Shown: in pieces, positions 1-64,000 of the stretch | Layout of the letters: every line of letters begins with the position of its first letter | Numbering within the stretch: position 1 is the stretch's first letter | Origin: a virus | Strand: one strand, 5' to 3' | DNA: 64,000 bases | IMG/VR virus record: IMGVR_UViG_3300042691_053485 | Location: 32,001 to 96,000 of that record | Translations under genes and position numbers: made by a program | Notes under the pieces: model-generated | Databases searched by the model: none | The model's input: only the letters and a program-made list of their open reading frames with translations | Told to the model about the DNA's origin: nothing

Positions 1-2
1 AA

Positions 3-101
3 GTTCAGGGGTTCAATGGAGAACACGATAGACATAATTTCCCGATATGCTCCAAAAATGAAGCAGGTGGATATAGTTTAAGTGGTGTTTTTGTGTCAAA
101 T
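3..101 (+). other. Intein C-terminal splicing region (blocks F/G) in portal
   Basis: VQGFNGEHDRHNFPICSKNEAGGYSLSGVFVSN|C: HNF block, GVFVSN terminus, then Cys (nt 102-104) that opens the conserved portal motif CKYGD. Confidence 0.72.
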
Positions 102-1559
102 TGTAAATATGGTGACAATTTTGTTTATTTACAGATTCATGATGAATATGGTATTGTTGGTGCAAAACAATTGGCTAATATTGAAGTTGAACGAGTTGAG
201 GGTACAAATCAAAATGGAATGAAATATTATTTGCAGAACTCTGAAGATGAAGTTATCTTCAGATGGAAAGCGACTGATATTGCTGAATTTAAGTATTGGC
301 AAATTGCACACTTCAGGTTGCTTGTTGATGACAGAAAAATACCCTATGGTGTTTCAGTATTGGAAAAGGCAAGACGGATTTGGAAAAATCTATTGCTTGT
401 TGAAGACGCTATGCGTACAATTAGACTATTCAGAGCAATAGATAGGAGGATTTACTATGTAAATGTCGGTAATATTGACCCTAGTGATGTGCAAGGTTAT
501 GTGGAGGATATTGCAAGTAGATTTAAACGAAAGCGGCATATTGACCCCGCAACTGGTCAAGAGGATTTAAAGTTTAATGTTATGGGTGTAGACCAAGACA
601 TCTTCATCCCGATTCGTGAGAAGGATGATGGGACAAGAGTCGATACCCTTGCCGGCTCATCAAATGTATCTGAAATCGCAGATATTGAATACGACTTAAA
701 TCAACTATTTGCGGCTCTTGGAATTCCTAAACCATTCTTGCAATATGAGGATACAGCCGGGGAAGGAAAAAACCTTGCGATGCAGGACATTCGTTTTTCA
801 AGGAAAATAAATCGCATCCAACAAGCAGCATTACAAGAATTAAATAAAATTGCAATGGTTCATCTATTGCTTATTGGCTTGGATGATGAGTTGCATAATT
901 TTGAATTAACGTTGAACAATCCTTCGACACAATCAGAAATGATGCGAACTGAACATAATGCAGCAAAAATTTCAGCTTTTAAAGATGCAGTTAGTGACGC
1001 AAATGGGAAGGGAATTGCTGCTATGTCAGTAACCGAGGCTATGAAAGAAATTTTAGGCAAAACCGATGAAGAAATTAAGCTTTCCTTACAACAACAATTT
1101 ATGGAAAGGGTTATGTCTGCGGAAATTGATAAGGCAGCGGAAAGTGTTTCAACTTCAACCCTCTTCGATAGCCTATTGAAACTGTATGGAACAGAGTCCA
1201 CAGGTGATAAACCTGTTTCAACACCTGAAGGTGAGGAAGGTTCATCAGAATTTGATTCCGGCGGAGGTGGAGGCGGCGGAGGTGGATTTGGAGGGTTTGG
1301 TGAAGACTTAGGTAGCGATGCAGACCTAGGATTAGACGTTGAGGGTGAGGAAGGATTAGGTACAGAAGGCGGTACAGAAACGCTTCCAGGCTTAGAAGAA
1401 CCCACCACAGGTACTGTAGGTGGAGCTGAAACTGAAGCTGCCACAGAAACCCCGGAAACAACTGAAAATGTTGGGGAATCTTTTGAAAATCATAAAAAAG
1501 ATAAACTAATAACAGAAAAAATGTTACGCATTTCAGACATGATGAAAAAAATCAAATAA
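3..1559 (+). CDS. Portal protein (T4 gp20-like), 5'-partial; begins inside an intein
   Basis: Frame is open from nt 3. T4-like portal motifs CKYGDNF, WKNLLLVEDAM..RL.RA..RRIYYVNVGN, DIFIP.R..GTRVDTLAG, LFAALGIPK; acidic Gly-rich tail. Confidence 0.93.
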   Translation, partial: VQGFNGEHDRHNFPICSKNEAGGYSLSGVFVSNCKYGDNFVYLQIHDEYGIVGAKQLANIEVERVEGTNQNGMKYYLQNSEDEVIFRWKATDIAEFKYWQIAHFRLLVDDRKIPYGVSVLEKARRIWKNLLLVEDAMRTIRLFRAIDRRIYYVNVGNIDPSDVQGYVEDIASRFKRKRHIDPATGQEDLKFNVMGVDQDIFIPIREKDDGTRVDTLAGSSNVSEIADIEYDLNQLFAALGIPKPFLQYEDTAGEGKNLAMQDIRFSRKINRIQQAALQELNKIAMVHLLLIGLDDELHNFELTLNNPSTQSEMMRTEHNAAKISAFKDAVSDANGKGIAAMSVTEAMKEILGKTDEEIKLSLQQQFMERVMSAEIDKAAESVSTSTLFDSLLKLYGTESTGDKPVSTPEGEEGSSEFDSGGGGGGGGGFGGFGEDLGSDADLGLDVEGEEGLGTEGGTETLPGLEEPTTGTVGGAETEAATETPETTENVGESFENHKKDKLITEKMLRISDMMKKIK

Positions 1560-1565
1560 GATTTA

Positions 1566-1573
1566 TATTTATA
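1566..1573 (+). promoter_or_regulatory. Putative late promoter TATTTATA
   Basis: 9 nt before ATG 1583; the same motif recurs before many virion genes. Confidence 0.55.
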
Positions 1574-1582
1574 AGAAAAAAA

Positions 1583-2278
1583 ATGAAAAACTACGCATTA
1601 ATAGTTCAAGGATTAACAGATTTACTTCAAGAGTCATATACACAAAATGACAAACACAACACATCAAAACTTTTGAATAAGCTTGTTGAAAATAGCGAAT
1701 TAAAAAAGCTTTATGCAGTTGTTGATAATTTGAAAAGGGGTACTCCGGACGAAGAAGAGGTTGAAGCATACATCAATGAAAACATTAGATTTGCATCAGA
1801 AATAAAATACAATAAAATTCCTTATCCATTTGATGCAAAAGTTGAATCTGATGACCCCTTATACAATGCCATTGGGGTAATTTTGTTTGAAAAGAAAAAT
1901 GCTTTCAATCTTGATAGATTTAATAGTGCATATAAAACAGTTAAGCAAAATCTAATCGAATCGGTGAGGCAAAAGAGAGAAATTGACAGCACTCAAAAAC
2001 AATTATCTGAAAATCTAAAGGTTATTGATAAGAAGGATAAAATGCTTGTTGAAGCTATCATCCAAGCTGCACCTGAACAAAAAGTTGCAATTTTTGAGGC
2101 GGCAAAACGTGATTGTATTACACTCATCGACTCTCACATCAAAGAAACAGAGGAAGTTGAACTCAAATTAAAAATGTACGAAACAAAAGATGTTATTTTG
2201 TCAATGGATTACCAAGACAAATCCTTTGCACATGACATCGCTAAAATTTACAATTTTACAAAAGAATTATCATGTTAA
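1583..2278 (+). CDS. Hypothetical helical protein in the head module
   Basis: 231-aa ORF between portal and protease, behind TATTTATA. Confidence 0.6.
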   Translation: MKNYALIVQGLTDLLQESYTQNDKHNTSKLLNKLVENSELKKLYAVVDNLKRGTPDEEEVEAYINENIRFASEIKYNKIPYPFDAKVESDDPLYNAIGVILFEKKNAFNLDRFNSAYKTVKQNLIESVRQKREIDSTQKQLSENLKVIDKKDKMLVEAIIQAAPEQKVAIFEAAKRDCITLIDSHIKETEEVELKLKMYETKDVILSMDYQDKSFAHDIAKIYNFTKELSC

Positions 2279-3105
2279 TTACACATAAAAGTCAGGGATT
2301 TCAAAAGAATATTTTATTTAATCTTTTGAAGGAATTAGGATTCAGCGATATTGAATCTTTTCAATCAAAATATGGTCTTGCAGTTGATGGCGTTTTTGGA
2401 ATGAAATCTTATGAGAAGTTATATAATCTTCTTTTGAATCCTGAAAAAATTCCATTTGAGGGGTTTTATTTCAAGCAAGTTTTTCCTAAAAAGCAAATAA
2501 TTTGGCATCATTCAGCAGGATGGGATAATGCTAGGGGTATGTTTGATTGGTGGAGAACCGATAAATTGTTTCATGTTGCAACAGCAATTGGTATCAGCGA
2601 TAACGGAAAGGTATCCCAAGGATTTGACGAACAGTATTGGGCAGCATCAATTGGCTGTAAAAATAATGTATTTTCAGCTAATGGTGTTCCATTCATTTAT
2701 CGAAACGGTATAATTTCAAATAATCAAATGTTAGACGAGCAGGCAGTTGCAGTTGAAATTTGTAATTGGGGTTCACTATCAAAGCAAGGTGACAAATTTT
2801 TCTCATGGTCAGGCGCTGAAGTGGCAAGAGAAAGAGTTATAGAATTAGATTATAAGGGATATAAATTCTTTGAGATTTATACAGATTCTGAAATCAAATC
2901 TCTCAAATATTGGTCACTTTTGAATGGTATGCGTTTTGAAATACCATTAAATTATTCTTACAATGATATGTTTACAGTTAGTAAAAATGCACTTAGCGGA
3001 AAATCTGGCTTGTACACACACAATTCCTATAGATTTGATAAAAATGATGTCGCTCCCCAACCGAAATTGATGGATATGGCGACTAAGCTACAAGAATATA
3101 TGTAA
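2272..3105 (+). CDS. N-acetylmuramoyl-L-alanine amidase (Amidase_2-like endolysin) with an N-terminal peptidoglycan-binding-like motif
   Basis: KKQIIWHHSAG, AVEICNWG, GLYTHNS..DK.D zinc ligands; FQSKYGLAVDGVFG resembles PG-binding repeats. Confidence 0.8.
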   Translation: MLITHKSQGFQKNILFNLLKELGFSDIESFQSKYGLAVDGVFGMKSYEKLYNLLLNPEKIPFEGFYFKQVFPKKQIIWHHSAGWDNARGMFDWWRTDKLFHVATAIGISDNGKVSQGFDEQYWAASIGCKNNVFSANGVPFIYRNGIISNNQMLDEQAVAVEICNWGSLSKQGDKFFSWSGAEVARERVIELDYKGYKFFEIYTDSEIKSLKYWSLLNGMRFEIPLNYSYNDMFTVSKNALSGKSGLYTHNSYRFDKNDVAPQPKLMDMATKLQEYM

Positions 3106-3110
3106 AAATT

Positions 3111-3140
3111 AAAATAAAATAAAATAAAATAAAATAAAAT
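3111..3140 (+). repeat. (AAAAT)6 microsatellite running into a start codon
   Basis: Six perfect AAAAT units; the last overlaps ATG 3139. Confidence 0.9.
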
Positions 3141-3702
3141 GGCAGGACAAAAACCTAATGAATTTAATGTTATAACACCAACAGGAGTGACAGAACTATA
3201 CTCTCAGACTAATGGTATAAATGGTAAATTCACGCTATCCCAACTACTAACCTTTATATCATCTAGTTTCCCACAATTAGTAGGGTGGAGCGATTTGGAA
3301 ATGGATATATCAGCCTCCCAAATCTTATCAATGGGTACAAATCCGATTGAAATACTACCGGCACCCGGAATTGGAAAATATTACATTTACCATGGCATCT
3401 TTGAATTCACATTTAACTCGTCTCAATACATATTTGGAGGAACTGAAGGCTCACCATACATATATGATTCGAAGTATGGGGGGACGGTTATGTCTTCACT
3501 CGTTGGTGGATTACAAAACTCTATAACACCATTCTCTAACTATACTCCGAATCAAACGAATGCAGCTGAATTAACAGCAACTGTAACTTCACAGGCTATA
3601 AACTCTGCAATTTATTTGAGTACATGGAATGCGGGTAATCCAACTCTTGGAGATGGCACGTTAAAGCTTAAACTGAAATATAAGATTTGCGATTTTGGGT
3701 AA
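3139..3702 (+). CDS. Hypothetical beta-rich protein, possibly a virion component
   Basis: 187-aa ORF, Ser/Thr/Gly-rich, ends GNPTLGDGTLKLKLKY. Confidence 0.5.
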   Translation: MAGQKPNEFNVITPTGVTELYSQTNGINGKFTLSQLLTFISSSFPQLVGWSDLEMDISASQILSMGTNPIEILPAPGIGKYYIYHGIFEFTFNSSQYIFGGTEGSPYIYDSKYGGTVMSSLVGGLQNSITPFSNYTPNQTNAAELTATVTSQAINSAIYLSTWNAGNPTLGDGTLKLKLKYKICDFG

Positions 3703-3746
3703 TGTTTTTCGTTTAATTTAGATTTATCTATATTAAAGAAAAAACA

Positions 3747-4091
3747 ATGTTATTCAGAGTTGAACAAGAGCAGGATGACTCATTTTTAAACTTAAAACTC
3801 GAAGGATGGGTTTCACCTAAAGCTGATGTACATAATTGGCTTACAGTTGTCAAGGGATTGGAAAAGGAATTAAGGAAACTAACGTATGAAGCTTCAATTT
3901 CTTTAGGGTTTAAAAAGTTCATTGTTGATGTTGACTTGAGAAGCTCAGGCATTAAATTGGGTAAAAAATCATATTTGAAAACGAATATAGTGCTTGAGCA
4001 AAAGGATAAAATAGACATCGACAGACTTTTAGGGTATTATAATTACTTTTTTGAGAGTAATTGCCATTTTGAAATGACACCTGAAAAATAG
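3747..4091 (+). CDS. Hypothetical protein
   Basis: 114-aa ORF with A-rich leader, followed by a terminator. Confidence 0.55.
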   Translation: MLFRVEQEQDDSFLNLKLEGWVSPKADVHNWLTVVKGLEKELRKLTYEASISLGFKKFIVDVDLRSSGIKLGKKSYLKTNIVLEQKDKIDIDRLLGYYNYFFESNCHFEMTPEK

Positions 4092-4102
4092 AAAAAGTTC
4101 TT

Positions 4103-4126
4103 AGCCGCCAATTGGCGGCTTTTTTA
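4103..4126 (+). terminator. Intrinsic terminator
   Basis: AGCCGCCA-AT-TGGCGGCT stem followed by a T-tract. Confidence 0.85.
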
Positions 4127-4142
4127 TTTGTAAGAAGTTGAA

Positions 4143-4150
4143 TATTTATA
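4143..4150 (+). promoter_or_regulatory. Putative late promoter TATTTATA
   Basis: 13 nt before the protease ATG. Confidence 0.55.
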
Positions 4151-4163
4151 TTTAAACTTCAAA

Positions 4164-4934
4164 ATGAAAGTACTTCCAAGGAATTGTAAATCCGGCTATG
4201 GATTGATGATAGAGTATGATGCAGGTGTTATCCATACTTCAGATAATACACACTTATTACGCGAGCTTAAAGAAGCCAAAGAAAGTGGGCTTGACTTAAA
4301 AAACCCTAAAGTTTATGGGGTTATGCAAAAATATGGTGTTGAAAATCGTAACGGCAGAATATACCCTGAAAGTGTATTAAAGCGTGAAGTAGAAAATTAT
4401 ATGAAACTTGTTGAAATGGGTGCATCCGCCGGACATTCTATGCACCCTGAAAGCGCAGTTATTGAAATCCCTGAAGTTTCGATGCGGATAACAAATCTTT
4501 GGTGGGAAGGTAGAAACCTTATGGGAGAAATATATCTACCTGTAACAAGGGGATATATTGAAATGGGTGTTATATCACATCCCGCAGATAAACTTGCACA
4601 TGATATGATTCATGGTTTTCAATATGGTGTTTCAAGTCGTGGTGTCGGCAGTTTGGAAAATAAAGGTGGTAAAAATATAGTACAGGATGATTTCGAGCTA
4701 ATTTGTTGGGATTTTGTAACTACACCTTCAACCAAGGGGTCTTGGGTGTTCTCTGATAAAAAAATGGCTGAACCCTTTAAGGAAAGTTACGATTCAAAAA
4801 ATGACTACATCGAGGATTTAGTGCAAGATACTGAAAAGCTTGATGCTTGGGATTTTATGCTAAAACGTAATCGTGAAACACAAAATATTGCAAAAAAGAA
4901 TAAAATAAGTCAACTTTTTAATGGTTTTAAGTAG
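4164..4934 (+). CDS. Prohead maturation protease (T4 gp21-like)
   Basis: GVMQKYGVENRNGRIYP, HP, GVSSRGVGS, LICWDFVTTPST. Confidence 0.92.
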   Translation: MKVLPRNCKSGYGLMIEYDAGVIHTSDNTHLLRELKEAKESGLDLKNPKVYGVMQKYGVENRNGRIYPESVLKREVENYMKLVEMGASAGHSMHPESAVIEIPEVSMRITNLWWEGRNLMGEIYLPVTRGYIEMGVISHPADKLAHDMIHGFQYGVSSRGVGSLENKGGKNIVQDDFELICWDFVTTPSTKGSWVFSDKKMAEPFKESYDSKNDYIEDLVQDTEKLDAWDFMLKRNRETQNIAKKNKISQLFNGFK

Positions 4935-4972
4935 AAATCATTAGAAAATCATACTTTTTTAAAAACACAATA

Positions 4973-4980
4973 TATTTATT
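4973..4980 (+). promoter_or_regulatory. Putative late promoter TATTTATT
   Basis: 14 nt before the scaffold ATG. Confidence 0.5.
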
Positions 4981-4994
4981 TTAAAATTACTTCA

Positions 4995-6161
4995 ATGTCA
5001 AAAGGCAACTTAAAATTGGAAGAATTGCTGTTGCAAGCAAACAGCCTTAATGAGCAAACTGCCAAAGCTAGCACTAATTCCAAAAAAATATATGAAAACA
5101 CTGTCGCTTCAGTTCTCAGAGAGTTTATTGATGAGGCTATTGAAGATGAAAGTGAACAAGAAGAAACTGACGAATTTGATGAAACAGAAGTAGATGATTC
5201 CGGTTCAGAACTAGAAGGCGACACTGATGCAGAAACCGAAGTAGACGACCTTGAATCAATGGACGATGAAACTGAAGTTGAAATCGACATGGATTCAGAC
5301 GATGAAGAAGGCGATGAAGAATTCAGTGATGAAGAATCTGATGAAGATATGCCTATTGATTTAGGTGCTGATGCGGACGAACCTGATTTTGACACACCTG
5401 ATATGGGTATAGATATGGGAGGCGAAGAAGATGTCATGGATTTGACTAATGCCTCAGAAGAAGAAGTGCTACAAGCATTAAAAAATCTCCCTGACAATGC
5501 CGTTATTCAAATTGTGAAAAAATCATCTTTTGATGTTAACACTTCCGGCGGAGCAAGTTCAATGCCAACAGAGTACCCTTCTGATGATTACATGGGCGGG
5601 GAAGATGGAGAATTTGAGGGTGAATCCGAAGAAGAAATGGGCGAAGAAGAACCAGTCTATGAGTTTGTTAAAAACCGTAAACAGGTACTTCCACAAGGTA
5701 AACGTCAAAATGATAGCAAAGTTGTTGCTGAAAATCAAATGCTCAAGAGCAAATTAGCGAAAATGCAACGTGAAATGAAAACGTTGATGGAAAATGAGCA
5801 AAAAGCCGTTGAAATGCTGAAAAAAATGATGAGTAATGCAAATAAGCTCGCGATTGTTAATAACAACTTAATGAATGCAACCAAATTGTTTACTGAGCAT
5901 TCAACGACAAAAAATGAAAAATTGGACATCATTAAGCGATTTGACTCCGCAAAAACAATAAATGAGTCAAATCTTATCTTCCAAATGATGACTGAATCAT
6001 TTCAAACTCGTACAGTTAAAAAACCAATCAACGTAAATTCTAAGGATAAAGTCGAAATCAGCAAGCCTTCGATTGTAAAAGAGGAGCGAACTTTCACGAT
6101 TGACGATGAAAAACCTGAAAACAAGATTATGCGAATAATGAATTACAAATCCACACTTTAA
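4995..6161 (+). CDS. Prohead scaffold/core protein (gp22-like role)
   Basis: Very acidic middle, coiled-coil C-terminus, lies between protease and MCP, many (L/I/M)xE sites. Confidence 0.8.
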   Translation: MSKGNLKLEELLLQANSLNEQTAKASTNSKKIYENTVASVLREFIDEAIEDESEQEETDEFDETEVDDSGSELEGDTDAETEVDDLESMDDETEVEIDMDSDDEEGDEEFSDEESDEDMPIDLGADADEPDFDTPDMGIDMGGEEDVMDLTNASEEEVLQALKNLPDNAVIQIVKKSSFDVNTSGGASSMPTEYPSDDYMGGEDGEFEGESEEEMGEEEPVYEFVKNRKQVLPQGKRQNDSKVVAENQMLKSKLAKMQREMKTLMENEQKAVEMLKKMMSNANKLAIVNNNLMNATKLFTEHSTTKNEKLDIIKRFDSAKTINESNLIFQMMTESFQTRTVKKPINVNSKDKVEISKPSIVKEERTFTIDDEKPENKIMRIMNYKSTL

Positions 6162-6185
6162 AAAAAAAACAAACACTAATAAAAA

Positions 6186-8012
6186 ATGAGTCTTTTAACA
6201 GGAAATAAATTAGGTACTTTAGCACAAGACCGTGAAAGGTCTCTTCGCCAACAAATTGTTGAGCGCTATGAAAATGTAGGCTTGGAAACCGATTCAAACG
6301 GTAAGATAATCCAAGAAGGTATGAACTGGTTGCATGGTCTTAAGGGGCATGTCAAAGATAATATGGCATTGCTGTATGAAAACCAAGCACGTGCATTGGT
6401 AGAATCAACAGACTCTTCATCTAGCGGTTCTTTTGAAACTGTAGCATTTCCAATGGTTCGTAGAATCTTCTCCAAATTATTGGCGAATGACATCATCTCT
6501 GTCCAAGCGATGACCCACCCTTCCGGTGTATTGTTCTACTACTACCCAGATATTGCGAACCGTGTTGAAGGTGTTGATGGTGATGGTAATCCAACCTCAA
6601 GCCATACTTCTCAAACTCGTAGCATGCCCGCTTGCGTTTTGGAAGGTCACAACTGCCCAGACACAACCTATACAGGTTGTAAATCATTGTACACCAAGTT
6701 CTACGATGATAACACTTATGACTACTCAAAAGGTAAATTTACTGTTGTGACGGCAACCGGTCAACCAGTTGCACTTGACACAAATGGCTGTTGGGTCACA
6801 ACAGGTACAACTGCCCTGGGTTATGATGGCTCTCTCCGTCACATGAAATTTGGTATCAGCGGGTTTGACGGCTCTAATCCCGGTACAAGCAAAGGTCACA
6901 CAGCACGTCTTGGAGGTGTTGGTGGAAAAGGTTTGGAAATTGACAACCAAGAATTCTTGGCTTCTTTCACTGCTATTTGGGCTAACGCAAACCCGCTTTT
7001 AGACCCTAACGGTAATGTTCTTTATACCCAAGGACAATCAATGCACTACCGTGCAGTTTCTCAAAAATATGCGCAACAATTAGTTCACTATTCTGATTGG
7101 TGTGATGCAGATGGTGTTTTCTATCTTGAAGTTGACTTCACTGGTCCGAACGCTAACTGTGACACTTGCTCACCTGCTGATGGTTATATCGGTGCGGCTT
7201 CAGGTACAACAATTGCCCCCACAGACATCGCCTTTGTTTGGAGACGTTATGAAGATTTGGAATGGGAAAATGAAATGGGTGAAGTAACATTCACCATCAA
7301 GAAAGTCCAAATTTCAACTCAACCTCGCAAACTTCGTGCACGTTGGAGTCCTGAATTAGCACAAGATGTTAACGCATACCATAATATTGATGCTGAGGCA
7401 GAATTAACTGCATTACTTTCTGAGCAAATTGCAATGGAAATTGACCGTCAAATTCTTCGCGAATTGAAACGTGGTGCAGCATGGGTATTACGTTGGAACT
7501 TCTATGGCTGGAAAACACAAGGAAGCCAAAAATACACTGAGAAAGAGTGGAAACAAACTCTTATCACACGTATCAATCAAATTTCGGCTCAAATCCACAA
7601 GTCAACATTGCGTGGCGGTGCAAACTTCCTCGTAATCTCAACTGAGGTTTCTGCAATCTTTGATGACCTTGAAAACTTCATGGTTTCTAACGGAAACATT
7701 GATGATGACAAATATAACTTGGGTATGCGCCGTGTTGGTACACTTTCCGGTCGTTATACGGTATATGTTGACCCGTATGCAAAAGCAGGTGACATCCTCA
7801 TCGGACACAAAGGTACATCTATCCTTGACACAGGTTATATCTATGCACCTTACATTCCGTTGCAATTAACTCCTACACTCACCGACTTCAATACATTTAC
7901 GAATGTGAAAGGTGTGATGACTCGCTACGCGACAGCAATGGTAAACAACAACTACTACGGACGTATTGTTGTGGATAATATCCCAACATTCGATACCCGC
8001 GAGCTTCGATAG
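6186..8012 (+). CDS. Major capsid protein (T4 gp23-like) with a large Cys-containing insertion
   Basis: FPMVRRIFSKLLANDIISVQAM..PSG.LFY, RKLRARWSPELAQDVNAYHNIDAEAELT.LLSEQIAMEIDR, YAPYIPL; predicted cleavage site LVE/S. Confidence 0.96.
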   Translation: MSLLTGNKLGTLAQDRERSLRQQIVERYENVGLETDSNGKIIQEGMNWLHGLKGHVKDNMALLYENQARALVESTDSSSSGSFETVAFPMVRRIFSKLLANDIISVQAMTHPSGVLFYYYPDIANRVEGVDGDGNPTSSHTSQTRSMPACVLEGHNCPDTTYTGCKSLYTKFYDDNTYDYSKGKFTVVTATGQPVALDTNGCWVTTGTTALGYDGSLRHMKFGISGFDGSNPGTSKGHTARLGGVGGKGLEIDNQEFLASFTAIWANANPLLDPNGNVLYTQGQSMHYRAVSQKYAQQLVHYSDWCDADGVFYLEVDFTGPNANCDTCSPADGYIGAASGTTIAPTDIAFVWRRYEDLEWENEMGEVTFTIKKVQISTQPRKLRARWSPELAQDVNAYHNIDAEAELTALLSEQIAMEIDRQILRELKRGAAWVLRWNFYGWKTQGSQKYTEKEWKQTLITRINQISAQIHKSTLRGGANFLVISTEVSAIFDDLENFMVSNGNIDDDKYNLGMRRVGTLSGRYTVYVDPYAKAGDILIGHKGTSILDTGYIYAPYIPLQLTPTLTDFNTFTNVKGVMTRYATAMVNNNYYGRIVVDNIPTFDTRELR

Positions 8013-8051
8013 CAAAAAAAAGCCCCTCATTTGAGGGGCTTTTTTTTTGCT
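8011..8051. terminator. Bidirectional intrinsic terminator after MCP
   Basis: AGC-A8-GCCCCTCA/T/TGAGGGGC-T-tract-GCT extended palindrome. Confidence 0.92.
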
Positions 8052-8132
8052 ATTATTCGACATTCTTGAAACTTTAACACGTTTTTTTCTGTTATTAGAC
8101 AAATACAACCTAATCCATTTATCAAAATAAAA

Positions 8133-8471
8133 ATGAAAAAATTAATAAGAAACGGGAAAAAATTCCTTGAAAGATTTGGTTCTACGGAATTAGAAACTAT
8201 ATCAAATCAAGATGAATTAAACAACCTATATATCCTTAAAATAAAAGAGGAACTTGAAGAGATAAAGAATTCTCAATTCAAAGATTTGAATGAGTTTGCT
8301 GACCTCTTGCAGGTTGTTACATCATTTGCAATTGCAAATGGTTTTTCTGAAGAGGAGTTAACCGTTGCAAAGGACGAAAAAGCATATCAGCGTGGTGAAT
8401 TTGGTAACATTGCCTTAATCAATCTCAATCCTAATAACCCAAGCAATAAAATTTACTTCAATGAAGTTTAG
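8133..8471 (+). CDS. MazG-like / phosphoribosyl-ATP pyrophosphohydrolase-like NTP-PPase
   Basis: KLIRN...KIKEELEE...EFADLLQV...K...RGEF pattern. Confidence 0.72.
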   Translation: MKKLIRNGKKFLERFGSTELETISNQDELNNLYILKIKEELEEIKNSQFKDLNEFADLLQVVTSFAIANGFSEEELTVAKDEKAYQRGEFGNIALINLNPNNPSNKIYFNEV

Positions 8472-9213
8472 AGTTTCACCTGAAAATATCACATCTCTCC
8501 CAAGCACAAATCACATATATGTTTTTGGTTCAAATTTAGCCGGAAAGCATGGGAAAGGGGCTGCAAAAACTGCTCTTCTTTTTGGTGCAAAATATGGTAT
8601 GGGAGAGGGATTATATGGAAATACTTATGCCCTTCCCACAAAGGATGAAAACATCCAAAGCCTACCCCTTGCAGAAATCAATAAGTATGTTGAAACATTT
8701 ACACAGTTTGCCAATAAAAACCCCCACCTCATTTTTTGGGTAACCGCAATAGGAACAGGATTAGCAGGCTATTCAATCGAGCAAATTGCACCGTTTTTTG
8801 AAAAGGCTTCAGGATTGCAAAATGTTTTTCTGCCAGAATCATTTACAAATCGCATAAACATGAAGTACAAGAGTAACTTTGAATATGATTTAAAGGTTGG
8901 TAATCTTGGTGAAGAGAAATTGCACAAGATGCTCACAGATTCCAAACTAGAAGTGAAAACCGATTTTAGGGCAGCCGAAACAGGAAATGTTTTTGTTGAA
9001 TATGAGTCTTATGGGAAAAAATCAGGAATTTCAACGTCAAAAGCTGATTATTGGTGCTTTGTGCTTTCTGAAAAGACAATGGTGTTTTGTGAAATCAATG
9101 CTCTTAAAGCTGCATGCCGAAAATATCTCAATACCAAGAGAGATAAGCGAGGTGGAGATGAGGACACATCTAAAGGTATTCTATTGCCTGTCGCCGAACT
9201 TTTGACGCTTTAG
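8461..9213 (+). CDS. Fusion of a macro-like (A1S_2505-type) phage domain and a PD-(D/E)XK nuclease-like domain
   Basis: aa 1-130: VFGSNLAGKHGKGAA, YALPTK, VTAIGTGLAG; from the internal ATG at 8860: EVKTD...TGNVFVEYES.GK.SGI.TSKADYW. Confidence 0.62.
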   Translation: MKFRVSPENITSLPSTNHIYVFGSNLAGKHGKGAAKTALLFGAKYGMGEGLYGNTYALPTKDENIQSLPLAEINKYVETFTQFANKNPHLIFWVTAIGTGLAGYSIEQIAPFFEKASGLQNVFLPESFTNRINMKYKSNFEYDLKVGNLGEEKLHKMLTDSKLEVKTDFRAAETGNVFVEYESYGKKSGISTSKADYWCFVLSEKTMVFCEINALKAACRKYLNTKRDKRGGDEDTSKGILLPVAELLTL

Positions 9214-9256
9214 GCTGAACCGATATGATATTTATTTGTAATATGCAATAAATAAG

Positions 9257-9826
9257 ATGAAGAAGTTTATAAAAAGTCAATTAATCTCCCTTAACGAGCA
9301 ATATAATAGTAATATCAATGTTAATTTTTGGAGATGGTTTGGTGACAGTAAAATTGTTGATAATTCCGCCAACCCGCAAATTGTATATCATCGCTCGAAT
9401 AGCGATTTTTCATCATTTGACCCCAAAAAACTTGGTAGTGCAACTGATAAAGGAATCCGAGGAATGGGCTACTATTTTAGTACAAGTGAAATAGCCAATC
9501 GGGGCTATGGAAGCAACTTATATGAAGTTTATCTTAAAATCGAAAACCCTTTCGATTTGTTACGCTTTGATTCTATGGAAGAACTTGCTGAATATCTTGA
9601 GGTTAGTCCTTCAATCTTTATTGATGATAAGGAAAGATTTGGTGGCAGGTCTGTTAAAGTTTATTCGGGATTTGAGGGACTTTTAAGTGATAGCGTAAGT
9701 GATAAAGGTTACGATGGAATCATACATGGGACAACGCATGAAATCGTGGCATTTTATCCCAATCAAATAAAATCAATTCATAACGATGGGACTTGGGATT
9801 GGGGGGACAATAATATTTATTCTTAA
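9257..9826 (+). CDS. ADP-ribosyltransferase-like protein (ART-PolyVal type) with an xxE leader
   Basis: WFGDSKIVD...VYH, GYYFS, EVYLKIENP, GYDGII, EIVAFYPNQIKS; leader MKKFIKSQLISLNE; TATTTATT at 9229-9236. Confidence 0.75.
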   Translation: MKKFIKSQLISLNEQYNSNINVNFWRWFGDSKIVDNSANPQIVYHRSNSDFSSFDPKKLGSATDKGIRGMGYYFSTSEIANRGYGSNLYEVYLKIENPFDLLRFDSMEELAEYLEVSPSIFIDDKERFGGRSVKVYSGFEGLLSDSVSDKGYDGIIHGTTHEIVAFYPNQIKSIHNDGTWDWGDNNIYS

Positions 9827-9935
9827 AGGCGGTTAAAGAATATTTGAACAGAGTGTAACATTTCTAAACATTGGTATATTAATTGCCACATGGTGTATAA
9901 GTTTTTCGGATTATAGCAGATAAAATAAGCAGAAA

Positions 9936-11186
9936 ATGCAATACAAGTCATTAAAGATAAGATTAGAGCCTACAAGGTTGCAGGGGCAGATGTTTGCAAA
10001 ACATGCAGGCACAGCTCGTCATGCCTACAATCAGGCTTTGAGCTATTGCAATGACTTATTCAAAGATGGGAAATCAATCCCTTCCGCCATCACACTTCAC
10101 AAATGGCTTGTAGCAACGGTGAAAAAGGAGTACTCTTGGTATTATGAGGTGTCAAAATGTGCCCCACAACAAGCACTTAGAAATCTCGAAACGGCATACA
10201 AGAACTTTCACCGCCTGCAAAAGCAATCCGGATACAAGCTTCTTCACTATAAAATTGTAAATGGAGTCAAAGTATCCACAGGTCTACAAGGATTACCAAG
10301 ATACAAGAAGAAAGGAAGAGGCGATTCATTCTATTTAGAAGGAACTGCAAAATACCCCATAAAAATTGAAAGAAACAAGGTTAAACTACCAAAAATAGGA
10401 TGGGTAAAACTATCCGAAACTTTGGATGTTGAATCAATAAAAAACTGTACGATAAGCAGGACTGCTGACCACTGGTTCATCTCATTCAGAGTCGAACACA
10501 TTCCAGCTATCACAAAAAAGAAAGAACTTGTCGTTGGTGTTGACTTGGGTGTAAAAACCTTGGCAACACTCAGTAATGGAGAAATATTCAAAAATGAAAA
10601 GCCTTATAGAAAGGCAAAAGAAAAACTCAGAAGGCAACAAAAAGAGGTGAGCAGAAGATTTGTTAGGAGTGCTGAAAACCAAAGCAACAACTACAAAAAA
10701 TCTGTTCAAAAGCTTGCAAAAATACATGCAAGGGTTGCAAATGTAAGAAAGGACTGTCTTCACAAACTGACGACCTATCTGACCAAGAACTTTGAAGTGG
10801 TGGTGATAGAGGATTTGAAGGTGAAGAACATGGTGAAAAACAAAAAGCTTGCATCAGCAATCCTTGACGGTGGATTTTTTGAGTTCAAAAGGCAACTTCT
10901 CTACAAAAAAGCATGGTATGGAGGAGAAGTCATTTTGGCGGACACCTTTTTTGCCAGCAGCAAGTTGTGTTCGAACTGCGGCAACAAGAAACCAAGTTTG
11001 AAACTTTCCGAGAGAAAATATGCTTGCAATTCCTGCCACCTCGAAATTGATAGGGATTTGAATGCGAGCATCAATCTGAAAAATTTGGCGGTGAGTTCCA
11101 CCGTGTCAGCCCTTGGAGATGGGAGTTCGGTGCTTTTCAGCACCCAGCCTGTCGATGAATTGGGAACAAAAATTGCACATGTTTAA
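9936..11186 (+). CDS. tnpB: TnpB RNA-guided endonuclease
   Basis: RuvC motifs VGVDLG, VIEDL, DRDLNA intact; CxxC..CxxC zinc finger; N-terminal HAGTARHAYN. Confidence 0.93.
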   Translation: MQYKSLKIRLEPTRLQGQMFAKHAGTARHAYNQALSYCNDLFKDGKSIPSAITLHKWLVATVKKEYSWYYEVSKCAPQQALRNLETAYKNFHRLQKQSGYKLLHYKIVNGVKVSTGLQGLPRYKKKGRGDSFYLEGTAKYPIKIERNKVKLPKIGWVKLSETLDVESIKNCTISRTADHWFISFRVEHIPAITKKKELVVGVDLGVKTLATLSNGEIFKNEKPYRKAKEKLRRQQKEVSRRFVRSAENQSNNYKKSVQKLAKIHARVANVRKDCLHKLTTYLTKNFEVVVIEDLKVKNMVKNKKLASAILDGGFFEFKRQLLYKKAWYGGEVILADTFFASSKLCSNCGNKKPSLKLSERKYACNSCHLEIDRDLNASINLKNLAVSSTVSALGDGSSVLFSTQPVDELGTKIAHV

Positions 11187-11210
11187 CTTTGTGCAAGTTT
11201 TTGGGAACGG
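11050..11210 (+). ncRNA. Predicted TnpB omega/reRNA scaffold overlapping the tnpB 3' end
   Basis: 3' region conserved in both copies, TGCACA/TGTGCA hairpin, terminal GAACGG; 5' boundary is a guess. Confidence 0.5.
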
Positions 11211-11265
11211 ATGTGTCTGACTCGAATATCTTCTCCTAAAGAAGCTTATAACTTTCATTTGGATA

Positions 11266-11273
11266 TATTTATA
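11266..11273 (+). promoter_or_regulatory. Putative late promoter TATTTATA heading LRR cluster 1
   Basis: 10 nt before ATG 11284; ORFs follow closely spaced to 16454. Confidence 0.55.
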
Positions 11274-11283
11274 GAGAAATCAA

Positions 11284-11856
11284 ATGAAAGTTTTAATATC
11301 TGAAGAATTTGCAAAAAACTATATGTTTTTTCAAAATATCCAAACCATACACAATCTTACAGGAAAGATGTTATCTGCTAACGAAAAAGAAGTAGATGAA
11401 CTCCTTATGAAACATAATTGGGCTATTGACCATATTGCAACCTCAGCGGATGATGTCCAAGAGGTTGCAAATTTTATTTTAGGTGAATTAGAAGAATCAT
11501 TCGAAGCTTTGAAATCTCATAAGAAATTTAAAAACATCGTTGGAGAGTCTTATAAATTTCAAATTAAGGAGGCTGAATATCAAGGAAAAAAAGTGCAATT
11601 AAATAAGCCGTTTAGGCAAGCATATAGCGGAAAGAAATTTGCAGTTTATGTCAAAACCCCAAAGGGTAACGTTAAAAAGGTGAGATTTGGTGCACAGGGT
11701 TATAAGGTTAGAAACGATAACAAAGGAGCTGCAAAAAGCTTTAAGAAACGTCATAAGTGTGACCAAAAAACAGATAAAACTACTCCGGGATATTGGAGTT
11801 GTAATATTGCAAGATACAGAAAAGCATTGGGGCTTTCCTCTGCATCTCAATGGTAA
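11284..11856 (+). CDS. Hypothetical protein with an ISE leader and a basic C-terminal domain common in T4-like phages
   Basis: MKVLISEE; KKFAVYVK.PKGNVKKVRFG...SFKKRHKC...PGYWSC. Confidence 0.6.
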   Translation: MKVLISEEFAKNYMFFQNIQTIHNLTGKMLSANEKEVDELLMKHNWAIDHIATSADDVQEVANFILGELEESFEALKSHKKFKNIVGESYKFQIKEAEYQGKKVQLNKPFRQAYSGKKFAVYVKTPKGNVKKVRFGAQGYKVRNDNKGAAKSFKKRHKCDQKTDKTTPGYWSCNIARYRKALGLSSASQW

Positions 11857-11871
11857 AAATTTAAACTTCTT

Positions 11872-12864
11872 ATGAATATAAAAAAGTTAAACGAAACATT
11901 CGACCGAATGAGCAAATCAGGCTTGTTCGGGAAACAAAGACCAATTCTATCCGAGAATTGGAGTCAAGAAGACATCCAAAAAATGAAGCAAATGCTTGCT
12001 TCAGGGGATATGGATAATATTAAGCTCGTTGAGCAGATGACTTCACCTCATCTTTTCAGAGATTTGGTGGATAGTGTTTATGGGGAGTTATTATCCTTTG
12101 CAAATAAAAAAGGCAGAGATGCTGGAGACATAACTTGGCTTTTTAGTAGGGGGGTATTGTATGCAAACAATACGCAACTAAGTACTGTTCCTGAAAACAT
12201 TGGAATTCTGAGTGGATTAGTGACATTGTTTTTGGAAGACAACAACCTGAGCAGCCTTCCGGAATCCATCGGCAACTTACATAATTTGGAAAGGTTAAAT
12301 TTGGGTAACAACAACCTGAGCAGCCTTCCGGAATCCATCGGCAACTTGCAGAATTTGCAACGGTTGGATTTATTCGGTAATAATCTGAGCAGCCTGCCGG
12401 AATCCATCGGCAACTTACATAATTTGGAAAGGTTAAATTTGGGTAACAACAACCTGAGCAGCCTTCCGGAATCCATTGGCAACTTGCAGAATTTGCAAGA
12501 GTTGGATTTGTCTAACAACAAGCTGAGTAACCTTACTAAAGGCTTCGAAAAATTGACAAAATTGACAAAACTCGGTTTAGCTCACAATAACCTCATTATA
12601 TTACCTGAAAGTATCAATAATTTAAGCCTATTAGAGATGTTAGATTTAACAGGAAATGGATTGCACACTCTTTCCGAAAGTATAGGAAATTTGAGTCAAT
12701 TAACAAATTTGAGTTTACGTAATAATAATCTGGAAACTCTCCCTCATAGCATCAGTAGCTTGAGTAGATTGAAGCGTTTATCGTTAGGGAGGAACAAATT
12801 TTCAAATACTGAAATTGAACGTATACAAACAATGCTTCCAAACTGTGGAATTTTTAATTTTTAA
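11872..12864 (+). CDS. LRR protein 1 (leader type A)
   Basis: 23-aa LPESIGNL repeats, LASGDMDNIKLV N-cap, LPNC C-cap; 138-bp internal duplication. Confidence 0.92.
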   Translation: MNIKKLNETFDRMSKSGLFGKQRPILSENWSQEDIQKMKQMLASGDMDNIKLVEQMTSPHLFRDLVDSVYGELLSFANKKGRDAGDITWLFSRGVLYANNTQLSTVPENIGILSGLVTLFLEDNNLSSLPESIGNLHNLERLNLGNNNLSSLPESIGNLQNLQRLDLFGNNLSSLPESIGNLHNLERLNLGNNNLSSLPESIGNLQNLQELDLSNNKLSNLTKGFEKLTKLTKLGLAHNNLIILPESINNLSLLEMLDLTGNGLHTLSESIGNLSQLTNLSLRNNNLETLPHSISSLSRLKRLSLGRNKFSNTEIERIQTMLPNCGIFNF

Positions 12865-12871
12865 TGTCATT

Positions 12872-13876
12872 ATGGATATAAAAAAAGTAAACGAAACATT
12901 CGACCGAATGAGCAAATCAGGCTTGTTCGGGAAAATACAAGAGGAGGTGTTTGATATAAAATCAAAGCTCACAAGCCTTCTAAAATCCGGAACACCGGAT
13001 AACATTGAACTTGCCATCATGGTAGCACAGGGTCAAGAGTTTGATATTGATGACTTGGTAGAAGAGCTTTTTGACTTGCAGTTTTGGATGGATAATCTTG
13101 ATGGTATTCCCCGGACAAGCAAGGTGGAAGCACTCCGTTTTTTGCTGTCAAAAACTATCATAAACCTTTACAGCAAAGGATTGTCGGAACTTTCTGAATC
13201 CATCGGCAACTTGCAGCATTTGCAAGAGTTGTATTTGTATAACAACAACCTGAGCAGCCTTCCGGAATCCATCGGCAACTTGCAGAATTTGAAAGTGTTG
13301 AATTTGGGTGAGAACAAGCTGAACAGCCTTCCGGAATCCATCGGCAACTTGCAGCATTTGCAAAGGTTGGGTTTGTATAACAACAACCTGAGCAATTTGC
13401 CGGAATCCATCGGCAACTTGCAGAATTTGCAAAGGTTAGGTTTGGGTAACAACAACCTGAGCAGCCTTCTGGAATCCTTCGGCAACTTGCAGAATTCGGA
13501 AACGTTGTCTTTGGCTAACAACAACCTGAGCAGCCTTCCTGAATCCATCGGCAACTTGCAGAATTTGCAAGAGTTGTATTTGTATAACAACAACCTGAGC
13601 AGCCTTCCGGAATCCATCGGCAACTTGCAGAATTTGAAAGGGTTGTATTTGCGTGGCAACAACCTGAGCAGCCTTCCGGAATCCATCGGTAACTTGCAAA
13701 ATTTGATAAGATTGGATTTATTTGATAACAACTTGAGCAGCTTGCCTGAATCTATCGGCAACTTGCAGAATTTGCAAGGGTTGAATTTGGGTAACAATAA
13801 TTTTCCTGAAGCTGAAAAGGAACGCATACAAAGAATGCTCCCAAACTGTAAAATATCTTTTAAACGAATACCATAA
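12872..13876 (+). CDS. LRR protein 2 (leader A plus body B), 9 canonical repeats
   Basis: Start reassigned to ATG 12872 by similarity to paralog starts; LKSGTPDNIELA; ends EKERIQRMLPNCKISF. Confidence 0.93.
   Translation: MDIKKVNETFDRMSKSGLFGKIQEEVFDIKSKLTSLLKSGTPDNIELAIMVAQGQEFDIDDLVEELFDLQFWMDNLDGIPRTSKVEALRFLLSKTIINLYSKGLSELSESIGNLQHLQELYLYNNNLSSLPESIGNLQNLKVLNLGENKLNSLPESIGNLQHLQRLGLYNNNLSNLPESIGNLQNLQRLGLGNNNLSSLLESFGNLQNSETLSLANNNLSSLPESIGNLQNLQELYLYNNNLSSLPESIGNLQNLKGLYLRGNNLSSLPESIGNLQNLIRLDLFDNNLSSLPESIGNLQNLQGLNLGNNNFPEAEKERIQRMLPNCKISFKRIP
13190..13800 (+). repeat. Tandem 69-bp LRR-coding repeats, GC-richer than the flanks
   Basis: Framework AACAACCTGAGCAGCCTTCCGGAATCCATCGGCAACTTGCAGAATTTG plus a variable block. 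Confidence 0.95.
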
Positions 13877-13878
13877 TA

Positions 13879-14766
13879 ATGAAAAACCCAAGACTTATCA
13901 TAACCGAAAAACAGGCAAAATTCGCCAAAAAAAACCTTTTTGAGGATGATAACCCCGAAGAAGTTCAAAAACTTCGTGAGATGTTATTCAGTGGTTCAAA
14001 GGAAACTATTAAAATTGCCCTTGAAGTTTCAGCTTCTTTGGGATATGATATTTCTTTGGATGTGTTCCCTGAATATATAGAACTTCAAAAGTTTTTCGTA
14101 ACACAAAAACCCGCAGGATTAGAGGATTCTTTCTATTCTATCCCAAATATAAAAAACTCACAAGCTCTTTCGGATTGGATTTTATCAATGTCCCAACGAC
14201 AATCTGCATATTTTGCAAATGTTAATAGTAATAATCTTCCACAGGGTGTTGCTATACTAGCGTCTTTGGTTGACTTAACATTGTCTGGCACATTTAGAGT
14301 CTTACCACCTGAATTAGGGAGTTTGCAGAATCTGCAAAGAATACATATTCGAAAGGGGATGTCGTTATCTGACATAAGTATCGTTTCACAACTTCAGAAT
14401 TTGCAGACCTTTGTTTGCAGTAACACTCGGACTTCAGACATAACACCCTTTTATAACACAAATATCAGAACGTTAAAGGTTGCAGATTCAAGAGTGAGTA
14501 AGACCGTGGTTATAAAAAATATGCCAAATTTACAAAGTTTACAATTAAACGGTAATATTGGTCTTAGGAATTTAGTTATTGAATCTGCCCCTAACCTAAT
14601 TGATATTTTCATCGAGGATTGCGACTTAGATGTACTTCCTGAAATATCTCACCTTCCAAACCTCCAACAAATTAATATACCTATTACAAGTCGAACTAAA
14701 CCACAAATTGCGGCTTATGTAGAAAAGAATAAAAACGTAAATGTTGTTATAAATCGATGGGCGTAA
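13879..14766 (+). CDS. LRR protein 3 (divergent repeats, ITE leader)
   Basis: MKNPRLIITEKQ; LFSGSKETIKIA; LPPELGSLQNL, LSDISIVSQLQNL. Confidence 0.85.
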   Translation: MKNPRLIITEKQAKFAKKNLFEDDNPEEVQKLREMLFSGSKETIKIALEVSASLGYDISLDVFPEYIELQKFFVTQKPAGLEDSFYSIPNIKNSQALSDWILSMSQRQSAYFANVNSNNLPQGVAILASLVDLTLSGTFRVLPPELGSLQNLQRIHIRKGMSLSDISIVSQLQNLQTFVCSNTRTSDITPFYNTNIRTLKVADSRVSKTVVIKNMPNLQSLQLNGNIGLRNLVIESAPNLIDIFIEDCDLDVLPEISHLPNLQQINIPITSRTKPQIAAYVEKNKNVNVVINRWA

Positions 14767-14768
14767 AA

Positions 14769-15632
14769 ATGGATATAAATAACCTTAACGAAATAATGAA
14801 GAAGCGTTTGGATGAAGGCTTCTTTGGGAACATACAAGAGGAAGATGAGTTTGATATAAAATCAAAGCTCACAGGTCTTCTAAAATCCGGAACACCGGAT
14901 AATATTGAACTTGCCATCATGATAGCACAGGGTCAGGAGTTTGATATTAATGACTTGGTAGAAGAGCTTTTTGATTTGAATTTTTGGATAGATAATCTCA
15001 AACGCATTCCCCAGACAAGCAAGTCCGAAGCTCTCAGTTTTTTGCTTGCACAAACTGCGATTGACCTTTCCAACAAAGGATTGCCAGCACTTCCTGAATC
15101 CATCGGCAACTTGCAGAATTTGGAATGGTTGAATTTAGATGGAAACAACTTGAGCAGTCTACCCGAATCCATTGGCAATTTGCATAATTTGAAATGGTTG
15201 GGTTTGAATGAGAATGACCTGCACAGACTTCCTGAATCCATCGGCAACTTACAGAATTTGGAATGGTTGGGTTTGTCTAACAGCAACCTGAGTAACCTGC
15301 CTGAATCAATCAGCAACTTGCAGAATTTAAAAAAGTTGTGGTTGGCTGGCAACAACTTGAATAGCCTGCCTGAAAGCATTGGAAATTTGCAGAATTTGGA
15401 AATGTTGGATTTAGGCCGCAATAACCTGAATAGCCTACCTGAAAGCATTGGAAATTTGCAGAATTTGGAAAAGTTGTGGTTGGAATCTAACAATTTAAGA
15501 AGTGTTCCTGAATCATTATACCTATTAAGGGGGTTGAACCGTTTAAACACAAGTGAAAACCCATTGCCTGAAGAAATTCAAGCCTCAATAAAGAAATTTT
15601 GCATTTACACCTCAATTGCACACGACCTATAG
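14769..15632 (+). CDS. LRR protein 4 (leader type B)
   Basis: MDINNLNEIMKKRLDEG; LKSGTPDNIELA; six canonical repeats, Trp-rich variable face. Confidence 0.93.
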   Translation: MDINNLNEIMKKRLDEGFFGNIQEEDEFDIKSKLTGLLKSGTPDNIELAIMIAQGQEFDINDLVEELFDLNFWIDNLKRIPQTSKSEALSFLLAQTAIDLSNKGLPALPESIGNLQNLEWLNLDGNNLSSLPESIGNLHNLKWLGLNENDLHRLPESIGNLQNLEWLGLSNSNLSNLPESISNLQNLKKLWLAGNNLNSLPESIGNLQNLEMLDLGRNNLNSLPESIGNLQNLEKLWLESNNLRSVPESLYLLRGLNRLNTSENPLPEEIQASIKKFCIYTSIAHDL

Positions 15633-16454
15633 ATGAAAACCTTTATAAGAAAAATATTAAGAGAACAAAGTGAACTTCCATTGGATTCTAAGTTTCAAAA
15701 GTGGTTTAATGGAAGTAAAATAACCACTGAATCAGGAACTCCTATGATATGTTATCATGGTACAAATGACCCTAACATAAAAGTTTTTGATTTGTCAAAA
15801 ATTGGGGCACATTCAGGCAATTATGGACATTATGGATATGGATTTTACTTTTCGGAAGATAAAGGGGAGGCAATGACTTATGGGAATGTAGTTTACGAAT
15901 GTTTCATAAGAATTATCAATCCATTCATTGGAAGTAAAGAGCAAATCATTGAACTTAAAAACGCAGGAGTCAGCGGAATCGATGATTTGGAGATTTTGTC
16001 AATAGATTTTCAAAGTTTCAAAAATTCACTAAGAGTAATTCCAATTTTATACAGTTTTGTTGAAGCATTCCAAAAGGAGGGTATGGAGGCAGCATGGGAT
16101 ATGTATCACCAATCCCAACATGATAATTTAGCTGACAAAGTGCAGATGGTTTCGGATATCCTTGAATTTACAACGTTTAATAAAAATGTTGATGGAGTTC
16201 CACAATATATTTTAGATAACATAGAGGCACTAGGAATTTCCCCTAAACTTAATAAGGGGCTGTCCTATGACCATCCATTACACTTTATAACAGATTTGGG
16301 TAGTAGAAGCAAAGAAATTACGGAGGTTATAAAGAAATTAGGGTATGACGGTGTCCATTATGGTTCAGAAATTGTTCCATTTTACCCCAACCAAATAAAG
16401 TCAATTCATAATGATGGGACTTGGAACTTACATGACAATAATATTTATTCTTAG
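15633..16454 (+). CDS. Second ART-PolyVal-like protein, with an internal insertion and an LRE leader
   Basis: WFNGSKI...CYHGT, GYGFYFS, LGYDGV, EIVPFYPNQIKSIHNDGTW...NNIYS, same ending as 9257..9826. Confidence 0.75.
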   Translation: MKTFIRKILREQSELPLDSKFQKWFNGSKITTESGTPMICYHGTNDPNIKVFDLSKIGAHSGNYGHYGYGFYFSEDKGEAMTYGNVVYECFIRIINPFIGSKEQIIELKNAGVSGIDDLEILSIDFQSFKNSLRVIPILYSFVEAFQKEGMEAAWDMYHQSQHDNLADKVQMVSDILEFTTFNKNVDGVPQYILDNIEALGISPKLNKGLSYDHPLHFITDLGSRSKEITEVIKKLGYDGVHYGSEIVPFYPNQIKSIHNDGTWNLHDNNIYS

Positions 16455-16544
16455 ATAGAATTCAATGAAAATAATTTGTCTCCTGAAAATGAGCAAGAGC
16501 TTATTAGATATGGTGAAGCGAATAACATTGATTGGAATACTTAA
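16455..16544 (+). pseudogene. Probable orphan LRR C-terminal cap remnant
   Basis: In frame after the ART stop: IEFNENNLSPENEQELIRYGEANNIDWNT*, similar to the C-caps of LRR4 and LRR8. Confidence 0.35.
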
Positions 16545-16574
16545 TGTTAAATGATATATTTATAAACAAAAGAA

Positions 16575-18008
16575 ATGTACTGGCGCACCTATTTTGATAA
16601 AGATACAGTTATAATAAAAGATTCAACCGTTAATCTAGGTAAGAATCCCGTTACCGAACTCTTTTATGGTGGGACTTATGAAGCCCCGACTTATTCAAGA
16701 TATCTTTTCCACTTTCCAATTGAAAAGCTCAGGGAGTTGTATTCAGATTGCCAACTTGGAGACTTATCAAGAGTAAATCATACATTAGTGCTTAAACCAA
16801 CCCGATATTTCGGGTCTATTGACAAGACAACTGAATGTCTTGCAACAGCCTATGATTTGTGCTTATTTCGCACAAGGCAGGAGTGGTTGGAGGGATGTGG
16901 CTATGATTTTGAATGTAATGAAGGTTGCAATGGTTATGTTAGCCCGAATTGCAATACGTCTTTTGGGGAAGCAAACTGGTTTTACGCAAAACCTGATGAA
17001 AGATGGGAGATTGATGGAGTCTATGATGCTTTTTCCGCAGAAACAATGATAATTACTGGGGATACATATTTTTCCGGCGAACCAATATATTTGGCTTGTA
17101 AAGCTGAGGCATGCGATGACTGCCTATTTAAACTTGACATGACGGAACTTGTTAACCAATTAATAACCGGAGATACACCAAATTATGGTTTTGGACTGGC
17201 ATTTAACAATAGTTATGAATTAAATCCCAAAGGAGTTACCAAATACTTAGGATTTTACAGTTCTCAAACCACAAACTTTTTTAAGCCTTTCATTGAAACT
17301 ACATATTTCAATCCAATTTTGGATGACAGGCATGAATTTTATACCGAAAAGGAAAATTGGCTTTACCTCTATGTAAATGTTAAGGGTGAGCCAACAAATT
17401 TGGATGAAAATCCTATCGTTACGATTTATGATGAGTTTGATACAGTTTATACCACTGTCACAGGCGAATGTGTAACAAAAGGAGTTTATGGAATTTCATT
17501 GGAAGTTTCTCCAACCGGAGAAACTTCTGAATGTGCAGTTTGGAGAGATGTTTGGTCAAATATCAAAATAAATGGTAGAGTATTAAAAGATGCTGAACAG
17601 GAATTTCAAGTGAAATCTAGTGATTCATACTATCAAATCGGAACCCAAACTTATTCACCTAAAGAATTCGGGTTTAGATATCGTGGAGTAAAAAGAGAGG
17701 AAAAAATCAGAAGGGGTGATATTCGAAAGGTTGTAGTTGAAGTGTTTGAGGCATATAAACACAACAAAAAAGTTGTTATTGATAATCTGTATTATAGATT
17801 ATACGTGAAAGAGGGTAGTGAGCAGCTTGATGTAATTCCTTGGACACCTGTTAATATAGGTGCTTGCGAAAATTACATCTACCTTTATAGCGAATGGTTG
17901 ATACCACAGATATATTACATCGATTTTAAAGCAGTATCAAATCAAGAGGAAAGAACATATCCTAACGAAATTAAATTTATCATATTAGACGACAACGCAG
18001 TATGTTAA
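16575..18008 (+). CDS. Cys-rich putative virion structural protein
   Basis: TATTTATA at 16557-16564; beta-rich; W..ANW...W...G pattern seen in large-phage structural proteins. Confidence 0.55.
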   Translation: MYWRTYFDKDTVIIKDSTVNLGKNPVTELFYGGTYEAPTYSRYLFHFPIEKLRELYSDCQLGDLSRVNHTLVLKPTRYFGSIDKTTECLATAYDLCLFRTRQEWLEGCGYDFECNEGCNGYVSPNCNTSFGEANWFYAKPDERWEIDGVYDAFSAETMIITGDTYFSGEPIYLACKAEACDDCLFKLDMTELVNQLITGDTPNYGFGLAFNNSYELNPKGVTKYLGFYSSQTTNFFKPFIETTYFNPILDDRHEFYTEKENWLYLYVNVKGEPTNLDENPIVTIYDEFDTVYTTVTGECVTKGVYGISLEVSPTGETSECAVWRDVWSNIKINGRVLKDAEQEFQVKSSDSYYQIGTQTYSPKEFGFRYRGVKREEKIRRGDIRKVVVEVFEAYKHNKKVVIDNLYYRLYVKEGSEQLDVIPWTPVNIGACENYIYLYSEWLIPQIYYIDFKAVSNQEERTYPNEIKFIILDDNAVC

Positions 18009-18904
18009 AGAAGCTTATTGTGTCAGAATCCATTTTTGACAAATTACAGTACCGCCAAGGAGATTTTAAATTTTCATCTGAAATTCAGGAGATTTCTAAC
18101 GAAATCAAAGAGTTTCTTTTGGAGGTTTCAAAATCTCCTGAACTATTTGAAAAACTTCGTAAGAATGGATGTGTCCACATAGGAAAAGAATTTATCGCCA
18201 TCAGATTTAATTTTGATAACTGCATTCTTTTAGATTCTTTTGATGGGGAATTTCTTTTGGGATTTTCAACTTCTTTGGGGGCTAAAACCCACCAAGGCAG
18301 AAAAGGATTCTTTTATCACAATCCAACTACTGAATCATGCCACATCAATCTTGTTATCAACCATCAATTTTCCAACGAAGAATTGATAAGTGAGTTAGCA
18401 GCAATATTTGATATGCGGAGGAAGACTTTCGCCCACGAATTCGCCCACTATTTAGACCACAATAAAAGTAGTGGTAAATTTGCTCAAGGATATGATGACA
18501 ATATAAAAAATCCGGAATATTCGAAACAGCAAGCTGAAGTAAATGCAATCTTCAAACAAGTTACATCTGAATTTTACAGCGATTTCAAAAGTGAATATGA
18601 ATCTCATTTGAAGTCTTGGAATGAGAATTCTAATAGCATCATCCAAGATATGATTGACATTGATGATGTAGAGGAAGGATTGAGTGAGCAACAATATTTT
18701 GACTTATATTTGACAGAGTTGTGGGTGCATAGTTCTGTCTGCAATATTGATTATCATTTAAACTTGATTTTAGACGATATTATTGTAAAGACGGGCGAAT
18801 TGTCACCGAGTCAGAAAAAACATCTCACAGGCAGAATCTATGTCTTCCTGAACAACATAAATGACCAGTTCGGAATCAATTGTAAATTGAAGATGAAATA
18901 TTAG
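18002..18904 (+). CDS. Zincin-like metallopeptidase with a VSE leader
   Basis: TFAHEFAHYLD plus downstream EVNA; paralog at 46352. Confidence 0.6.
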   Translation: MLKKLIVSESIFDKLQYRQGDFKFSSEIQEISNEIKEFLLEVSKSPELFEKLRKNGCVHIGKEFIAIRFNFDNCILLDSFDGEFLLGFSTSLGAKTHQGRKGFFYHNPTTESCHINLVINHQFSNEELISELAAIFDMRRKTFAHEFAHYLDHNKSSGKFAQGYDDNIKNPEYSKQQAEVNAIFKQVTSEFYSDFKSEYESHLKSWNENSNSIIQDMIDIDDVEEGLSEQQYFDLYLTELWVHSSVCNIDYHLNLILDDIIVKTGELSPSQKKHLTGRIYVFLNNINDQFGINCKLKMKY

Positions 18905-19389
18905 CCAATAAAGTCCAATAAATATTCTTTATCAGGATTATCATTTAGGACGCAGATAAATCCTAAATCACTATATTTTGTTGTGAAATCAGGCTCATGA
19001 GTTAGCTTACTGTGCATTTTGGGGATTTCCAAATCGTTTTGCATTCTGCCTTTGCCTGCATAAAAATGACCGTAGGTGTAAACAATTGCCTTCATAATCT
19101 TATATCCAAGACCTAAACCTTGCAAGCTGTTCGCAATATTAATATGTAATTGGTACAGAGTGTCCGCAATTACTTGGATGGAAACCGCAAGACCACTTTG
19201 GATGTTTACTCCACTAGGCAGGGGGGGGGTATCGATTGACAGCTGAATTGGAGACTCTTCATTTACTTGGTCAATAATTAGGTCTTCCCAAGAAATATTC
19301 CTAAGAAATTCTCTATCTTCATTAGAAATTTGAACTTCTTTTGAAATCGCTATTGCTTCATTTAGTAATTTTCGGATTATTGCCTTCAT
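18901..19389 (-). CDS. GNAT-like protein with an LNE leader
   Basis: Start reassigned to MKAIIRKLLNE (promoter motif at 19395-19402); acetyl-CoA motif LHINIANSLQGLGLGYKIM. Confidence 0.55.
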   Translation of the reverse strand: MKAIIRKLLNEAIAISKEVQISNEDREFLRNISWEDLIIDQVNEESPIQLSIDTPPLPSGVNIQSGLAVSIQVIADTLYQLHINIANSLQGLGLGYKIMKAIVYTYGHFYAGKGRMQNDLEIPKMHSKLTHEPDFTTKYSDLGFICVLNDNPDKEYLLDFIG

Positions 19390-19402
19390 TTTAATATAAA
19401 TA

Positions 19403-20629
19403 TTAGCCAAGCCTTATATCTTTGTTCAGCAAGTTTTCAATATTATAGTTTAACAGGTCTTGAAGTATCTTATCTTTTACGGACGGCATCCCGTGATAGC
19501 CATGCACATGAAATGCAATACTCTTTCGCACCAAATCTAAAAACTCTGCAAGAATATCCCCCTTAACCATTGGATGTGCGGTTGAATTGATTTCGATTTG
19601 GGTGTCTGCACTGATATTTTCGGTCGGGTCACAAAGATTATAGTTCTTTTCAGATTTGTGTGATAGCAAGTTTATTTTTTCTGCAACTATATTGATAACA
19701 CTACCTGCAAATTGGTCAAATGAATTCTTCTCTACAACCTGTACTTCTTTTTTTATAAATGTTTGGTTGTTTGGGAATAATTTCGGGAATGAGGATAACT
19801 CAGGTTCAACTGTTGATAGTTCCCACTTTGGATATATGGATTGGAACTCTCTAATTTTTGCCTTTGCTTCAGTTATTAGGTTGGCTCGCTTATCGAAAGA
19901 TTTGGAAAAACTCTCAAGAATTGTATTATCTCTATTCCCTGTTACCTTTATACTCAATCGGTTTTTGGTGTCTGTTACCACTGTTATTAACTGTTCCGCA
20001 GGGATGTTTACAACTTCGGTAACTATCTTTTTTTTACCTTCTTTTGAAGCATTATTTATTCCATGGCGAAGTTGGATATAGGCAGGGTCTTTTCTATTGA
20101 ATTCAGTCAATGTTTCTTTTGAATGTCTGCCACTTCTTATGAGAACTTCTGAATCCCTCATTTGAATGTCAGTATTCTTTCGCCCCAATATGGCAATAAC
20201 ATCCTTTTCAGGGTATGTACCCTTAGCATCAGGTATTTCGGAAATTGGATTGTCCCTATTCAGCCATGAATCACTTTCATTAGATGCAGCAGAATAGTGG
20301 TATGGGTCATATTCAATATTTTGGGGCTGTGATATGGTTGTTGAGAGATAATATCTCTTCTCTTGGTTAAGATTTTTATCACCTCGGTAAAGCCTATCAA
20401 GGAAAATCATTACTCGTTCCCCAACCTTCGGTACGAAGTGGAAGAATGGCGGGAACATTGGGTAACATTCAGGTAAATCTGAATTGTTTTCCACCTTTGA
20501 ATCTAACTCATAAACTCGAACTTTAATCATTCTTGATTCAAATCTATCTTCAATGCTCACGACTTCACCAAAAAATACGTTTTTTGTTGAAAGCTTTTCT
20601 GAAATGGTACTACTAAAGTCGGGTTTCAT
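19403..20629 (-). CDS. Baseplate hub/spike protein (gp5/gpV OB-fold-like N-terminus)
   Basis: FGEVVSIED...IKVRV...CYPM.P.F.H.VPKVGERVMIF; ILGR.N.DI; C-terminal HPMVKGD.L...HVH.YH. Confidence 0.7.
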   Translation of the reverse strand: MKPDFSSTISEKLSTKNVFFGEVVSIEDRFESRMIKVRVYELDSKVENNSDLPECYPMFPPFFHFVPKVGERVMIFLDRLYRGDKNLNQEKRYYLSTTISQPQNIEYDPYHYSAASNESDSWLNRDNPISEIPDAKGTYPEKDVIAILGRKNTDIQMRDSEVLIRSGRHSKETLTEFNRKDPAYIQLRHGINNASKEGKKKIVTEVVNIPAEQLITVVTDTKNRLSIKVTGNRDNTILESFSKSFDKRANLITEAKAKIREFQSIYPKWELSTVEPELSSFPKLFPNNQTFIKKEVQVVEKNSFDQFAGSVINIVAEKINLLSHKSEKNYNLCDPTENISADTQIEINSTAHPMVKGDILAEFLDLVRKSIAFHVHGYHGMPSVKDKILQDLLNYNIENLLNKDIRLG

Positions 20630-20631
20630 AA

Positions 20632-21033
20632 TTATTGTAAAATTGCTGTGCCGATTGCAATTGAAGTTGTTACACCTTGGGTTACAACCGGACCTGTAGG
20701 TCCGGTACCTGTTGAAGCAACAGGTATACCCGGCGGCAAAACAATTGTAAATCTAGCATTTTCAAGAAGATGTTTCACAATCACCTCCATTCTAATTCTC
20801 TCCATTTTTTCGGTGATACTATCACTTCCATCAGGTAACGGTCCGATGACTGCACCTGCTTCTTGCATCCTAATAATAACTTCTTTAGCCATATCTCTTG
20901 CAGATAAACCGCTTCTTTGGAAGCCCCCCGAAAGAATGAGTGGTGGTGCAACAGGTGGTGCAGGAACTTTATTTATGGCTATGACACCTTGTAGGATATT
21001 TAAGACCTGTTCAATATTTAATTCGACTTCCAT
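20632..21033 (-). CDS. Conserved baseplate-associated small protein
   Basis: Directly upstream of the hub gene; LPPGIPV..G.GPTGPV..G tail. Confidence 0.5.
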   Translation of the reverse strand: MEVELNIEQVLNILQGVIAINKVPAPPVAPPLILSGGFQRSGLSARDMAKEVIIRMQEAGAVIGPLPDGSDSITEKMERIRMEVIVKHLLENARFTIVLPPGIPVASTGTGPTGPVVTQGVTTSIAIGTAILQ

Positions 21034-21034
21034 A

Positions 21035-22432
21035 TTAAGTAAACGAGTTAATAAGCCGTCTAAGCTCTTCAGGTATTGGTAGCAATGATAATGTCACCAT
21101 TTTTGTTTGCTTTATAACTTCTGCCCCCTTTGCAAGTTTATCGGCAATAATAAGTTCAGTCAGGTATTGTATAACCAACTTCAAGAGAAAATTATTTATC
21201 AAAGGAAGTATAGCTTTCCTCACCATATCAATAACTGTTTGTCGGTTTTCCAACAAGAAATCTTCAAAAGTTTTAAATCCGATAGAATTACTTACAACCT
21301 TGAAATAAGTTACAAACATCATCATAAGTTTAGGGGCAAAAAGTACATTCGCCAACGCCTTTATTATACCTTTGATAAGAGTCTCAAAAAATATCCAAAT
21401 TCCAAATCGTCGATTTTCTTCAGATAGACCATCAGTTGCTTGATTTGATAAAATTGTAAGCTGATTTGTCAAGATGTCGCGTATCTCGATTAGGGTTGAA
21501 GCCTCGACTAATTGGGTATTGGTATCAATCAAGTCGGCAATTTGAATACGACTTTCTGCATCCCCACAATCTGATACTATTCGGTATCCCGAAGTCAATT
21601 CACTCACTCTTCTGTTGAAATAATCAATATCTTCATTTGAAAATGAGTAATATGAGTCATCTATAACCCTATCTGGCAAGCTAATAATCTTTTCAACAAG
21701 CAAATCTAATGTTACCTCATTTGAAATCTGGTTAGATTTTTTACCAAGCGCACTTGAAATTGTACCAAATGTTAGGTCGAAAATCTTGTTGACAAGATTT
21801 GGGATAGTGAAGATTATAACTTTGTCAATAAAGTTATTGATAAAGTCATTTACTGTTTTACCTGTCCAAGAAGAGTGGATTTTTACATTGAAAACATTAG
21901 ACCTCATTTCTCCTTCAACAACTGCACTCTGCAAATATGTCACAACAATTAAGTCCTTCCATGAACCGCTATTGCCTTGCAAAACTGCATATAGATACGC
22001 ATTTAAATCTTGGTCGATGTTCCCATAAATAAGTTCACCTGCAACAGTTTCAGGGTCAACTTTCAAAATGTCGAAAAAGTCTATCTGTTTTACCCCAACA
22101 TTAAACCCTGCGCCTAAGCCATCAATTAGAAAATCAGGAATTGTAGCATCAATTGAACAAGAAAATTTGCTTTTGAGGATTGCTTTAAGGGCTGATTTAA
22201 TTGAAGCTTCTATAGAGTTTGTTTGGTATGTCAAAAAGCGTATCAACTCCTCCTTTAACTGCTCAAAACCAATTAGATTTTTTATAAGGTCTATCAAGAA
22301 GTTTAATGCGTTTCCTGTATTATCCAATGACGGAAAAGAGTTCCCCAAATTTAATTCGGGAAACCCTGTATTCAAACTCCTTAGAGCCGCAATTTCATTA
22401 AGGAGGTTTAATTTTCCGTCAAAAATACTCAT
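21035..22432 (-). CDS. Hypothetical protein, probably virion
   Basis: 465-aa helical ORF in the baseplate operon. Confidence 0.55.
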   Translation of the reverse strand: MSIFDGKLNLLNEIAALRSLNTGFPELNLGNSFPSLDNTGNALNFLIDLIKNLIGFEQLKEELIRFLTYQTNSIEASIKSALKAILKSKFSCSIDATIPDFLIDGLGAGFNVGVKQIDFFDILKVDPETVAGELIYGNIDQDLNAYLYAVLQGNSGSWKDLIVVTYLQSAVVEGEMRSNVFNVKIHSSWTGKTVNDFINNFIDKVIIFTIPNLVNKIFDLTFGTISSALGKKSNQISNEVTLDLLVEKIISLPDRVIDDSYYSFSNEDIDYFNRRVSELTSGYRIVSDCGDAESRIQIADLIDTNTQLVEASTLIEIRDILTNQLTILSNQATDGLSEENRRFGIWIFFETLIKGIIKALANVLFAPKLMMMFVTYFKVVSNSIGFKTFEDFLLENRQTVIDMVRKAILPLINNFLLKLVIQYLTELIIADKLAKGAEVIKQTKMVTLSLLPIPEELRRLINSFT

Positions 22433-22824
22433 CGTAGGTCGTAAGTGTTTTGCTTTTTGGCTTCTTCAAGAACTGAGGCTCTGAGGTTTTTAATCTCTTC
22501 GCTTGAAAGCTTTCTTGTTTCTGCTTTAACATCTGAATCTTCAGCCTCTTCTTTCGCAGCTTGGAATCCAACCAACACCTTCGAATGAATTTGCAGTAGT
22601 TTTATCCTTTTGTCAATTACCTCATTCAGGATTTTTTTACTGTCATTTAACACTCGTTCAATATTCAATGAATCCTCTAAGTCTGTTGCTTGTGTTTTTA
22701 ATTTTTCGATTGCGGTCAATTGCGTAAGAAGGCTTATTTTTTGAGATTCACAATCTTTATAAGCTTCGTGCATAGAATCAAAAAGGCTGTCAACCTCAAG
22801 TTTAAGTTTGCTTCTTTTTGCCAT
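22429..22824 (-). CDS. Hypothetical coiled-coil protein
   Basis: 131 aa; minus-strand TATTTATA at 22835-22842. Confidence 0.55.
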   Translation of the reverse strand: MAKRSKLKLEVDSLFDSMHEAYKDCESQKISLLTQLTAIEKLKTQATDLEDSLNIERVLNDSKKILNEVIDKRIKLLQIHSKVLVGFQAAKEEAEDSDVKAETRKLSSEEIKNLRASVLEEAKKQNTYDLR

Positions 22825-22842
22825 AAGGTTTTCCTATAAATA

Positions 22843-23634
22843 TTAGGATTTCAATTTTTTATTTGGCAATTCTGACTTATTTTTAGATGGAGTATAGTCC
22901 CCATCGCTATTCTTGATTAGACGCTCCTGCTTCTTTTTAAAGTATAAGAGCTTAAACTTCTTCATATTACTACGAATATCCTTGGTACTCAGGTTTGTTA
23001 AAGACCTTAAACACTCATAAATTTGATTTTTATTATATTTGCTACCACCATCTTCAAAGAATGACTCCCAATTTTTCATTACTTGGACTATTGCATTTCC
23101 GACCTTCAATTCGTTTGGCTTGAACTTTTTTGCTGTTTCTTGACTGCTAATTGTCGCGTCAAGAAATGTCGCAAATTCCACAAAAAAATCGGTTGAAAAA
23201 TCAGGTTCTTCATCAATAGTATATGAATATTTCTCATTTTCGATGATTGTTGGAAGGATAACATCATAATTTTCCTTTTTACCAACCTCCTTAGATTCTT
23301 TTATTCTCAAGGAGAGCATCCTATTTTTTATAATAGTGCCATAGTATGAGAAGCCTTTTTTACCAAGACTTGGGTCAAACAAGTGTGCTTTGGTATGTAG
23401 GAAACTGAGTGTGTCGTTTATCATCTCCTCATAAGAAAGTTCCTTACTATGGAGTTGATATCTATTCATGATACTCTCTGCCATCTTATACAATGGGTCT
23501 TTTAAGTGGATTTCATAGATGCGGTTTTTTTCAACCGCATCCTCCATCTGTAGGTATTCTACAAGTGCAAGCTCTTCAGCTTCATCAAAATAACGTGGAT
23601 TTTTTCTTTTACGCCCCCTCTTGTTCATTCTCAA
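22843..23634 (-). CDS. Phage sigma-factor-like protein (candidate late sigma)
   Basis: YEEMINDTLSFL..K..LFDPSLGKKGFSYYGTIIKN resembles sigma region 2.2-2.4. Confidence 0.62.
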   Translation of the reverse strand: MRMNKRGRKRKNPRYFDEAEELALVEYLQMEDAVEKNRIYEIHLKDPLYKMAESIMNRYQLHSKELSYEEMINDTLSFLHTKAHLFDPSLGKKGFSYYGTIIKNRMLSLRIKESKEVGKKENYDVILPTIIENEKYSYTIDEEPDFSTDFFVEFATFLDATISSQETAKKFKPNELKVGNAIVQVMKNWESFFEDGGSKYNKNQIYECLRSLTNLSTKDIRSNMKKFKLLYFKKKQERLIKNSDGDYTPSKNKSELPNKKLKS

Positions 23635-24409
23635 TAAAATTTAACTCTCTGTCAAAGTCAAAGAAGTATTCTTTTTTAGCCATTTGAAGCCAAAACTTCT
23701 TTTCCTGTTCAGACATATTTGTTTGTGACTCCATAATAGAACCCTTTACGCCATTCACGTGCTTGTAAGAGATTTTAGGGATGACAAAAATCGATTTTCC
23801 AAGGTTGAGCATACGCAATAAATGTTCATAATCTTGGAATCTTTTCATATTCCGCTTCAGTCCCCCTGTTTGAGTATAGCATTCAGTTTTCATCGTCAAA
23901 CAGTTGATATTATAGTTGTAAAACAAGTGCTCTTTAGCCCCCTTTAAATCAAAATAGCCGAATTTTTTCATACTATTAATAGCCCAAACTGACTCATTAG
24001 AAAATCCAAGGGGGCTATCCTCAGTATCGACCTCGTAAGTTAGTGGAACAAATACATCAACATTCGGATAAGCTGAAATATATTTGTTAATATTTAGGGT
24101 GTGATTCGGAAATACTACATCATCCATTTGGACAATACTGAAGTAAGCGGTTTTTACATTTTTTACGCCCTCATTGATTTGTGAGGTGTAATCTGTTAAT
24201 CCGGGATTGGTCAAACATTCAAAGGTTATGCCCTCCAATGAAGATTTAGCAATTTCCGATATAGTTTCTGTTAAATTTTCAGGAGAGATAAAGAGTACAT
24301 TAAAGTTTTTATCCTTTTGTGTGGATAACCCCTTGATACATTCTTGAAAATAAGGCTTATTTACCTCATTTAGCTCATGGATTGGAATTAATATGGTTGT
24401 ATTAGTCAT
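23609..24409 (-). CDS. Glycosyltransferase family 2
   Basis: TILIPIH, INEGV, VQMDD, GGLK..MKRFQDYEHLLR. Confidence 0.82.
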   Translation of the reverse strand: MTNTTILIPIHELNEVNKPYFQECIKGLSTQKDKNFNVLFISPENLTETISEIAKSSLEGITFECLTNPGLTDYTSQINEGVKNVKTAYFSIVQMDDVVFPNHTLNINKYISAYPNVDVFVPLTYEVDTEDSPLGFSNESVWAINSMKKFGYFDLKGAKEHLFYNYNINCLTMKTECYTQTGGLKRNMKRFQDYEHLLRMLNLGKSIFVIPKISYKHVNGVKGSIMESQTNMSEQEKKFWLQMAKKEYFFDFDRELNFIENEQEGA

Positions 24410-24415
24410 TTTTTT

Positions 24416-25477
24416 TTATTTTTTAGCTGCTTCAAATGTTTGAATTCTTCCGTCAATCAATGCCTTTACAAAGGTTTCCAGTTCTTCTTTAAACTTGCCC
24501 TCGTTATATTGTGCGGCAGTCTCTTGCATTTTTGGTAACACATTCTCATTCAAAGTGTCTGTTACCCATTCATCCAAGTATTGTGCAATATATTCAGGGA
24601 TTGACAAGTAATTCAATAACCAGATGCCATTATCTTTTAAATGGTATTTACCATTTTCTTCAGTACCCATCCATTCCGGCATTAATTCCGGAATTTTACC
24701 AATGACAGGCACTCCACATTTCATCGACTCAAGGGGGAATGTACCGAAAGAGGAAATCTCATCCACCCAAACTGATAGGCAGCAATCTTTGAGTGTATCT
24801 GCAAATTGACTTCGGTCCATATTTGAAACTCGTACAAACGGAACCCATGCGTATTGAGGGTATTGGATGTGGAATTGTTTTTCTATTTTTTCTCCGCGAG
24901 ATTTGTCCCTTGTGAATAGGAAGATTTTTGGGGTAGTTGGCTTTTCGCTAGGTTTGAAATCATCGTGAATGTATGGATTTACACAATGCACATTTTGCCC
25001 CCGCATAAATTTTTCAATATATCCCTTTTGAACTTTCGAAGTCGTAAGTACATTCTTAATTCCAAAGTGACTCCATCTAGTCCCAGACTCCAACCCAAAG
25101 AAAATCAAATCATATACTTGTGACACAACAACTACTTCGCATGGAAGTTTAATATTGTTTTGGCGCATATCGGAATAGAATGATTGCACCCAAGCTTCAG
25201 GCAAGAATAAGAAGTCAATTGCTGAAAGTTTCAACTTTTCAAATGCAATGTGTGGCAATTTACTATAATTCCCGCCCATCCAAAGCGGAGTCATATATTC
25301 TTTATCATGGAGGATAAAGGCTTTATATCCTCGTTCACGGAGTGCGGCTACAACGTCATAAATGTATGCAACTGCCCCACTCACATTCCCTTTAGTATTT
25401 GGAACGTAAAAATAGAAGGAAGAATCATTATTCTTCATCTTGTTGACTAAATCGTCGATAGTTGGTTGATTATTCAT
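24416..25477 (-). CDS. GT-B fold glycosyltransferase (GT4-like)
   Basis: LRERGYKAFILH, FLPE, DEISSFGTFPLESMKCGVPVIG. Confidence 0.8.
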   Translation of the reverse strand: MNNQPTIDDLVNKMKNNDSSFYFYVPNTKGNVSGAVAYIYDVVAALRERGYKAFILHDKEYMTPLWMGGNYSKLPHIAFEKLKLSAIDFLFLPEAWVQSFYSDMRQNNIKLPCEVVVVSQVYDLIFFGLESGTRWSHFGIKNVLTTSKVQKGYIEKFMRGQNVHCVNPYIHDDFKPSEKPTTPKIFLFTRDKSRGEKIEKQFHIQYPQYAWVPFVRVSNMDRSQFADTLKDCCLSVWVDEISSFGTFPLESMKCGVPVIGKIPELMPEWMGTEENGKYHLKDNGIWLLNYLSIPEYIAQYLDEWVTDTLNENVLPKMQETAAQYNEGKFKEELETFVKALIDGRIQTFEAAKK

Positions 25478-25883
25478 CGTTTTTATTTGCTTTTGCAATT
25501 ATGTCTTCTTTTGTTTTTTGAAATTCTATTTTCTCTGCAAACTTATGGAAAAGAATAGTATTCCATATTATAGTTTCATCGCTATTTAAAGACTCGGATA
25601 TTATAATTTGGATAGTATTAGCTAGAAGTGGATGCTTTGCAACCACACTTTCTACCTCATTAAAATTAATTTTATATCCGGTTCTTCCTATATATTTGGA
25701 TTGATGAGGTCGTAAGATGCCATATTCACACAATGTATTCAATAAAATGTCTGATGGGAATACATTATTTCTCAATTGGATGAGGAGTTCTTGTACAAAT
25801 CGTTCATTTTGTGGAAAGTATTTTGATTCTGCCAATGCTTGGAAATCAATATACAATTCGTGGGGGAAATAATGGGTTTTCAT
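25470..25883 (-). CDS. Hypothetical protein
   Basis: 137-aa ORF coupled to both neighbours by overlaps. Confidence 0.55.
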   Translation of the reverse strand: MKTHYFPHELYIDFQALAESKYFPQNERFVQELLIQLRNNVFPSDILLNTLCEYGILRPHQSKYIGRTGYKINFNEVESVVAKHPLLANTIQIIISESLNSDETIIWNTILFHKFAEKIEFQKTKEDIIAKANKNDE

Positions 25884-26647
25884 AGGATATTTTTATATTT
25901 TCTTAATTCTTTACAGGCATCGCCAAATTTTTTAAATCCGTACACTCTTTCATTCGCTAAACAATATTCATTGTACTCATTTTTTATAAGAAAACATACT
26001 TTCTTTGGTGGCACGTTTTCAGCGATATATTGGTCTGCCGTTACAATTACATCATATTTCTCCCAAATCTTGGAATAGTCATAGCAAAAATTTATGTTAT
26101 TTCCAAAAAAGCGGGTTTGGGATAGGAATAGCAGAGTGGCGGATTGACTATTCATCCGTTCCTGAGATACAACAGTTACAGAATGTTTAGTTTGATTCAT
26201 TGAGATGACCAAATCGTTTAAATCTTTCATCACACTTTCATACATCAAAGGAGTTCTAGCAAAAATTTCAAAGGCATTTTCACTATACATGAAATATTGA
26301 AATTCTTCTGAATCGTAAAACTTATGAAGTTTTGTGATATTCATAGGGTCATCTAATAGTTCAACAGAAATTAAATTTCTGACTCTATTATCGACCATTT
26401 CTTCGTAATCCTCCAATCCTTCAGAATTCGTCAAATCATATTGAACCAATGGAGAATTCTCATGATTTTTTACTTCTCCCGCGAAATTAAACTTCTCTTT
26501 AAGATATAATTTATCATCTTCTGAAGTTTCTAATAATTCATCTGTGTTTAAGCTCTGATTAATTTCACTTGTGTATAATTCGTATGATTGGTTAACAGTT
26601 TCGTAATGAGCTCTGATGACTTCGTTTAGTGTAACTCCGATTCTCAT
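25880..26647 (-). CDS. HAD / 5'(3')-nucleotidase-like protein with a degenerate catalytic motif
   Basis: MRIGVTLNEVIR (IGIDxDGV-like with the Asp residues lost); YDVIVTAD; N.YNE. Confidence 0.55.
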   Translation of the reverse strand: MRIGVTLNEVIRAHYETVNQSYELYTSEINQSLNTDELLETSEDDKLYLKEKFNFAGEVKNHENSPLVQYDLTNSEGLEDYEEMVDNRVRNLISVELLDDPMNITKLHKFYDSEEFQYFMYSENAFEIFARTPLMYESVMKDLNDLVISMNQTKHSVTVVSQERMNSQSATLLFLSQTRFFGNNINFCYDYSKIWEKYDVIVTADQYIAENVPPKKVCFLIKNEYNEYCLANERVYGFKKFGDACKELRKYKNIL

Positions 26648-26683
26648 GTTTTTATTTTAATTTAATATGAGAATGTATAAAAT

Positions 26684-26706
26684 AAAAAAACCCGCAAACG
26701 CGGGTT
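26684..26706 (-). terminator. Intrinsic terminator after wecB
   Basis: AACCCGC/GCGGGTT stem with a minus-strand T-tract. Confidence 0.75.
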
Positions 26707-27697
26707 AAATGAGATTTAAGTTCGATAATATGTTATATATCCGTTCTGAAGATTTGCCATCGCCGAATGGGCAAGGTTCATCAATCATATAGTTGGAGAT
26801 AACACTGTTAAACAGACTTGGTAAGTTCTCAGGTTTCGGGCACAATGTTATATGGTCAGATATTGCCCTTTCCGATTCTATTCTACACACAATCACCCTT
26901 TTTTGCAGAAATGTTGCTTCCTCTTGAATTCCGCCAGAATCAGTAATGACAGCTTTTACATCCTTTAGCTGTTGAACTAATTCATTGTGTTTCATCGGCT
27001 CAACAACTTTAACTGACTTCAAAATCTCTTTGTGCTTCAAAACATTGGGATTAGGATGAATAGGTAAAACAAATTCAAGCTCAGGATTTAAGTTGGCTAT
27101 TTGCTCAATAGCAGTAAACCATTTATCCATCAGTTCGTGATTCTCCCTGCGATGGAAAGTACACAAAACTTTGCTTGAATACGTTGGCGTGATTCCTGAT
27201 AAATTATCAAGTACGGTGTTTCCAACAACGTATTTATCGCCAGAACATTTTTCAATTTCCAATGAAGCTTTATTCTCTTCTGTTGGACACAAATGAATAG
27301 ATGCAATTCTTGAAACCATTTGGCGATATGCTTCTTCCGGAAAAGGGTTGTTTAGGTCATAAGTTCGCAATCCTGCTTCAAGATGAATTACTGGGATTTT
27401 CAAGTTGAAATATTTTAACGCAATGGCAAATACAGACGCAGTATCTCCCTGCACCAATACTGCACTCGGATTGAGTTCCTCCAACTCTTTAGATGAGATA
27501 ATGGATGCAAAGATATTATTAAGACGCTCTATTGACCTTTTCGGGATTTCAAGCCTATAATTATACCATCCATCATTTATAGTTTCATGTTGACCTGTGA
27601 ATAAAACCTTGAAATTTACTGAATTTCTTTTGAAGTTTTCAATTATCGGAAGAATTTTTATCCATTCAGGGCGAGTGCCATAGGTTAATAAAATCAT
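26705..27697 (-). CDS. wecB: UDP-N-acetylglucosamine 2-epimerase
   Basis: GTRPE, TGQH, VQGDT, HLEAGLRT, PFPEE, HRREN, TDSGGIQEEA, PFGDG.SSERI. Confidence 0.95.
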   Translation of the reverse strand: MILLTYGTRPEWIKILPIIENFKRNSVNFKVLFTGQHETINDGWYNYRLEIPKRSIERLNNIFASIISSKELEELNPSAVLVQGDTASVFAIALKYFNLKIPVIHLEAGLRTYDLNNPFPEEAYRQMVSRIASIHLCPTEENKASLEIEKCSGDKYVVGNTVLDNLSGITPTYSSKVLCTFHRRENHELMDKWFTAIEQIANLNPELEFVLPIHPNPNVLKHKEILKSVKVVEPMKHNELVQQLKDVKAVITDSGGIQEEATFLQKRVIVCRIESERAISDHITLCPKPENLPSLFNSVISNYMIDEPCPFGDGKSSERIYNILSNLNLI

Positions 27698-28458
27698 AAA
27701 TCCATTTTTAAGACTTCTGGGAGTTCCCCCTTAAACTTTTCAGTTTTAAACCAATCCGATGGAGTAATAGGATGTAGGTTTCTACTATTTTCATTCCAAG
27801 CCTTCCACTTCTCATCAAACCACTTTTTTGTGTTAAACTGGTGGGAGTGTCCCCAAGTATTTATTTTTTCCCAACATTCATCATCCGTTAATACATACGA
27901 TGCGTGATAACAGAGTGCGTCAAGAATGAAATACTTACTTCCTGTTAATCGCCGGCATCGTTGAAATTTTATATCTTTTTTTAAGTTTAAGGCGATTTCA
28001 GGATAACCAATAATGTATTGTCCATCACCCTTTATTATAATATTTGAGAAATCCTTCCAAAATGAAATCCAACCTGTTTTATAGTAGTCAAAGCCCGGGT
28101 TATTACTGATTCCTTGTATTATTTTTCCAAAATCTTCATAAGTATAAAACTCATCAGCATCATGGATTAATAGGTAGTCCATACCGTCCTTTTTTGCAGC
28201 TTCAACACAAGCATTTCGTTGTGCCTCTTCAGTATCCCATTTTCCTCTAATGAGTACTATCTTATCAAAAAACTCAGATTGCTTTAATACATCAAGATTT
28301 GATTTATTTTTAAAATCTTTTCTAGCGTTTTTATTATACAACCAAGGCTCTTCACTCCATGCTACATAAATTTTTTCTACAAATGGTGCTGCATTTGCTA
28401 TGTTTTGTAATATCCACTTATCTTGATTGTAAAGTAGAACATGCGATGCTATTCTCAT
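27694..28458 (-). CDS. GT-A-like glycosyltransferase
   Basis: QRNACVEAA...DYLLIHDADEFY. Confidence 0.72.
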   Translation of the reverse strand: MRIASHVLLYNQDKWILQNIANAAPFVEKIYVAWSEEPWLYNKNARKDFKNKSNLDVLKQSEFFDKIVLIRGKWDTEEAQRNACVEAAKKDGMDYLLIHDADEFYTYEDFGKIIQGISNNPGFDYYKTGWISFWKDFSNIIIKGDGQYIIGYPEIALNLKKDIKFQRCRRLTGSKYFILDALCYHASYVLTDDECWEKINTWGHSHQFNTKKWFDEKWKAWNENSRNLHPITPSDWFKTEKFKGELPEVLKMDL

Positions 28459-28459
28459 A

Positions 28460-29065
28460 TTATTTCCAATTATATACTTTTATACCAAGCCCTTGAAGAT
28501 GTTTAACAAGCCCTTGAGTTGTTTCAATATTTTCAGTCTCCAAATCCACATGGTGCCATTCTACATATAGTTGTGATATGTTCGAAGCTGTTTTATTTGA
28601 GATGAGGTGGCGTAAGAGAGTGTACTCAGCTCCTTCAATATCAAGCTTCACAATTACATTATGTGTATTTTTATCATATTTCTTCAAAATTGAATTGAAA
28701 TCAACACAATCTACTAGGATGGGTGGTTCACAGTAATTCAAATGAGTTGAATTAAGCTCTGTGATTACTGAGCCCCAGCCATCAATGGTTGAAGTGCCGT
28801 CATTTGGAGATTTGGAATTACTACGTTGAATATTTTCCTGTGAAAATGCAATTACCCCATCATAAATCCAAACAGCCTTCTTATGGACTGTTATGTTTAA
28901 TTTATGAGACTTGACTTTTTTTGAAACACGATTATTGTAATCACAGGCTGGGTTAGGCTCGAAACTTTCAATTATCCAATTTGAGTCCATTTTGAACTTC
29001 TCAACGAATTCCATGAGTCCTTCACCATAATGTCCTCCACAATCTAAAAATACGTTTTTTTTCAT
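28460..29065 (-). CDS. FkbM-family methyltransferase
   Basis: FLDCGGHYG, FEPNP, AVW, VKLDIEGAEY, LYVEWH. Confidence 0.88.
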   Translation of the reverse strand: MKKNVFLDCGGHYGEGLMEFVEKFKMDSNWIIESFEPNPACDYNNRVSKKVKSHKLNITVHKKAVWIYDGVIAFSQENIQRSNSKSPNDGTSTIDGWGSVITELNSTHLNYCEPPILVDCVDFNSILKKYDKNTHNVIVKLDIEGAEYTLLRHLISNKTASNISQLYVEWHHVDLETENIETTQGLVKHLQGLGIKVYNWK

Positions 29066-29067
29066 TT

Positions 29068-29715
29068 TTATTTTTTAGTTACAATGCAAAAACCGCAGTT
29101 TGAAATGCTGTCTTTAAAGGCATAAAATTTGTTAAAATTTGTTTTGTGGTCATTCCAAGCTCTTGCAACTTCACACTGCGGAATTTTAACAGTAAAATAA
29201 TCATGCGACCAAACACTGTAATTCTCGGCTTTGTTATTTTTTAGAATATATTCTATTTCTTTTGTGACATGCTTATAAGTATGGTCGCCATCTTGGATGA
29301 TTAAATCGAATTCATGTGGAAATTTAAGAAGGTCAATTGAATTTGCTAAAATTCTTTTGAAGTTTCGATTTCTTATTTTTGTGTAATCAATCCGCTCTTC
29401 AATGTCTAAAAGAACTACTTCACCAAACCCATTAGCCTCAACCGCTTGCAAAATATGATTTGAGCTATTGCCTCGATAATTGCCAATTTCAAGAATTCTT
29501 TTAGGTTTTAAAATTCTTATCAGTACGTATATGGACTTACCTTCACTTTCCCATATAGTACCGCCATGTTCTTCAGGATAACCGCCATATAGGGCTTCTT
29601 CATAGTACTTTTTAAAATCTTTTTTTGATACTCCAAAAAGTGTTTTAAACCCTTCATAATAAGAGTTAAAAAAATCATCTCTCTTTTCCATTTTTTGTGT
29701 TTTTATTCGTTCCAA
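29068..29715 (-). CDS. Class I SAM methyltransferase (Methyltransf_24-like)
   Basis: PKRILEIGNYRGNSS, DLIIQDGDHTY, HD. Confidence 0.8.
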   Translation of the reverse strand: MERIKTQKMEKRDDFFNSYYEGFKTLFGVSKKDFKKYYEEALYGGYPEEHGGTIWESEGKSIYVLIRILKPKRILEIGNYRGNSSNHILQAVEANGFGEVVLLDIEERIDYTKIRNRNFKRILANSIDLLKFPHEFDLIIQDGDHTYKHVTKEIEYILKNNKAENYSVWSHDYFTVKIPQCEVARAWNDHKTNFNKFYAFKDSISNCGFCIVTKK

Positions 29716-30365
29716 CCTCTAATACCAATATTCTTATGATACATTCCCATTTTTTCACCTAGTTGTTTATTATAGAATGTATCAGATGAGTTATCGTATT
29801 GATGGTTAAGTATTTTTGTTGTTTTATTATTAAAGCAATTAAAAAGAAACACTTCAGGTGAATATGAGTTTCTTATATCCTTTGGGATTTGGGACTCTTC
29901 TTTAATAGGATTTAATACTGTTTCAATAACTTTTATAAAAGAACCATTCATAAATATCCCTTCCATCATGAAATAGTTAGTACCATAATTGAATTTTGGA
30001 CTTCTACAAACAATATCATAACAGCCATCACCTACAAGTGATATGTTATGCTTATATACATCAATATAGTCCTCACTAATACTAACATCATCATGACTAA
30101 AAATAATTACGTCAGGATGTAAACTTAATGCTTTTTTAACCCCAAGCGCAAACCCGTTAACACAGCCAATTTTATGTGGTCTTTGAGTAAAATATATAGG
30201 GTGGACTCTTGAACCGAACGTTTGCTGCTTAAATGTATCAATGTTTATGTCATTATTATAAGCTATAACAAATTCCGACTCCGGGAAATGCTTAATTTCC
30301 TTTTGAATTGTTTCAAGTAGTGTCTTTGGGCGATTATAAACATTATGGACAAATACTATTTTCAT
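29703..30365 (-). CDS. Putative GT-A glycosyltransferase
   Basis: HNVYNR..TL, GFALGVKKA, IFSHDD. Confidence 0.55.
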   Translation of the reverse strand: MKIVFVHNVYNRPKTLLETIQKEIKHFPESEFVIAYNNDINIDTFKQQTFGSRVHPIYFTQRPHKIGCVNGFALGVKKALSLHPDVIIFSHDDVSISEDYIDVYKHNISLVGDGCYDIVCRSPKFNYGTNYFMMEGIFMNGSFIKVIETVLNPIKEESQIPKDIRNSYSPEVFLFNCFNNKTTKILNHQYDNSSDTFYNKQLGEKMGMYHKNIGIRGWNE

Positions 30366-31102
30366 TTCTTATTTACAGTTTTCCAACCCATTTTGATATA
30401 AGTTTCACAAAGCATATTCCTTAACTCAAAATGGTTTTTAGTTTGAAGATATGTTGCATTTTTATCATTTCCATGTTGAACCCCAAGAGCATGATTGTTG
30501 CCCCAAACTGAGTTATCATTTTTAGGATGTGGGGGGACAAATGTTTTGACATTTCCATATTTCTGAGCTAAATAACTAAATTGTATGTCTTCACCGTTAT
30601 CCCATGTAACGGGTTCTTCCATCCATAAGTATTTTAAGTGTTCTTTTTTAAAAAACCAACAATGCCCAACTAAGTCAACCTCTCTTACTTCAGGATTATT
30701 TGTACCATTCCAGCCTATTTTTTCGTGTGGCATATATGTATTACCCTTTAATAAAATTCCGCTGCATCCAAGTATACCATCTTTTTTCGATAATGTGTTA
30801 ATACAATTTTCAAACCATTTAGGTTCAGGAAAACAGTCATCATCAAAAATAGAGATGTATTTCGTTTGTGCTAGTAATCCCAACGCAAATCTTCCATGGA
30901 ATTTGAAATTATGGTTTGATTGAATTATTTTAACTGAAGGTGTTGTAATAGTTGGAAGCCCCTCCGTACCCTTATTACACCAAACCCAAATCTCCTTTGG
31001 CTTATATGTTTGCTTTTCAATAAAGTCAATTTGCTTTTGAATATTACTAGGTCTATTATAAGCATTTAATATGACCGTAAGGTCAATTATGTTGTTAGCC
31101 AT
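30362..31102 (-). CDS. Glycosyltransferase family 2
   Basis: VILNAYNRP, KYISIFDDDCFP..KWF, VDLVGHCWFF, NGEDIQFS. Confidence 0.85.
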   Translation of the reverse strand: MANNIIDLTVILNAYNRPSNIQKQIDFIEKQTYKPKEIWVWCNKGTEGLPTITTPSVKIIQSNHNFKFHGRFALGLLAQTKYISIFDDDCFPEPKWFENCINTLSKKDGILGCSGILLKGNTYMPHEKIGWNGTNNPEVREVDLVGHCWFFKKEHLKYLWMEEPVTWDNGEDIQFSYLAQKYGNVKTFVPPHPKNDNSVWGNNHALGVQHGNDKNATYLQTKNHFELRNMLCETYIKMGWKTVNKK

Positions 31103-33405
31103 TTGCATATTTTTTTAGAGTTTTCAGAATTGTCTTTTAAATAGTTCCTTGTGACACCAAGTCCCATGGTTTTATCCAATGAAGACCCAATATCAAGAAG
31201 GAATAGGTCTTTGCGGATATTATGAATTTTATAGATAGCTAATTTGGTAAATGTCCCCGCCATAAACAAAAAAACCGTGTTAGTGCTAACAGATTTTGAA
31301 TACTCAAGAATTTCAGAGATTTTATCATAGTCATTAAGCCAAGCATTTACCCCAATCCTAAATTCATTTATTACGTTTACATGTTTATGTAACTCTTTGG
31401 TGTCGGCATTTTTATGGCAGATAACCACTACATTTTTATCTCGAATGCTGTTTAGGAAATAGGATTTAAAATATTCATGATTACTGTTAACAAAAATATT
31501 AGCCCAGGTGAGGTTATAATCGGGCTGTGCCGCAACATTAAGCATTTTTTTTACACTATCCTTATTTACACAGCATGGGCAAGGAAGCCCAACAAAATAG
31601 TTAGCATCTTTATATTGAATTGATTCAACCATCTCTTGCTGAAGTTTCAAGTATCTTTTATCTTCAAGGTCAAACTTATGTTCGCCGTGGTGTTTATTAC
31701 TTAAATCTATAGGTTTTCCTTCAATTATCATCATCTCTCCATCGCCATACCTAACAATTGAAAAAGGATTGTTTTCTTTGAGTCTTTCAAAGAAAAAGTG
31801 TATCTCGGTATTGAAGATGTGACTCCTCTCAACATGTTTTACCACTCCAACGACAGGTGTTATTTTAATGTTTTTCGCCGTGTAGATGTTTGAGTTCGTT
31901 TTTGCATCAAACTTTGCTCGTTCAGTTTTCGAAACCGTTTGGCTTAAACTATTAGGATGCCGTCTATAATAGAAAAGTTGATTTTCAATAAAATATGTAC
32001 TCGTAAATTTGTCAAGCCTGATTAGGAGTTCTGAGTCTGACGAAAATTTAGAGTTCACATACCCTCCTGCCTTATCAAAAATGCTTTTCTTCATAAAAAG
32101 CACACCAACAGCCGGGAAAATCTTTTGTTGGACAATATTATTTATGCTACCCTCAAATGGAGTAAATTTAAATCTAATGAAATCATATTTTCCATCAATT
32201 TTCATAATTTCAGAAACCATTTGTGGTTTCATAATATCATCACTATCAAATCTAATAAGGTTTGGATATTTTGTCAATGGAACAAGGGTATTCATTACAA
32301 CATAAGTACCAAAATTTTTTTCCATCATAGCGATAGTAAGATTTCGATACTTATTTTTAATGGTTAAGAGTTTTTTAAATGTGTCAGTACAGCCATCAAC
32401 CCCAACAATTACTTCAAAATTGTTATTACCTTTAAAATATGTTTGAGATTCAATTGAATCCAAACATTGTTCGATATATGCTGAAGTTTTATATGCAGTT
32501 ATAAGAATACTAATGCCACCGCTTATTGTAATGCTTTGAGTGTCCGCAGTATCAATTACTTTTGATTCGAACTTCTTTTGAAATTGTTTTAAAATATTTT
32601 GATTCTCATTTAGCATAGGCTCTTTTTGTACACTTACATTTATAGCTTGTTGTTGGTCATTTCTCAATCCTAAACCTACACCACCGAGATGAATTAATGA
32701 TTCTTTTACAATTTGCTTTTTAGTTGTTGCAGCCCAAACTTTCTGAATAAATCGGAAATCACCACACTTCCATCCATCCCATCTGATACCCTTGGCGATT
32801 GATTGGTGAACCATAAAACAAGGTGCACCTATTCTTGCAATTTTTGGTGGAAGGCCAAGCTCTTGAATTGATGGCAACGTCATTCCATTGGGGTATCTCA
32901 TTTGCCAGAGGATAAGGTCTGTATTATTTTTGATTTGATTAACCATTTTCTGAACTGCGTTATTATCAGCTAAGTAATCATCATCATCTAAAAATAAAAT
33001 CCAACCATCTTCGACCTTGTTTATAAGAATATTGAAATACAAATTGAAAATAAATCTTTTACCTGTTTTAGGGTCAGGTATGTCAATCTCAGAAGAAACT
33101 TTATCCTTATCGATGAAAATATATTCAACACCCAATGATTTTACATACTCTTCATCTTTAACATCATCAATTGAAACAATATGTCGTATCTTCTTATATG
33201 TCTGATTCTTGACCGATTCTACACATCTCTTGAAGCTATTAGGTCGATTTGAAGTTCGTGTGAGAATATTAATTGTTGGGGTTGGTGTTTCAATCTTCTT
33301 GATAACAATTTTATTTTGCTCAACAACCTCTTGTTTTGGTTTAGAGTTTTGAATAACCGTACCTTTATTTCCTGTTCGAGTTGGAAGTCTCTTTATATGC
33401 CTCAT
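31087..33405 (-). CDS. Three-domain glycosyltransferase: GT2 + GT2 + GT-D (DUF1792-like)
   Basis: ILTRTSNRP/FLDDDD; LITAYK/RFDSDD; FSIVRYGDGE and LLDIGSSLD. Confidence 0.8.
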   Translation of the reverse strand: MRHIKRLPTRTGNKGTVIQNSKPKQEVVEQNKIVIKKIETPTPTINILTRTSNRPNSFKRCVESVKNQTYKKIRHIVSIDDVKDEEYVKSLGVEYIFIDKDKVSSEIDIPDPKTGKRFIFNLYFNILINKVEDGWILFLDDDDYLADNNAVQKMVNQIKNNTDLILWQMRYPNGMTLPSIQELGLPPKIARIGAPCFMVHQSIAKGIRWDGWKCGDFRFIQKVWAATTKKQIVKESLIHLGGVGLGLRNDQQQAINVSVQKEPMLNENQNILKQFQKKFESKVIDTADTQSITISGGISILITAYKTSAYIEQCLDSIESQTYFKGNNNFEVIVGVDGCTDTFKKLLTIKNKYRNLTIAMMEKNFGTYVVMNTLVPLTKYPNLIRFDSDDIMKPQMVSEIMKIDGKYDFIRFKFTPFEGSINNIVQQKIFPAVGVLFMKKSIFDKAGGYVNSKFSSDSELLIRLDKFTSTYFIENQLFYYRRHPNSLSQTVSKTERAKFDAKTNSNIYTAKNIKITPVVGVVKHVERSHIFNTEIHFFFERLKENNPFSIVRYGDGEMMIIEGKPIDLSNKHHGEHKFDLEDKRYLKLQQEMVESIQYKDANYFVGLPCPCCVNKDSVKKMLNVAAQPDYNLTWANIFVNSNHEYFKSYFLNSIRDKNVVVICHKNADTKELHKHVNVINEFRIGVNAWLNDYDKISEILEYSKSVSTNTVFLFMAGTFTKLAIYKIHNIRKDLFLLDIGSSLDKTMGLGVTRNYLKDNSENSKKICKWLTT

Positions 33406-34895
33406 CTAATAACCTGAATATATTTTTTCAACTTGTTAATGTTTTTTGATATTTTAGGAAGAACATGCTCATTCATATCCTTTACCTCTAATTCCACCTT
33501 CTTAGGATTTTTACTCCTTGTTGTTGACTCAAAGTGATAGCACATTGCACTCCCAACATAAATATTTTTATAGTTTCTAATGATACACTCTAAATTTAAA
33601 ATGACATCCTCCATACAGTCATAGGTTTTTTCTTCAAACCCTTTGATGCCATCAAAAAGCACCTTTCGAATCATCAAAAATGCCCCGGTACTTCCCAAAA
33701 CATCATTTTTAGTCTTAAATCCGTGATAGAAGGTTTGAATGCCGTGGTGTGAAAGCCCTATCCTTCCCTTATTTACATAACAAACAATCCCTGCATGCTG
33801 TATTTTATTGTTGAGATAGTGTAGTCTGCAACCAATAGTACCAGTGGTTTTTGGCGATTTTAAATATTCTGCAACCATAATTGAAATTGCATCATTCATC
33901 ATCAAAATGTCATCATTAACAAACAATAACAGCTCGGTATCGGACTCGACATGATTTTTTACAACATCATTATTTATTTTTGCAAAATGGTAAAAGTCAT
34001 ATTCAATCAACTTGTCAATCACTCTTTCACCATTGAGTTGCCTAAGTTTAGAAATAGTATCAGATTCGCTGCCAGTATCCGCGACATAAATTTTATAGTT
34101 CCTGTATTGAGTTGTAAATCGAATAGATTCAATACAACTCTTCAGAAGCTCAAAATTATCCTTTGAAGGGATTATTATCGCAAGTTTGGGTTCTCGGGGT
34201 AACTCAACAATTTTATTCTCTATATGTGGCTGGGGGAAGAGTTCTAAGGGTAATTTATTCTTATAAGTCTCCGCAAATTTTCGTCTGCTATATTCCCACT
34301 CCTTTGAAACATTTCCAATAGAGGCGTGTCGGACTTTAAAATCGCTGACAACACCAATTTTAACACCTCGTAAATGATTCTCAACACAAAAAGGAATGTC
34401 ATAAAAGTGGAATCCTTCAAATTCTTCAACAAAATTTGCCTTGATTCTATCCTTTTTGATTGCGATAAAAAGTCCATCTACTGCAAGAACTTCTTGAATT
34501 GTGCTTGGGATTGATTCAGAATATTCGCTGTCTTTCCAAGCCCCCTTTTCGTCCCGATGATGAACCGACCCTACCATCAGATGTCGGTCTTGCCACCACA
34601 TTCCTGTTTCGGGTAATCTTGTTGTACCCGCAACGCCAAGTATTCCATAATTACTTTTTTGGAAGGCATCAAAAATTATTTTATCCCAGCCTTTACTTAA
34701 AAAAACATCGTCATGGATGCAAACCAAAATATCATTTGAACTTTCTAAAATCGCTTGATTATAAGCTTTTGCAAGCGAAGTTTGCCCATTATTTTCAAAT
34801 GGGATTATTTCCACATTCTCCAATACACAAGTCCCACGTAAATATGTTAAATGTTCATTGTCAATCTTTCGCGTCGAATAAAAAACAGAAATCAT
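33402..34895 (-). CDS. Tandem GT2 glycosyltransferase (YhfT-like domain + GT2)
   Basis: CIHDDV, GVAG, VDGLF, FHFYD; second domain IIIPSKD, FVNDD, IQHAG, GAFLM. Confidence 0.85.
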   Translation of the reverse strand: MISVFYSTRKIDNEHLTYLRGTCVLENVEIIPFENNGQTSLAKAYNQAILESSNDILVCIHDDVFLSKGWDKIIFDAFQKSNYGILGVAGTTRLPETGMWWQDRHLMVGSVHHRDEKGAWKDSEYSESIPSTIQEVLAVDGLFIAIKKDRIKANFVEEFEGFHFYDIPFCVENHLRGVKIGVVSDFKVRHASIGNVSKEWEYSRRKFAETYKNKLPLELFPQPHIENKIVELPREPKLAIIIPSKDNFELLKSCIESIRFTTQYRNYKIYVADTGSESDTISKLRQLNGERVIDKLIEYDFYHFAKINNDVVKNHVESDTELLLFVNDDILMMNDAISIMVAEYLKSPKTTGTIGCRLHYLNNKIQHAGIVCYVNKGRIGLSHHGIQTFYHGFKTKNDVLGSTGAFLMIRKVLFDGIKGFEEKTYDCMEDVILNLECIIRNYKNIYVGSAMCYHFESTTRSKNPKKVELEVKDMNEHVLPKISKNINKLKKYIQVIR

Positions 34896-34927
34896 TTTTA
34901 TTTTAATTTGGAATTCAAAGGAATAAA

Positions 34928-35941
34928 TTAAATTTCATTAGCTTTATCTCCGATTTCAATGATTTCATCAAATAGTTTATCAGAAAATAAATCTGTCACA
35001 AAAACCGTACTCTTTCCTGAAGACATTTCAAGATTGTAGTAAACAATGCTGCCTGAATCCCCTGCACCCAACTGTCCAATTGGATTGTCTTGGTCGTCAA
35101 ACCACTCTTTTAATAGCTTTACACTAATAATTCTACCCGCAAGCAGCGCTTTAGAAAATAAATGTAAATCCGTAACTGTCGTATAAATCAGTCCCTTGGA
35201 CAAAGAATTAGTCCATAGGTTGCCTCTCTCCATATTACCCGTTTCGTCAATTATAAATCCTATCATTTTTCTAACTTCAGGCTTTCTATAGTCAACTCGA
35301 CCGCTATTTCGACATCCCGCAGGAGCGAAAATATATTCTTCTAACAATTGATACCAACGTTTTTTCATCGTTAGCTCAGCAATCGTTGTGAGGATATAGA
35401 AATTTGAATTACTGTAAAGTTCCTCTTTTCCTGCTTCAAAATAAAGGGGGTACTGACTCAATGCACGCATAACATCGACCCATCCGAAAGATTTTGGGGC
35501 ATCTGGGTTGTACGATGCGAAATCGTCGATTTCATTCATGAAATCAGGAATACCACTCTTATGCAATAAGCAGTCTCTAACTGTTATATTACTCCACGCA
35601 TTCCAATCGTAGTAGTTGATAACATTCTTTCCATCTTTTGTAGGGTCTAGCCAATCGAGAATTGGGGCATCAAGGTCAATTTTACCTAGTTCTACAAGTT
35701 TAAGAATGAGAACTTTTACATGAGTTTTACTAACACTTTGAGCTAGGAACGGAGTGTTATTTTTGATTTTGCCTCGATTCCATTGAAACTTAACAACTCC
35801 CTTTGAACCGTCTTTTTCAAAGTCAACGACCTGTAAATTCAAACTTGGAATTCTGTACTCCTCTTTGAATTGTGCTAACTCTTTTATAATATTAATCCTC
35901 TTTCGATGTTTTGTTTCCGAAAGAATTGATTTAAACTTCAT
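34928..35941 (-). CDS. Serine hydrolase, beta-lactamase class C / PBP fold, with an LSE leader
   Basis: QSVSKT (SxxK), LLHKSGIPD, YSNSNF (YxN); start MKFKSILSE; minus-strand TATTTATA at 35954-35961. Confidence 0.82.
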   Translation of the reverse strand: MKFKSILSETKHRKRINIIKELAQFKEEYRIPSLNLQVVDFEKDGSKGVVKFQWNRGKIKNNTPFLAQSVSKTHVKVLILKLVELGKIDLDAPILDWLDPTKDGKNVINYYDWNAWSNITVRDCLLHKSGIPDFMNEIDDFASYNPDAPKSFGWVDVMRALSQYPLYFEAGKEELYSNSNFYILTTIAELTMKKRWYQLLEEYIFAPAGCRNSGRVDYRKPEVRKMIGFIIDETGNMERGNLWTNSLSKGLIYTTVTDLHLFSKALLAGRIISVKLLKEWFDDQDNPIGQLGAGDSGSIVYYNLEMSSGKSTVFVTDLFSDKLFDEIIEIGDKANEI

Positions 35942-36008
35942 AGGATGTTTTCCTATAAATATCAAACTTCGCTGGAACTTTTTTCACCGCCGTTAAGTTG
36001 TATGAACT

Positions 36009-36890
36009 ATGACAGAAAATATAAAATTGCTTATTGAAAGTGGACTAAAACAAAATCTGTTATTAGCAGAGCAGCTTGCAATTAGTGAAGAACTTAATTT
36101 TAATAATCTATTGGAGGAAGTTTGGGATTTGGATTTTTGGATGACCAACTTAAATAAGCTTGACATTATAGTAAATTTACATAACCCTATCGATATTGGT
36201 AAGATTGACCTTGTAAATTTTCTATTTACACAGGAAGAATTAATTTTTCGTGGAGTCGAACTTTTAATGTTCTCCAAAAATATCAGAAATTTTACAAATT
36301 TACAACGTTTATATTTAAATTGTAACAAATTAATTAGCATCCCTAGCAGTATCGGTAACTTACAGGATTTACGTGTCTTAGATTTATCCAACAACAAGCT
36401 GAGCAGCCTTCCTGAATCCATCGGCAACTTGCAGAATTTGAAAGAGTTATATTTGTATGGCAACCACTTGAGTAGCCTGCCTGAATCGATTGGCAACTTG
36501 CATAATTTGGAAAGATTGTATTTAGATGGCAACAACCTAAACAGTTTGCCTGAATCCATCAGTAATTTACAGAATTTACAAGTCTTAGATTTATCCAACA
36601 ACAAGTTGAGCAGCCTGTCTGAATCAATTAATCACTTACAAAATTTGCGAGTATTATGCTTGAGTGAATCAAATGTTAATGCAATTTTAGATTGTATTGG
36701 TAATTTGCCAAATTTGGAGTCTCTAAGGTTATATCTTGAAAATCCTAGTTTGATATCTGGTGATATAACCAGTATAAAAAAATTAAAATATATACTATTT
36801 TATGACAGCAACATCCCTATCAAACATATTAAAGCCTTCAAAAGAAAGTTAAAAGGGGTGCTAATCCATGACTGTATTAATAGATGTTGA
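36009..36890 (+). CDS. LRR protein 5 (leaderless)
   Basis: Starts at the N-cap LIESGLKQNLLLA; contains canonical 69-bp repeats. Confidence 0.9.
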   Translation: MTENIKLLIESGLKQNLLLAEQLAISEELNFNNLLEEVWDLDFWMTNLNKLDIIVNLHNPIDIGKIDLVNFLFTQEELIFRGVELLMFSKNIRNFTNLQRLYLNCNKLISIPSSIGNLQDLRVLDLSNNKLSSLPESIGNLQNLKELYLYGNHLSSLPESIGNLHNLERLYLDGNNLNSLPESISNLQNLQVLDLSNNKLSSLSESINHLQNLRVLCLSESNVNAILDCIGNLPNLESLRLYLENPSLISGDITSIKKLKYILFYDSNIPIKHIKAFKRKLKGVLIHDCINRC

Positions 36891-36931
36891 TAGAAAATTT
36901 TCTTTTTTGATTAAGTAGAAATCTTTATTTG

Positions 36932-37561
36932 ATGGAAGCAATAAAAGGATTAATAGCAAGCGGACAAAAATCAAACCTCTTGTTAGCACAGCAATTCTGT
37001 ATCTGTGAAGGGTTAGATTTCGATGTTTTAGTAGAAGAAATTTGGGATTTAGATTTTTGGCGGACTCACTTATTTAAGCTCCGCAAAATTACTAATATCG
37101 AGGCTATAAATTTATTGTTTACCCAGAAAGAAATACACCTTTCTTTTAGGAAACTTTCAAAGGTTTCCAATAGTATTGGACTTTTAAATAATTTAAAGTT
37201 TTTGTTTTTGGATAATAATAAGTTGGTAGACATTCCAAAAAGTATTTCTAACTTGCAAAACTTACAAGTATTATTTTTAAATAATAATATTTTTGATACG
37301 ATACCTGAAAGTATTGCATATTTACAGGGTTTAAAAATATTAGGTTTAAGTGAAGCTAATGTTCAAGATATTTCAGATTGTATTACAAATTTACATAAAT
37401 TGGAGGATTTGAGATTATTTTATAATAAAATTCCTTATATTCCACAAAATATTGATACGTTGAGGTGTTTAAAATATTTATACTTTTCTGAAAACCTAAT
37501 TCCTATAGAGGAGCTTGAAGATTTGAAAAAACATCTACCTGAAACAAAAATTCTTTATTAG
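36932..37561 (+). CDS. LRR protein 6 (leaderless, AT-rich repeats)
   Basis: LIASGQKSNLLLA; IPKSISNLQNL, IPESIAYLQGL; ends LPETKILY. Confidence 0.88.
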   Translation: MEAIKGLIASGQKSNLLLAQQFCICEGLDFDVLVEEIWDLDFWRTHLFKLRKITNIEAINLLFTQKEIHLSFRKLSKVSNSIGLLNNLKFLFLDNNKLVDIPKSISNLQNLQVLFLNNNIFDTIPESIAYLQGLKILGLSEANVQDISDCITNLHKLEDLRLFYNKIPYIPQNIDTLRCLKYLYFSENLIPIEELEDLKKHLPETKILY

Positions 37562-37775
37562 ACAGTAAATGTCAATGTACCGATGTTTATGATAATTTTA
37601 AAAGTTATATGCTAGCTTACTGTAAGAGCTTTTTCAACTTTTTAAACTCTTTCCTTCCTTCGATTAGTGTCCTACAACTTGGATATACTCGTATCGTGTT
37701 TCCACCAAGATTATCAATCTCTTTTAGACTAATAAGCTTCTTTTGTTATTAAAACTTCAATTGAATTGCACTCAA

Positions 37776-38183
37776 TCAAGATGAGATTGAAATAAGATAG
37801 GACATGAAATTTCCACAATTTTCAGATTGAATTATTTTGTCAATTTCAGATTCTAAATTATTGATTGTTAATAGTGATGATTTTTGATTACTTACAAACT
37901 TTGCACTTAACTTTATTTGCCCATCATCTCCAACAATTTCAATATCAAATATTTCTGTGTCAAATGTTTTCTTGCTATTTAATATACGGTATATAAAATG
38001 AGCTTTTCCATGTCTCAATTCTTGCCGAATACGACCAATCAAAAGTCCATTAGAACCTTCAAAAAGACCCTTTGAGTATTCATTAAATATTCTTTTGATT
38101 TTATCCTTTGTATATTTTATTGATTTGATATTATGATTCATAAAGCTTATGTTATTGAATTTTAATGTAATCTGATGGAGCAA
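37776..38183 (-). CDS. Hypothetical, possibly decayed ORF
   Basis: 135-aa ORF with a weak start, next to the TnpB copy 2 right flank. Confidence 0.35.
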   Translation of the reverse strand: MLHQITLKFNNISFMNHNIKSIKYTKDKIKRIFNEYSKGLFEGSNGLLIGRIRQELRHGKAHFIYRILNSKKTFDTEIFDIEIVGDDGQIKLSAKFVSNQKSSLLTINNLESEIDKIIQSENCGNFMSYLISISS

Positions 38184-38276
38184 TAATCATATAGGGATTT
38201 TGAATTGATTCATTTTTATAATCCAATGTTCAAAACATATAGGCTAATCTTTTTCCAAAAAATCGATATAAGCATA

Positions 38277-39665
38277 CCGTTCTCAAAAACTTGCACAAAG
38301 TTGAACATGTCAAACATGTGCAGTTTTTGTTCCCAATTCATCGACAGGCTGAGTGCTGAAAAGCACCGAACTCCCATCTCCAAGGGCTGACACGGTGGAA
38401 CTCACCGCCAAATTTTTCAGGTTGATGCTTGCATTCAAATCCCTGTCAATTTCGAGGTGACAGAAATTGCAAGCATATTTTCTCTCAGAAAGTTTCAAAC
38501 TTTGTTTTTTGTTGCCACAACTTGAGCACAACTTGCTGCTGGCAAAGAAGGTGTTCGCCAAAATGACTTCTCCCCCATACCATGCTTTTTTGTACAACAG
38601 TTGTCTTTTGAACTCAAAAAATCCACCGTCAAGGATTGCTGATGCAAGCTTTTTGTTTTTCACCATGTTCTTGACCTTCAAATCCTCTATCACCACCACT
38701 TCAAAGTTTTTGGCGAGATAGGTTGTCAGTTTGTGAAGACAGTCCTTTCTTACATTTGCAACTGCGGCATGAATCTTTGCAAGCTTTTGAACAGATTGTT
38801 TGTAGTTGTTGCTTTGGCTTTCAGCTCCTCTAACAAATCTTCTGCTCACCTCTTTTTGTTGCCTTCTGAGTTTCTCCTTTGCCTTTTTGTAAGGCTTGAT
38901 ATTTTCGAATGTTTCTCCATTACTGAGTGTTGCCAAGGTTTTAACACCTAAGTCAACACCAACGACAAGTTCTTTCTTTTTTGTGATAGCCGGAATGTGT
39001 TCGACTCTGAATGAGATGAACCAGTGGTCAGCAGTCCTGCTGATTGTGCAGTTCTTTATGGACTTAACATCTAGTGTTTCGGATAATTTTACCCATCCAA
39101 TTTTTGGTAGTTTGACTTTATTCCCTTCTATCCTTATGCCATGTTTGTTACTATTTTCCAGATAGAATGAATCGCCTCTTCCTTTCTTCTTGTATCTTGG
39201 TAGTCCTTGCAGACCTGTTGAGGTCTTAACACCATTTACAATTTTATAGTGAAGAAGCTTGTATCCTGATTGCTTTTGCAGGCGGTGAAAGTTCTTGTAT
39301 GCTGTCTCAAGATTCCTCAGTGCTTGTTGTGGGGCGCATTTTGACACCTCATAATACCAAGCATGTTCCTTTTTCACCGTTGCTACAAGCCACTTATGAA
39401 GTGTGATGGCTGATGGGGTTGATTTCCCGTCTTTAAATAAGTCATTGCAATAGCTCAAAGCCTGATTGTAGGCATGACGAGCTGTGCCTGCATGTTTTGC
39501 AAACATCTGCTCCTGCAACCTTGTAGGCTCTAACCTTATCTTCAATGACTTGTATTGCATTTTCTGCTTATTTCAATCTGCTATAACCCGAAAAACTTAT
39601 ACACCATGTGGCAATTAATATACCAATGTTTAGAAATGTTACACTTTGTTCAAATATTTTTTAAC
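38277..39665 (-). mobile_element. Non-autonomous IS607/IS605-like element, tnpB only (copy 2, inverted)
   Basis: Same ends as copy 1; inserted just after the stop codon at 39671. Confidence 0.85.
38310..39560 (-). CDS. tnpB: TnpB RNA-guided endonuclease
   Basis: 416 aa, about 27 substitutions relative to copy 1 by manual count; catalytic D-E-D intact. Confidence 0.93.
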   Translation of the reverse strand: MQYKSLKIRLEPTRLQEQMFAKHAGTARHAYNQALSYCNDLFKDGKSTPSAITLHKWLVATVKKEHAWYYEVSKCAPQQALRNLETAYKNFHRLQKQSGYKLLHYKIVNGVKTSTGLQGLPRYKKKGRGDSFYLENSNKHGIRIEGNKVKLPKIGWVKLSETLDVKSIKNCTISRTADHWFISFRVEHIPAITKKKELVVGVDLGVKTLATLSNGETFENIKPYKKAKEKLRRQQKEVSRRFVRGAESQSNNYKQSVQKLAKIHAAVANVRKDCLHKLTTYLAKNFEVVVIEDLKVKNMVKNKKLASAILDGGFFEFKRQLLYKKAWYGGEVILANTFFASSKLCSSCGNKKQSLKLSERKYACNFCHLEIDRDLNASINLKNLAVSSTVSALGDGSSVLFSTQPVDELGTKTAHV

Positions 39666-39670
39666 TGCTG

Positions 39671-40219
39671 TCAGCCTTTTATTTTGTCTATTTCCTCATT
39701 TGAAACTTCTTCACTCAAATGAAGCTTCAAATTTTTCATTTGGGCTTCTGTTATCACAAGAACCTTTCGTTTTTCAAATGATTCATAGTTCACATTGTTT
39801 GTTGAGAGGTCATTTGAGGACATTGACTTATACAGTTTTGGTGTCCTCACTTTTGGAGTCTCTGAACCGTCTTTTGTATGGCTTCTTATGTAGGCATTGG
39901 ATTCGCCGGATTCCTTTTTTGCCTTTTTTGAGCTTTCGACTCGATTTCTTGCCGAACCCAATGTGGAATTTATCCAGCTTTCTAAGGAGCTTCCGCCATT
40001 CAAGAGATATAACGTCTTATTTCCTTTGTTTTTTTCCAAAATATGTTTGATGTTTTTCATATTTTGGTAGGATAACTTACCTACCGAAATGAGATTCTTC
40101 AAACGGACATATCCTTCCGAATGCTTGTCTCCTTTGTAGTTGTTAAGAATCTCTTGAAGATTTTTCAACAGTTCTTCGGGAAGGGAAAATGTTTTTCCTT
40201 GGAGGTTACTATTTGCCAT
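39671..40219 (-). CDS. Conserved-looking hypothetical large-phage protein
   Basis: RLKNL...LSYQNMKNIK...LNGG..L..WI; C-terminal VLVITEAQMK resembles the ITE leaders. Confidence 0.6.
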   Translation of the reverse strand: MANSNLQGKTFSLPEELLKNLQEILNNYKGDKHSEGYVRLKNLISVGKLSYQNMKNIKHILEKNKGNKTLYLLNGGSSLESWINSTLGSARNRVESSKKAKKESGESNAYIRSHTKDGSETPKVRTPKLYKSMSSNDLSTNNVNYESFEKRKVLVITEAQMKNLKLHLSEEVSNEEIDKIKG

Positions 40220-40976
40220 GTATTTCTCTTATTACTCTTTGTTCATTGTATAATAAACGACATCCACTTGGGATTAGTGTTTCAAGCGTTTTAGCTTCTT
40301 CAGTTGTTGCTTCGCCAATTTCAATGGTTCTCAGTGTAGGGGGTAGTTTTGGAAGGGATTTTTGTAAATCTTCTATTGGTATTTTAGAATCTCTTAAATC
40401 TATCCTATTCAGATTCATACCTTCAAGTGCTACCGGGAATTTCGTAAGCCTGACTCCTGTTATACTTAAAGTTTTAAGATTATGAAGTTGTTTAATTTTA
40501 GGTGAGATGGTTGTAATATCACTACAAGCCTTAATATACAGGTGCTTTAAAGATTCAATGGCAAAAATTTCATCAGGTATTTCCTTTAGATATAAGTTGA
40601 AAAGAGTTATATCTGAGATTTTTTTCAAGTGAAGTAGTTGGGCATAATCAATTTTTGGGGAGGTATAACTTATTTCTATTCTTGGGGAATTTAAAAGTCT
40701 CATAATAAAATCTACATAATCACCATTTCTATATGGCATCATAGGCGGTCGAACAACGTATGTTAATAGTTCTACAGGCTTAACTAGTTCTCTATAGTTA
40801 ATTCCCATCCCATCTGCAATCTCTATTGCAAGCCTTATGTTATCCTCTTGACCTGACAAAATCAATCGTTTGATATTTTCTTCAGGATTGAAGTCATCTT
40901 CATTTTCATTTATTAAAACTTCTTTGGCAGATTTTAACTGCTTTTCGGTTATTATGACCTTTATATTTTTGACCAT
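40209..40976 (-). CDS. LRR protein 7 (ITE leader; same type as LRR3)
   Basis: MVKNIKVIITEKQ; LILSGQEDNIRLA; IPDEIFAIESL. Confidence 0.85.
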   Translation of the reverse strand: MVKNIKVIITEKQLKSAKEVLINENEDDFNPEENIKRLILSGQEDNIRLAIEIADGMGINYRELVKPVELLTYVVRPPMMPYRNGDYVDFIMRLLNSPRIEISYTSPKIDYAQLLHLKKISDITLFNLYLKEIPDEIFAIESLKHLYIKACSDITTISPKIKQLHNLKTLSITGVRLTKFPVALEGMNLNRIDLRDSKIPIEDLQKSLPKLPPTLRTIEIGEATTEEAKTLETLIPSGCRLLYNEQRVIREIHGK

Positions 40977-41718
40977 TGTTTAAAATTATTTAAATCGCTT
41001 CTGATTTGTTTTTCTTCACAAAATTCAAATAGACGGTTTATCGTTTCTTGAGTTAAGGGGTTTCCCTTTATGAAAAGCCACTCAAGTGTTGATAGTTTGA
41101 AGAGTGATTCCGGCACGGATGTTAGCTTATTATTTTCAAAATCTAATGGGTTAAATTTTCCATTAAGTGAATATTTTCTGGAATTGACGTTAACTTATTT
41201 CTACCTAATCCCAATTGCTGTAAAGATTTTAATTTAACAATTGAAGTAGGTAGAGATACAATATCATTAGATTCTAATAATAGTGACTTTAAATCGTTTA
41301 AGTCGCCAATTGATTCCGGCAGTTTAGAAATTGCATTAGCACGCAAATCAATACTATTCAAGTGTGGTAAATATCCAATACTATTTGGGATTTTAGATAT
41401 TCCCTTGTCCGCAAGGTCTATTGTTTTAAATCCTTTTAGCTTATAAAGAATATCAGTGGTAGTTTTTGCAGTTATGTCATACATGAAAAAATGTTTTATC
41501 CAGAATTTTAATTCCCAGACTTCAGAAAATAGTGTGTCAAAATCAAAACCAAGTCCTTGGGCGACAGATTTTGCAAGTTCAATATTGTCCGGTGTTCCGG
41601 ATTTTAGAAGGCTAGTGAGCTTTGATTTTATATCAAACTCTTCCTCCTCTTGTATGTTCCAAAAGAAGCCCTCATCCAAACGCTTCTTCATTATTTTATT
41701 TATTTTGCTTATGTCCAT
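40961..41718 (-). pseudogene. LRR protein 8 (leader B), broken by a 1-nt frameshift near 41145
   Basis: ORF stops at ...NLTH*; adding one T restores HLDFENNKLTSVPESLFKLSTLEWLFIKGNPL...WSKI* ending at 40961. Confidence 0.8.
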
Positions 41719-41733
41719 TTTTTTAATTGATTT

Positions 41734-42519
41734 TTAAAATTCCACTTCACAATTTGGAAGCATAACCTTCAACCTCTTTATTACATTTGTGGGTATCGTA
41801 TTGCCGGACAAATACAACCCTTTCAAATTCTGCAAGTTGACGATAGATTCCGGAAGGCTGCTCAGGTTGTTGTTATACAAGCGCAACCATTCCAAATTCT
41901 GCAAGTTGCCGATGGACTCAGGAAGGCTGCTCAGGTTGTTGTCTTCCAAATACAACTCTTGCAAATTCTGCAAGTTGCCGATGGATTCCGGAAGGCTGCT
42001 CAGGTTGTTGTTAGTCAAGCGCAACGCTTGCAAATTCTGCAAGTTGCCGATGGATTCAGGAAGGCTGCTCAGCTTGTTGTTACCCAAATTCAACCCTTGC
42101 AAATTCTGCAAGTTGCCGATGGGTTCTGGAAGACTGCTCAGGCTGTTGTTATACAAGCGCAACACTTGCAAATTCTGCAAGTTGCCGATGGATTCAGAAA
42201 GTTCCGACAATCCTTTGCTGTAAAGGTTTATGCTAGTTTTTGACAGCAAAAAACGGAGTGCTTCCACCTTGCTTGTCCGGGGAATACCATCAAGATTATC
42301 CATCCAAAACTGCAAGTCAAAAAGCTCATTTAGCAAAGCATCAATGTCAAACTCCTGACCCTGTGCTACCATGATGGCAAGTTCAATATTATCAGGTATT
42401 CCGGATTTTAGAAGGCTGGTGAGCTTTGATTTTATATCAAACTCCTCCTCTTGTATATTCCCAAAGAAGCCTTCATTTAAACGCTTCTTCATTATTTTAT
42501 TTATTTTGCTTATGTCCAT
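41734..42519 (-). CDS. LRR protein 9 (leader B; body nearly identical to LRR2)
   Basis: Six canonical repeats; ends LSGNTIPTNVIKRLKVMLPNCEVEF. Confidence 0.93.
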   Translation of the reverse strand: MDISKINKIMKKRLNEGFFGNIQEEEFDIKSKLTSLLKSGIPDNIELAIMVAQGQEFDIDALLNELFDLQFWMDNLDGIPRTSKVEALRFLLSKTSINLYSKGLSELSESIGNLQNLQVLRLYNNSLSSLPEPIGNLQNLQGLNLGNNKLSSLPESIGNLQNLQALRLTNNNLSSLPESIGNLQNLQELYLEDNNLSSLPESIGNLQNLEWLRLYNNNLSSLPESIVNLQNLKGLYLSGNTIPTNVIKRLKVMLPNCEVEF

Positions 42520-42534
42520 TTTTTTTATGTATTT

Positions 42535-43323
42535 TTAAAATTCCACTTCACAATTTGGAAGTATAGCCTTCAACCTCTTTATTACATTTGTTGGTATCGT
42601 ATTGCCGGACAAATTCAACTCTTCCAAATTCTGCAAGTTGCCGATGGATTCCGGAAGGTTGCTCAGCTTGTTGTTACCCAAATTCAACAATTCCAAATTC
42701 TGCAAGTTGACGATGGATTCAGGAAGGCTGCTCAATAGGTTATTAAACAAATACAACCCTTGCAAATTCTGCAAGTTGCCAATGGATTCAGGCAGGCTGC
42801 TCAGCTTGTTGCCACTCAAATCCAACTCTTTCAAATTCTGCAAGTTACCGATAGATTCCGGAAGATGGCTTAGGCTATTGTGATTCAAATTCACAGATTT
42901 CAAATTCTGCAAGTTTCCAATCGATTCAGGCAGGCTGCTCAGGTTGTTGTTATCCAAATACAACACTTTCAGCTTCTGCAAGTTGCCGATAGATTCAGGC
43001 AGTGCTGACAATCCTTTGCGGGAAAGGTCTATGATAGCTCTTGACAACAAAAAACGGAGAGCTTCAGATTTGCTTGTTTGGGGAATGTTATCAAGATTTT
43101 TCATCCAAAACTTCAAGTTATAAATCTCTTCTGCCAAGGCATCAATATCAAAATCTTGCCCTTGAGCTATCATGAACGCAAGCTCAATGTTATCAGGTGT
43201 TCCGGATTTTAGAAGGCTGGTGAGTTTTGACTTTATATCAAACTCATCTTCCTCTTGTATGTTCCCAAAGAAGCCTTCATTCAAACGCTTCTTCATTATT
43301 TCGTTAAGTTTATTTAAATTCAT
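42535..43323 (-). CDS. LRR protein 10 (leader B; body like LRR4, C-cap like LRR9)
   Basis: IPQTSKSEAL shared with LRR4; LSGNTIPTNVIKRLK..LPNCEVEF shared with LRR9. Confidence 0.93.
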   Translation of the reverse strand: MNLNKLNEIMKKRLNEGFFGNIQEEDEFDIKSKLTSLLKSGTPDNIELAFMIAQGQDFDIDALAEEIYNLKFWMKNLDNIPQTSKSEALRFLLSRAIIDLSRKGLSALPESIGNLQKLKVLYLDNNNLSSLPESIGNLQNLKSVNLNHNSLSHLPESIGNLQNLKELDLSGNKLSSLPESIGNLQNLQGLYLFNNLLSSLPESIVNLQNLELLNLGNNKLSNLPESIGNLQNLEELNLSGNTIPTNVIKRLKAILPNCEVEF

Positions 43324-45116
43324 TTGCAGTTAAAAATTTCTCTGTCTCTATTGTATTTTTGTTGTTCAAGTTGGAAATTGCAACGAATTTCGTGTAGGCA
43401 AAGTGCTCTATTGTGAAGTCTGAAATCTGCAATTCCACCAATAAAAGAACCTGCAAAGGCATCTTCAATGTATCCACATCGACCATTGTGAGGTGGGATA
43501 TTAATACAATTAGTTACACACCAAGAACTTACGCCGTTACCAATCAAAACTGCATCAAGTTTGTCGAGAGACGCAAGAACTTCAATTTTTAGTCCTTGCC
43601 CACATCCCTTTGTGTATGGTGTCAGCTTTATTTGCCCATGTCTTCTAGGTATAACCATCTCTAAAAATGTTTCAATAAGTTCGGGTTCGGAAATCGAAAG
43701 CGGCGGACTCTTAAATTCGATGCCATTTACAATAACACCGTTGAAAACACATGGATTCACAAATGATGTCACATAATTACAGGCTGTGTAACCTGTTAAT
43801 CCATACCCCTCAGTTAAACCGGAAAATGTGTAGCTTTCGAGAAGTCCCTGTGTGCCCCCACCTATTGAGATATTGAATGGCACTCCAAGTTGTTTATCCG
43901 GATGTTCATCAAGTTCGTATGGAATGAATTCGGGGAATCCATCAAGCTTCACTTTTAAGAAACCATCTACAAATATAGATAGTTCCCCAAAAGCAATTCT
44001 ATATCCTATACATTCTGTAGTTTCGTATGGTTTGAATCTATAGGCTACATGATGCCACTTATCATCTTCGATAATACCCGGCTTGCTATAAAATTCTTCA
44101 ACAATAGGAGTTCCCGAAAACATAATCGACTCGCCAACTAACTTGCATTCTCCTGTCGTTGTTAGGATTCTAACACCTATTTCACCTTCATCTGTCACTC
44201 GAAATCCCATTGCATTGTTTATAACACCCTCACAACAATCTGAAAAATCACCTGTGGAATTTGTGCTTCCTGTCGAACAAAAAACATTTCTTCTTGTATA
44301 GTATAGGAATGAGTTTCCGCTTGGTTGGAAGGCTTCTTCTGTGACAGGGGTTGCAAGAGGTATTCCTGTACAAGTAGTGAGTCCTGAAATGGCAGGAAAC
44401 ATACAAAACTTATTTTCAGCCCTTGTTCCCCAAAAATAAAAAATACCCTTATTGTCAGGATATACTTCGTTTAATTGGTACTTATCAGGACATGTTGATT
44501 TTTGTGTAACTTCAGTTTCCCAAATTTCAGTAATAATGATGTCTTCACCTGAAATATTGACAATTTCGGTTGTTTCCCCTGTTACAATTACTGTTTCACC
44601 TGTTGGGCAATTAGACTTCTTCAGCCAAAACTCTTTAGTCCAACCGAACTGATAAAAATTCGGAAGAACATTATATTCATACCCATGAAGCCTATAAAAC
44701 CCTTGGAAAAATCCCCCACAAAATTGGATGTGTTCAGGTTCTACCCCATAAGCAGGTATGTATTCCATTTCATAGCAATAGACATCACCTGAAACGCGCG
44801 GCAAACAAAATGTTGTATCCCCTGAAGGGTTGAAAGTTTCTCCGGTCCAAGCATCAACAAATCTGTTATCGTAGCCATTTAGCCCAATATCACAAATATC
44901 ACCATCAAAAGAAGTTGCGTCACTCCATTTGAAGTTGTCACTACAAATTCTTTCGAGGTTATTGAAGTCAAATTGGGCAATAACATCTCCTGTTATAAGG
45001 ACATTACAATTGAAACAATCTGTTTGTTTGTCCATTGAAAGATAAAAATCCCAATAGTTACACCCTAAAAGCTTCAAATCGAAGTGATTGTTTATGTTCT
45101 TTTGAATATTACTCAC
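43320..45116 (-). CDS. Cys-rich virion protein with a LamG/concanavalin-A-like domain
   Basis: KWHHVAYRF, LSIFVDG, FIGGIADFRLHNRAL; minus-strand TATTTATA at 45134-45141. Confidence 0.68.
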   Translation of the reverse strand: MSNIQKNINNHFDLKLLGCNYWDFYLSMDKQTDCFNCNVLITGDVIAQFDFNNLERICSDNFKWSDATSFDGDICDIGLNGYDNRFVDAWTGETFNPSGDTTFCLPRVSGDVYCYEMEYIPAYGVEPEHIQFCGGFFQGFYRLHGYEYNVLPNFYQFGWTKEFWLKKSNCPTGETVIVTGETTEIVNISGEDIIITEIWETEVTQKSTCPDKYQLNEVYPDNKGIFYFWGTRAENKFCMFPAISGLTTCTGIPLATPVTEEAFQPSGNSFLYYTRRNVFCSTGSTNSTGDFSDCCEGVINNAMGFRVTDEGEIGVRILTTTGECKLVGESIMFSGTPIVEEFYSKPGIIEDDKWHHVAYRFKPYETTECIGYRIAFGELSIFVDGFLKVKLDGFPEFIPYELDEHPDKQLGVPFNISIGGGTQGLLESYTFSGLTEGYGLTGYTACNYVTSFVNPCVFNGVIVNGIEFKSPPLSISEPELIETFLEMVIPRRHGQIKLTPYTKGCGQGLKIEVLASLDKLDAVLIGNGVSSWCVTNCINIPPHNGRCGYIEDAFAGSFIGGIADFRLHNRALCLHEIRCNFQLEQQKYNRDREIFNCK

Positions 45117-45191
45117 ACTTTTAAATATTTAATTATAAATAGCTACAAAAAGCTGTGAAATTCGATGAATTTCAAGATTAGTGTTTTACAG

Positions 45192-45314
45192 TTAGACTGC
45201 CGGCGTGCTACACACCTCTATCGAGTACTGAAATTCCCCGACTTCTTGTGATATGACATATTTACATTGTTGCAGCTGCTTTTTAGTTTTTTTGACCTCT
45301 TGTTTCTCTGTCAT
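45192..45314 (-). CDS. Small 40-aa ORF below the ORF-track cutoff
   Basis: MTEKQEVKKTKKQLQQCKYVISQEVGEFQYSIEVCSTPAV*; minus-strand TATTTATA at 45401-45408. Confidence 0.35.
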   Translation of the reverse strand: MTEKQEVKKTKKQLQQCKYVISQEVGEFQYSIEVCSTPAV

Positions 45315-45474
45315 GATTGCCAAATAATGCCGTACAGGAAACTTAATTAATTCGCCTAAGTTTAAAAACTAGCAATGTAACTGCCTTTTTAGATTACTAT
45401 TATAAATATATTACTTTGCACAACGATTACACCAATTTTCAACTATTTATATAAACATATTCAATACAATAATT

Positions 45475-45993
45475 ATGAGCAAGATTTTAAAAATTTCCGA
45501 AGAAATGGGTAATAAACTAATGAAAGAGATTATCGATGCCGATGGCTCAATCATTAATGGTGATAAGAACGACAGCGACACCGAAATTCGGACAAATTAT
45601 TATAAGAAAAGTGGAAGACCACAAACTTCTGATGATTTCGCAAAAGAGGCAGGGCAAGATAGCAAATGGTACTATTATCATCGTGGGTATTCCTATGGTG
45701 TTGCAGAGAGTGAGATAAAGGAAGAGGAAATTATCAGTGGTAAGAATGATACAGATATTTTGAATAAAGATATAACTGTTATACCAAACCTTAAAGAACT
45801 TACTAAAAGCTATCAAAAGCCCGATTTGGAGGCGATTGTGAAGAAAATGATAAATCTTGTGAATAGTTTTGCTTCAGATGATATTGAAGGGCAAGATATA
45901 CAGGCAATTGTTTTAAAGGAGATAATTAAGAAATTGCCGTTAAATGGGTTGAGACCCGAACAGAAGCGCGAGCTAAAATCGTTATTCAAATAA
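45475..45993 (+). CDS. Hypothetical protein with an ISE leader
   Basis: MSKILKISEE; TATTTATA at 45444-45451. Confidence 0.6.
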   Translation: MSKILKISEEMGNKLMKEIIDADGSIINGDKNDSDTEIRTNYYKKSGRPQTSDDFAKEAGQDSKWYYYHRGYSYGVAESEIKEEEIISGKNDTDILNKDITVIPNLKELTKSYQKPDLEAIVKKMINLVNSFASDDIEGQDIQAIVLKEIIKKLPLNGLRPEQKRELKSLFK

Positions 45994-46355
45994 TGGAATT
46001 TTTTATCAGACAAAAAGCCACAATGCCTAAACTAGAGCTTGAATTGGTAGAGGACGGTTTTGGCAAAAACTCCAACTATGAGGAGAAAATACAAAATGCA
46101 GTCGTCACATTTTCTATGGAAAATGTTGAAAACTGCCAAAGGGTGATTATTTGCCGTCCGATGGATGTAATTGAAGACGATTGCGGTTCACCTTGTGGTA
46201 ATTGTAATCGAAAATTCAAGTTGGTTTATCCTTGGAGGGAACGTGACACAAAAAATGCAGGTAGGTTCATTGGTAAGGTCGAGATAGACTTTTTAGATGG
46301 CTGTGGTAAACTGATTGTACCAATCAAAGAAGATTTATTTATCAATATTATATGA
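45993..46355 (+). CDS. BppU N-terminal-like baseplate/structural domain
   Basis: FFIRQKAT.P.L, VTFSM, Y.W...DT..AGRF.G...IDF..G.GKLIVPI. Confidence 0.6.
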   Translation: MEFFIRQKATMPKLELELVEDGFGKNSNYEEKIQNAVVTFSMENVENCQRVIICRPMDVIEDDCGSPCGNCNRKFKLVYPWRERDTKNAGRFIGKVEIDFLDGCGKLIVPIKEDLFINII

Positions 46356-47344
46356 TTCAAAAGAAGTTTTTAATTTCTGAGGAAATGTCCAAAAGAATTT
46401 TTGAAGGTTCTTTGGATTTTCAGAAACAGCGAATTGCAACAAATGTTTACCATGAGATTCTCGATTTCCTTATAGAGGTCAATCAAACAATTGATATGTC
46501 AAAAGATGGGACATCTCATGAGATAGTATTTCGATTGGATTCATACAATGGGTTTGTGCTTAGTTTAGACTTTGTTTTAAGTAACAGTAGTGCAAACGGC
46601 TCATTTACCCCACCTGATACTATCACACTTTATTTAAAACCATTAGCAGAAACTGAAACATCGACATATCGTTATCGAACTCTTCATAACTTATTTTCAA
46701 ATTCTGATATAAGGTCAACTTTTATCCATGAGTTTACACACCTTATGGATGAAACACGTGCCAATAATAAAATTTTTGACTTGGGGTATCTAAAATTTTA
46801 TAGAAGTTTAGAACAACTAGCTGAAGAATCTGAAACGGCTTATGAAGGATTCTATGTAGAATATTTAGATTTATTAAAACAGGTTGAGAGAATTTATAAA
46901 AAATATAAAAAGGGTGGGAGGATTAAAAGTAATATTTATCTTCCAATGGTGGAAAAACCGAATCGTGAGGATTATGAAGATGAGGAAGAATTTAACTATG
47001 TTAGAGAAAGATATATTGACTCATTTAAAATCTACCTTTTTCATAATGCAGAAGTAAATGCTAGATTTCATTCGGTTGTCAATGAGATTATTTTTAGTTT
47101 AATTTCAGGCTTAAACGATTACAAAAAGAGAGGTGATAGTGAGGAATTAGAATTATGGGCGGAGTTTTTTGTCCATAAAGACTTGAAGTCAGTAATGTCT
47201 GATTTTAAATCTAAAATCAGACGTAAATTTAATAATCTTCTTCCAAGTCCCGAAATCATGAAAAAGCTTTATGGCCGATTCTATGTTATTCTGAGTAAAT
47301 TATCAAAGGCGTATAAAGATTCAGGAGTTGAACTTTTCAAATAA
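46352..47344 (+). CDS. Zincin-like metallopeptidase with an ISE leader
   Basis: TFIHEFTHLMD plus EVNA. Confidence 0.6.
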   Translation: MIQKKFLISEEMSKRIFEGSLDFQKQRIATNVYHEILDFLIEVNQTIDMSKDGTSHEIVFRLDSYNGFVLSLDFVLSNSSANGSFTPPDTITLYLKPLAETETSTYRYRTLHNLFSNSDIRSTFIHEFTHLMDETRANNKIFDLGYLKFYRSLEQLAEESETAYEGFYVEYLDLLKQVERIYKKYKKGGRIKSNIYLPMVEKPNREDYEDEEEFNYVRERYIDSFKIYLFHNAEVNARFHSVVNEIIFSLISGLNDYKKRGDSEELELWAEFFVHKDLKSVMSDFKSKIRRKFNNLLPSPEIMKKLYGRFYVILSKLSKAYKDSGVELFK

Positions 47345-47369
47345 AAAAGGCGGCTTTTAGCCGCCTTTT
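47343..47369. terminator. Bidirectional terminator between convergent genes
   Basis: AAAAAAGGCGGC-TTTTA-GCCGCCTTTT. Confidence 0.9.
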
Positions 47370-47372
47370 GTC

Positions 47373-50300
47373 TTATCCAAATCTGTAGGGTGGGTTCTCG
47401 GGGTCTAAAATGACCATCCCACCAATTTCTCTCAATACTTGTTTTCCAATGATACTTCGTTCTCCTTCAGATGGTTCATTTCCTTTGCGATATGAATTTT
47501 CTTTGGGATTAAAAATATACATTTCTTCAATGTTAACGTCTTGATAGTCAAATGGTGAATTAGGGGACATATTAGCGAGTTCCCAAAATTCGTATTCATC
47601 TTCCGTGATAATCATCAATTCGTTGATGTCCTGCTGTTTATCCTCTTTCTTATCAAGCGGATATCCGTGAACAAGTTGTATTTCTTCATCAAGAAAGTAG
47701 GCACGTTCGTTTGCACTTCTTTTGTACTTTTTGTTTGGGGATGGAATTTTATCCCTAACATCCGGGTGGAAGATAATCCATAAGTTTGAAATTGACTTGT
47801 TAAATAAGTCTAGGTATTTCTTTGGATTGTACTTGATTTTAGAATCCAATTTTTCAACCGGAACATAACTACAGTAGAGTTTATCAGACTTTAAAACTAC
47901 ATCAATTGCATACCTCTCAGCTTCTTTTTTTGTTGCTTTAATTGTCCGAAATGAGAACTCTATCTTATCCGCTGTATCAATTTCATCAATTTCATCTTCT
48001 TTTGAAGTTTTCACCCTTTTTGTACCATCTGTAGTTTCGGTATGTACCATTTTATTATTAAAATTGAAGTAACCTGCTTCATAACCTTTGATGACCTCTT
48101 TCTTAAACTCCTCACGGCTAGTTTCAATTTTCGATTTAAATTCCTTGACTTTCGTGTCAAAGTGGTCTTTATCGTTTAGAATAAAGTGACCAATTACATT
48201 TTTAACCGTTTCTCTGTCTTTTCCACCACTTGTATCGTCATCGTTGATGTAGTGTATCCAGTCCCCAACCTGAACATCTAAGTTAAGTTTTACGGCTAAC
48301 TCCATGTGTGCTTGCTTTGCATATCGACCCTCTTTAACTCCTTTTTGGTAATCACCAACAGGATTATGAATATCGTAAGATTTAGATACCCTTTTCTTGT
48401 TCGTAATATGCCTTGCAAGAATTTCCCCATTATTAATCTTACTTATATGAGTATAGTACGCATCGAGTAGCTCTTCAGGTTTATTTAAGAATGCTTTAAT
48501 GATATGATTGTCGTAAAAGTCCACAATGTAGGCATTTTTACCCTTATTTACAAGTGCCCCTCCAACATGTGAGATGCTATATTTTCCATCTTTATCCTTT
48601 TTAAGGGATGAGAAATTGCCCTTTGCAAGATTAATACAAGACTCTGCATATTCATCGATAGCAACCCCGGTGTAACCAATCATAAACTTATCATTATACT
48701 CCGCCACAAATGCTTCAACACCTTCATAATGCTTATCCTTTTCCGTAAGCCAACTTTTTCCTGTACCGCGATATTGATATGTCTCGATACCATCAGGAAT
48801 TACAAAGTTTGCACCATCGGTATGAAAATATACAATTTTAAAGCCTGCTTTACCGAAATATTCAATCATGTGGCGCATGTTCTGACGACTTGCACAAGTA
48901 ATATGCCAGGCACTTTGAATATGGCAGAACGGGGAAACGTCAGGTGCACCCAACATTCCATAGAAGCTATTAATAAGAATCTTTAGCGGAAGCTGCTTTT
49001 TGTCATAAAGCTGCTCATTCGCTCTATCACCCTTCTTTTTAGCTGCATTTTTCATGTCTTTATACATGAGTCGGCTTCGAAGTGCATATTCTAGAACCGC
49101 CTTATATACATTTGTAGTGTCTATATCCGGACGCTTACAGTGTGCTAAGAATGTCGCTGGGTATTGTGAAGAAAAGTCAATCTTTACAATACGTTGATGG
49201 AACCCTGAATCGACCATTCCAAGCAAACCCCCTGTATATTTTCTTGGTTTCTCATAATCGGGGATTGCAGCACAGTTCAAATATGACCATGCAGATAATA
49301 TCAACTTCCATACCGTTGCATTTCCGGTTGTTGCAACCTTTTCATAACTTGTCGGCAACCATTTCGACAGCGAAAATGTTGCTTGAGAATATAATTTGTC
49401 TAAAAGGTATGGCTCTTCCAAGTCATCCTCCAAATATCTTTGAATTATATATGACCCGGTAACTATTGCATACTTGTCAAAATTTGCATTTTTGTAGATG
49501 TTTCTAACATCCTTAACATTTTCAGCAAATTCAAGACGTTTTTGTACAAAATAGTCCCAAATTCTCTTATTAGACCTTAGATACCACCCCATGCCATCTA
49601 TAGGCACAACTATCTCATCAAAGTCTGCACACTTTGTGTATAATAATTCAAATTGCTCATCCAAATGTTTTTTAGCGGCATCAAAGGAAACTTCTGAAAT
49701 CGCTACAGATTTACCATTCACATCTAAATGTAAATTGATGGTGAAGACGTTGGTGCATAAATTCAAAGGAAGTTCATTAAACTCATTGGAACACTTCACA
49801 TACAACTTTGATAAGTTTCCATAGTATAATCCTGATAAACCATCATGAATTTTACCTGCATCAAAAAGTTTCTCCTTTTGAATTTTTTTTGACATCAAAA
49901 GATATGACCCATCTTCATCTGAAAAGTAATATGGATTTGTTTCAGCCGCAATTTTACCAATACTATCACCCGAAACATAAACCCTATTCTTCTTAGCAAG
50001 TTTTGCATGGATGATATTATCCTTCAGTTTGGAATTCGGAAGCGATTTATCTTGTTCTGCTGCACGCTTTACGGCATACATAACATCACAGATGTTTCGC
50101 CCAAACATTTTTGTTTGGGTATATTGCTCTGTTCCATTTCCAATCTTTACAACAGAGTTTTCTCGTTTCTGATAGAGGAAAACCGGAAAGACATTTCCAT
50201 ATTTTTCAAAGTAGGGAGCAATAATCTCTCGGATGAATTGTACAGCCGTGCTTTTCTTACTCCCATCTTGAGATTTCTCTTCAGCAACACAACCAAGAAG

Positions 50301-51770
50301 CTCAAGCCTTCTTTCCAAGAACGGAAAATCAAACCCTTCACCATTAAAAGTCAAAGTCAAATCGGGGTCTTGCTCTGCAATTATTTTGTATGCTTCAATA
50401 ATAATTGCCTTTTCGCTGTCATAATCATTTGCTTCGAGCAACTTTGTATACCCATCGGTAGTTTTAATACCTATTTGAAAAATCCGACCTGTTTCCGGGC
50501 TAAGTGCAGCTCTATCATAATCCTCTTTTCCAAATTGGGCTGTTGTCTCAATATCAATAACTAAAGTATCAAGCTCCTCATAGTTTTCAATTCCCTTGAA
50601 CAGTCTTCGACCTGTTTGAATCATATATTGTTCAAGAGGTTGAAGACCATAAACTTGTTGGTCAATCGTGTAATAAAAACAGTATCCGGTTGAATCAAGA
50701 TATGCTTTTAAGTCTTTCTTGTCAAGACTATCATCAAATGTGAAGCAGTTTATTATATAGTCCATAAGCTTTTTATCATCAATCTTCAAGTTGAAAATTG
50801 ACCTCAAATCAGCATTTGAACTATTAATAATCTTTAAAAACACATCAGGGGTCTTATCAATAAGGTCATTTATATAGGTCTTATTGATTTTATATGCGAC
50901 AGAAGCTTGTTTTGCCTTAAAAATCTTTATTAAGGCATTGAAGTCGACAGAATCCTTAGTGTAAGGGAAGAAGAAATCCCGGTATTTATATGTTTTTACA
51001 AAAAAGTCAATCGAAGCATCAACATTTTTAGATATAAATTCGATAAATTCTTTGAATCGTCGCTCATCAATATAAGCTGTGCCACGTAATGATACTCCCG
51101 CCTCCTTAAAAAAGGTTGTTAAGTTGTGGTATGAGCCCACAATACGGTCTTCAAAGTAGGGATTATCGCTGAACTTGGGATTATCCCTTTGGGATTTAAT
51201 AGTTATTTTCCACTTAAAGCCGCTATCAATTCGATTAACGCCTGATTGACCAAACAAGGCATAGCCTTGTTCGTCAAATCCTGTTATTTGACTTTCTTTT
51301 TGAATTCCGTAAAGCTTTTGCTTTTCGGATACTAGCTTTTTCCACTCCTCGAAATCTGTAATATCATATCTGACGATAGCAGAGTTTTCATCTGTTGAGA
51401 TGATTTTTACAGTGTCACCTATTTCTCGTATCTTACCATTTGGAAGTCTGACATGGGTTTCTGATACATTGCTAAGAGGTATTTTAACAATGTTATTTCT
51501 GAAGAATATTGATGTCTTCCACTCTTTACTCCACATAAAGGGGTTCAGACCATTTTTATGGGTTATTCTTGGAGAATCCCCTTGGAACTTTTTACAAAAA
51601 ATGATATCAACATCATTATTTTTACGAGAAACTTCAATAGCCCGGATACCTAAAAGCTCCTTTCCGAAAATATCTTTTTCGTAAGCCCCATTGAAAAAGT
51701 CTACAATTACCTTTTCATCGATTTTAGGTTGAACCCAGCTTTCTTTTGGGGTTAGGATGTTGTATTTCAT
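47373..51770 (-). CDS. Family B DNA polymerase with large insertions
   Basis: Exonuclease DIET, FNGEGFD, Y..DD; polymerase DFSSQYP, KILINSFYG, HTDG. Confidence 0.95.
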   Translation of the reverse strand: MKYNILTPKESWVQPKIDEKVIVDFFNGAYEKDIFGKELLGIRAIEVSRKNNDVDIIFCKKFQGDSPRITHKNGLNPFMWSKEWKTSIFFRNNIVKIPLSNVSETHVRLPNGKIREIGDTVKIISTDENSAIVRYDITDFEEWKKLVSEKQKLYGIQKESQITGFDEQGYALFGQSGVNRIDSGFKWKITIKSQRDNPKFSDNPYFEDRIVGSYHNLTTFFKEAGVSLRGTAYIDERRFKEFIEFISKNVDASIDFFVKTYKYRDFFFPYTKDSVDFNALIKIFKAKQASVAYKINKTYINDLIDKTPDVFLKIINSSNADLRSIFNLKIDDKKLMDYIINCFTFDDSLDKKDLKAYLDSTGYCFYYTIDQQVYGLQPLEQYMIQTGRRLFKGIENYEELDTLVIDIETTAQFGKEDYDRAALSPETGRIFQIGIKTTDGYTKLLEANDYDSEKAIIIEAYKIIAEQDPDLTLTFNGEGFDFPFLERRLELLGCVAEEKSQDGSKKSTAVQFIREIIAPYFEKYGNVFPVFLYQKRENSVVKIGNGTEQYTQTKMFGRNICDVMYAVKRAAEQDKSLPNSKLKDNIIHAKLAKKNRVYVSGDSIGKIAAETNPYYFSDEDGSYLLMSKKIQKEKLFDAGKIHDGLSGLYYGNLSKLYVKCSNEFNELPLNLCTNVFTINLHLDVNGKSVAISEVSFDAAKKHLDEQFELLYTKCADFDEIVVPIDGMGWYLRSNKRIWDYFVQKRLEFAENVKDVRNIYKNANFDKYAIVTGSYIIQRYLEDDLEEPYLLDKLYSQATFSLSKWLPTSYEKVATTGNATVWKLILSAWSYLNCAAIPDYEKPRKYTGGLLGMVDSGFHQRIVKIDFSSQYPATFLAHCKRPDIDTTNVYKAVLEYALRSRLMYKDMKNAAKKKGDRANEQLYDKKQLPLKILINSFYGMLGAPDVSPFCHIQSAWHITCASRQNMRHMIEYFGKAGFKIVYFHTDGANFVIPDGIETYQYRGTGKSWLTEKDKHYEGVEAFVAEYNDKFMIGYTGVAIDEYAESCINLAKGNFSSLKKDKDGKYSISHVGGALVNKGKNAYIVDFYDNHIIKAFLNKPEELLDAYYTHISKINNGEILARHITNKKRVSKSYDIHNPVGDYQKGVKEGRYAKQAHMELAVKLNLDVQVGDWIHYINDDDTSGGKDRETVKNVIGHFILNDKDHFDTKVKEFKSKIETSREEFKKEVIKGYEAGYFNFNNKMVHTETTDGTKRVKTSKEDEIDEIDTADKIEFSFRTIKATKKEAERYAIDVVLKSDKLYCSYVPVEKLDSKIKYNPKKYLDLFNKSISNLWIIFHPDVRDKIPSPNKKYKRSANERAYFLDEEIQLVHGYPLDKKEDKQQDINELMIITEDEYEFWELANMSPNSPFDYQDVNIEEMYIFNPKENSYRKGNEPSEGERSIIGKQVLREIGGMVILDPENPPYRFG

Positions 51771-51828
51771 TATTTTTTTTTTAATAGTTATAACACCTAA
51801 AACTTCAAAAGAAAGCTAAAAGTTCAAA

Positions 51829-53025
51829 TTATATCACAAAAATTCCATTTGGATTTTTTCCTAGAATTCTATTGAGGTTATCCGACTCATTTGCTTTACG
51901 TTCAAGAACTTTATCACTAGACATTTTATCAAGCCATTCCTTTAATTCTGTACGTAGTGCATCTTTCTCTTCCTTTCCTTCTGCAAGGAATGACTCATAA
52001 TCCAACTGACCTTCCGCATCCGGAACAGGTATTTTACCTGAGAATTTTCCCCTTGCTCGACCAATTGCCTCTTTTGCGAGGGCTGTTAGAAACTTCCTAA
52101 CCCAAATTTTTGAAGGGTTATTCAAATCGCAGAAGTCAGTCATCGTCATAGGTACATCAGAAGGATACTTGATAATATCTGCACACTCTTCAAGGCACTT
52201 ATTTTTTGCTTCAGCATCCATATCGATAGTGTCATAATAGTGATACCAGACTTTTAAACCGTACAGCTCCTTACGAATCCCGATTTTATTTCCTGCATTT
52301 GGTGTTGAATACAAATGCACAAGTCGAGTTCCATTTGGTCCGGCTGTGACCTTATAGGTTAGGTCAGACTTCAAAATTCTATTTTTAAGACCGTAGTCTG
52401 CCGCCCTTAAAACAATATCATAGGCAGGTGCGATGTAGTAAGCCCCGTTCATTATATTGTAACCTGAGCCACCCCATCCGATTCCACCTGAAATACCAAC
52501 ACCACCAATCATTGTACCGTAACCAAGGGACGAGAATGTCGCATGGGTAATATCCGATGGGGTTAGCCACATCACAGCGTTTATCTCTCTTCCTGCCGGA
52601 ACTTCATAGACCATTTTTCCTTCTTCAATTACGAAATAGTCTTTTTTTAGCTCGTATGGTCCGTTAGTTTGATGCCCAACTTGCTTCGAGTATGCTTGAG
52701 CAAATTGTCGTTCGTAATCAAATGAACGCTGTGTTAGGGCAAAACAAATGTCATTTTCTGTTAGACTTTTTCCGTTTAACGAAGACCATTGATTTTCAAT
52801 AAGCCACATTTGAATAGCACTGACATATTCTTCAACTGCAAACTTCATGAGTGAACACCAAGCTTGAGGTGTGATTTCAATTTTAACAATTCCACCACTC
52901 AATAAATTTGAAATATCTGTTATTAAGCAGGCTTTTTCAGGATTTTGTATGCAATCTGCTGCATTATAATTTTGATGGAATTCAGATGGTGTTTTCTTAT
53001 GATTTGCATTTGCAAAATTATCCAT
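51829..53025 (-). CDS. Neck / head-tail adaptor protein (T4 gp13-like)
   Basis: GG.VKIEIT...AVEEY; WVRKF.TALAKE.IG..RGKF; minus-strand TATTTAT at 53038-53044. Confidence 0.72.
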   Translation of the reverse strand: MDNFANANHKKTPSEFHQNYNAADCIQNPEKACLITDISNLLSGGIVKIEITPQAWCSLMKFAVEEYVSAIQMWLIENQWSSLNGKSLTENDICFALTQRSFDYERQFAQAYSKQVGHQTNGPYELKKDYFVIEEGKMVYEVPAGREINAVMWLTPSDITHATFSSLGYGTMIGGVGISGGIGWGGSGYNIMNGAYYIAPAYDIVLRAADYGLKNRILKSDLTYKVTAGPNGTRLVHLYSTPNAGNKIGIRKELYGLKVWYHYYDTIDMDAEAKNKCLEECADIIKYPSDVPMTMTDFCDLNNPSKIWVRKFLTALAKEAIGRARGKFSGKIPVPDAEGQLDYESFLAEGKEEKDALRTELKEWLDKMSSDKVLERKANESDNLNRILGKNPNGIFVI

Positions 53026-53046
53026 AGTCGTTTTTGCATAAATATC

Positions 53047-53445
53047 TTATTCATCTGATATTGAGCCACCATTTTCATATTCATCGGAATCTTCGGAATC
53101 TTCTTTTGAGATGGAATCTTTTGGTGGCATTATTTTCCAAAATGCGTATGGAAAAAGGTGTATTTCATCCCGACTTTCAGATTTAACCAAAAACCATTCA
53201 ACATTCTTATGATTTGGGGTTACGATTTTTCCTAAAGACTGGTAAAAGGCATCTTTATCAGGAAGGATGGCATCCGGAATGGATTCATAGGTTTTAAACA
53301 TAAATTGTATTGTGCCGATAATTCCAAAATGTATATCAACTACTCGTTTACCTAAAGTGTAACTATGGTAATATTCAAGCTCTTCGATATACTCCACAAG
53401 CTCTTGGGCAAGGTCATAAACTTTGTTATTGATTATTTTCTTCAT
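53047..53445 (-). CDS. Hypothetical protein
   Basis: Probable start MKKIINNK, overlapping the helicase end. Confidence 0.5.
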   Translation of the reverse strand: MKKIINNKVYDLAQELVEYIEELEYYHSYTLGKRVVDIHFGIIGTIQFMFKTYESIPDAILPDKDAFYQSLGKIVTPNHKNVEWFLVKSESRDEIHLFPYAFWKIMPPKDSISKEDSEDSDEYENGGSISDE

Positions 53446-55231
53446 GATTGTATATTTGTTCTCCGTAAAAAATGTTTCTGTTCTTCTGTTTTTCCCATGC
53501 ACATTGGTATACATCAATTTCGATACTATCATCAAACATTACATAGAATACTTCAACATCTCCAACTCTACCAAGCCTCCAAGTCCTCCCCTCAGCTTGC
53601 TCGTGTTCATCTGAAGACCATGAAGGGCTATTGAAATATACACAATCTGCCTTTGTGATGTTTAACCCTGTTCCAATCGATTTTATATTCCCGACAAGAA
53701 TTTTCTTTTTAGGGTCTGTCATAAAATCATCGATACATTTTTGTCTTCGTGTTCCATCCATTCCGGAATCAACACATACAGCATGTTTACCAAATTTCTT
53801 TTTAAATATTTCATACTCTTCAACAAAATTTGTAAATACAAGACAGTTATAGCCGTCTTCGACATTTGACATTACCGACCTAACAGTATGTTCAGCTTTT
53901 TGTATTGCATAGAACTGTCGAAGCAAAATTGTTTCTGTTAAATCTTTAACTTCCTCTAATTTTTTATTGCCTTTTTTTGCCACATAATCATCAAATAAGA
54001 CTGAGGCTTTCTTTTTTTGTGCCAGAGTAAGCTCAAAGAAAAGTTGATTGACAATTTTTTGGGGGAAGTTAGAAGTTGTTGTTTCCGTCCTTCTTCTCCT
54101 TTGAATGTGTTTCAATCGCTGTGCCAATTCGTAACTATTTGTATTTCCGGTTGTCATTAATATTGATTTTCCGGTTTTCAATGTCCGCCTAACTGCTCCG
54201 CAATATCTCCGCATATAATCATCATATTTACTATACCATTCATTATAATGGTATCCATACGCTGTAAAAATAATATCACTTACATTTATATTGAGGTTAA
54301 AACAAAGATTATACATATCTTCATTTTTTTCAATAGCTGTTGCTGTCATTGCCCATACATATTTAACACTAATATGTGACGTTAAATCTTTAAGAATTTT
54401 ACTCTTTTTGGCATCCCTCTTTCTAAATTTTTGGGCTTCATCGATAATAACGCAGTCATAATTTTCTGCTATAAGGGGTCTAAATAGGGTCGACTTATCT
54501 TTACCCTTCTTGCCTTCCTCGTGATATGCGTGTAAAACGTCACACCCTATAATCGTATATTTATGTGAATCTTCTATCCATCCCTTTTCACCCCAAATTA
54601 TTTTTGAATCTTCACCCCAAAGCTTTAATTCTTTTTTCCAGTCCAACTGCTTTCCTGCAATACAAATAATTAACACTTTTTTACATTCACCGGCAATTGT
54701 TGCTGCAATTGATGTGTGGGTTTTACCTGCACCGACAGTATCCATCAAGTAACAACGTTGGTGGAAAAGTAAAAATTGTACGGCTGATTCTTGGTGTTTT
54801 AATAGATTACTTGTGGTAAATTTACTATTTAGTTCCTCGAAGTTTATTTCTAGACGAATATAGTTCTGTTCGTATAAGTCCCCAACTTCGTCTTTATAAA
54901 GCCAGAAGTCCATATTTCGGCTTCCTGTATAGTAAGAAACATGGTAGAACTCATCAGTTTCACCAAGAATTTGGTTTATTTTTACTTCAGAAACTTCCCT
55001 ATCTAAAGAAAAGTCGGATTTCAATTTCTTGGCTGTTTTTTCGCCAACCTTTACCACCAAAGTTTCAACATCGTAGGGGCTGAATTTCAAATTCTTTAGA
55101 AGATATTCATTTTCAAAGGGGGTTAATTCTTTCAAAAGACCTCTTCGATATTTGTTTTCTAAATTCAAAATGAAGGGATTATTACCTCCATAGGTTTGGA
55201 GTTGATTTATCTTAAATGCTGGATATTCCAT
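53426..55231 (-). CDS. SNF2-family helicase
   Basis: HQ, DTVGAGKT, IIDEAQ, MTATA, SIGTGLNIT, QAEGRTWRLG. Confidence 0.9.
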   Translation of the reverse strand: MEYPAFKINQLQTYGGNNPFILNLENKYRRGLLKELTPFENEYLLKNLKFSPYDVETLVVKVGEKTAKKLKSDFSLDREVSEVKINQILGETDEFYHVSYYTGSRNMDFWLYKDEVGDLYEQNYIRLEINFEELNSKFTTSNLLKHQESAVQFLLFHQRCYLMDTVGAGKTHTSIAATIAGECKKVLIICIAGKQLDWKKELKLWGEDSKIIWGEKGWIEDSHKYTIIGCDVLHAYHEEGKKGKDKSTLFRPLIAENYDCVIIDEAQKFRKRDAKKSKILKDLTSHISVKYVWAMTATAIEKNEDMYNLCFNLNINVSDIIFTAYGYHYNEWYSKYDDYMRRYCGAVRRTLKTGKSILMTTGNTNSYELAQRLKHIQRRRRTETTTSNFPQKIVNQLFFELTLAQKKKASVLFDDYVAKKGNKKLEEVKDLTETILLRQFYAIQKAEHTVRSVMSNVEDGYNCLVFTNFVEEYEIFKKKFGKHAVCVDSGMDGTRRQKCIDDFMTDPKKKILVGNIKSIGTGLNITKADCVYFNSPSWSSDEHEQAEGRTWRLGRVGDVEVFYVMFDDSIEIDVYQCAWEKQKNRNIFYGEQIYNHEENNQ

Positions 55232-55282
55232 TATTTTTTATATTTATAAAATATAACATAAAAGCAGTTCAAAAAATTCCTT

Positions 55283-55798
55283 ATGAACATCGGTCCTTTA
55301 AATCATGTCAATAAATTTTTCTCTCAGGAGGAGTATGATTACTATGTTAGCGCATCTCGAGAACATCTCACTTCTGTTGACACAAAAATAATTTTTTATA
55401 AGGTTGATAAGGAGAAGTCTGTTATTGATGACTTATATGGAGAGGCTTATGAGGAAGAAGTTAAAACTATGAGTCCAGTTGAAATTCCTGCACTTATCAA
55501 GTTCGAAGAACCAAAAAATAAGGCTTATATCGAGGATAAGGGGATGTTGAGATATGAAGAATATGGAAATTTGGTTGTTCACTTACTTTTAGCGGATTTA
55601 GATGCTTTAAAGGTAGAAATAACGTATGGGGATTATGTTGGGTACAGAGTATCTGAAACTAAAGTCATTTATTTTCAGGTAGCAAATGATGCTCAAAAAC
55701 ATTATGAAAACAGTAAAACATTTATGGGTTACAGGGCGTTTTGGAAAACAATTGTTTGTACCCCAACAACAAGAGGTGAAGAATTTTTTAGAGAATGA
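55283..55798 (+). CDS. Head closure / neck protein (gp14-like)
   Basis: DDLYGEA...PVEI.AL; L..L.VEI.YGD; first gene of the neck-tail operon; TATTTATA at 55241-55248. Confidence 0.65.
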   Translation: MNIGPLNHVNKFFSQEEYDYYVSASREHLTSVDTKIIFYKVDKEKSVIDDLYGEAYEEEVKTMSPVEIPALIKFEEPKNKAYIEDKGMLRYEEYGNLVVHLLLADLDALKVEITYGDYVGYRVSETKVIYFQVANDAQKHYENSKTFMGYRAFWKTIVCTPTTRGEEFFRE

Positions 55799-56805
55799 AA
55801 AATAGCATAAATGATAATCCGAAATTAGCAGGAAAGGAATCCCAGTTAAAATTTTACACAGATGCCGTTATCAATGACACATTTTTCCCAAGAGGTGTCC
55901 ATATCGTTGATATTGACCGCTCTGTTAGGGATGAAATCCTAGAGAAATTTCAAATAGTTTCACAAGGTAATAAAATACCATTTTTGGATATTTTTTCCAT
56001 TGAGCGATACTCTGAGTTTATAAAAACTTGGAAAAGTGTTGATTCAGAACGGGTAATTAAGATGCCATTTATGGTACTTGTAAAAGAACCTACTCAAAAG
56101 GGTACAAATATGGGTGGGACATATAATATTCCCGCTTTGCCGACATTCCCGCTTTGGAAAAGAAATGTCGTCCGAAACGGTAGGGCAACTGTTGACTATT
56201 ATCAAATCCCACAACCTGTCAATATCGATGTGCCTTATACTTTACATATTTTTACAACTCATCTTCGCGAGCTCAATATGGTGGATGAAATGATGCTCCA
56301 CAAGTTCAGAGAGAGTCAATACTATATCGTTGTGAATGGACATCACATGCCGCTGAAGTTTGAAGGGATGGATGACCAATCAGAAATAGGCGATATTGAG
56401 TCAAGAAGATATTATCACAAAGCCTATTCACTGAATCTAAGAGGGTACTTACTAAATGAAGAGGAATTTAAAAAGCTACCATCAATAGATTCAATAAAAA
56501 TAAAGGTGGAAAACTCAGTTGTTAAAAATAGCTCACTTTGTGAAGTGAAAAATGTTGATTTGGATTGTGACTTATGCTTACACTTCAAGTTTAATCGTAA
56601 GTCACCATCAACGCAAACTGTAAGAGTGCCTGCTGATTTAGAATTTTATTATGATAATCAGGGAGTCGGTGATTATTCATATTTTTTGAATAATAATCTT
56701 GTTAATTTGCCTTTTGTTGCAGAAAAAGGAGATGAATTAACTGTTGCTCATAATATGGGTAATGCAAAAGTTATCAACATTAATGTTTGCGGTCGTAAGC
56801 TATGA
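55795..56805 (+). CDS. Tail completion/terminator protein (gp15-like)
   Basis: FPRGVHIVDIDRS, ERYS, IPQPV.ID..Y, ELN..DE; lies before the sheath gene. Confidence 0.65.
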   Translation: MKNSINDNPKLAGKESQLKFYTDAVINDTFFPRGVHIVDIDRSVRDEILEKFQIVSQGNKIPFLDIFSIERYSEFIKTWKSVDSERVIKMPFMVLVKEPTQKGTNMGGTYNIPALPTFPLWKRNVVRNGRATVDYYQIPQPVNIDVPYTLHIFTTHLRELNMVDEMMLHKFRESQYYIVVNGHHMPLKFEGMDDQSEIGDIESRRYYHKAYSLNLRGYLLNEEEFKKLPSIDSIKIKVENSVVKNSSLCEVKNVDLDCDLCLHFKFNRKSPSTQTVRVPADLEFYYDNQGVGDYSYFLNNNLVNLPFVAEKGDELTVAHNMGNAKVININVCGRKL

Positions 56806-56950
56806 TAGAATTTCCTTTTGAAGTTTTAGCTTCAATAGAATTATATCTCGGTTTTCTTGATAAAATCAGAATTTTTTAAAACATATACTATTGAAAATCA
56901 ATTGTTTTCATTTGAATTTCCTGATTTTCTTTTGATATTTAAAAGAAAAC

Positions 56951-57319
56951 ATGAAAAATTTATTCTTACTAATCTTCTTTCTATTACCTTTATTCACTTC
57001 AGCTCAAATAAGTTTTTCTGATAAAGGTGACAAGCAAATACCGGTTAGAGTTATTATTCAGCAAGATAATAGTAATTTATTCGTCTCTTTTTTGGAAGTA
57101 CAAGACCTCGAAGTTAGTAAATATGAAGTACAATACAGTAATGAGGGTGATGTTTTTTTCACTCTCTCAAAAATAACCCCTGTTAGTGGAAAGTTTCGAC
57201 ACAATCTTTGTTTTGGTGGGGTTGAGAAATCTGCTTATGTGAGAATAAAAATTGTCTTGAAAGATGGTGAAGTCTTATTTTCAAGAGTTATAGTTTCAAA
57301 TAGTGTTATCAATGGTTAA
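56951..57319 (+). CDS. Signal-peptide protein with a Bacteroidota T9SS-cargo-like Ig domain
   Basis: MKNLFLLIFFLLPLFTSA|Q; YEVQYS.EG..F..L, YVRIKIV.KDG...FS. Confidence 0.55.
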   Translation: MKNLFLLIFFLLPLFTSAQISFSDKGDKQIPVRVIIQQDNSNLFVSFLEVQDLEVSKYEVQYSNEGDVFFTLSKITPVSGKFRHNLCFGGVEKSAYVRIKIVLKDGEVLFSRVIVSNSVING

Positions 57320-57346
57320 ATTAAATATGTTTTCGACTTTGCTTTA

Positions 57347-57354
57347 TATTTATA
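57347..57354 (+). promoter_or_regulatory. Putative late promoter TATTTATA
   Basis: 10 nt before the sheath ATG. Confidence 0.55.
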
Positions 57355-57364
57355 AATAAAAAAA

Positions 57365-60300
57365 ATGGCTGTTAATAAACCTAACCTTGCTCCCGCAATT
57401 AAGTTCACCGAAACTGACAATACTTTTACCACAAGGAATTTTGGGGTAACTTCATTGGGTATTGCAGGTGAATTCCCTAAAGGTCGTGCATTTACACCAA
57501 TCGCAATAGATACAACAACCTTACTGAAACAGGTTTTCGGTGATTCAAATCCTTGTAAGTTTGAGGGAACTCAACAACCAATTTATGAAGGGGTTTACAT
57601 CGCAAAACAATTTTTGAAAGAATCTGACCAATTGTTTGTATCAAGAATCTTAGGCTTAACCGGATATGATGCCGGAGATGCTTGGGGTATTAGCTTTGGT
57701 GCGGCATTAGACCCAGCAACAGTTGCCACTACTGCAACTCAAACTTTTTCTGCATCAATTACTTATGTTAATGGTCAGGCAGGAAGTGTTACCTTTAGTA
57801 ACACGATTTTGCAAGATTTATATGATGCGGGTGAAATCACAGATGCAATGTTGGGTGGAGTTTCCCTTACCACGGGGGAGACAGTCGCTGTTGGAAATAA
57901 ATTCATTGGAAATTGTGAGTACTTCGTTGGAGCTAGATTCACAATGGATGTCACTGCAAGAACAGAGCAATTCATTTGTATCACAGGTGAAACATCAATA
58001 ACTGATACTTACGAAGTTATAACAGAAACCCAAGACTGCATAGTTATTTACTCTGGCGGTACTGTCACTTATGATAGCACATTTGTTATCACAATTACTA
58101 ATCCGATTGTGCTACAAAATGAGGGGAATAATGAACTCACAATTATACCAAGTGGTGTTTTAACTATAATTGGTGGAACAATCACCCATACCACTGATGG
58201 GTTGACTGTAGTTAACGGTACAATTTATCTGCCAAATGGAGATATTATCACTGGTGGTGAATATAAAATCTGTGATTTAGAAGGAAATACTGCTGTTTAC
58301 GATTGCGATACTATTGATGGTATAAATTTTACAATTACAACCGGAACAACACTTATCCCAACAACTGTAACATCTGGTGTTACTCAGCAAGTTGTATCGC
58401 AAATCCCTAGTGGACTTGTCCAGCTTGATTTTACAGGTACTGTAATTGAATTGTCAGGTGTACCTTATGCACAATATGACAATATGGTTGTAGCACTTCT
58501 CCGCTCTTATGCACAATACAACGGAGATGAAATCTTAAACTTCAACGTTTTTGGTAATCAAATTCAAATCGAGTCTATTGATGGTGGTGTTATTAAGCCA
58601 TTAGATGATTTCATTATTAAAGGTACAGATTCTTCTAATAATTCATTTGAATACAATGTTTCTTTGGATAAATCCAAATCTAACTTCATTGGACGAGTAT
58701 TCGGTAATTTTATACCTTGCTGCAAATCTAATTTGCCACTGTATTTAGAAGAGTTATGGACAAGTATGTTTGATTACCTCTACAGCAATGAGCTTATCTA
58801 TTGTATCAAACCTTCGGTATGCTACATTAATACATTGAAAGATTATAAAGAGCCATATCAAGGCGCAATGACTCCTTGGCTTGTCTCAGAATTGAGGGGT
58901 AACCGTGTTTTCCGCCTATTTAGATTCCATACATTTTCAGATGGAAATGCTGCTAACCAAGATGTAAAAATATCAATCACGAATATTAGACCTGATGCAA
59001 AAACATTTGATGTTCAAGTGCGTGCATTTAATGACACTGATAAAAAGCCTGTGATTTTAGAATCATTCGCAAGAGTGACACTTCGTGAGCAAGATAATAA
59101 CTTCATTGGAAGACGTATCGGTACTGTTGATGGAAACCATGTTTTGCAAAGTAAATATATTATGGTCGAATTGGCAGCAGAATGCTTAGATGAGTCATTC
59201 CCTGCGGGATTTGAAGGCTATCCAGTTAGAGATTATGATTGTATGTTGCCTCCAACGATTGTTTACAAAACTCAATATAACATCACTGATAGAGTTCGAC
59301 AAGTTTACCTCGGTCTAAATGATACTCTCGGCTATGACATTGATATGTTTGAGTATAAAGGTAAGCCTAATGACCCTGATTTGAATTTTTGGACTGGCAC
59401 AACAAAGGGATTCCACTTGGATTCTAGTGCAGCATCTGTACAGATTGATGGTGTAGGTACTGTAGAGTTTGAAACAGGTCCGGCTGCATTCAAAAATGAG
59501 AATGATTTAGTAGGGACTCAATATGAGCAAATTATTGCGAGAAAATTCACATTGATGCCATTTGGTGGGTTTGATGGATGGGATATTCATAGAAAAACAA
59601 GAACGAATACTGACTTATATGCAATAAGTGGGACTTTGGGGCAAAAAGGTTTAACGTCCGGGGCTTTTGATGTTTATTCTTCTGAAAATATCAATAACGG
59701 TCAAGCGGTTATTAACTCTGACTTTTATGCCTACCTCGAAGGTATCAAAAGCTTATCAAATCGATTAGAGTTCCGCATTAATTTGCTTGCAGTACCAAAC
59801 GTTAACACTGCTGAAAACTCAAATTTGGTTGAAGAAACAATTGAAATGTGTGAACAAGAAAGATGTGATACATTCTATGTTCCAACGACCTTGGACACAG
59901 ATGTTGCAGGTCAAGTTTTAAGAGTTCAAGATGTGGTAGGTGCAATCGATGGTTTGTTTGACTCATCTTATGCGGGTACATATTTCCCTTGGGGTCAATT
60001 CTTGGATGAAGTAAACAACGTTTATGTGTGGTTGCCACCGACAGCTGAGGTAATGCGTACATTTGCCCTGACTGATAAGGTTAGAAGACCTTGGTTTGCA
60101 GGTGCAGGTTTTGAAAGAGGTGTGACGGAGTTTAAACAGGCTCGTAAAAAGCTCACTCAAAATGAGATGGATACTCTTTATGAGGGTCGTGTCAACCCAA
60201 TCTCAACATTTAAGCAAGCTGATGGAACAAGTCCTGTTGTAATTTTTGGTAACAAAACCCTTCAAATTGCGGATAGTGCGCTAAATCGTATAAACGTTCG

Positions 60301-60595
60301 AAGAATGTTACTTTATGCACAACGCTTAATCGAAGATGTAGGATTGCCATTATTGTTTGACCAAAATGATGAAACAGTTCGCCGTAAATTCGAAAGTAAA
60401 GTTAATCCGATTTTGGCTAACATTAGAAATGAGAGAGGTATTTTCGCATTCGAAGTCCAACTCGACCGTTCAAATGAATCATTCAATTCAAATGAAATGA
60501 AGGGTAAAATTGGATTGCAACCGATAAGAACTCTTGAGTATATCAACATAGAATTCGTGCTAACTCCGGCTGGAGCTTCTTTCTCTGAAATTTAA
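57365..60595 (+). CDS. Contractile tail sheath protein (gp18-like) with a Thr-rich insertion
   Basis: PAIKFTETD, GEFPKGRAFTP, GGFDGWD, WFAGAGFERG, TLYEGRVNPI, GNKTLQ..SALNRINVRR. Confidence 0.95.
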   Translation: MAVNKPNLAPAIKFTETDNTFTTRNFGVTSLGIAGEFPKGRAFTPIAIDTTTLLKQVFGDSNPCKFEGTQQPIYEGVYIAKQFLKESDQLFVSRILGLTGYDAGDAWGISFGAALDPATVATTATQTFSASITYVNGQAGSVTFSNTILQDLYDAGEITDAMLGGVSLTTGETVAVGNKFIGNCEYFVGARFTMDVTARTEQFICITGETSITDTYEVITETQDCIVIYSGGTVTYDSTFVITITNPIVLQNEGNNELTIIPSGVLTIIGGTITHTTDGLTVVNGTIYLPNGDIITGGEYKICDLEGNTAVYDCDTIDGINFTITTGTTLIPTTVTSGVTQQVVSQIPSGLVQLDFTGTVIELSGVPYAQYDNMVVALLRSYAQYNGDEILNFNVFGNQIQIESIDGGVIKPLDDFIIKGTDSSNNSFEYNVSLDKSKSNFIGRVFGNFIPCCKSNLPLYLEELWTSMFDYLYSNELIYCIKPSVCYINTLKDYKEPYQGAMTPWLVSELRGNRVFRLFRFHTFSDGNAANQDVKISITNIRPDAKTFDVQVRAFNDTDKKPVILESFARVTLREQDNNFIGRRIGTVDGNHVLQSKYIMVELAAECLDESFPAGFEGYPVRDYDCMLPPTIVYKTQYNITDRVRQVYLGLNDTLGYDIDMFEYKGKPNDPDLNFWTGTTKGFHLDSSAASVQIDGVGTVEFETGPAAFKNENDLVGTQYEQIIARKFTLMPFGGFDGWDIHRKTRTNTDLYAISGTLGQKGLTSGAFDVYSSENINNGQAVINSDFYAYLEGIKSLSNRLEFRINLLAVPNVNTAENSNLVEETIEMCEQERCDTFYVPTTLDTDVAGQVLRVQDVVGAIDGLFDSSYAGTYFPWGQFLDEVNNVYVWLPPTAEVMRTFALTDKVRRPWFAGAGFERGVTEFKQARKKLTQNEMDTLYEGRVNPISTFKQADGTSPVVIFGNKTLQIADSALNRINVRRMLLYAQRLIEDVGLPLLFDQNDETVRRKFESKVNPILANIRNERGIFAFEVQLDRSNESFNSNEMKGKIGLQPIRTLEYINIEFVLTPAGASFSEI

Positions 60596-61686
60596 TGAAA
60601 CAATTTATAATTGAACAATTACGGTCTATTGAGAAAAATCAAATGAATGAAGATTCTTTTGATTTTTCTCAGGTCGACCAATGGATAGATAGTATGCCCA
60701 AAAGCGAGTTGAATAAGACTCGTAAAGAATTTGCATCTCTTGTAAGTAGTAAATTCGAAGGAGGGTTCAGAAAATATCTCCAAGCGAAGTTGATGAAATC
60801 TAATAAATATGTAGAGGTCATTAAGCTCGTTATCAATTATATGCAAAATAAATCCAAGGAAAATTATAATGCCATCTTTGAATTGATTGGTATTCCAATG
60901 CTTGACTATTTTGTACAAAAAACATTCGGAAAGGATAGTTTTCTTGGGAGAATTAAGCAGATAACACCATTCCTTAAAAAGGTTTCAACAGGTAACGGGA
61001 AATTGGATATGGCAATTTATAATGCCATGGCAGAGGCACTAGAATTGAAAACTGTCAGAGATACATTCGAAAGAGATATGAAGAATGTATTGGATGATAA
61101 AATGGATTCTCTTGAAACTGACCAAGCATTTTGGGACTTTTTTGAGCCAACTCAACAACCGCAACTACCTTCAGGTGATACCAATGAATCGATAAATGAG
61201 GTTTTTGGGATTAATACTGCAATAAAACAAGGAATATCTAATCGACTTGATAGATTGAAAGCGGTCTTTAGTAGCCGAGAAACTAAGAATAAGTTCAAAA
61301 TTTTGGATAGTATTACCAAGTTTATGCCAAACATAAAAACCGACTTGAAAAGAAAGATAAAGGAGCGGTTATTTGACTTAAACTACGATGATATTTCAGA
61401 CATGGTTGAACGCCTCAATGTATCAAAAGCCGCAAAAATTGTGACTCTTCCAGTTATGCAAAATATCATCAAGAATTCTCAGGAATTATACTTTGGAGAA
61501 CCTTCTTTTAATGATTTTATTGATATCGTAAAGGGCGTATTCACAGATAAAGTGGTGTTAGCATCAGTTCAAAAGGGAATTGAAAACTTCCTAAGAGAAA
61601 TGGTTAAAAAGGCGAGAGAAGAACAGCAGAAAAAGGGAGGCTTTAAAACTTCAAAATCAAAATCTTACGACTATGATAGATTGTAG
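60595..61686 (+). CDS. Hypothetical helical protein with xxE-type leader sites
   Basis: MKQFIIEQ...MNED; internal INE. Confidence 0.6.
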   Translation: MKQFIIEQLRSIEKNQMNEDSFDFSQVDQWIDSMPKSELNKTRKEFASLVSSKFEGGFRKYLQAKLMKSNKYVEVIKLVINYMQNKSKENYNAIFELIGIPMLDYFVQKTFGKDSFLGRIKQITPFLKKVSTGNGKLDMAIYNAMAEALELKTVRDTFERDMKNVLDDKMDSLETDQAFWDFFEPTQQPQLPSGDTNESINEVFGINTAIKQGISNRLDRLKAVFSSRETKNKFKILDSITKFMPNIKTDLKRKIKERLFDLNYDDISDMVERLNVSKAAKIVTLPVMQNIIKNSQELYFGEPSFNDFIDIVKGVFTDKVVLASVQKGIENFLREMVKKAREEQQKKGGFKTSKSKSYDYDRL

Positions 61687-61855
61687 CAAAATAAGAAAAA
61701 TTACGATTAATGTCATGCTCCCGAATGGTGACATGGTTAAATCGGTAATTTATTTTAACATTGAGACAGGTGACCAATTAACGGAACGCCAAGTCGCAAC
61801 TTGTAACAGTATTGAAGCATTAGACTTCTCTTGTGTGACTATTTGTAATGAATAA
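61673..61855 (+). CDS. Small Cys-containing protein, paralog of the next gene
   Basis: DCSKIRKI.IN...G...S.I.FN.ETG.Q..E...A.C..I. Confidence 0.65.
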   Translation: MIDCSKIRKITINVMLPNGDMVKSVIYFNIETGDQLTERQVATCNSIEALDFSCVTICNE

Positions 61856-62123
61856 CATGGATTGTAGCAAAATTCGAAAGATAAAAATAAACATCATTGG
61901 AAGTGATGGGGCTATTACAGAATCCAACATTTTTTTTAATGTTGAGACTGGCCTCCAAATTTCTGAAAAGGATGCAGCCAAGTGTACGAATATCCAACCA
62001 ATAGATATTCAATGTGCGACACTTTGTATTCCTGTTGAACCTGTTATCATAGAAAATTGCTGGCAACTACCTGATGAAACCTGTTGGCTTTTACCTGATG
62101 GAGGTGTATGGCTACTTCCGTAA
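61848..62123 (+). CDS. Small Cys-containing protein with a CW.LPD repeat tail
   Basis: Paralog of 61673; CWQLPDETCWLLPDGGVWLLP. Confidence 0.7.
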   Translation: MNNMDCSKIRKIKINIIGSDGAITESNIFFNVETGLQISEKDAAKCTNIQPIDIQCATLCIPVEPVIIENCWQLPDETCWLLPDGGVWLLP

Positions 62124-62165
62124 AAAAAAAAACACATGTTTGATATTTATTTTTAAAAAAGAGAT

Positions 62166-62660
62166 ATGGCTAACTTACTTTTAAATGCGCCTTTAAAATA
62201 CGAACCTAAAACTAAGAATAGGTGGCTTTTAGTTTTTCCCGAAGATGTCGGAATTCAATCATGGGCAGTAAAATCTGTTGATGCACCGAAGGTGACTATT
62301 AATAAAAAGGAAATGTCTTTTGTCAATACAAAAACTTACGTAAATACTTCGTATGAGTGGGGTGAAATGAACTGCACAATTAGGGACTTTATTGCACCTT
62401 CACAATCCGAAGCTCTTATGGAGTGGTTTCGCCTACATGCAGAAAGTGTCACAGGTCGTATGGGATACAATGTAGGGTGTGCAAAAGATATTATTTTGGA
62501 GAGTTTAGACCCAACAGGGGTTGTCACTTCGCAATGGCTTTTGAAAAATACAATTATTGTCGGTACGGTGGAATTTGGACAATTAGATTATGGGGATGAT
62601 GAGATTAGAGAAATTTCATTCACAATGCAACCACAATATTGTGTCTTGTTATTTGGATAA
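62166..62660 (+). CDS. Tail tube protein (gp19-like)
   Basis: YEPKTKNRW, W, D.IAPS...LMEW.RLHAES.TGRMGY, LDPTG.V..W; TATTTATT at 62144-62151. Confidence 0.92.
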   Translation: MANLLLNAPLKYEPKTKNRWLLVFPEDVGIQSWAVKSVDAPKVTINKKEMSFVNTKTYVNTSYEWGEMNCTIRDFIAPSQSEALMEWFRLHAESVTGRMGYNVGCAKDIILESLDPTGVVTSQWLLKNTIIVGTVEFGQLDYGDDEIREISFTMQPQYCVLLFG

Positions 62661-62688
62661 TTTTGAAATACTTAGGCAACATAATAAT

Positions 62689-62720
62689 AAACCTATCGAA
62701 ATCGGTAGGTTTATTTTATT
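62689..62720 (+). terminator. Intrinsic terminator after the tube gene
   Basis: AAACCTATCGA/TCGGTAGGTTT stem followed by a T-rich run. Confidence 0.7.
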
Positions 62721-62786
62721 TATATTCAATAGCAAATCATATTAAAATAAAATGTTCCACGTGGAACAATAGAAAAAATAATCATT

Positions 62787-63566
62787 ATGCAAATACAAAA
62801 TAACAATCCCTACGAACAATTCGAAGTAAACAGTGAACTAGTTACACTCTCTTCGCGGGGATATTATTATCCTGAAATTGAAGGTAAGCCATTGACAGAA
62901 GTCGAAGTTTTCGACCTTGTCACCCAAGACGAAAATATTCTCCTTTCACCGAAATTAATTGAATCCGGAGAATTGATTAATGTTCTTTTGAAGAAGAAAG
63001 TAAAAACTCCTTATCCAATAGAAAAATTCACGATTGGTGATAGGCTGCAACTTTTGATTTATATCCGGTCAACAATGGATAATATGTACAATGTAGAATT
63101 GATTGACCCCCAAACAAAAAAGCCATTCCCCTATTCAATAAATTTACATGAGTTGAATGAGAAGGAATTGAAAGATTATCCAGACAAAAATACAAAGTTA
63201 TTCGAATATAAGCTTCCAAAGTCTGGAAGACTTGTGAAATTCAGATTGATGACTGGTGAAGATGAAAAAATAATCCAAATGCGGGAGCAACGCGAACAGC
63301 AGCTTCGAAATACCGATGAATCATTTTATAATATTTTCAAAATGGAGCAAGTAATTGTTTCTATTGAGGGTATTGATGAGAAGGATTCTATTGCAAAGAG
63401 TAAGTTCATTCGTGGAATGAATATGAAAGATGGGAGGTTGTTAAACGCTTATATGGATGAGGTTATGCCAAGTATTGATTTGAATGTTGAGGTGACCACT
63501 CCGAGTGGGGAGCGATTTCAAACAAAACTTCCTTTCACCAAAGAGTTTTTTTATCCAACATTATAA
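62787..63566 (+). CDS. Tail assembly chaperone / gp26-like baseplate hub assembly protein
   Basis: LSSRGYYY, DENIL, IGDR..LLI..R, LPKSG..VKFRLMT..DE, FFYP; between tube and probable tape measure. Confidence 0.72.
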   Translation: MQIQNNNPYEQFEVNSELVTLSSRGYYYPEIEGKPLTEVEVFDLVTQDENILLSPKLIESGELINVLLKKKVKTPYPIEKFTIGDRLQLLIYIRSTMDNMYNVELIDPQTKKPFPYSINLHELNEKELKDYPDKNTKLFEYKLPKSGRLVKFRLMTGEDEKIIQMREQREQQLRNTDESFYNIFKMEQVIVSIEGIDEKDSIAKSKFIRGMNMKDGRLLNAYMDEVMPSIDLNVEVTTPSGERFQTKLPFTKEFFYPTL

Positions 63567-63735
63567 TAATGAAAGTGTAGAATTTTATCTTTTACAGCGA
63601 TTATTCCTAGTCAATAAAGGAAAATTTTCCCATAGTGATATTATGCGGATGCCGATTTGGGAGAAAAACTACTATTATGATAAACTGATGGAAATTGAAG
63701 CTAAGCGAACTTCGACTCCTGACGAAAGTGAATAG
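63505..63735 (+). CDS. Probable frameshift extension of the chaperone (GT-like segment)
   Basis: +1-frame ORF across a T7 run; FLVNKGKFSHSDIMRMPIWE..YY.DKL; no start codon between 63566 and this motif. Confidence 0.55.
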   Translation: MGSDFKQNFLSPKSFFIQHYNNESVEFYLLQRLFLVNKGKFSHSDIMRMPIWEKNYYYDKLMEIEAKRTSTPDESE

Positions 63736-63740
63736 AATTG

Positions 63741-63766
63741 AAAGCCACTTAAAAAAGTGGCTTTTT
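63741..63766 (+). terminator. Intrinsic terminator
   Basis: AAAGCCACTT-AAAA-AAGTGGCTTT followed by T's. Confidence 0.85.
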
Positions 63767-63799
63767 ATATTTATAAATGAATTATAAAATATTTTTGAT

Positions 63800-64000
63800 A
63801 TGGATTGGACAGGTTATGGGACCGCGTTTTTAAACACATTATTTAAGGGGGCGGCAGATGGAACAGCAGGCACAGTTCAGCGATTCATTGCCGACAATAT
63901 TATTGGGGGTATTGATGGGGCATTTAAGAAAATCGGATTTGATGTAGATGTTAATCAAAGTGATTTTTATCCGCTTGGTGCAGTAGCTTATTGGGATAAG
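63800..64000 (+). CDS. N-terminus of a probable tape-measure protein (3'-partial)
   Basis: ATG 63800, open to the window end (MDWTGYGTAFLNTLFKGAADG...); TATTTATA at 63768-63775; position after tube and chaperone. Confidence 0.45.
   Translation, partial: MDWTGYGTAFLNTLFKGAADGTAGTVQRFIADNIIGGIDGAFKKIGFDVDVNQSDFYPLGAVAYWDK

Follow-up and report, generated by a model that had tools for sequence, protein, structure and literature searches.

Short N-terminal leaders ending in (I/L/V)-x-Glu as probable capsid-targeting propeptides on accessory proteins of a large T4-like phage

Head-packed proteins in described phages

Alt of phage T4 is packaged and injected, and gp21 processes it at ITE-6 and LTE-619. 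The principle of targeting by propeptides is already published for T4 and T-even phages. T4 internal proteins carry capsid-targeting propeptides of 10-19 residues (PMC9026906), T-even internal-protein loci combine a conserved leader with mature parts that differ from one related phage to another (PMC3012670, PMC9026906), and Alt, a late-expressed ADP-ribosyltransferase (ART), loses six residues at ITE-6 (PMC5694885). Furthermore, phiKZ, 201phi2-1 and SPN3US have many head-internal proteins with propeptides cut after Glu, often at redundant sites (PMC5694885, PMC9026906). The ART-PolyVal and zincin-like domain types have independently been predicted to be virion-injected (PMC5512222).

The phage analysed here resembles T4 in having a gp21/S77 protease, gp22/gp23-type head genes and unrelated proteins that, like IPI, IPII and IPIII, start with a short propeptide-like stretch ending in hydrophobic-x-Glu. 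The T4 N-termini that we read are MELITE (Alt), MEGLIE (gp67), MLKEQLIAE (gp22), MAKINELLRE (gp24) and, twice, MKTYQEFIAE, to which MKTFIRKILRE of this phage is similar. However, the T4 internal proteins are three small, basic, DNA-associated proteins with one leader class, whereas here about 30 genes scattered over several islands show three leader classes and encode mostly acidic enzymes and LRR proteins of 100-560 aa, with targeting and cleavage predicted from sequence. Two features count against a capsid-targeting role: some 30 cargo species is far above the handful of T4, and the mature tagged proteins are mostly acidic (pI 4.5-6.5), T4 internal proteins being small and basic. As for Alt, its propeptide ending in I-T-E has counterparts here in M..LIITE, MKVLISE and MRILVSE, and four ARTs bear a leader; Alt belongs to the R-S-E clade (682 aa), whereas these belong to the ART-PolyVal clade (PF18760, 190-570 aa) (PMC5512222).

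Polyvalent proteins (Iyer, Burroughs, Anand, de Souza and Aravind 2017) share with this set ART-PolyVal domains, zincin-like metallopeptidase motifs, GNAT and a predicted role as effectors that enter with the DNA when infection begins. They carry 2-15 domains per chain and are predicted to be packaged via fusion to MuF or another virion domain, whereas most proteins here have one domain, each with its own leader, predicted to act as a cleavable N-terminal tag. Double sites within one propeptide are found both here and in the inner-body and ejection proteins of giant phages, but the gp21-related proteases of phiKZ, 201phi2-1 and SPN3US use (S/A/G)-x-E and a scaffold module of T4 type is missing from these phages; here, as in T4, I/L/V stands two positions before Glu.

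Enrichment and conservation of the leader motif

The window (the whole 64,000-nt stretch of DNA analysed) contains 17 ORFs, and the 184.5-kb record about 30, whose products begin with a basic/hydrophobic stretch ending in (I/L/V)-x-Glu. An earlier sequence-only reading had quoted eleven of these N-termini and estimated about 17 in all. All eleven lie where it had placed them, on the plus strand (9257, 11284, 13879, 15633, 18002, 45475, 46352) or as starts of minus-strand ORFs (19389, 35941, 40976, 43323), and those at 11872, 12872, 14757/14769, 41718 (minus), 42519 (minus) and 60595 complete the 17. The DNA polymerase (47373-51770) and helicase (53426-55231) are without a leader, as that reading had stated.

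When only [ILV]xE is required, with its Glu anywhere from residue 6 to 14, this loose motif occurs in 50 of 189 N-termini versus 16.6% of internal 14-residue windows, which is a mild, 1.6-fold enrichment. In a strict motif no acidic residue may come earlier, and one K/R and three hydrophobic residues are the minimum; it matches 24/189 N-termini, compared with 2.6% of internal windows (p = 2e-10). When residues 2-16 of every protein were shuffled, 7.4 +/- 2.6 strict matches were obtained and none of 2000 shuffles reached 24 (z = 6.3); with paralogues collapsed, 21 matches stand against 6.4 +/- 2.4. In three control phage loci that are even more AT-rich, only one of 101 N-termini matches. The genome-wide enrichment of the strict motif spares the replication genes (3/44) and the tail/baseplate genes (1/43, the single match being itself an ART); the glycan block has 1/14.

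About five to seven of the strict matches are expected by chance. Chance accounts for the motifs of the genes at 19403, 21035 and 23609, whose orthologues have lost it. That at 25880 was also read as chance, although its orthologues conserve it, because it lies inside the glycan-enzyme block. Specificity is limited, since the small gene immediately ahead of the terminase has a conserved LLIKE/LLIE N-terminus and its product is not expected in heads.

The bodies of the tagged proteins belong to about 19 unrelated families. Unrelated genes do not have leader DNA in common and, therefore, the peptide has been kept by selection and not spread by recent copying. Three leader classes can be distinguished: the amphipathic MK-x-F-I...L-x-E, h-h-h-(S/T)-E and MDIxKLNE..KKRLNE. 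Unlike T4 cleavage logos, the second class is conserved past Glu (E-E/K-Q-Y/F), which counts against a capsid-targeting role; this stretch may be a small structural element. In a relative whose capsid protein is 77% identical, orthologues retain the motif but differ in its residues (ISE/ITE, VSE/VNE), and neither of the chance motifs, 19403 and 21035, is preserved. Moreover, relative G001 shows the pattern with other cargo (17/175, reached by no shuffle).

The head genes are in T4 order (portal, S77 protease, acidic scaffold, gp23-like capsid protein) and include the gp21-like protease that had been proposed at 4164:
4164..4934, plus: prohead maturation protease of T4 gp21 type (Pfam Peptidase_S77 1.9e-20; phrog_207 6e-32)
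4995..6161, plus: scaffold-like protein, very acidic, at the position of gp22 (syntenic with T4 genes 20-67-68-21-22-23)
6186..8012, plus: major capsid protein, gp23 family, 608 aa (Pfam Gp23 1.6e-70)

The protease is presumed to cleave the leaders behind their Glu. It has LMIE-17 near its own N-terminus, aligned with LLIE in relatives, and T4 gp21 likewise has LLIE. The scaffold-like protein has ten [ILV]xE sites, with an N-terminal SLNE-20 kept in relatives as [ST]LNE. When the capsid protein is aligned with T4 gp23 and those of three relatives, a conserved [LI]xE (ALVE, ILNE, LILE) immediately precedes TDSSSSG...MVRR, in the region of the T4 gp23 LTE-65 site. A maturation cut is predicted after ALVE-73 (codon at 6402-6404), and this lineage seems to retain the T4 cutting rule.

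Several leader genes are also preceded by a late-promoter-like motif:
11266..11272, plus: (A)TATTTAT(A), example copy; copies lie 13-31 nt before start codons
1566, 4143, 4973, 9229, 16557, 45444, 46336, 57347, 62144, plus: further (A)TATTTAT(A) copies
19396-19402, 22836-22842, 35955-35961, 53038-53044, minus: further (A)TATTTAT(A) copies

TATTTAT had been noticed earlier near several leaders, and it does lie 13-31 nt upstream of 9257, 11284, 19389, 35941, 45475 and 46352. ATATTTAT precedes the terminase, protease (21 nt upstream of 4164), scaffold, sheath, tube and baseplate wedge genes, and leader genes that head operons have the same motif as these structural operons. It resembles a late-type promoter motif, but the operon assignment used was too permissive to tie it strictly to late genes.

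Proteins that carry the leader

Two ARTs are encoded in the window:
9257..9826, plus: ART-PolyVal (Pfam PF18760 2.6e-20); leader MKKFIKSQLISLNE, LNE-14; TATTTAT at 9229-9235
15633..16454, plus: ART-PolyVal (Pfam PF18760 2.6e-17); leader MKTFIRKILRE, LRE-11

All four ART-PolyVal proteins of the genome have a leader. Among 93 ART homologues, 88 have retained [ILVFM]xE, with L (61), I (19) or F (8) at P3, although their leaders vary between 10 and 37 residues ahead of the point where the invariant domain begins; Glu together with this hydrophobic residue two before it is the conserved part across leaders of widely differing length. In the AlphaFold model of the 15633 ART, pLDDT is <50 for residues 1-16 and >90 for the domain, from about residue 19 on, which places the leader outside the folded domain. 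The GNAT announced by the sequence-only reading was not found in the window; one lies outside it, at genome 7359-9083, fused to an ART, and this protein (N-domain, GNAT, ART) is the only polyvalent-looking one.

Further putative enzymes are two HExxH proteins and a serine hydrolase:
18002..18904, plus: HExxH (zincin-like) protein, HExxH at 145 (Pfam M78 only E=0.1); leader MLKKLIVSE, VSE-9
46352..47344, plus: HExxH (zincin-like) orphan, HExxH at 126 (Pfam Zincin_1 only E=0.043); leader MIQKKFLISE, ISE-10
34928..35941, minus: beta-lactamase-fold serine hydrolase (Pfam PF00144 1.4e-25 from residue 23); leader MKFKSILSE, LSE-9; TATTTAT at 35955-35961

The two zincins of the earlier reading hold as far as the conserved HExxH...E motif goes, but Pfam matches are faint and the identification rests on that motif only. 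For the 18002 protein, H145, E146, H149, D152 and E179 are invariant in the alignment; six of its eight distant homologues (25-33% identity) have leaders, five of these six with a second site directly ahead of a conserved R-x-x-D-V. The homologue search for the 46352 protein found none. All four HExxH...D proteins of the genome bear a leader. The serine hydrolase has cellular homologues only, about 27% identical, with signal peptides in place of the leader, which here precedes the domain start (residue 23).

LRR proteins form the largest group:
11872..12864, plus: LRR protein (Pfam LRR_14 1.4e-40); leader MNIKKLNE, LNE-8
12872..13876, plus: LRR protein (paralogue family); leader MDIKKVNE, VNE-8
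13879..14766, plus: LRR protein (Pfam LRR_4 / LRR_14); leader MKNPRLIITE, ITE-10
14757..15632, plus: LRR protein (Pfam LRR_14 1.1e-34); two sites from Met 14769
40209..40976, minus: LRR protein (Pfam LRR matches); leader MVKNIKVIITE, ITE-11
41143..41718, minus: LRR protein (Pfam LRR_14 1.5e-14); leader MDISKINKIMKKRLDE, LDE-16
41734..42519, minus: LRR protein (paralogue family); leader MDISKINKIMKKRLNE, LNE-16
42535..43323, minus: LRR protein (Pfam LRR_14 3.1e-29); leader MNLNKLNE..KKRLNE, LNE-8 and LNE-16

The figure of eight LRRs given earlier is right for those with a leader, but the window has ten LRR genes in total. The second gene has its first ATG at 12872, TTG 12815 being an unlikely start. 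That at 14757 likely starts at the internal Met 14769 (MDINNLNE...KKRLDE), as judged from 5'-end DNA identity with paralogues.

Four tagged proteins are without an assigned function:
11284..11856, plus: 190-aa protein (phrog_7595); leader MKVLISE, ISE-7; TATTTAT at 11266-11272
18901..19389, minus: 162-aa protein, no match in Pfam or PHROG; leader MKAIIRKLLNE, LNE-11; TATTTAT at 19396-19402
45475..45993, plus: 172-aa protein; leader MSKILKISE, ISE-9; TATTTAT at 45444-45450
60595..61686, plus: 363-aa basic protein between tail sheath and tube genes; leader MKQFIIE..SIE

The G002 orthologue of the 11284 protein starts MKIIITEE, and G001 has the C-terminal 120 aa of the 11284 protein following another leader. 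The G001 orthologue of the 45475 protein starts MRKKMKRLKITE. The 60595 protein is the least certain member of the set, with no family match and no orthologue in G001 or G002.

Competing explanations and the proposed cargo route

It is fairly probable that the leaders act as capsid-targeting propeptides of the T4 type and that the proteins bearing them are injected effectors, and each testable sequence-level prediction of this reading agrees with what was found. Chance, acting on many Lys/Ile/Leu/Glu-rich N-termini, could be suspected from the frequency of [ILV]xE in any 14-residue window of the proteome (16.6%) and from the three demonstrable cases at 19403, 21035 and 23609, but it is extremely improbable as a general explanation given the z score against shuffles, the repetition in a relative and the conservation in 88 of 93 homologues. 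We regard it as unlikely that the leaders serve protein structure or expression and have nothing to do with the capsid, for instance as a short beta-strand and helix that mediate oligomerisation or membrane contact, or as a Lys/AT-rich start that an AT-rich genome favours for translation. One leader class is conserved beyond Glu, the gene preceding the terminase has a similar N-terminus and the loose motif is little enriched, all of which such a role would accommodate; however, composition-preserving shuffles give 7.4 matches and not 24, more AT-rich loci give 1/101, the phage's own replication and tail genes show no enrichment, the conserved element is Glu with the hydrophobic residue two before it across varied leader lengths, and the ART model shows the leader apart from the folded domain.

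The head cargo might also be only a part of the set, the MK-x-F-I...L-x-E and h-h-h-(S/T)-E leaders being targeting signals and the MDIxKLNE..KKRLNE of LRR proteins a mere family N-terminus. The LRR leaders are indeed inherited among 16 paralogues, whose 5' ends are up to 94% identical in DNA, a G001 LRR orthologue has LND where the first LNE stands, and the LRR genes 36009 and 36932 start differently. Yet the LRR family itself contains three leader types, including the ITE type of unrelated proteins (13879, 40209, genome 182996 and 10241), the G001 orthologue retains the second site as LSE, and in T4 an Asp at the cut position stops processing, not targeting (PMC9026906), so that this restriction seems to us quite doubtful. 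Finally, the leader could tag proteins for another enzyme, either a leader-dependent maturase, as radical-SAM-like CxxxCxxC genes adjoin an ART homologue at locus L024, or, as a degron, the Lon-like ATP-dependent protease of the phage (genome 15463-17877, phrog_4871, 1.4e-216), which has the same promoter motif in front. This is very unlikely: the record, possibly incomplete (estimated completeness 68%), has no radical-SAM match or plausible CxxxCxxC enzyme, and the motif fits the cutting rule of the S77 protease present and the capsid-protein and scaffold sites.

The capsid-targeting interpretation of the earlier reading is partly supported by these sequence comparisons. Since unrelated bodies bear a T4-like load-and-cut peptide, about 30 unrelated accessory proteins of this large T4-like phage are probably packed in the head, then injected with the DNA. 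From docking to cargo roles, we infer the following route. The tagged genes would be transcribed late, alongside the structural genes, and the N-terminal 7-16 residues, basic/hydrophobic and ending in (I/L/V)-x-Glu, would dock each protein on the prohead scaffolding core. The S77 (gp21-type) prohead protease would cleave after Glu during capsid-protein maturation and scaffold degradation. The released proteins would remain in the head with the DNA and reach the next host cell at infection, where ADP-ribosyltransferases, HExxH proteins, the serine hydrolase and LRR binders would act ahead of phage gene expression, in host take-over or counter-defence.

Head module, promoter-like motif and predicted cleavage rule

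The virus record (184,534 bp, 35% G+C, estimated completeness 68%), whose bases 32001-96000 form the window, carries a T4-type head module, listed here with the other reference genes of the window:

3-1559: portal, first gene of the T4-type head module
4164-4934: prohead protease, Peptidase_S77 (Pfam PF03420, 1.9e-20; phrog_207, 6e-32)
4995-6161: very acidic scaffold-like protein, 388 aa
6186-8012: gp23-family capsid protein, 608 aa
47373-51770: DNA polymerase
53426-55231: helicase
57365-60595: tail sheath
62166-62660: tail tube

Four small genes separate the portal from the prohead protease, and the genes follow one another as in T4 (portal, core genes, protease, scaffold, gp23-like major capsid protein or MCP). 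The gp21-like protease that the sequence-only reading had placed at 4164 is confirmed both by its profile matches and by its location inside this module. By capsid protein, the closest cultured phages, among them Flavobacterium phage immuto and a Microcystis phage, are only about 43-45% identical; IMG/VR contains uncultured relatives with 76-77% identity, of which G001 (125.6 kb) and G002 (37.9 kb) were examined over their whole length. The first 20 kb had no match among phage records (megablast), nor had the ADP-ribosyltransferase (ART) among 50,697 phage records (tblastn), and no related cultured phage with these genes was found. When five ART-bearing viral records were searched for Peptidase_S77, one (G006) matched and the 640-676-kb records, where proteases may be too divergent for the profile, gave none.

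Two peculiarities of head genes were observed. Compared with T4 gp23, the capsid protein has about 230 additional residues inserted behind the conserved MVRR...VQAM block; this insertion is rich in Cys, and three relatives conserve it. In one relative (L010, 6678-8534), the prohead protease ORF reaches 618 aa instead of the usual 255 or so, owing either to fusion with downstream sequence or to a sequencing error.

In T4, internal proteins bear propeptides of 10-19 residues (capsid targeting sequences) that bind the scaffolding core and are removed by gp21. These sequences are able to bring foreign proteins into the head, and a review considers that T4-like phages may generally use capsid targeting to package a variety of proteins (PMC9026906, PMC3012670). 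Furthermore, Alt is a packaged and injected ART from which six residues are removed at ITE-6 (PMC5694885). Read directly, T4 N-termini are MELITE (Alt), MEGLIE (gp67), ..QLLIE (gp21), MLKEQLIAE (gp22) and MAKINELLRE (gp24); MKTYQEFIAE occurs twice. The leaders of this phage, i.e. short basic or hydrophobic N-termini ending in (I/L/V)-x-Glu, follow the same logic as T4 propeptides.

Head proteins carry comparable sites. In an alignment with T4 gp23 and three relatives, [LI]-x-E is conserved in four MCPs just upstream of the TDSSSSG...MVRR block (ALVE-73 in this phage, ILNE and LILE in relatives), in the part of the protein that contains the T4 gp23 cleavage site (after LTE-65). The scaffold has [ST]LNE near its N-terminus in all relatives (SLNE-20 here) and ten [ILV]xE sites, and the protease has L(M/L)IE near its own N-terminus, as in T4 gp21. 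As far as sequences can tell, the capsid and scaffold proteins would follow the same cleavage rule as the leaders. The 231-aa protein encoded between portal and protease (1583-2278) contains nine [ILV]xE sites and is a candidate for a prohead core protein degraded by the protease, like T4 gp67/gp68.

Start codons of the terminase, a core gene, the protease, scaffold, sheath, tube and baseplate wedge are preceded, at a distance of 13-31 nt, by the motif (A)TATTTAT(A). It also stands ahead of the first gene of the leader operons 9257, 11284, 19389, 35941, 45475 and 46352; the sequence-only reading had noticed it before several leader ORFs. This motif (ATATTTAT) is common to structural and leader operons, a placement that fits late co-expression of leader and head genes. 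Propagating it at the operon level marked 112 of the 189 genes as late, a rule too permissive to separate leader genes from others, and gave no statistically clean absence of the motif from early genes. An 804-aa Lon-like ATP-dependent protease (genome 15463-17877, minus strand; phrog_4871, E = 1.4e-216) is likewise preceded by a TATTTAT motif of this late-promoter type.

Extent and specificity of the leader set

The eleven N-termini quoted in the sequence-only reading were all found where it had located them, and its estimate of about 17 leader ORFs agrees with the 17 obtained in the window by independent gene calls; the whole record holds about 30. They fall into three classes: (a) amphipathic leaders of about 11-14 residues (for instance MKTFIRKILRE, MKAIIRKLLNE and MKKFIKSQLISLNE), (b) a short hydrophobic run followed by Ser/Thr-Glu (MKVLISE, MLKKLIVSE, M..LIITE, MKFKSILSE) and (c) the start M-D/N-I-x-K-L/V-N-E of the leucine-rich repeat (LRR) family, often followed by KKRLNE.

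A loose version of the motif is found in 26% of N-termini and 17% of internal windows, a count that proves little by itself since the motif is common in a proteome rich in Lys, Ile, Leu and Glu. We also used a strict version (first acidic residue a Glu at position 6-14, I/L/V two residues before, one or more K/R and a minimum of three hydrophobic residues), which occurs in 24 of the 189 N-termini versus 2.6% of internal windows (p = 2e-10). Shuffling residues 2-16 of each protein over 2000 rounds gave 7.4 +/- 2.6 occurrences with a maximum of 19 (z = 6.3), and 21 remained versus 6.4 +/- 2.4 in shuffles after paralogues had been collapsed. The comparison with early-type genes, which had been set beforehand as a check, turned out in favor of the leaders: the replication-type block at 151-181 kb has only 3 out of 44. 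The tail/baseplate/replication block at 96-149 kb has a single case out of 43, which is an ADP-ribosyltransferase, and the glycan-enzyme block one out of 14. In three phage loci of still higher AT content, the motif is present in one of 101 N-termini.

Once the first 30 residues were removed, all-against-all BLAST joined only the 16 LRR genes on the one hand and ARTs 9257 and 15633 on the other, so that the bodies of the leader proteins belong to about 19 unrelated families. At the DNA level, 5' ends are common to LRR paralogues only, and there was no sign that leader DNA had recently been copied from one unrelated gene to another. What leaders of unrelated genes have in common is therefore maintained at the peptide level and was not recently copied.

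Several motif-bearing starts were rejected as leaders. Those at 19403, 21035 and 23609 are lost in orthologues and were judged chance occurrences, the first two being gone from the G001/G002 orthologues. The one at 25880 is a conserved enzyme start, and the orthologue of genome 28505 has His in place of Glu. Between two cargo islands lies a long block of about a dozen enzyme-like genes (23609-34895, minus strand), none with a convincing leader; by their N-termini, several look like glycosyl- or methyl-transferases.

Three near-identical copies of TnpB/IS605 OrfB (Pfam OrfB_IS605, Cas12f1-like TNB domain, HTH) are found at 9936-11186 (plus strand), 38310-39560 (minus strand) and genome 170132-171343 (L006). 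About 70 nt upstream of each copy are also conserved, and two of the three copies lie inside cargo islands. Three proteins of 183-208 aa (window 3139-3702; genome 2906-3457, minus strand; genome 118425-119051), two of them behind ATATTTAT, have another N-terminal module in common, M-A-G-x-K-P-N-x-F ... G-T-E-E-x-Y-T-Q-T. In relatives it starts proteins of 634-890 aa (L010 14647-19576, L011 14523-19442), and it may be the common virion-attachment end of fibre-like proteins. Directly upstream of the tail sheath gene, the product of 56951-57319 (122 aa) begins with a classical signal peptide (MKNLFLLIFFLLPLFTSAQ).

Candidate cargo families and conservation of their leaders

The candidate cargo is diverse. 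Four ART-PolyVal ADP-ribosyltransferases, two in the window (as the sequence-only reading had proposed) and two outside, one of which is fused to GNAT, all have leaders, as do all four proteins with an HExxH..D motif. Two of the latter (18002 and 46352) had been called zincins: the HExxH motif is indeed present and the proteins are putative zincins, with faint Pfam matches to M78, Zincin_1 and M76 (E = 0.04-0.1). Alignment A2 of the 18002 family shows no change at H145, E146, H149, D152 or a Glu further downstream. The fold of the 18002 protein had no PDB match at E <= 0.001 (Foldseek), and in the wide VIA-align search the best Z was 5.7 on short helical stretches, with IrrE/PprI at 4.9, within noise. 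No homologue of the 46352 protein was found. One serine hydrolase of beta-lactamase fold was recovered as announced. The eight LRR proteins announced do have leaders, out of ten LRR genes in the window and 16 members of the family. One GP88-family protein and several proteins without recognisable family complete the set. The GNAT attributed to the window was not found there; GNAT and ART-PolyVal are joined only at genome 7359-9083.

This last gene (minus strand) encodes 574 aa, i.e. an N-terminal domain, GNAT and ART-PolyVal. Its first 112 residues correspond to separate genes of 113-117 aa beside the capsid gene in G001 (32322-32675) and G002 (12449-12790), which points to domain fusion or fission within the cargo set.

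Mature parts have 104-558 aa, with a pI below 7 in 25 of 30. T4 IPI-III are, in contrast, small, basic, DNA-associated mature proteins, and the size and pI of the cargo place it nearer to the Alt-type enzyme than to the IP type. ART-PolyVal and zincin-like domains are typical components of 'polyvalent proteins', for which injection together with the phage DNA has been predicted (PMC5512222). Whereas these combine 2 to 15 disparate effector domains per chain (Iyer et al. 2017), cargo proteins here are mostly single domains with one tag each, and all leader proteins of the window are single-domain.

The leader persists in homologues. The 15633 ART has 98 metagenome homologues whose catalytic domain begins at an invariant N-F-x-K-W-F-G. 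Before it stands a leader of 10-37 residues, widely variable in sequence, with hydrophobic-x-Glu in 88 of 93 (L 61, I 19, F 8), and in three homologues the leader is missing altogether. The 18002 protein has eight homologues (25-33% identity), six of which start with M-x-I-I/L-I-N/S-E or MLK..I.E. A second site directly before a conserved R-x-x-D-V is found in five of the six with leaders, a doubling that corresponds to the redundancy reported for giant-phage propeptides (PMC5694885). In G001/G002 orthologues, true leaders are kept with altered residues (MKVLISEE / MKIIITEE, MRILVSE / MKIKVNE, ..KISEEM / ..KITEEM). A 479-aa G001 protein starting with MDFESFIKEAINE ends with the last 120 residues of the 11284 protein, i.e. 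one cargo domain with different leaders. G001 also has tagged genes of its own, such as MKLLITEEQY, MRKIILTEEQY and MKKIIISESQY (17 of 175, reached by no shuffle). In more distant ART-bearing viral contigs, neighbour genes begin like the T4 tag (MKNIKNFTEFINE, MKHLKLFEEYISE). Homologues of the serine hydrolase are all distant and cellular, and they bear signal peptides in place of its MKFKSILSE.

One source names several homologues of 15633-16454 (P0026-P0033) 'arginyl-tRNA synthetase', apparently a wrong annotation. Directly downstream of the ART homologue of a 211-kb viral contig (L024 11644-13387, minus strand) are two genes with radical-SAM-like CxxxCxxC motifs; none of this kind was found in the window's own record.

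Proposed function of the leaders and its significance

The best available reading of the leaders, for which all sequence-level tests turned out favorably, is that they would be T4-type capsid-targeting propeptides on injected cargo. Less probably, the leader could be a structural N-terminal element, and conservation in class (b) indeed continues beyond the Glu. Against this reading, the AlphaFold model of the 15633 ART (29-sequence alignment) has a confident domain (mean pLDDT 89) and residues 1-16 below 50, which are predicted to form a short helix and linker detached from the fold; residues 1-15 of the 18002 model are also below 50. The leader could also be a tag for another enzyme. The Lon-like protease encoded in the genome argues for this, and the finding of no radical-SAM enzyme in the record, estimated to be 68% complete, argues against it. 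Finally, only a subset of the leader proteins could be head cargo. One caution on the specificity of the motif is that a conserved motif-bearing start is also carried by the small gene before the terminase (genome 28881), which is not expected in heads and was rejected as cargo for its small-terminase position.

Under the capsid-targeting reading, the principle of the mechanism is already established for T4; what counts here is the size and content of the candidate cargo set, which is unusually large. Proteins injected with phage DNA are the first actors of host take-over and counter-defence, and the four ARTs, the four HExxH proteins, the serine hydrolase and the large LRR family are candidate immediate-early effectors in a Bacteroidota-type host. 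We put forward tentatively, and as a joint reading that would rather fail than hold, that the leader works as a general address label, readable from sequence alone, with which the injected proteome of uncultured T4-like phages could be listed. The arsenal here (a 16-member diversifying family of LRR binders, single-domain ARTs, metallopeptidase-like proteins and a hydrolase) would then be a modular, one-tag-per-effector alternative to polyvalent fusions, with the first LRR binders delivered from a phage head. Moreover, the leaders are short natural tags, and one could try to bring foreign proteins into such capsids with them, for which the T4 tag has already served. If the leaders act as in T4, injected proteins of phages never brought into culture would be predictable from their sequences.

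Follow-up and report, generated by a model that had tools for sequence, protein, structure and literature searches.

LRR proteins of Leptospira, which are exported bacterial proteins, are the best matches in both sequence and fold to the phage LRR proteins described here (phmmer E 1e-95, aligned to the chain C-terminus). LIC11098, LIC10831, LIC12759 and LIC12234 (PDB 4u08, 4u06, 4u09 and 4tzh) have in common with them a 23-residue L-P-x-x-I-G-x-L-x-x-L framework, a self-similar scaffold and the same C-terminal cap, and likewise form expanded multigene families. Phage LRR proteins also make up PHROG 6688 and PHROG 21719, both of unknown function, and Leptospira phages (LE1 among them) have annotated LRR genes in fewer copies, with 1-5 tblastn places per record. 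Two further kinds of phage protein family bear on the locus. The internal proteins of T4 have a capsid targeting sequence as their sole common feature (PMC3012670) and are thought to counter host defences once injected (PMC3012670, PMC5694885), while the SPN3US ejection-protein paralogs carry two x-E sites (PMC5694885). In the jumbo phage Goslar, a paralog family joins a conserved N-terminal module to variable domains, including LRR and beta-helix, and has been proposed as the source of a tail-associated fibre cloud (PMC13742148). An initial annotation of the present locus knew of no described phage system of this kind; this stands in so far as we found no publication describing phage LRR expansions of this kind, but the PHROGs and Leptospira phage genes are precedents, and a second, complete and unrelated 368-kb phage (G001) carries ~30 LRR genes that have this N-cap motif too, next to an ART-PolyVal gene and with a Peptidase_S77 also encoded.

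The DNA analysed here (the window, 64,000 nucleotides) comes from an IMG/VR contig of 184.5 kb, a myovirus whose head module is of the T4 type; the contig is 68% complete. Its phage origin is evident from the portal, gp21-type protease, gp23 MCP and sheath that it encodes. Relatives of the MCP (~43-45%) come from a Microcystis phage, Flavobacterium phages and an uncultured huge phage, and the best match of the TnpB is a Spirosoma MAG (52% identity). Megablast against phages returned no match, no tRNA was detected in the window, and Shine-Dalgarno sequences are absent at gene starts.

The ten LRR genes in three clusters that had been reported for the window were all confirmed as ORFs at their places, and the family proved larger, with 17 LRR genes on the whole contig, two of which are cut by the contig ends. 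Nine of the ten window proteins passed the Pfam LRR cut-off (LRR_8 / LRR_14); LRR7 fell below it and matched PHROG 6688 at 1e-10. Matches to PHROG 6688 reach E 1e-46 to 1e-73 and extend over the repeats and C-cap only, not the N-module. Likely starts were corrected to 12872 (LRR2), 14769 (LRR4) and 36932 (LRR6), giving the following genes:

11872-12864, + strand: LRR1, 330 aa, nine units of which four are canonical, leader MNIKKLNE
12872-13876, + strand: LRR2, 334 aa from the ATG at 12872 (the ORF opens at 12815), nine canonical units
13879-14766, + strand: LRR3, divergent type C with irregular LRRs, leader MKNPRLIITE
14769-15632, + strand: LRR4, six canonical units, type-A leader
36009-36890, + strand: LRR5, type B, starting directly at the N-cap
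36932-37561, + strand: LRR6, type B, four non-canonical units
40209-40976, - strand: LRR7, the most divergent type-C member
40961-41718, - strand: LRR8, type A, with a frameshift near 41143 that splits it
41734-42519, - strand: LRR9, six canonical units
42535-43323, - strand: LRR10, six canonical units, type-A leader

Reading frames are intact in nearly all 17 copies. The only exceptions to complete, capped ORFs are the two genes truncated at the contig ends and LRR8, in which two more units and the C-cap follow the frameshift in another frame (40961-41194, - strand). Cluster 2 (LRR5 and LRR6) adjoins a lysin-like beta-lactamase-fold gene and glycosyltransferases, and cluster 3 (LRR7 to LRR10) lies on the strand of the DNA polymerase and helicase genes.

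Most of the LRRs are built of 23-residue units, 35 of which are canonical in the window. The shared N-cap motif noted earlier was found in all ten proteins, with S-G, N and L invariant in the alignment, although the deviations from it occur in LRR1, LRR3, LRR5 and LRR6 and not in LRR3 alone. Entropy was 1.8-3.1 bits at unit positions 12, 13, 15, 17, 18 and 20 and 0-0.8 elsewhere. The AF2 model of LRR9 (pLDDT 91.6) comprises leader, five-helix N-cap, solenoid and C-cap, and places strands at unit positions 13-15, so the variable residues are predicted to line the concave face, as the initial annotation had proposed for a binding face. The model of LRR7 (pLDDT 74.8) also showed periodic strands, seven of them ~23 residues apart, and together these predictions support LRR solenoids whose concave face is a parallel beta-sheet. 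Foldseek top matches were LRR proteins without exception, the closest solved structures being Leptospira LIC11098, LIC10831 and LIC12759, then SHOC2, with the C-cap included in the match. The N-module packs on the first repeat of the LRR9 model like an ordinary LRR cap and not as a separate docking domain; a search of 1.84 billion representative proteins gave no cellular counterpart for it, and an N-cap profile search, confined by a word index, returned the same lineage only. The proteins are single-domain, with no second domain in the Pfam search. They scored far below the cut-offs of the NCBIfam LIC_11051 model (75 bits against 1000), of internalin models (~31 bits against 1050-1600, with no Internalin_N match) and of the type III LRR effectors XopL, XopAC and SlrP/SspH (29-91 bits against 450-1243, with no second domain).

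Cluster 1 forms an operon in the order ORF-LRR1-LRR2-LRR3-LRR4-ART, and the genes around clusters 1 and 3 that bear on function are:

4164-4934, + strand: gp21-type prohead core protease (Peptidase_S77, E 1.9e-20), candidate leader-removing enzyme
9257-9826, + strand: second ART-PolyVal gene, upstream of cluster 1
11284-11856, + strand: operon head gene before LRR1, leader MKVLISE, TATTTATA box at 11266-11273
15633-16454, + strand: ART-PolyVal ADP-ribosyltransferase abutting LRR4, leader MKTFIRKILRE
43320-45116, - strand: 598-aa ORF with no family match, heading the LRR10-LRR9-LRR8 operon, TATTTATA box at 45134-45141 (- strand)

PADLOC gave no defence-system match for the LRRs or ARTs, and one marginal match for the ORF at 11284 (E 6e-4). 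There are 59 TATTTATA boxes, and 26 of them are followed by a start codon within 40 nt, against ~1.5 expected, at a distance of 3-34 nt and mostly 9-13 nt in gene orientation. Such boxes stand ahead of the protease gene, the sheath gene, a gp25-like gene and the head genes of the LRR operons in clusters 1 and 3; going only by the genes preceded, the box may mark late genes. The T4 late promoter TATAAATA is over-represented (18 observed, 6.8 expected), but was rejected as such, the box reading TATTTATA in gene orientation. Most LRRs begin with an N-terminal leader that ends in hydrophobic-x-Glu, is predicted to be disordered and has a dN/dS of 0.16. The tight leader motif occurs at 12 N-termini against 0.36 expected, in at least six unrelated families, one ART included, while plain [LIV]-x-E is not enriched there; in type-A LRRs the motif is displaced inwards by 8 residues relative to the other proteins that bear a leader. 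LRR5, LRR6 and the LRRs of G001 lack a separate leader and begin at the N-cap itself, and packaging is thus not a general rule of the family.

The explanation that we consider best, at a little short of an even chance, is a diversifying LRR family that is expressed late, packaged in the prohead, trimmed and injected into the host. The LRR genes form one multigene family, specific to phages, of small proteins that each consist of a helical N-cap, 3-9 units and a C-cap; it has grown by gene and unit duplication, and its paralogs swap segments through homologous recombination. With diversifying selection probably acting on the concave face, every paralog would present its own protein-binding surface while the scaffold stays constant. 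Clusters 1 and 3 are operons behind a promoter-like box found ahead of structural genes too, and the leader ends in the kind of site that T4-type prohead proteases cut. On this model the LRRs would be synthesised late and directed to the prohead core, and the gp21-type protease would trim them before they are ejected with the DNA into the next host cell, where each would bind a host protein and block or redirect it, like the T4 internal proteins and Alt. Capsid injection is plausible because of the shared TATTTATA box, the ART-PolyVal flanks, the constrained leader and the gp21-type protease. What the data show directly is the family with its fold, its selection pattern and recombination, the operon context and the enrichment of the leader; packaging, injection and host targets we infer.

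A somewhat less likely alternative is that the LRRs are diversifying binders that stay unpackaged and act in the infected cell on host or rival-phage proteins, in takeover, anti-defence or superinfection exclusion, with the leader serving regulation, localisation or partner docking. No signal peptide was found in any of the ten window proteins, whose N-termini are charged and not hydrophobic, LRR5, LRR6 and the G001 proteins are leaderless, cluster 3 is co-stranded with replication genes, and the selection pattern fits equally well. However, a leader that is disordered and yet strongly constrained, and that is common to unrelated proteins including an ART, speaks against this alternative, as do the encoded gp21-type protease and the upstream box common to LRR operons and structural genes.

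That same box, the lysin-like gene and glycosyltransferases near cluster 2 and the precedent of the Goslar tail-associated family (PMC13742148) would suit LRRs that are virion-surface or tail-associated host-recognition modules, the N-module docking and the LRR face binding the cell surface to widen host range. We regard this as unlikely, since the N-module is modelled as an LRR cap, the Pfam search found no fibre, trimerisation or carbohydrate-binding domains in the LRR proteins, cluster 1 is co-operonic with an ADP-ribosyltransferase whose action is necessarily intracellular, and the leaders resemble protease-removed propeptides. DUF7941, the Goslar module, stands alone as an oligomerising unit and is confined to chimalliviruses, whereas here the context is one of head genes and ARTs.

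We measured selection by paralog dN/dS and by protein-level counts against relatives, in place of ortholog dN/dS. Between units, dN/dS was 1.3 at the variable codons (positions 12, 13, 15, 17, 18 and 20), against 0.12 for the convex side and 0.06 for the core, dS being similar in all three; between in-register paralogs it was 1.89 at variable codons, 0.11 in the framework and 0.35 in the N-cap, although such paralog-based values of 1.3-1.9 do not formally exclude relaxed constraint. Compared with the nearest relatives in other metagenomes, the variable positions differ in 56% of cases, those of the framework in 8.5% and those of the N-module in 27%. The nonsynonymous excess on the concave face that the initial annotation had predicted is thus present in both the unit and the paralog comparison. 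Its description of the framework as nearly constant at DNA level was overstated, because synonymous divergence is substantial (pS ~0.41-0.48 and dS 0.6-0.75 at framework codons) and the constancy is one of amino acids. The proposed diversifying binder set holds for the solenoids, a concave-face dN/dS of 1 or above and strong constraint on the rest, but host defence, sensors and rival phages as targets are conjecture.

Could the variable positions instead be unconstrained surface residues drifting neutrally in host-derived genes, with no adaptive repertoire? Variable-codon dN/dS comes near 1 in some genes, being 0.4-0.75 within LRR1, LRR4 and LRR5, and cellular LRR proteins of the same consensus are abundant. 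We consider this improbable, given the pooled values above, a variable-codon dN/dS of 2.4 in the closest pair, and unit signatures that are distinct in 51 of 57 units and skewed towards Y, W, D, N, R, G and S and not random. The retention of 17 copies nearly all in frame, an N-module without cellular counterpart and the same design in the unrelated G001 phage also argue against drift.

Paralogs exchange sequence: a 191-nt tract is identical between two of them 40 kb apart, with a two-unit offset, P0014 consists of the head of LRR2 and the tail of LRR9, and P0131 equals P0033 less two units. Such chimeric and unit-deleted variants, the frequent AAY codons at variable sites, and third bases that are often fixed there while the first two vary could suggest programmed diversification, by DGR-type adenine mutagenesis or VLR-type cassette assembly. 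This is highly improbable. No reverse transcriptase (RVT_1) was detected on the 68%-complete contig and there is no adenine-specific substitution pattern, so we attribute the variation to selection and paralog recombination. In the position-12 codons CAA, GAA and AAA two adenines never vary, and synonymous divergence is equal at variable codons and framework, which argues against a mutational hot spot. On these grounds, DGR or other targeted mutagenesis was rejected. For cassette assembly, a pattern scan placed all LRR units in capped ORFs save in LRR8 and the two end-cut genes, leaving no capless donor cassettes.

Misassembly of host DNA, raised at the outset as a possible undoing of the locus, is hardly credible even though both contig ends break within LRR genes and Logan contigs are fragmented over the repeats, because freshwater-metagenome Logan contigs from three independent studies (2017, 2019 and 2024) bridge the junctions at 11697-11911, 12481-12917, 13768-14458, 14448-14785 and 15438-16381 with 0-1 mismatches, joining unique phage genes to LRR genes and LRR genes to one another; paralogs cross-map at 85% likeness in these contigs, which makes differences and joints within the repeats uninterpretable.

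LRR solenoids are recognition modules in plant and animal innate immunity, in the antibodies of jawless vertebrates and in many bacterial effectors, and fast-evolving multigene families of them in phages (17 genes here, ~30 in the unrelated phage) point to phage-host interaction proteins of a class that is large and unstudied. As a broader speculation, which we hold to be rather unlikely as a whole, unrelated large phages may keep inherited N-capped LRR repertoires, of which a subset would enter the capsid by means of a leader that the protease removes and would be injected together with ADP-ribosyltransferases; as the DNA enters, every paralog would neutralise its own defence or sensor protein of the host, with recombination renewing the specificities; if true, this would be the phage-side counterpart of LRR-based innate immunity. 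Were the LRRs injected anti-defence binders, each paralog would flag a host protein worth identifying, and the scaffold would offer a natural, compact and stable binder platform.

Compared with the Leptospira proteins, the phage LRRs have no signal peptide, bear a lineage-specific helical N-module and a leader, and come from a T4-like phage of lytic type. The likeness to lamprey VLRs, drawn in the initial annotation, holds for the fold and the binding face only, and VLRs and engineered repebodies, both capped LRR solenoids with a variable concave face, are among the fold matches; however, VLR diversity arises somatically from cassettes, whereas each phage variant is an inherited complete gene, and nothing points to somatic assembly or to targeted mutation. 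Polyvalent proteins (Iyer et al. 2017) combine several unrelated catalytic domains, unlike the single-domain LRRs, which that paper does not mention; only the neighbouring ARTs belong to the polyvalent-associated domain family. The likeness to IPI-III (whose loci are hyperplastic) and Alt of T4 lies in diverse small proteins together with an ADP-ribosyltransferase, a gp21-type protease and, as a candidate feature here, a common short leader ending in hydrophobic-x-Glu, with packaging here putative. There is no sequence similarity, and while the T4 cargo consists of unrelated proteins, the putative cargo here is one paralogous family of repeat proteins.

All ten LRR ORFs of the initial annotation were found in the window, with nine passing Pfam LRR cut-offs and all ten matching PHROG 6688; LRR7 is the weakest member, and its AF2 fold is a seven-strand solenoid. 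The family is real and larger than those ten genes, as there are 17 LRR genes on the whole contig, two of them cut by the contig ends. In LRR8 a frameshift near 41143 splits the gene, with the last units and C-cap read in another frame (40961-41194, minus strand), which could mean that the gene is a pseudogene or that the assembly is wrong at this point; elsewhere an intact relative of 247 aa (P0066) exists. Four parts can be told apart in the AF2 model of LRR9 (pLDDT 91.6), and the S-G...N-I-x-L-A motif first noticed from the sequence alone falls inside its five-helix N-cap.

Parts of LRR9 in the AF2 model
Residues 1-27: leader, low confidence
Residues 29-93: N-cap, five helices
Six repeats: strands at unit positions 13-15
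C-cap: helix-strand

Misassembly of host DNA, a concern raised at the outset, is excluded: 17 studies (2017-2025) have freshwater or "fungus metagenome" runs that contain the stretch, and contigs from three of these studies bridge the unique junctions between flanking phage genes and LRR genes, and between LRR genes, with 0-1 mismatches.

Across the 35 canonical 23-aa units of the window, entropy was 1.8-3.1 bits at positions 12, 13, 15, 17, 18 and 20, and 0-0.8 bits elsewhere. Using Nei-Gojobori estimates we compared dN/dS between units and between six-unit paralogs in register.

dN/dS by codon class
Between units: variable codons 1.3; framework 0.12 (convex) and 0.06 (core)
Six-unit paralogs in register: variable codons 1.89; framework 0.11; N-cap 0.35; leader 0.16

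In the between-unit comparison dS was alike across codon classes (0.55-0.75), and therefore the framework is kept by selection on amino acids and not by DNA identity; its description as nearly constant at DNA level was overstated. In a comparison with the closest relatives found in other metagenomes, differences stood at 56% of variable positions, as against 8.5% of framework (p = 7e-34) and 27% of N-module positions (p = 3e-11). Of the 57 canonical units on the whole contig, 51 differ from one another in their six-residue signatures, in which Y, W, D, N, R, G and S are common. These sequence comparisons support the proposed diversification of the LRR binding face.

As to the source of this variation, nothing points to programmed mutagenesis: the contig, 68% complete, has no reverse transcriptase, adenines in position-12 codons never vary, and synonymous change at variable codons is not raised in between-unit or paralog comparisons. 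Recombination between paralogs is visible in three forms, namely an identical 191-nt tract, two units out of register, common to LRR genes 40 kb apart; a database protein (P0014) that joins LRR2 residues 1-140 to the C-terminal 92 residues of LRR9; and another database protein equal to its relative less exactly two units. P0014 lies on a separate 4.4-kb contig (compare 12872-13876, plus strand, and 41734-42519, minus strand) and, if real, implies a ~28 kb inversion by recombination between oppositely oriented paralogs, although both database variants could instead be assembler chimeras.

The source is a single IMG/VR virus contig of 184,534 bp (35% GC; 68% completeness by CheckV), of which the window covers bases 32001-96000. 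It carries a T4-type head module, formed of a gp20-like portal, a Peptidase_S77 prohead protease, a scaffold-position gene and a gp23-family major capsid protein, and also codes for tail sheath, DNA polymerase and helicase. Megablast found no match in phage records, and the nearest deposited relatives of the capsid protein, from an uncultured huge phage, Microcystis phage Mel-JY01 and Flavobacterium phages, are only 43-45% identical. The capsid protein (6186-8012; 608 aa) has its best-scoring Gp23 Pfam match at residues 357-593 only, leaving a long, unexplained N-terminal extension. Glycan modification functions are suggested by a long minus-strand block (19403-35965), which holds two multi-domain glycosyltransferases (31087-34895) as well as a lysin-like gene with a beta-lactamase fold (34928-35965).

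LRR cluster 1 follows ORF 11284 with gene gaps of 0-15 nt and runs directly into an ART-PolyVal ADP-ribosyltransferase gene.

Selected features of the window
4164-4934: Peptidase_S77 prohead protease
9257-9826: second ART-PolyVal ADP-ribosyltransferase, upstream flank
15633-16454: ART-PolyVal ADP-ribosyltransferase, downstream flank, leader MK..I.K.L.E
11266-11273, 16557-16564, 57347-57354: examples of the TATTTATA box
18901-19410 (minus strand), and ORFs at 15633, 11284 and 18002: examples with short x-E leaders

Over the whole contig the TATTTATA box occurs 59 times, and in 26 cases (~1.5 expected) a start codon follows within 40 nt, at a distance of 3-34 and mostly 9-13 nt. Genes preceded by it include the protease, the sheath, a gp25-like gene and the first genes of clusters 1 and 3. 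The box probably acts as a late promoter that gives very short leaders; Shine-Dalgarno sequences are absent at gene starts on the contig, and upstream regions are A-rich. Two TnpB/IS605-OrfB (Cas12f-like TNB) elements (9829-11210, plus strand; 38277-39668, minus strand), 91% identical over 1382 nt and inverted, bracket a 27-kb segment holding clusters 1 and 2; among cellular sequences the best relative, at 52% identity, is from a Spirosoma MAG.

N-termini carry the leader motif hydrophobic-x-[KRT]-[KR]-x-L-x-E 12 times, where 0.36 would be expected, and the proteins concerned, among them an ART and the type-A LRRs, belong to at least six unrelated families. Leaders of the type-C LRRs end I-T-E, and LRR5 and LRR6 have no separate leader. 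The plain [LIV]xE motif showed no enrichment at N-termini. Short leaders ending hydrophobic-hydrophobic-x-E (MKAIIRKLLNE, MKVLISE, MLKKLIVSE) open many unrelated ORFs contig-wide, with [LIVFM][LIV]xE ending at residues 6-13 in 24 ORFs, compared with 3-12 ORFs when windows further along these proteins are taken.

An exhaustive search of 1.84 billion representative proteins gave only four true relatives of the N-terminal module, all small LRR proteins from related contigs. G001, a complete 368-kb phage with no detectable homolog of the capsid protein, has 103 LRR_8 matches in ~30 ORFs, many opened by the same N-cap motif, and codes for Peptidase_S77; one LRR ORF adjoins an ART-PolyVal gene. G001 thereby adds a second lineage in which short x-E leaders occur next to LRR genes: at L048 2803-4365 the starts of its ART-PolyVal gene and of the two small ORFs beside it read MRRIVE, MRRIIE and MRRVYKSLNE.

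Our literature search found no paper describing phage LRR families of such form; the Goslar DUF7941 family comes nearest, and it lends support to an alternative reading of the LRRs as tail-associated. The gp21 protease of T4 cleaves after (L/I)-x-E. It strips N-terminal propeptides from internal proteins and Alt, which are directed by a capsid targeting sequence into the prohead core and then injected (PMC3012670, PMC5694885, PMC5512222). Although plain [LIV]xE is not enriched and LRR5 and LRR6 have no separate leader, the leader-bearing LRRs are by analogy inferred to be probable ejection proteins packaged in the head, like the T4 internal proteins and Alt.

Follow-up and report, generated by a model that had tools for sequence, protein, structure and literature searches.

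LRR genes of a T4-like jumbo phage

The window analysed here, a 64,000-nt stretch of an IMG/VR virus record, belongs to a large (jumbo) T4-like phage whose record of 184,534 bp (184.5 kb) is 68% complete. The record carries at least 14 LRR genes assembled from near-identical 69-nt units, and in all some 50-60 units, arranged in tandem, are distributed over 14 genes. Forty-six of the units in the whole record are canonical, with 70-97% identity to the consensus, and nine of these have an identical 48-nt core. The genes with canonical units match Pfam LRR_14 (1e-27 to 1e-54) and LRR_8, and their translations show the tandem LxxLxLxxNxL pattern of an LRR solenoid; the LRR proteins of the phage have no signal peptide. 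The genes are scattered in several clusters, two of which are mutually inverted and each adjoin a copy of TnpB. The features of the window are as follows, in window coordinates.

4164-4934: prohead protease of the gp21 type (Peptidase_S77 1.2e-21, phrog_207)
9936-11186, plus strand: TnpB (IS605 OrfB) copy 1, adjoining the left LRR cluster (Pfam OrfB_IS605 5.5e-25); this region is 90.7% identical over 1392 nt, inverted, to 38277-39668
11872-12864, plus strand: LRR gene 1, 330 aa (Pfam LRR_14 1.4e-40, LRR_8); canonical 69-nt units at 12217-12561, followed by more diverged units
12815-13876, plus strand: LRR gene 2, probable ATG at 12872 (Pfam LRR_14 1.5e-53); eight canonical units at 13220-13771
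13879-14766, plus strand: divergent LRR paralogue, 295 aa, without canonical units (Pfam LRR_4 2.6e-10); GC3 0.11-0.30, typical of the genome
14757-15632, plus strand: LRR gene 4, ATG at 14769 (Pfam LRR_14 1.1e-34); six units at 15120-15533
36009-36890, plus strand: LRR gene, 293 aa (Pfam LRR_14 1.4e-26); four canonical-like units at 36369-36644
36929-37561, plus strand: divergent LRR gene, 210 aa (Pfam LRR_14 2e-16); GC3 of the LRR region 0.18
38310-39560, minus strand: TnpB copy 2, adjoining the right LRR cluster, which is itself inverted relative to the left one
40209-40976, minus strand: divergent LRR paralogue, 255 aa, counterpart of 13879-14766 (weak Pfam LRR matches, 2e-5 to 5e-4)
41143-41718, minus strand: LRR gene, 191 aa, with the N-terminal module of the family and diverged units; N-terminal dS 1.1-1.6 against other paralogues
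41734-42519, minus strand: LRR gene 9, 261 aa (Pfam LRR_14 1.1e-29), structure predicted; five canonical units at 41827-42171
42535-43323, minus strand: LRR gene 10, 262 aa; five units at 42628-42972, from translation and unit tiling

One LRR cluster adjoins a gene for an ART-PolyVal family ADP-ribosyltransferase, the enzyme class to which T4's packaged Alt protein belongs.

Codon pattern and substitution rates of the units

Tiling of five genes (11872-12864, 12815-13876, 14757-15632, 41734-42519 and 42535-43323) yielded 29 units of 69 nt, and these reproduce the codon pattern from which the original prediction set out. It had counted G-ending codons before the LxL motif in 29 of 31 units, encoding 11 amino acids, and T-ending codons inside the motif in 26 of 31. 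In our tiling unit codon 2 ends in G in 26 of 29 units and encodes the same 11 residues (R, E, W, V, G, T, K, M, A, S and L), and codon 4 has a final T in 24 of them. When all 46 canonical units of the record are counted, codon 2 reads NNG in 39, codon 4 NNT in 41, codon 6 NNT in 39 and codon 7 NNC in 36; codon 1 is NAA, with C (23), A (12) or G (11) but never T as its first letter and a second letter that is almost fixed. At the variable codons entropy is 0.5-1.8 bits (mean 1.37) at positions 1-2 and 0.3-1.0 bits at position 3, C is rare, and codons 4 and 7 often have A as their second letter. The third base used for a given amino acid differs between variable positions of the canonical units: glycine is written GGG at codon 2, GGC at codon 7 and GGT at both codon 4 and codon 6.

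This pattern lies far from the codon usage of the phage, because GAG (29% of Glu), GGG (18% of Gly) and GTG (13% of Val) are minority codons genome-wide. The unusual codons GGG, GCG and CGG reflect the high GC3 of the founder unit, which is 0.74 for the consensus unit against 0.30 for the genome. GC3 is 0.48-0.73 in the canonical LRR regions and 0.09-0.18 in those of three diverged paralogues. Beside the synonymous sites of the same units the pattern is not unusual, because third positions differ pairwise by 0.241 per site in the variable codons and by 0.285 per site in the framework.

Fitch parsimony on trees of 43 unique units gave 8.6-14.2 changes per site at positions 1-2 of the variable codons and 4.0-4.2 at their third position; the corresponding framework values are 6.0-8.4 at four-fold third positions, 4.4-5.5 at two-fold third positions and 1.3-1.6 at positions 1-2. 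The third letters of the variable codons act like ordinary two-fold third positions, and the event ratio of variable positions 1-2 to four-fold synonymous sites is 1.0-2.4. Variable-codon third positions follow framework third positions in all strata but the most diverged pairs, and non-synonymous third-base differences are depleted inside the variable codons (pN3/pS3 = 0.17). By NG86, dN/dS is 0.12 in the framework and 0.6-2.5 at the variable codons (omega of 1.9 at codon 2, 1.4 at codon 4, 2.45 at codon 6 and 0.63 at codon 7), and pN/pS computed with independent synonymous sites lies at 1.2-1.9 in five similarity classes and drops to 0.9 in the sixth, that of the most diverged pairs. Among pairs with identical frameworks 36% of variable positions 1-2 still differ, a figure that is in part ascertainment. 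A mutation-selection model combining the residue preferences of distant homologues with a threefold non-synonymous boost roughly reproduced retention at the three codon positions. The boost seems to act mainly on positions 1-2, because the observed third-base retention of 0.78-0.96 is fitted better by the un-boosted model (0.76-0.90) than by the boosted one (0.70-0.85).

These omega values and event ratios are consistent with neutral to mildly positive selection at the exposed codons, which are probably under relaxed constraint together with some positive selection for new binding faces; we infer positive selection rather than mere relaxation. The suggestion of strong diversifying selection spread by gene conversion was broadly right about selection and recombination, but "strong" is excessive for rates that run from relaxed to about twice neutral.

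In 477 units of distant homologues the favored residues are E (23%), Q (21%) and K (19%) at position 1 and N (22%), Y (16%) and D (16%) at position 4, and the members of each preferred set (E/Q/K and N/D/Y) differ at codon position 1 alone. NNY-coded residues (I, Y, F, D, N, H and C) do not occur at codon 2 in the phage; in distant homologues they account for about 32% of that position, and by a rough, uncomputed estimate about three would be expected under neutrality, so that zero is of marginal significance. In three older LRR arrays on other viral contigs the third letters of the corresponding codons are fully randomised (0.58-0.66 per site), which makes a frozen third base a property of young arrays. 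The phage family is young overall, since the N-terminal domains of its paralogues have a dS of 0.17-0.76 (dN/dS 0.2-0.7). The NNG/NNT/NNC look is explained by the recent common origin of the units, by the genetic code and by selection that is relaxed or mildly positive.

It is highly probable that no mutator produced the units and that they form a young family of LRR binder modules which recombine with one another. We envision a scenario in which a single founder unit of 69 nt, with third letters G/C-rich for this phage, was amplified and spread within and between at least 14 paralogues by tandem duplication, unequal crossing-over and exchange between paralogues. Strong purifying selection has held the scaffold codons, and third positions, those of the variable codons included, have drifted at the ordinary synonymous rate, so that about 85% still carry the founder base. 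On the beta-strand face the five exposed codons, at the x of LxxLxLxxN, have changed freely at positions 1-2, at about 1-2.5 times the neutral rate, with the tolerated sets (E/Q/K; N/D/Y/H; S/G/D/R/N/Y) interconverted through first- and second-letter changes and non-synonymous third-letter changes selected against because they yield disfavoured residues or stops. No special process is required to explain the fixed third letter, which is the founder base decaying at the ordinary synonymous rate.

A different history would make the variable segments ancient 21-nt alleles under balancing selection, with gene conversion homogenising only the framework. Synonymous sites of Leu codons in the variable segment do differ in about 22% of comparisons (pS 0.33) even between units whose 45-nt block of codons 8-22 is identical, and one short patch exchanges framework haplotypes among strain variants. 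However, synonymous diversity overall is equal in the variable segment and the framework, third-position entropy is 0.3-1.0 bits in both, and the event counts of 4.0-4.2 per variable third position stand against 4.4-5.5 for framework two-fold third positions. The non-repeat N-terminal domains have the same shallow dS as the repeats, so extra homogenisation of the framework is unneeded, and we regard ancient variable segments as very unlikely.

Tests for targeted diversification, and unit exchange

The codon pattern had raised the possibility of a site-directed or DGR-like diversifier, and NNG/NNT/NNC codons do resemble those that DGRs leave in variable regions copied from AAY or AAG template codons. 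In a classical DGR, an RT encoded in the missing third of the genome would overwrite the units with adenine-mutagenised cDNA from an AAG/AAT/AAT/AAC template repeat. The scarcity of C at variable positions and the frequent A as second letter of codons 4 and 7 also have a reported parallel in the DGR variable regions of Bacteroides (bioRxiv 2024.11.15.621889), and the record is just 68% complete. A search of that record for an RT or Avd gene and a non-coding copy of the unit found none of them: RVT_1 (PF00078) gave 0 candidates at E<=1 over the whole 184,534 bp, Avd (PF05635) zero matches at E<=1, and an nhmmer profile of the 46 units, run on both strands, only matches (E<1e-3) that lie within LRR ORFs of 137-362 aa or a 3'-end-truncated LRR gene. 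Thus the statement that the window lacks a reverse transcriptase holds across the record, nor was the enzyme found in the partial relatives G001 (major capsid protein 77% identical) and G002 or in G003, a distant but complete record.

The distribution of change within the units likewise argues against a DGR. Framework adenines had been described as mostly untouched, and at codon positions 1-2 the 13 columns of framework adenines are indeed 96.3% conserved; codon 8 (AAC) keeps its AA in 46 of 46 units, and the NAA of codon 1 varies at its first letter alone. Because DGRs mutate about 50% of the available template adenines in each event (bioRxiv 2024.11.15.621889), intact frameworks over at least five units per gene could not survive. 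Synonymous and non-adenine differences occur throughout the units, strain variants differ blockwise, and the variable positions change at about 1-2.4 times the four-fold rate. In known DGR targets the variable region is of the C-type-lectin or Ig-like kind and sits at the C-terminal end of the gene, in contrast to 50-60 tandem units over 14 genes. These results contradict a classical DGR, which is extremely improbable, and lend no support to a site-directed or DGR-like diversifier. We give equally little credence to a true site-directed mutator in the missing third of the genome, which is far less likely than the packaged arsenal considered below.

Strain variants differ at the level of units. 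The metagenome contig L016 carries LRR gene 1 with an exact 138-nt (two-unit) deletion, L018 is one unit shorter than L019, and in other variants the N-terminal block or blocks of units have been exchanged. Two units of gene 12815-13876, at 13634 and 13703, recur in identical form in a paralogue about 41 kb away (genome 4144 and 4213), and L017 is a mosaic that joins this paralogue to the 3' end of gene 12815-13876. On another contig the protein P0004 is an exact chimera of the N-terminal part of 12815-13876 and the C-terminal part of 41734-42519, with its junction within the core; these mosaics come from short-read metagenome assemblies, and some may be chimeras. One 40-nt patch differs between strain variants by five linked changes (ESFGNLQH versus ESIGNLQN). 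The strain differences, seen on related contigs of different samples, include T>A and C>A as well as synonymous changes; adenine-biased point changes are not what sets these contigs apart. The family thus combines DNA-level repeat similarity within and between paralogues with polymorphism of repeat number and exchange, insofar as the mosaic contigs are not assembly artefacts.

This exchange could in principle be the work of a dedicated programme other than a retroelement, either VLR-like copy-choice or site-specific recombination between the inverted clusters during infection, or a targeted editing enzyme encoded elsewhere. The 48-nt core identical in nine units could guide such exchange, two LRR clusters are inverted beside TnpB copies, P0004 joins within the core, unit number varies among strain variants, and positions 1-2 are boosted whereas non-synonymous third-position changes are not. 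Yet all of these observations are an ordinary effect of general homologous recombination on repeats, and recombination in T4-like phages is very active. Near the clusters we found no recombinase, signal sequences or silent cassette store, the unit-like sequences all sit in intact genes, event rates are near neutral, and the chimeras could be artefacts of short-read assembly. A dedicated programme is therefore unlikely.

The codon pattern of a young, recombining repeat family is a look-alike of the DGR signature and is alone no ground for calling targeted mutagenesis. Variable first and second letters with a frozen third are to be expected in any young repeat array with a permissive surface, and event counts set against four-fold sites in the same repeats, together with the variability of framework adenines, provide a quick discriminator.

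Predicted structure, putative role and known systems

In an AlphaFold2 model of the 41734-42519 protein (pLDDT 89), beta strands recur every 23 residues on unit codons 2-4, and the variable codons map within the strand and directly after it, on the concave face. Foldseek matched the model best to Leptospira LRR proteins and SHOC2, and also to solved LRR proteins. We infer that the LRR proteins act as cytoplasmic or injected binders, and that a T4-like jumbo phage maintains a large recombining family of these putative binders. Near the N-terminus they have L-N/D-E (residues 14-16) and an invariant FGxIQE (residues 19-24); as sequence motifs only, the phage has both elements of T4-type capsid targeting, a gp21-type protease and an (L/I)-x-E leader. 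These motifs, with the ADP-ribosyltransferase gene beside one cluster, raise the rather doubtful possibility that the 14 or more LRR genes encode an arsenal of binders that is packaged in the capsid and co-injected with the DNA, and whose faces would be renewed continually by phage recombination swapping units at the 48-nt cores, also between the inverted clusters. If true, a packaged, recombining LRR arsenal would be the virus-side equivalent of host immune-receptor repertoires.

The closest matches in structure and sequence are LIC11098, LIC12234 and LSS01692 of Leptospira and the SHOC2/Rsu1 class of LRRs (Foldseek E 1e-15 to 1e-13, 37-49% identity), which have the 23-residue LxxLxLxxNxLxxLPxxIGxLxx unit in common with the phage proteins. 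These proteins are cellular, however, with diverged repeats, and have neither the N-terminal helical module of the phage proteins nor near-identical DNA units. DGRs, such as those of Bordetella phage BPP-1 (Mtd) and Bacteroides, share with the phage family phage-borne binding proteins, a kept third letter (NNC/NNT from AAY) and rare C. They differ in that the phage has no RT, Avd or template repeat, adenines that are not specifically variable and near-neutral rates, and in that a DGR diversifies one C-terminal variable region of C-type-lectin fold whereas the phage has about 60 units of LRR fold in 14 genes.

The young, recombining phage family resembles two repeat families of cellular organisms. 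An LRR locus of Flavobacterium psychrophilum comprises up to 19 paralogues, each with 2-14 near-identical units of about 22 residues, whose number and order differ by strain, pointing to recombination without a diversifying enzyme (Altae-Tran et al. 2020, PMC10392669). Like the phage family it has few hypervariable positions on one face and a conserved N-terminal module. It is bacterial, though, and its proteins are exported to the surface by a signal peptide and a type 9 secretion signal, whereas the phage proteins have no signal peptide, their genes lie in scattered clusters, two of them inverted beside TnpB, and there are no broken gene fragments between the genes. Fungal NLRs (Podospora HET-D/E/R, the nwd family) offer a second parallel: repeats of the same and of different paralogues are about 85% identical, repeat number is polymorphic, family members exchange repeats, and 3-5 codons per repeat, which map to the binding surface, are variable or positively selected (Dyrka et al. 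2014, PMC4986451). Positive selection was assessed there by site models, whereas the rates given here come from NG86, parsimony counts and a simple model. The fungal repeats are WD40, ANK or TPR repeats in eukaryotic immune receptors, and LRRs were not found in fungal NLRs (PMC4986451), whereas those of the phage are LRRs.

The LRR gene family and its codon pattern

The window covers positions 32001-96000 of its IMG/VR record. The record is a single linear 184,534-bp IMG/VR virus with a CheckV completeness of 68%, a GC content of ~35% overall and a GC3 of 0.30 over 96 non-LRR ORFs. The phage is a T4-like myovirus that also encodes a tail sheath and a family B DNA polymerase, whose ORF, to judge from its short Pfam matches, may carry large insertions or be strongly diverged. 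A megablast search with 10 kb of the window matched no public phage genome.

4164-4934 (+), gp21-type prohead protease (Peptidase_S77, 1.2e-21; phrog_207)
6186-8012, gp23-type major capsid protein (Pfam Gp23, 1.6e-70)
47373-51770 (-), family B DNA polymerase ORF, 1465 aa (Pfam polymerase/exonuclease matches short, 1e-10)

Ten LRR genes lie in the window and at least four more elsewhere in the record, including genes truncated at both of its ends (genome 1-410 and 183928-184534, outside the window). Since both contig ends fall inside LRR genes, these repeats probably caused the assembly to break there, and the missing ~32% of the genome may hold more members of the family. The loci outside the window also include genome 3520-4515 and 6558-7346. 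Phage LRR families of unknown function are already present in PHROGs.

Tiling of the five genes in the original prediction (11872-12864, 12815-13876 and 14757-15632 on the plus strand; 41734-42519 and 42535-43323 on the minus strand) yielded 29 units of 69 nt each, with the consensus L-[Q/K/E]-x-L-x-L-x-x-N-N-L-S-S-L-P-E-S-I-G-N-L-Q-N (codons 0-22). That prediction held that the codon before LxL (codon 2) mostly ends in G while encoding 11 amino acids, and that the codon inside LxL (codon 4) mostly ends in T. Both observations were confirmed: codon 2 ends in G in 26 of the 29 units, encoding exactly those 11 residues, and in 39 of 46 canonical units of the whole record; the T ending of codon 4 is found in 24/29 and 41/46. 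Codon 6 is NNT in 39 and codon 7 NNC in 36 of the 46 canonical units, and codon 1 reads NAA, starting with C in 23, A in 12, G in 11 and T in none. The glycine codon changes with its place: codon 2 uses GGG, codons 4 and 6 use GGT, and codon 7 uses GGC. The G endings are, as had been argued, unexpected for an AT-rich genome (phage-wide, GAG makes up 29% of Glu, GGG 18% of Gly and GTG 13% of Val codons), and the third-letter pattern is far beyond chance given this usage.

Tests of targeted diversification

One proposed source of this pattern was a diversity-generating retroelement (DGR). In each event, a DGR changes roughly half of the template adenines open to it (bioRxiv 2024.11.15.621889), so no framework could stay intact across five or more units. 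In the LRR units, however, conservation is 96% across the 13 framework adenine columns at codon positions 1-2, and the AA of codon 8 is retained in 46 of 46 units, in agreement with the earlier remark that framework AAC codons are mostly untouched. On the evidence of these conserved adenines, a classical DGR is excluded by the sequence itself, independently of the content of the genome's missing third. The components sought for such a system did not appear either: the 68%-complete 184,534-bp record has no RVT_1 match at E<=1 and no Avd, and unit-like DNA is absent outside its LRR open frames, leaving no non-coding template in the record.

The broader proposal of targeted mutagenesis was examined by comparing the letters of the variable codons (1, 2, 4, 6 and 7) with neutral sites of the same units. 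To remove the non-independence of pairs, events were counted by Fitch parsimony over 43 unique units, on FastTree trees that used all sites, the non-variable sites alone or the variable segment alone.

Divergence of LRR units by site class (raw pairwise difference per site; Fitch changes per site)
Variable codons, positions 1-2: 0.547; 8.6-14.2
Variable codons, third positions: 0.241; 4.0-4.2
Framework third positions: 0.285; four-fold 6.0-8.4, two-fold 4.4-5.5
Framework positions 1-2: 0.070; 1.3-1.6

These counts indicate that the "hypervariable" letters changed only ~1-2.4 times as often as neutral sites, and the "frozen" third letters behave as ordinary two-fold third positions; the contrast owes its striking appearance mainly to the strong constraint on the scaffold. 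By the Nei-Gojobori method, the framework has a dS of 0.64 and a dN/dS of 0.12, and dN/dS at the variable codons is 1.9 (codon 2), 1.4 (codon 4), 2.45 (codon 6) and 0.63 (codon 7). When pairs were stratified by one block and dS was measured on independent synonymous sites, pN/pS was 1.2-1.9 in five of six similarity classes and 0.9 in the most diverged pairs. An initial impression of hypermutation from pairs with identical frameworks was weakened by these independent synonymous sites and the tree-based event counts. Altogether, targeted mutagenesis is not supported as a reading of the codon pattern, and we consider it very likely that an ordinary explanation is adequate.

Non-synonymous third-letter changes are rare (pN3/pS3 = 0.17 among variable codons sharing positions 1-2), and residue preferences in 477 units from distant homologues bear on this rarity. 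Position 1 is mostly E, Q or K (23, 21 and 19%), position 4 N, Y or D (22, 16 and 16%) and position 7 N, D, G or Y (18, 12, 11 and 10%), and at position 2 E and K are favoured about fourfold over D and N. In the genetic code E, Q and K are NAR and N, D, Y and H are NAY; swaps inside the preferred sets are thus first-letter changes, and third-letter transversions lead to disfavoured residues or stops. A mutation-selection model with these preferences, a star tree, calibration on four-fold sites and a threefold non-synonymous boost reproduces the retention of positions 1-2. Observed third-base retention is 0.78-0.96, versus 0.70-0.85 in the boosted and 0.76-0.90 in the un-boosted model, which leaves a modest residual asymmetry. 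The boost seems to be confined to positions 1-2, as would be expected if selection favours radical replacements, although this is not proven.

Age of the family and exchange between genes

The canonical unit has an unusual composition for this phage, with a consensus GC3 of 0.74 and phage-rare codons (CTG, 5% of Leu; AGC, CCG, TCC and GGC). Canonical LRR regions range from 0.48 to 0.73 in GC3, and N-terminal modules from 0.40 to 0.47 within the main paralogue group; three diverged paralogues have LRR regions at 0.09-0.18. This composition reflects a founder effect, in which a single GC3-rich unit was recently amplified and is still short of the drift that would bring it to genome composition. 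The N-terminal non-repeat domains of the paralogues have a dS of 0.17-0.76 and a dN/dS of 0.2-0.7; this shallow dS means that the whole LRR family is young and makes extra homogenisation of the framework unnecessary. LRR relatives in IMG/VR (L001-L010), which are 34-60% identical with older and diverged units, served as contrast only. In the older arrays of L002, L004 and L005, third letters at the same codons vary as much as the first and second letters do (0.58-0.66 per site), and the frozen third base is thus a property of young arrays.

A search for the exact-core pattern gave no match in IMG/VR and found four short metagenome contigs (L016-L019; contig names Ga0315900-902). These contigs and the close homologues are strain variants; the closest relatives, represented by P0002 and P0005 on 63.7-kb and 17.5-kb contigs, were compared as protein sequences only. 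Relative to gene 11872-12864, L016 has an exact 138-nt, two-unit deletion and otherwise 1-2 point differences in 1269 nt. That gene contains a 138-nt (two-unit) higher-order repeat at 12239-12593, 96% identical, and exactly one copy is missing from L016. L019 keeps units 2-6 of a paralogue with all variable codons unchanged, has the N-terminal part and first unit replaced, and carries one 40-nt patch of five changes (ESFGNLQH to ESIGNLQN); L018 lacks one unit present in L019. A 51-nt conversion patch considered in L018 was rejected, as it is the start of the one-unit deletion plus a block difference, with no exact donor in the record. L017 and P0004, a homologous protein from another contig, are two-paralogue mosaics with the junction inside the core. 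The strain differences are neither adenine-biased nor confined to variable codons, and some mosaics may be assembly artefacts. G001, a relative whose capsid protein is 77% identical, encodes just one LRR homologue, at 35% identity, and was no help for orthologue comparison.

Two TnpB (IS605 OrfB) elements (9829-11210 and 38277-39668) are 90.7% identical and in inverted orientation, each followed by a small ORF and then an LRR cluster (11872-15632 (+) and 40209-43323 (-)). A ~27-kb segment, encoding glycosyltransferases and others, is therefore bracketed by inverted paralogous blocks. P0004 is an exact chimera of genes 12815-13876 and 41734-42519; a crossover inverting this segment would yield such a chimera, and assembly error could too. 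Between the clusters lie two large multi-domain glycosyltransferases, at 31087-34895 (-):

within 31087-34895 (-), glycosyltransferase with GT2 and GT-D-like domains, 772 aa
within 31087-34895 (-), GT2-family glycosyltransferase, 497 aa

Protein architecture and comparison with known systems

In an AlphaFold2 model (pLDDT 89), the protein of gene 41734-42519 folds as an LRR solenoid preceded by a helical N-terminal module; the closest solved structures are Leptospira LRR proteins, SHOC2 and Rsu1. The modelled beta strands fall on unit codons 2-4, and the variable residues are thus predicted to form the concave face. The LRR N-termini are charged and, judged by eye, do not resemble signal peptides. 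In their shared module, residues 14-16 read L-N/D-E and residues 19-24 an invariant F-G-x-I-Q-E, within a stretch modelled with low confidence. The T4 prohead protease follows the rule (L/I)-x-E, which both motifs fit. Directly after the left LRR cluster lies a further gene:

15633-16454 (+), ART-PolyVal ADP-ribosyltransferase domain protein (2.6e-17)

The protein starts with MKTFIRKILRE, compatible with an L-x-E leader of the T4 type, and it recalls T4 Alt, an ADP-ribosyltransferase that is packaged and injected. By these motifs and the presence of a gp21-type prohead protease, the LRR N-terminal module may be a capsid-targeting leader, suggesting that the LRR proteins may be packaged into the head and injected.

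The anatomy of the phage family matches that of the tandem LRR locus of Flavobacterium psychrophilum (PMC10392669) and of the high-internal-conservation repeats of fungal NLRs (PMC4986451). Both combine near-identical repeats and a few variable surface codons with repeat-number polymorphism and exchange between paralogues, and do so without a diversifying enzyme. The phage LRR family is a further example of this known type of repeat family.
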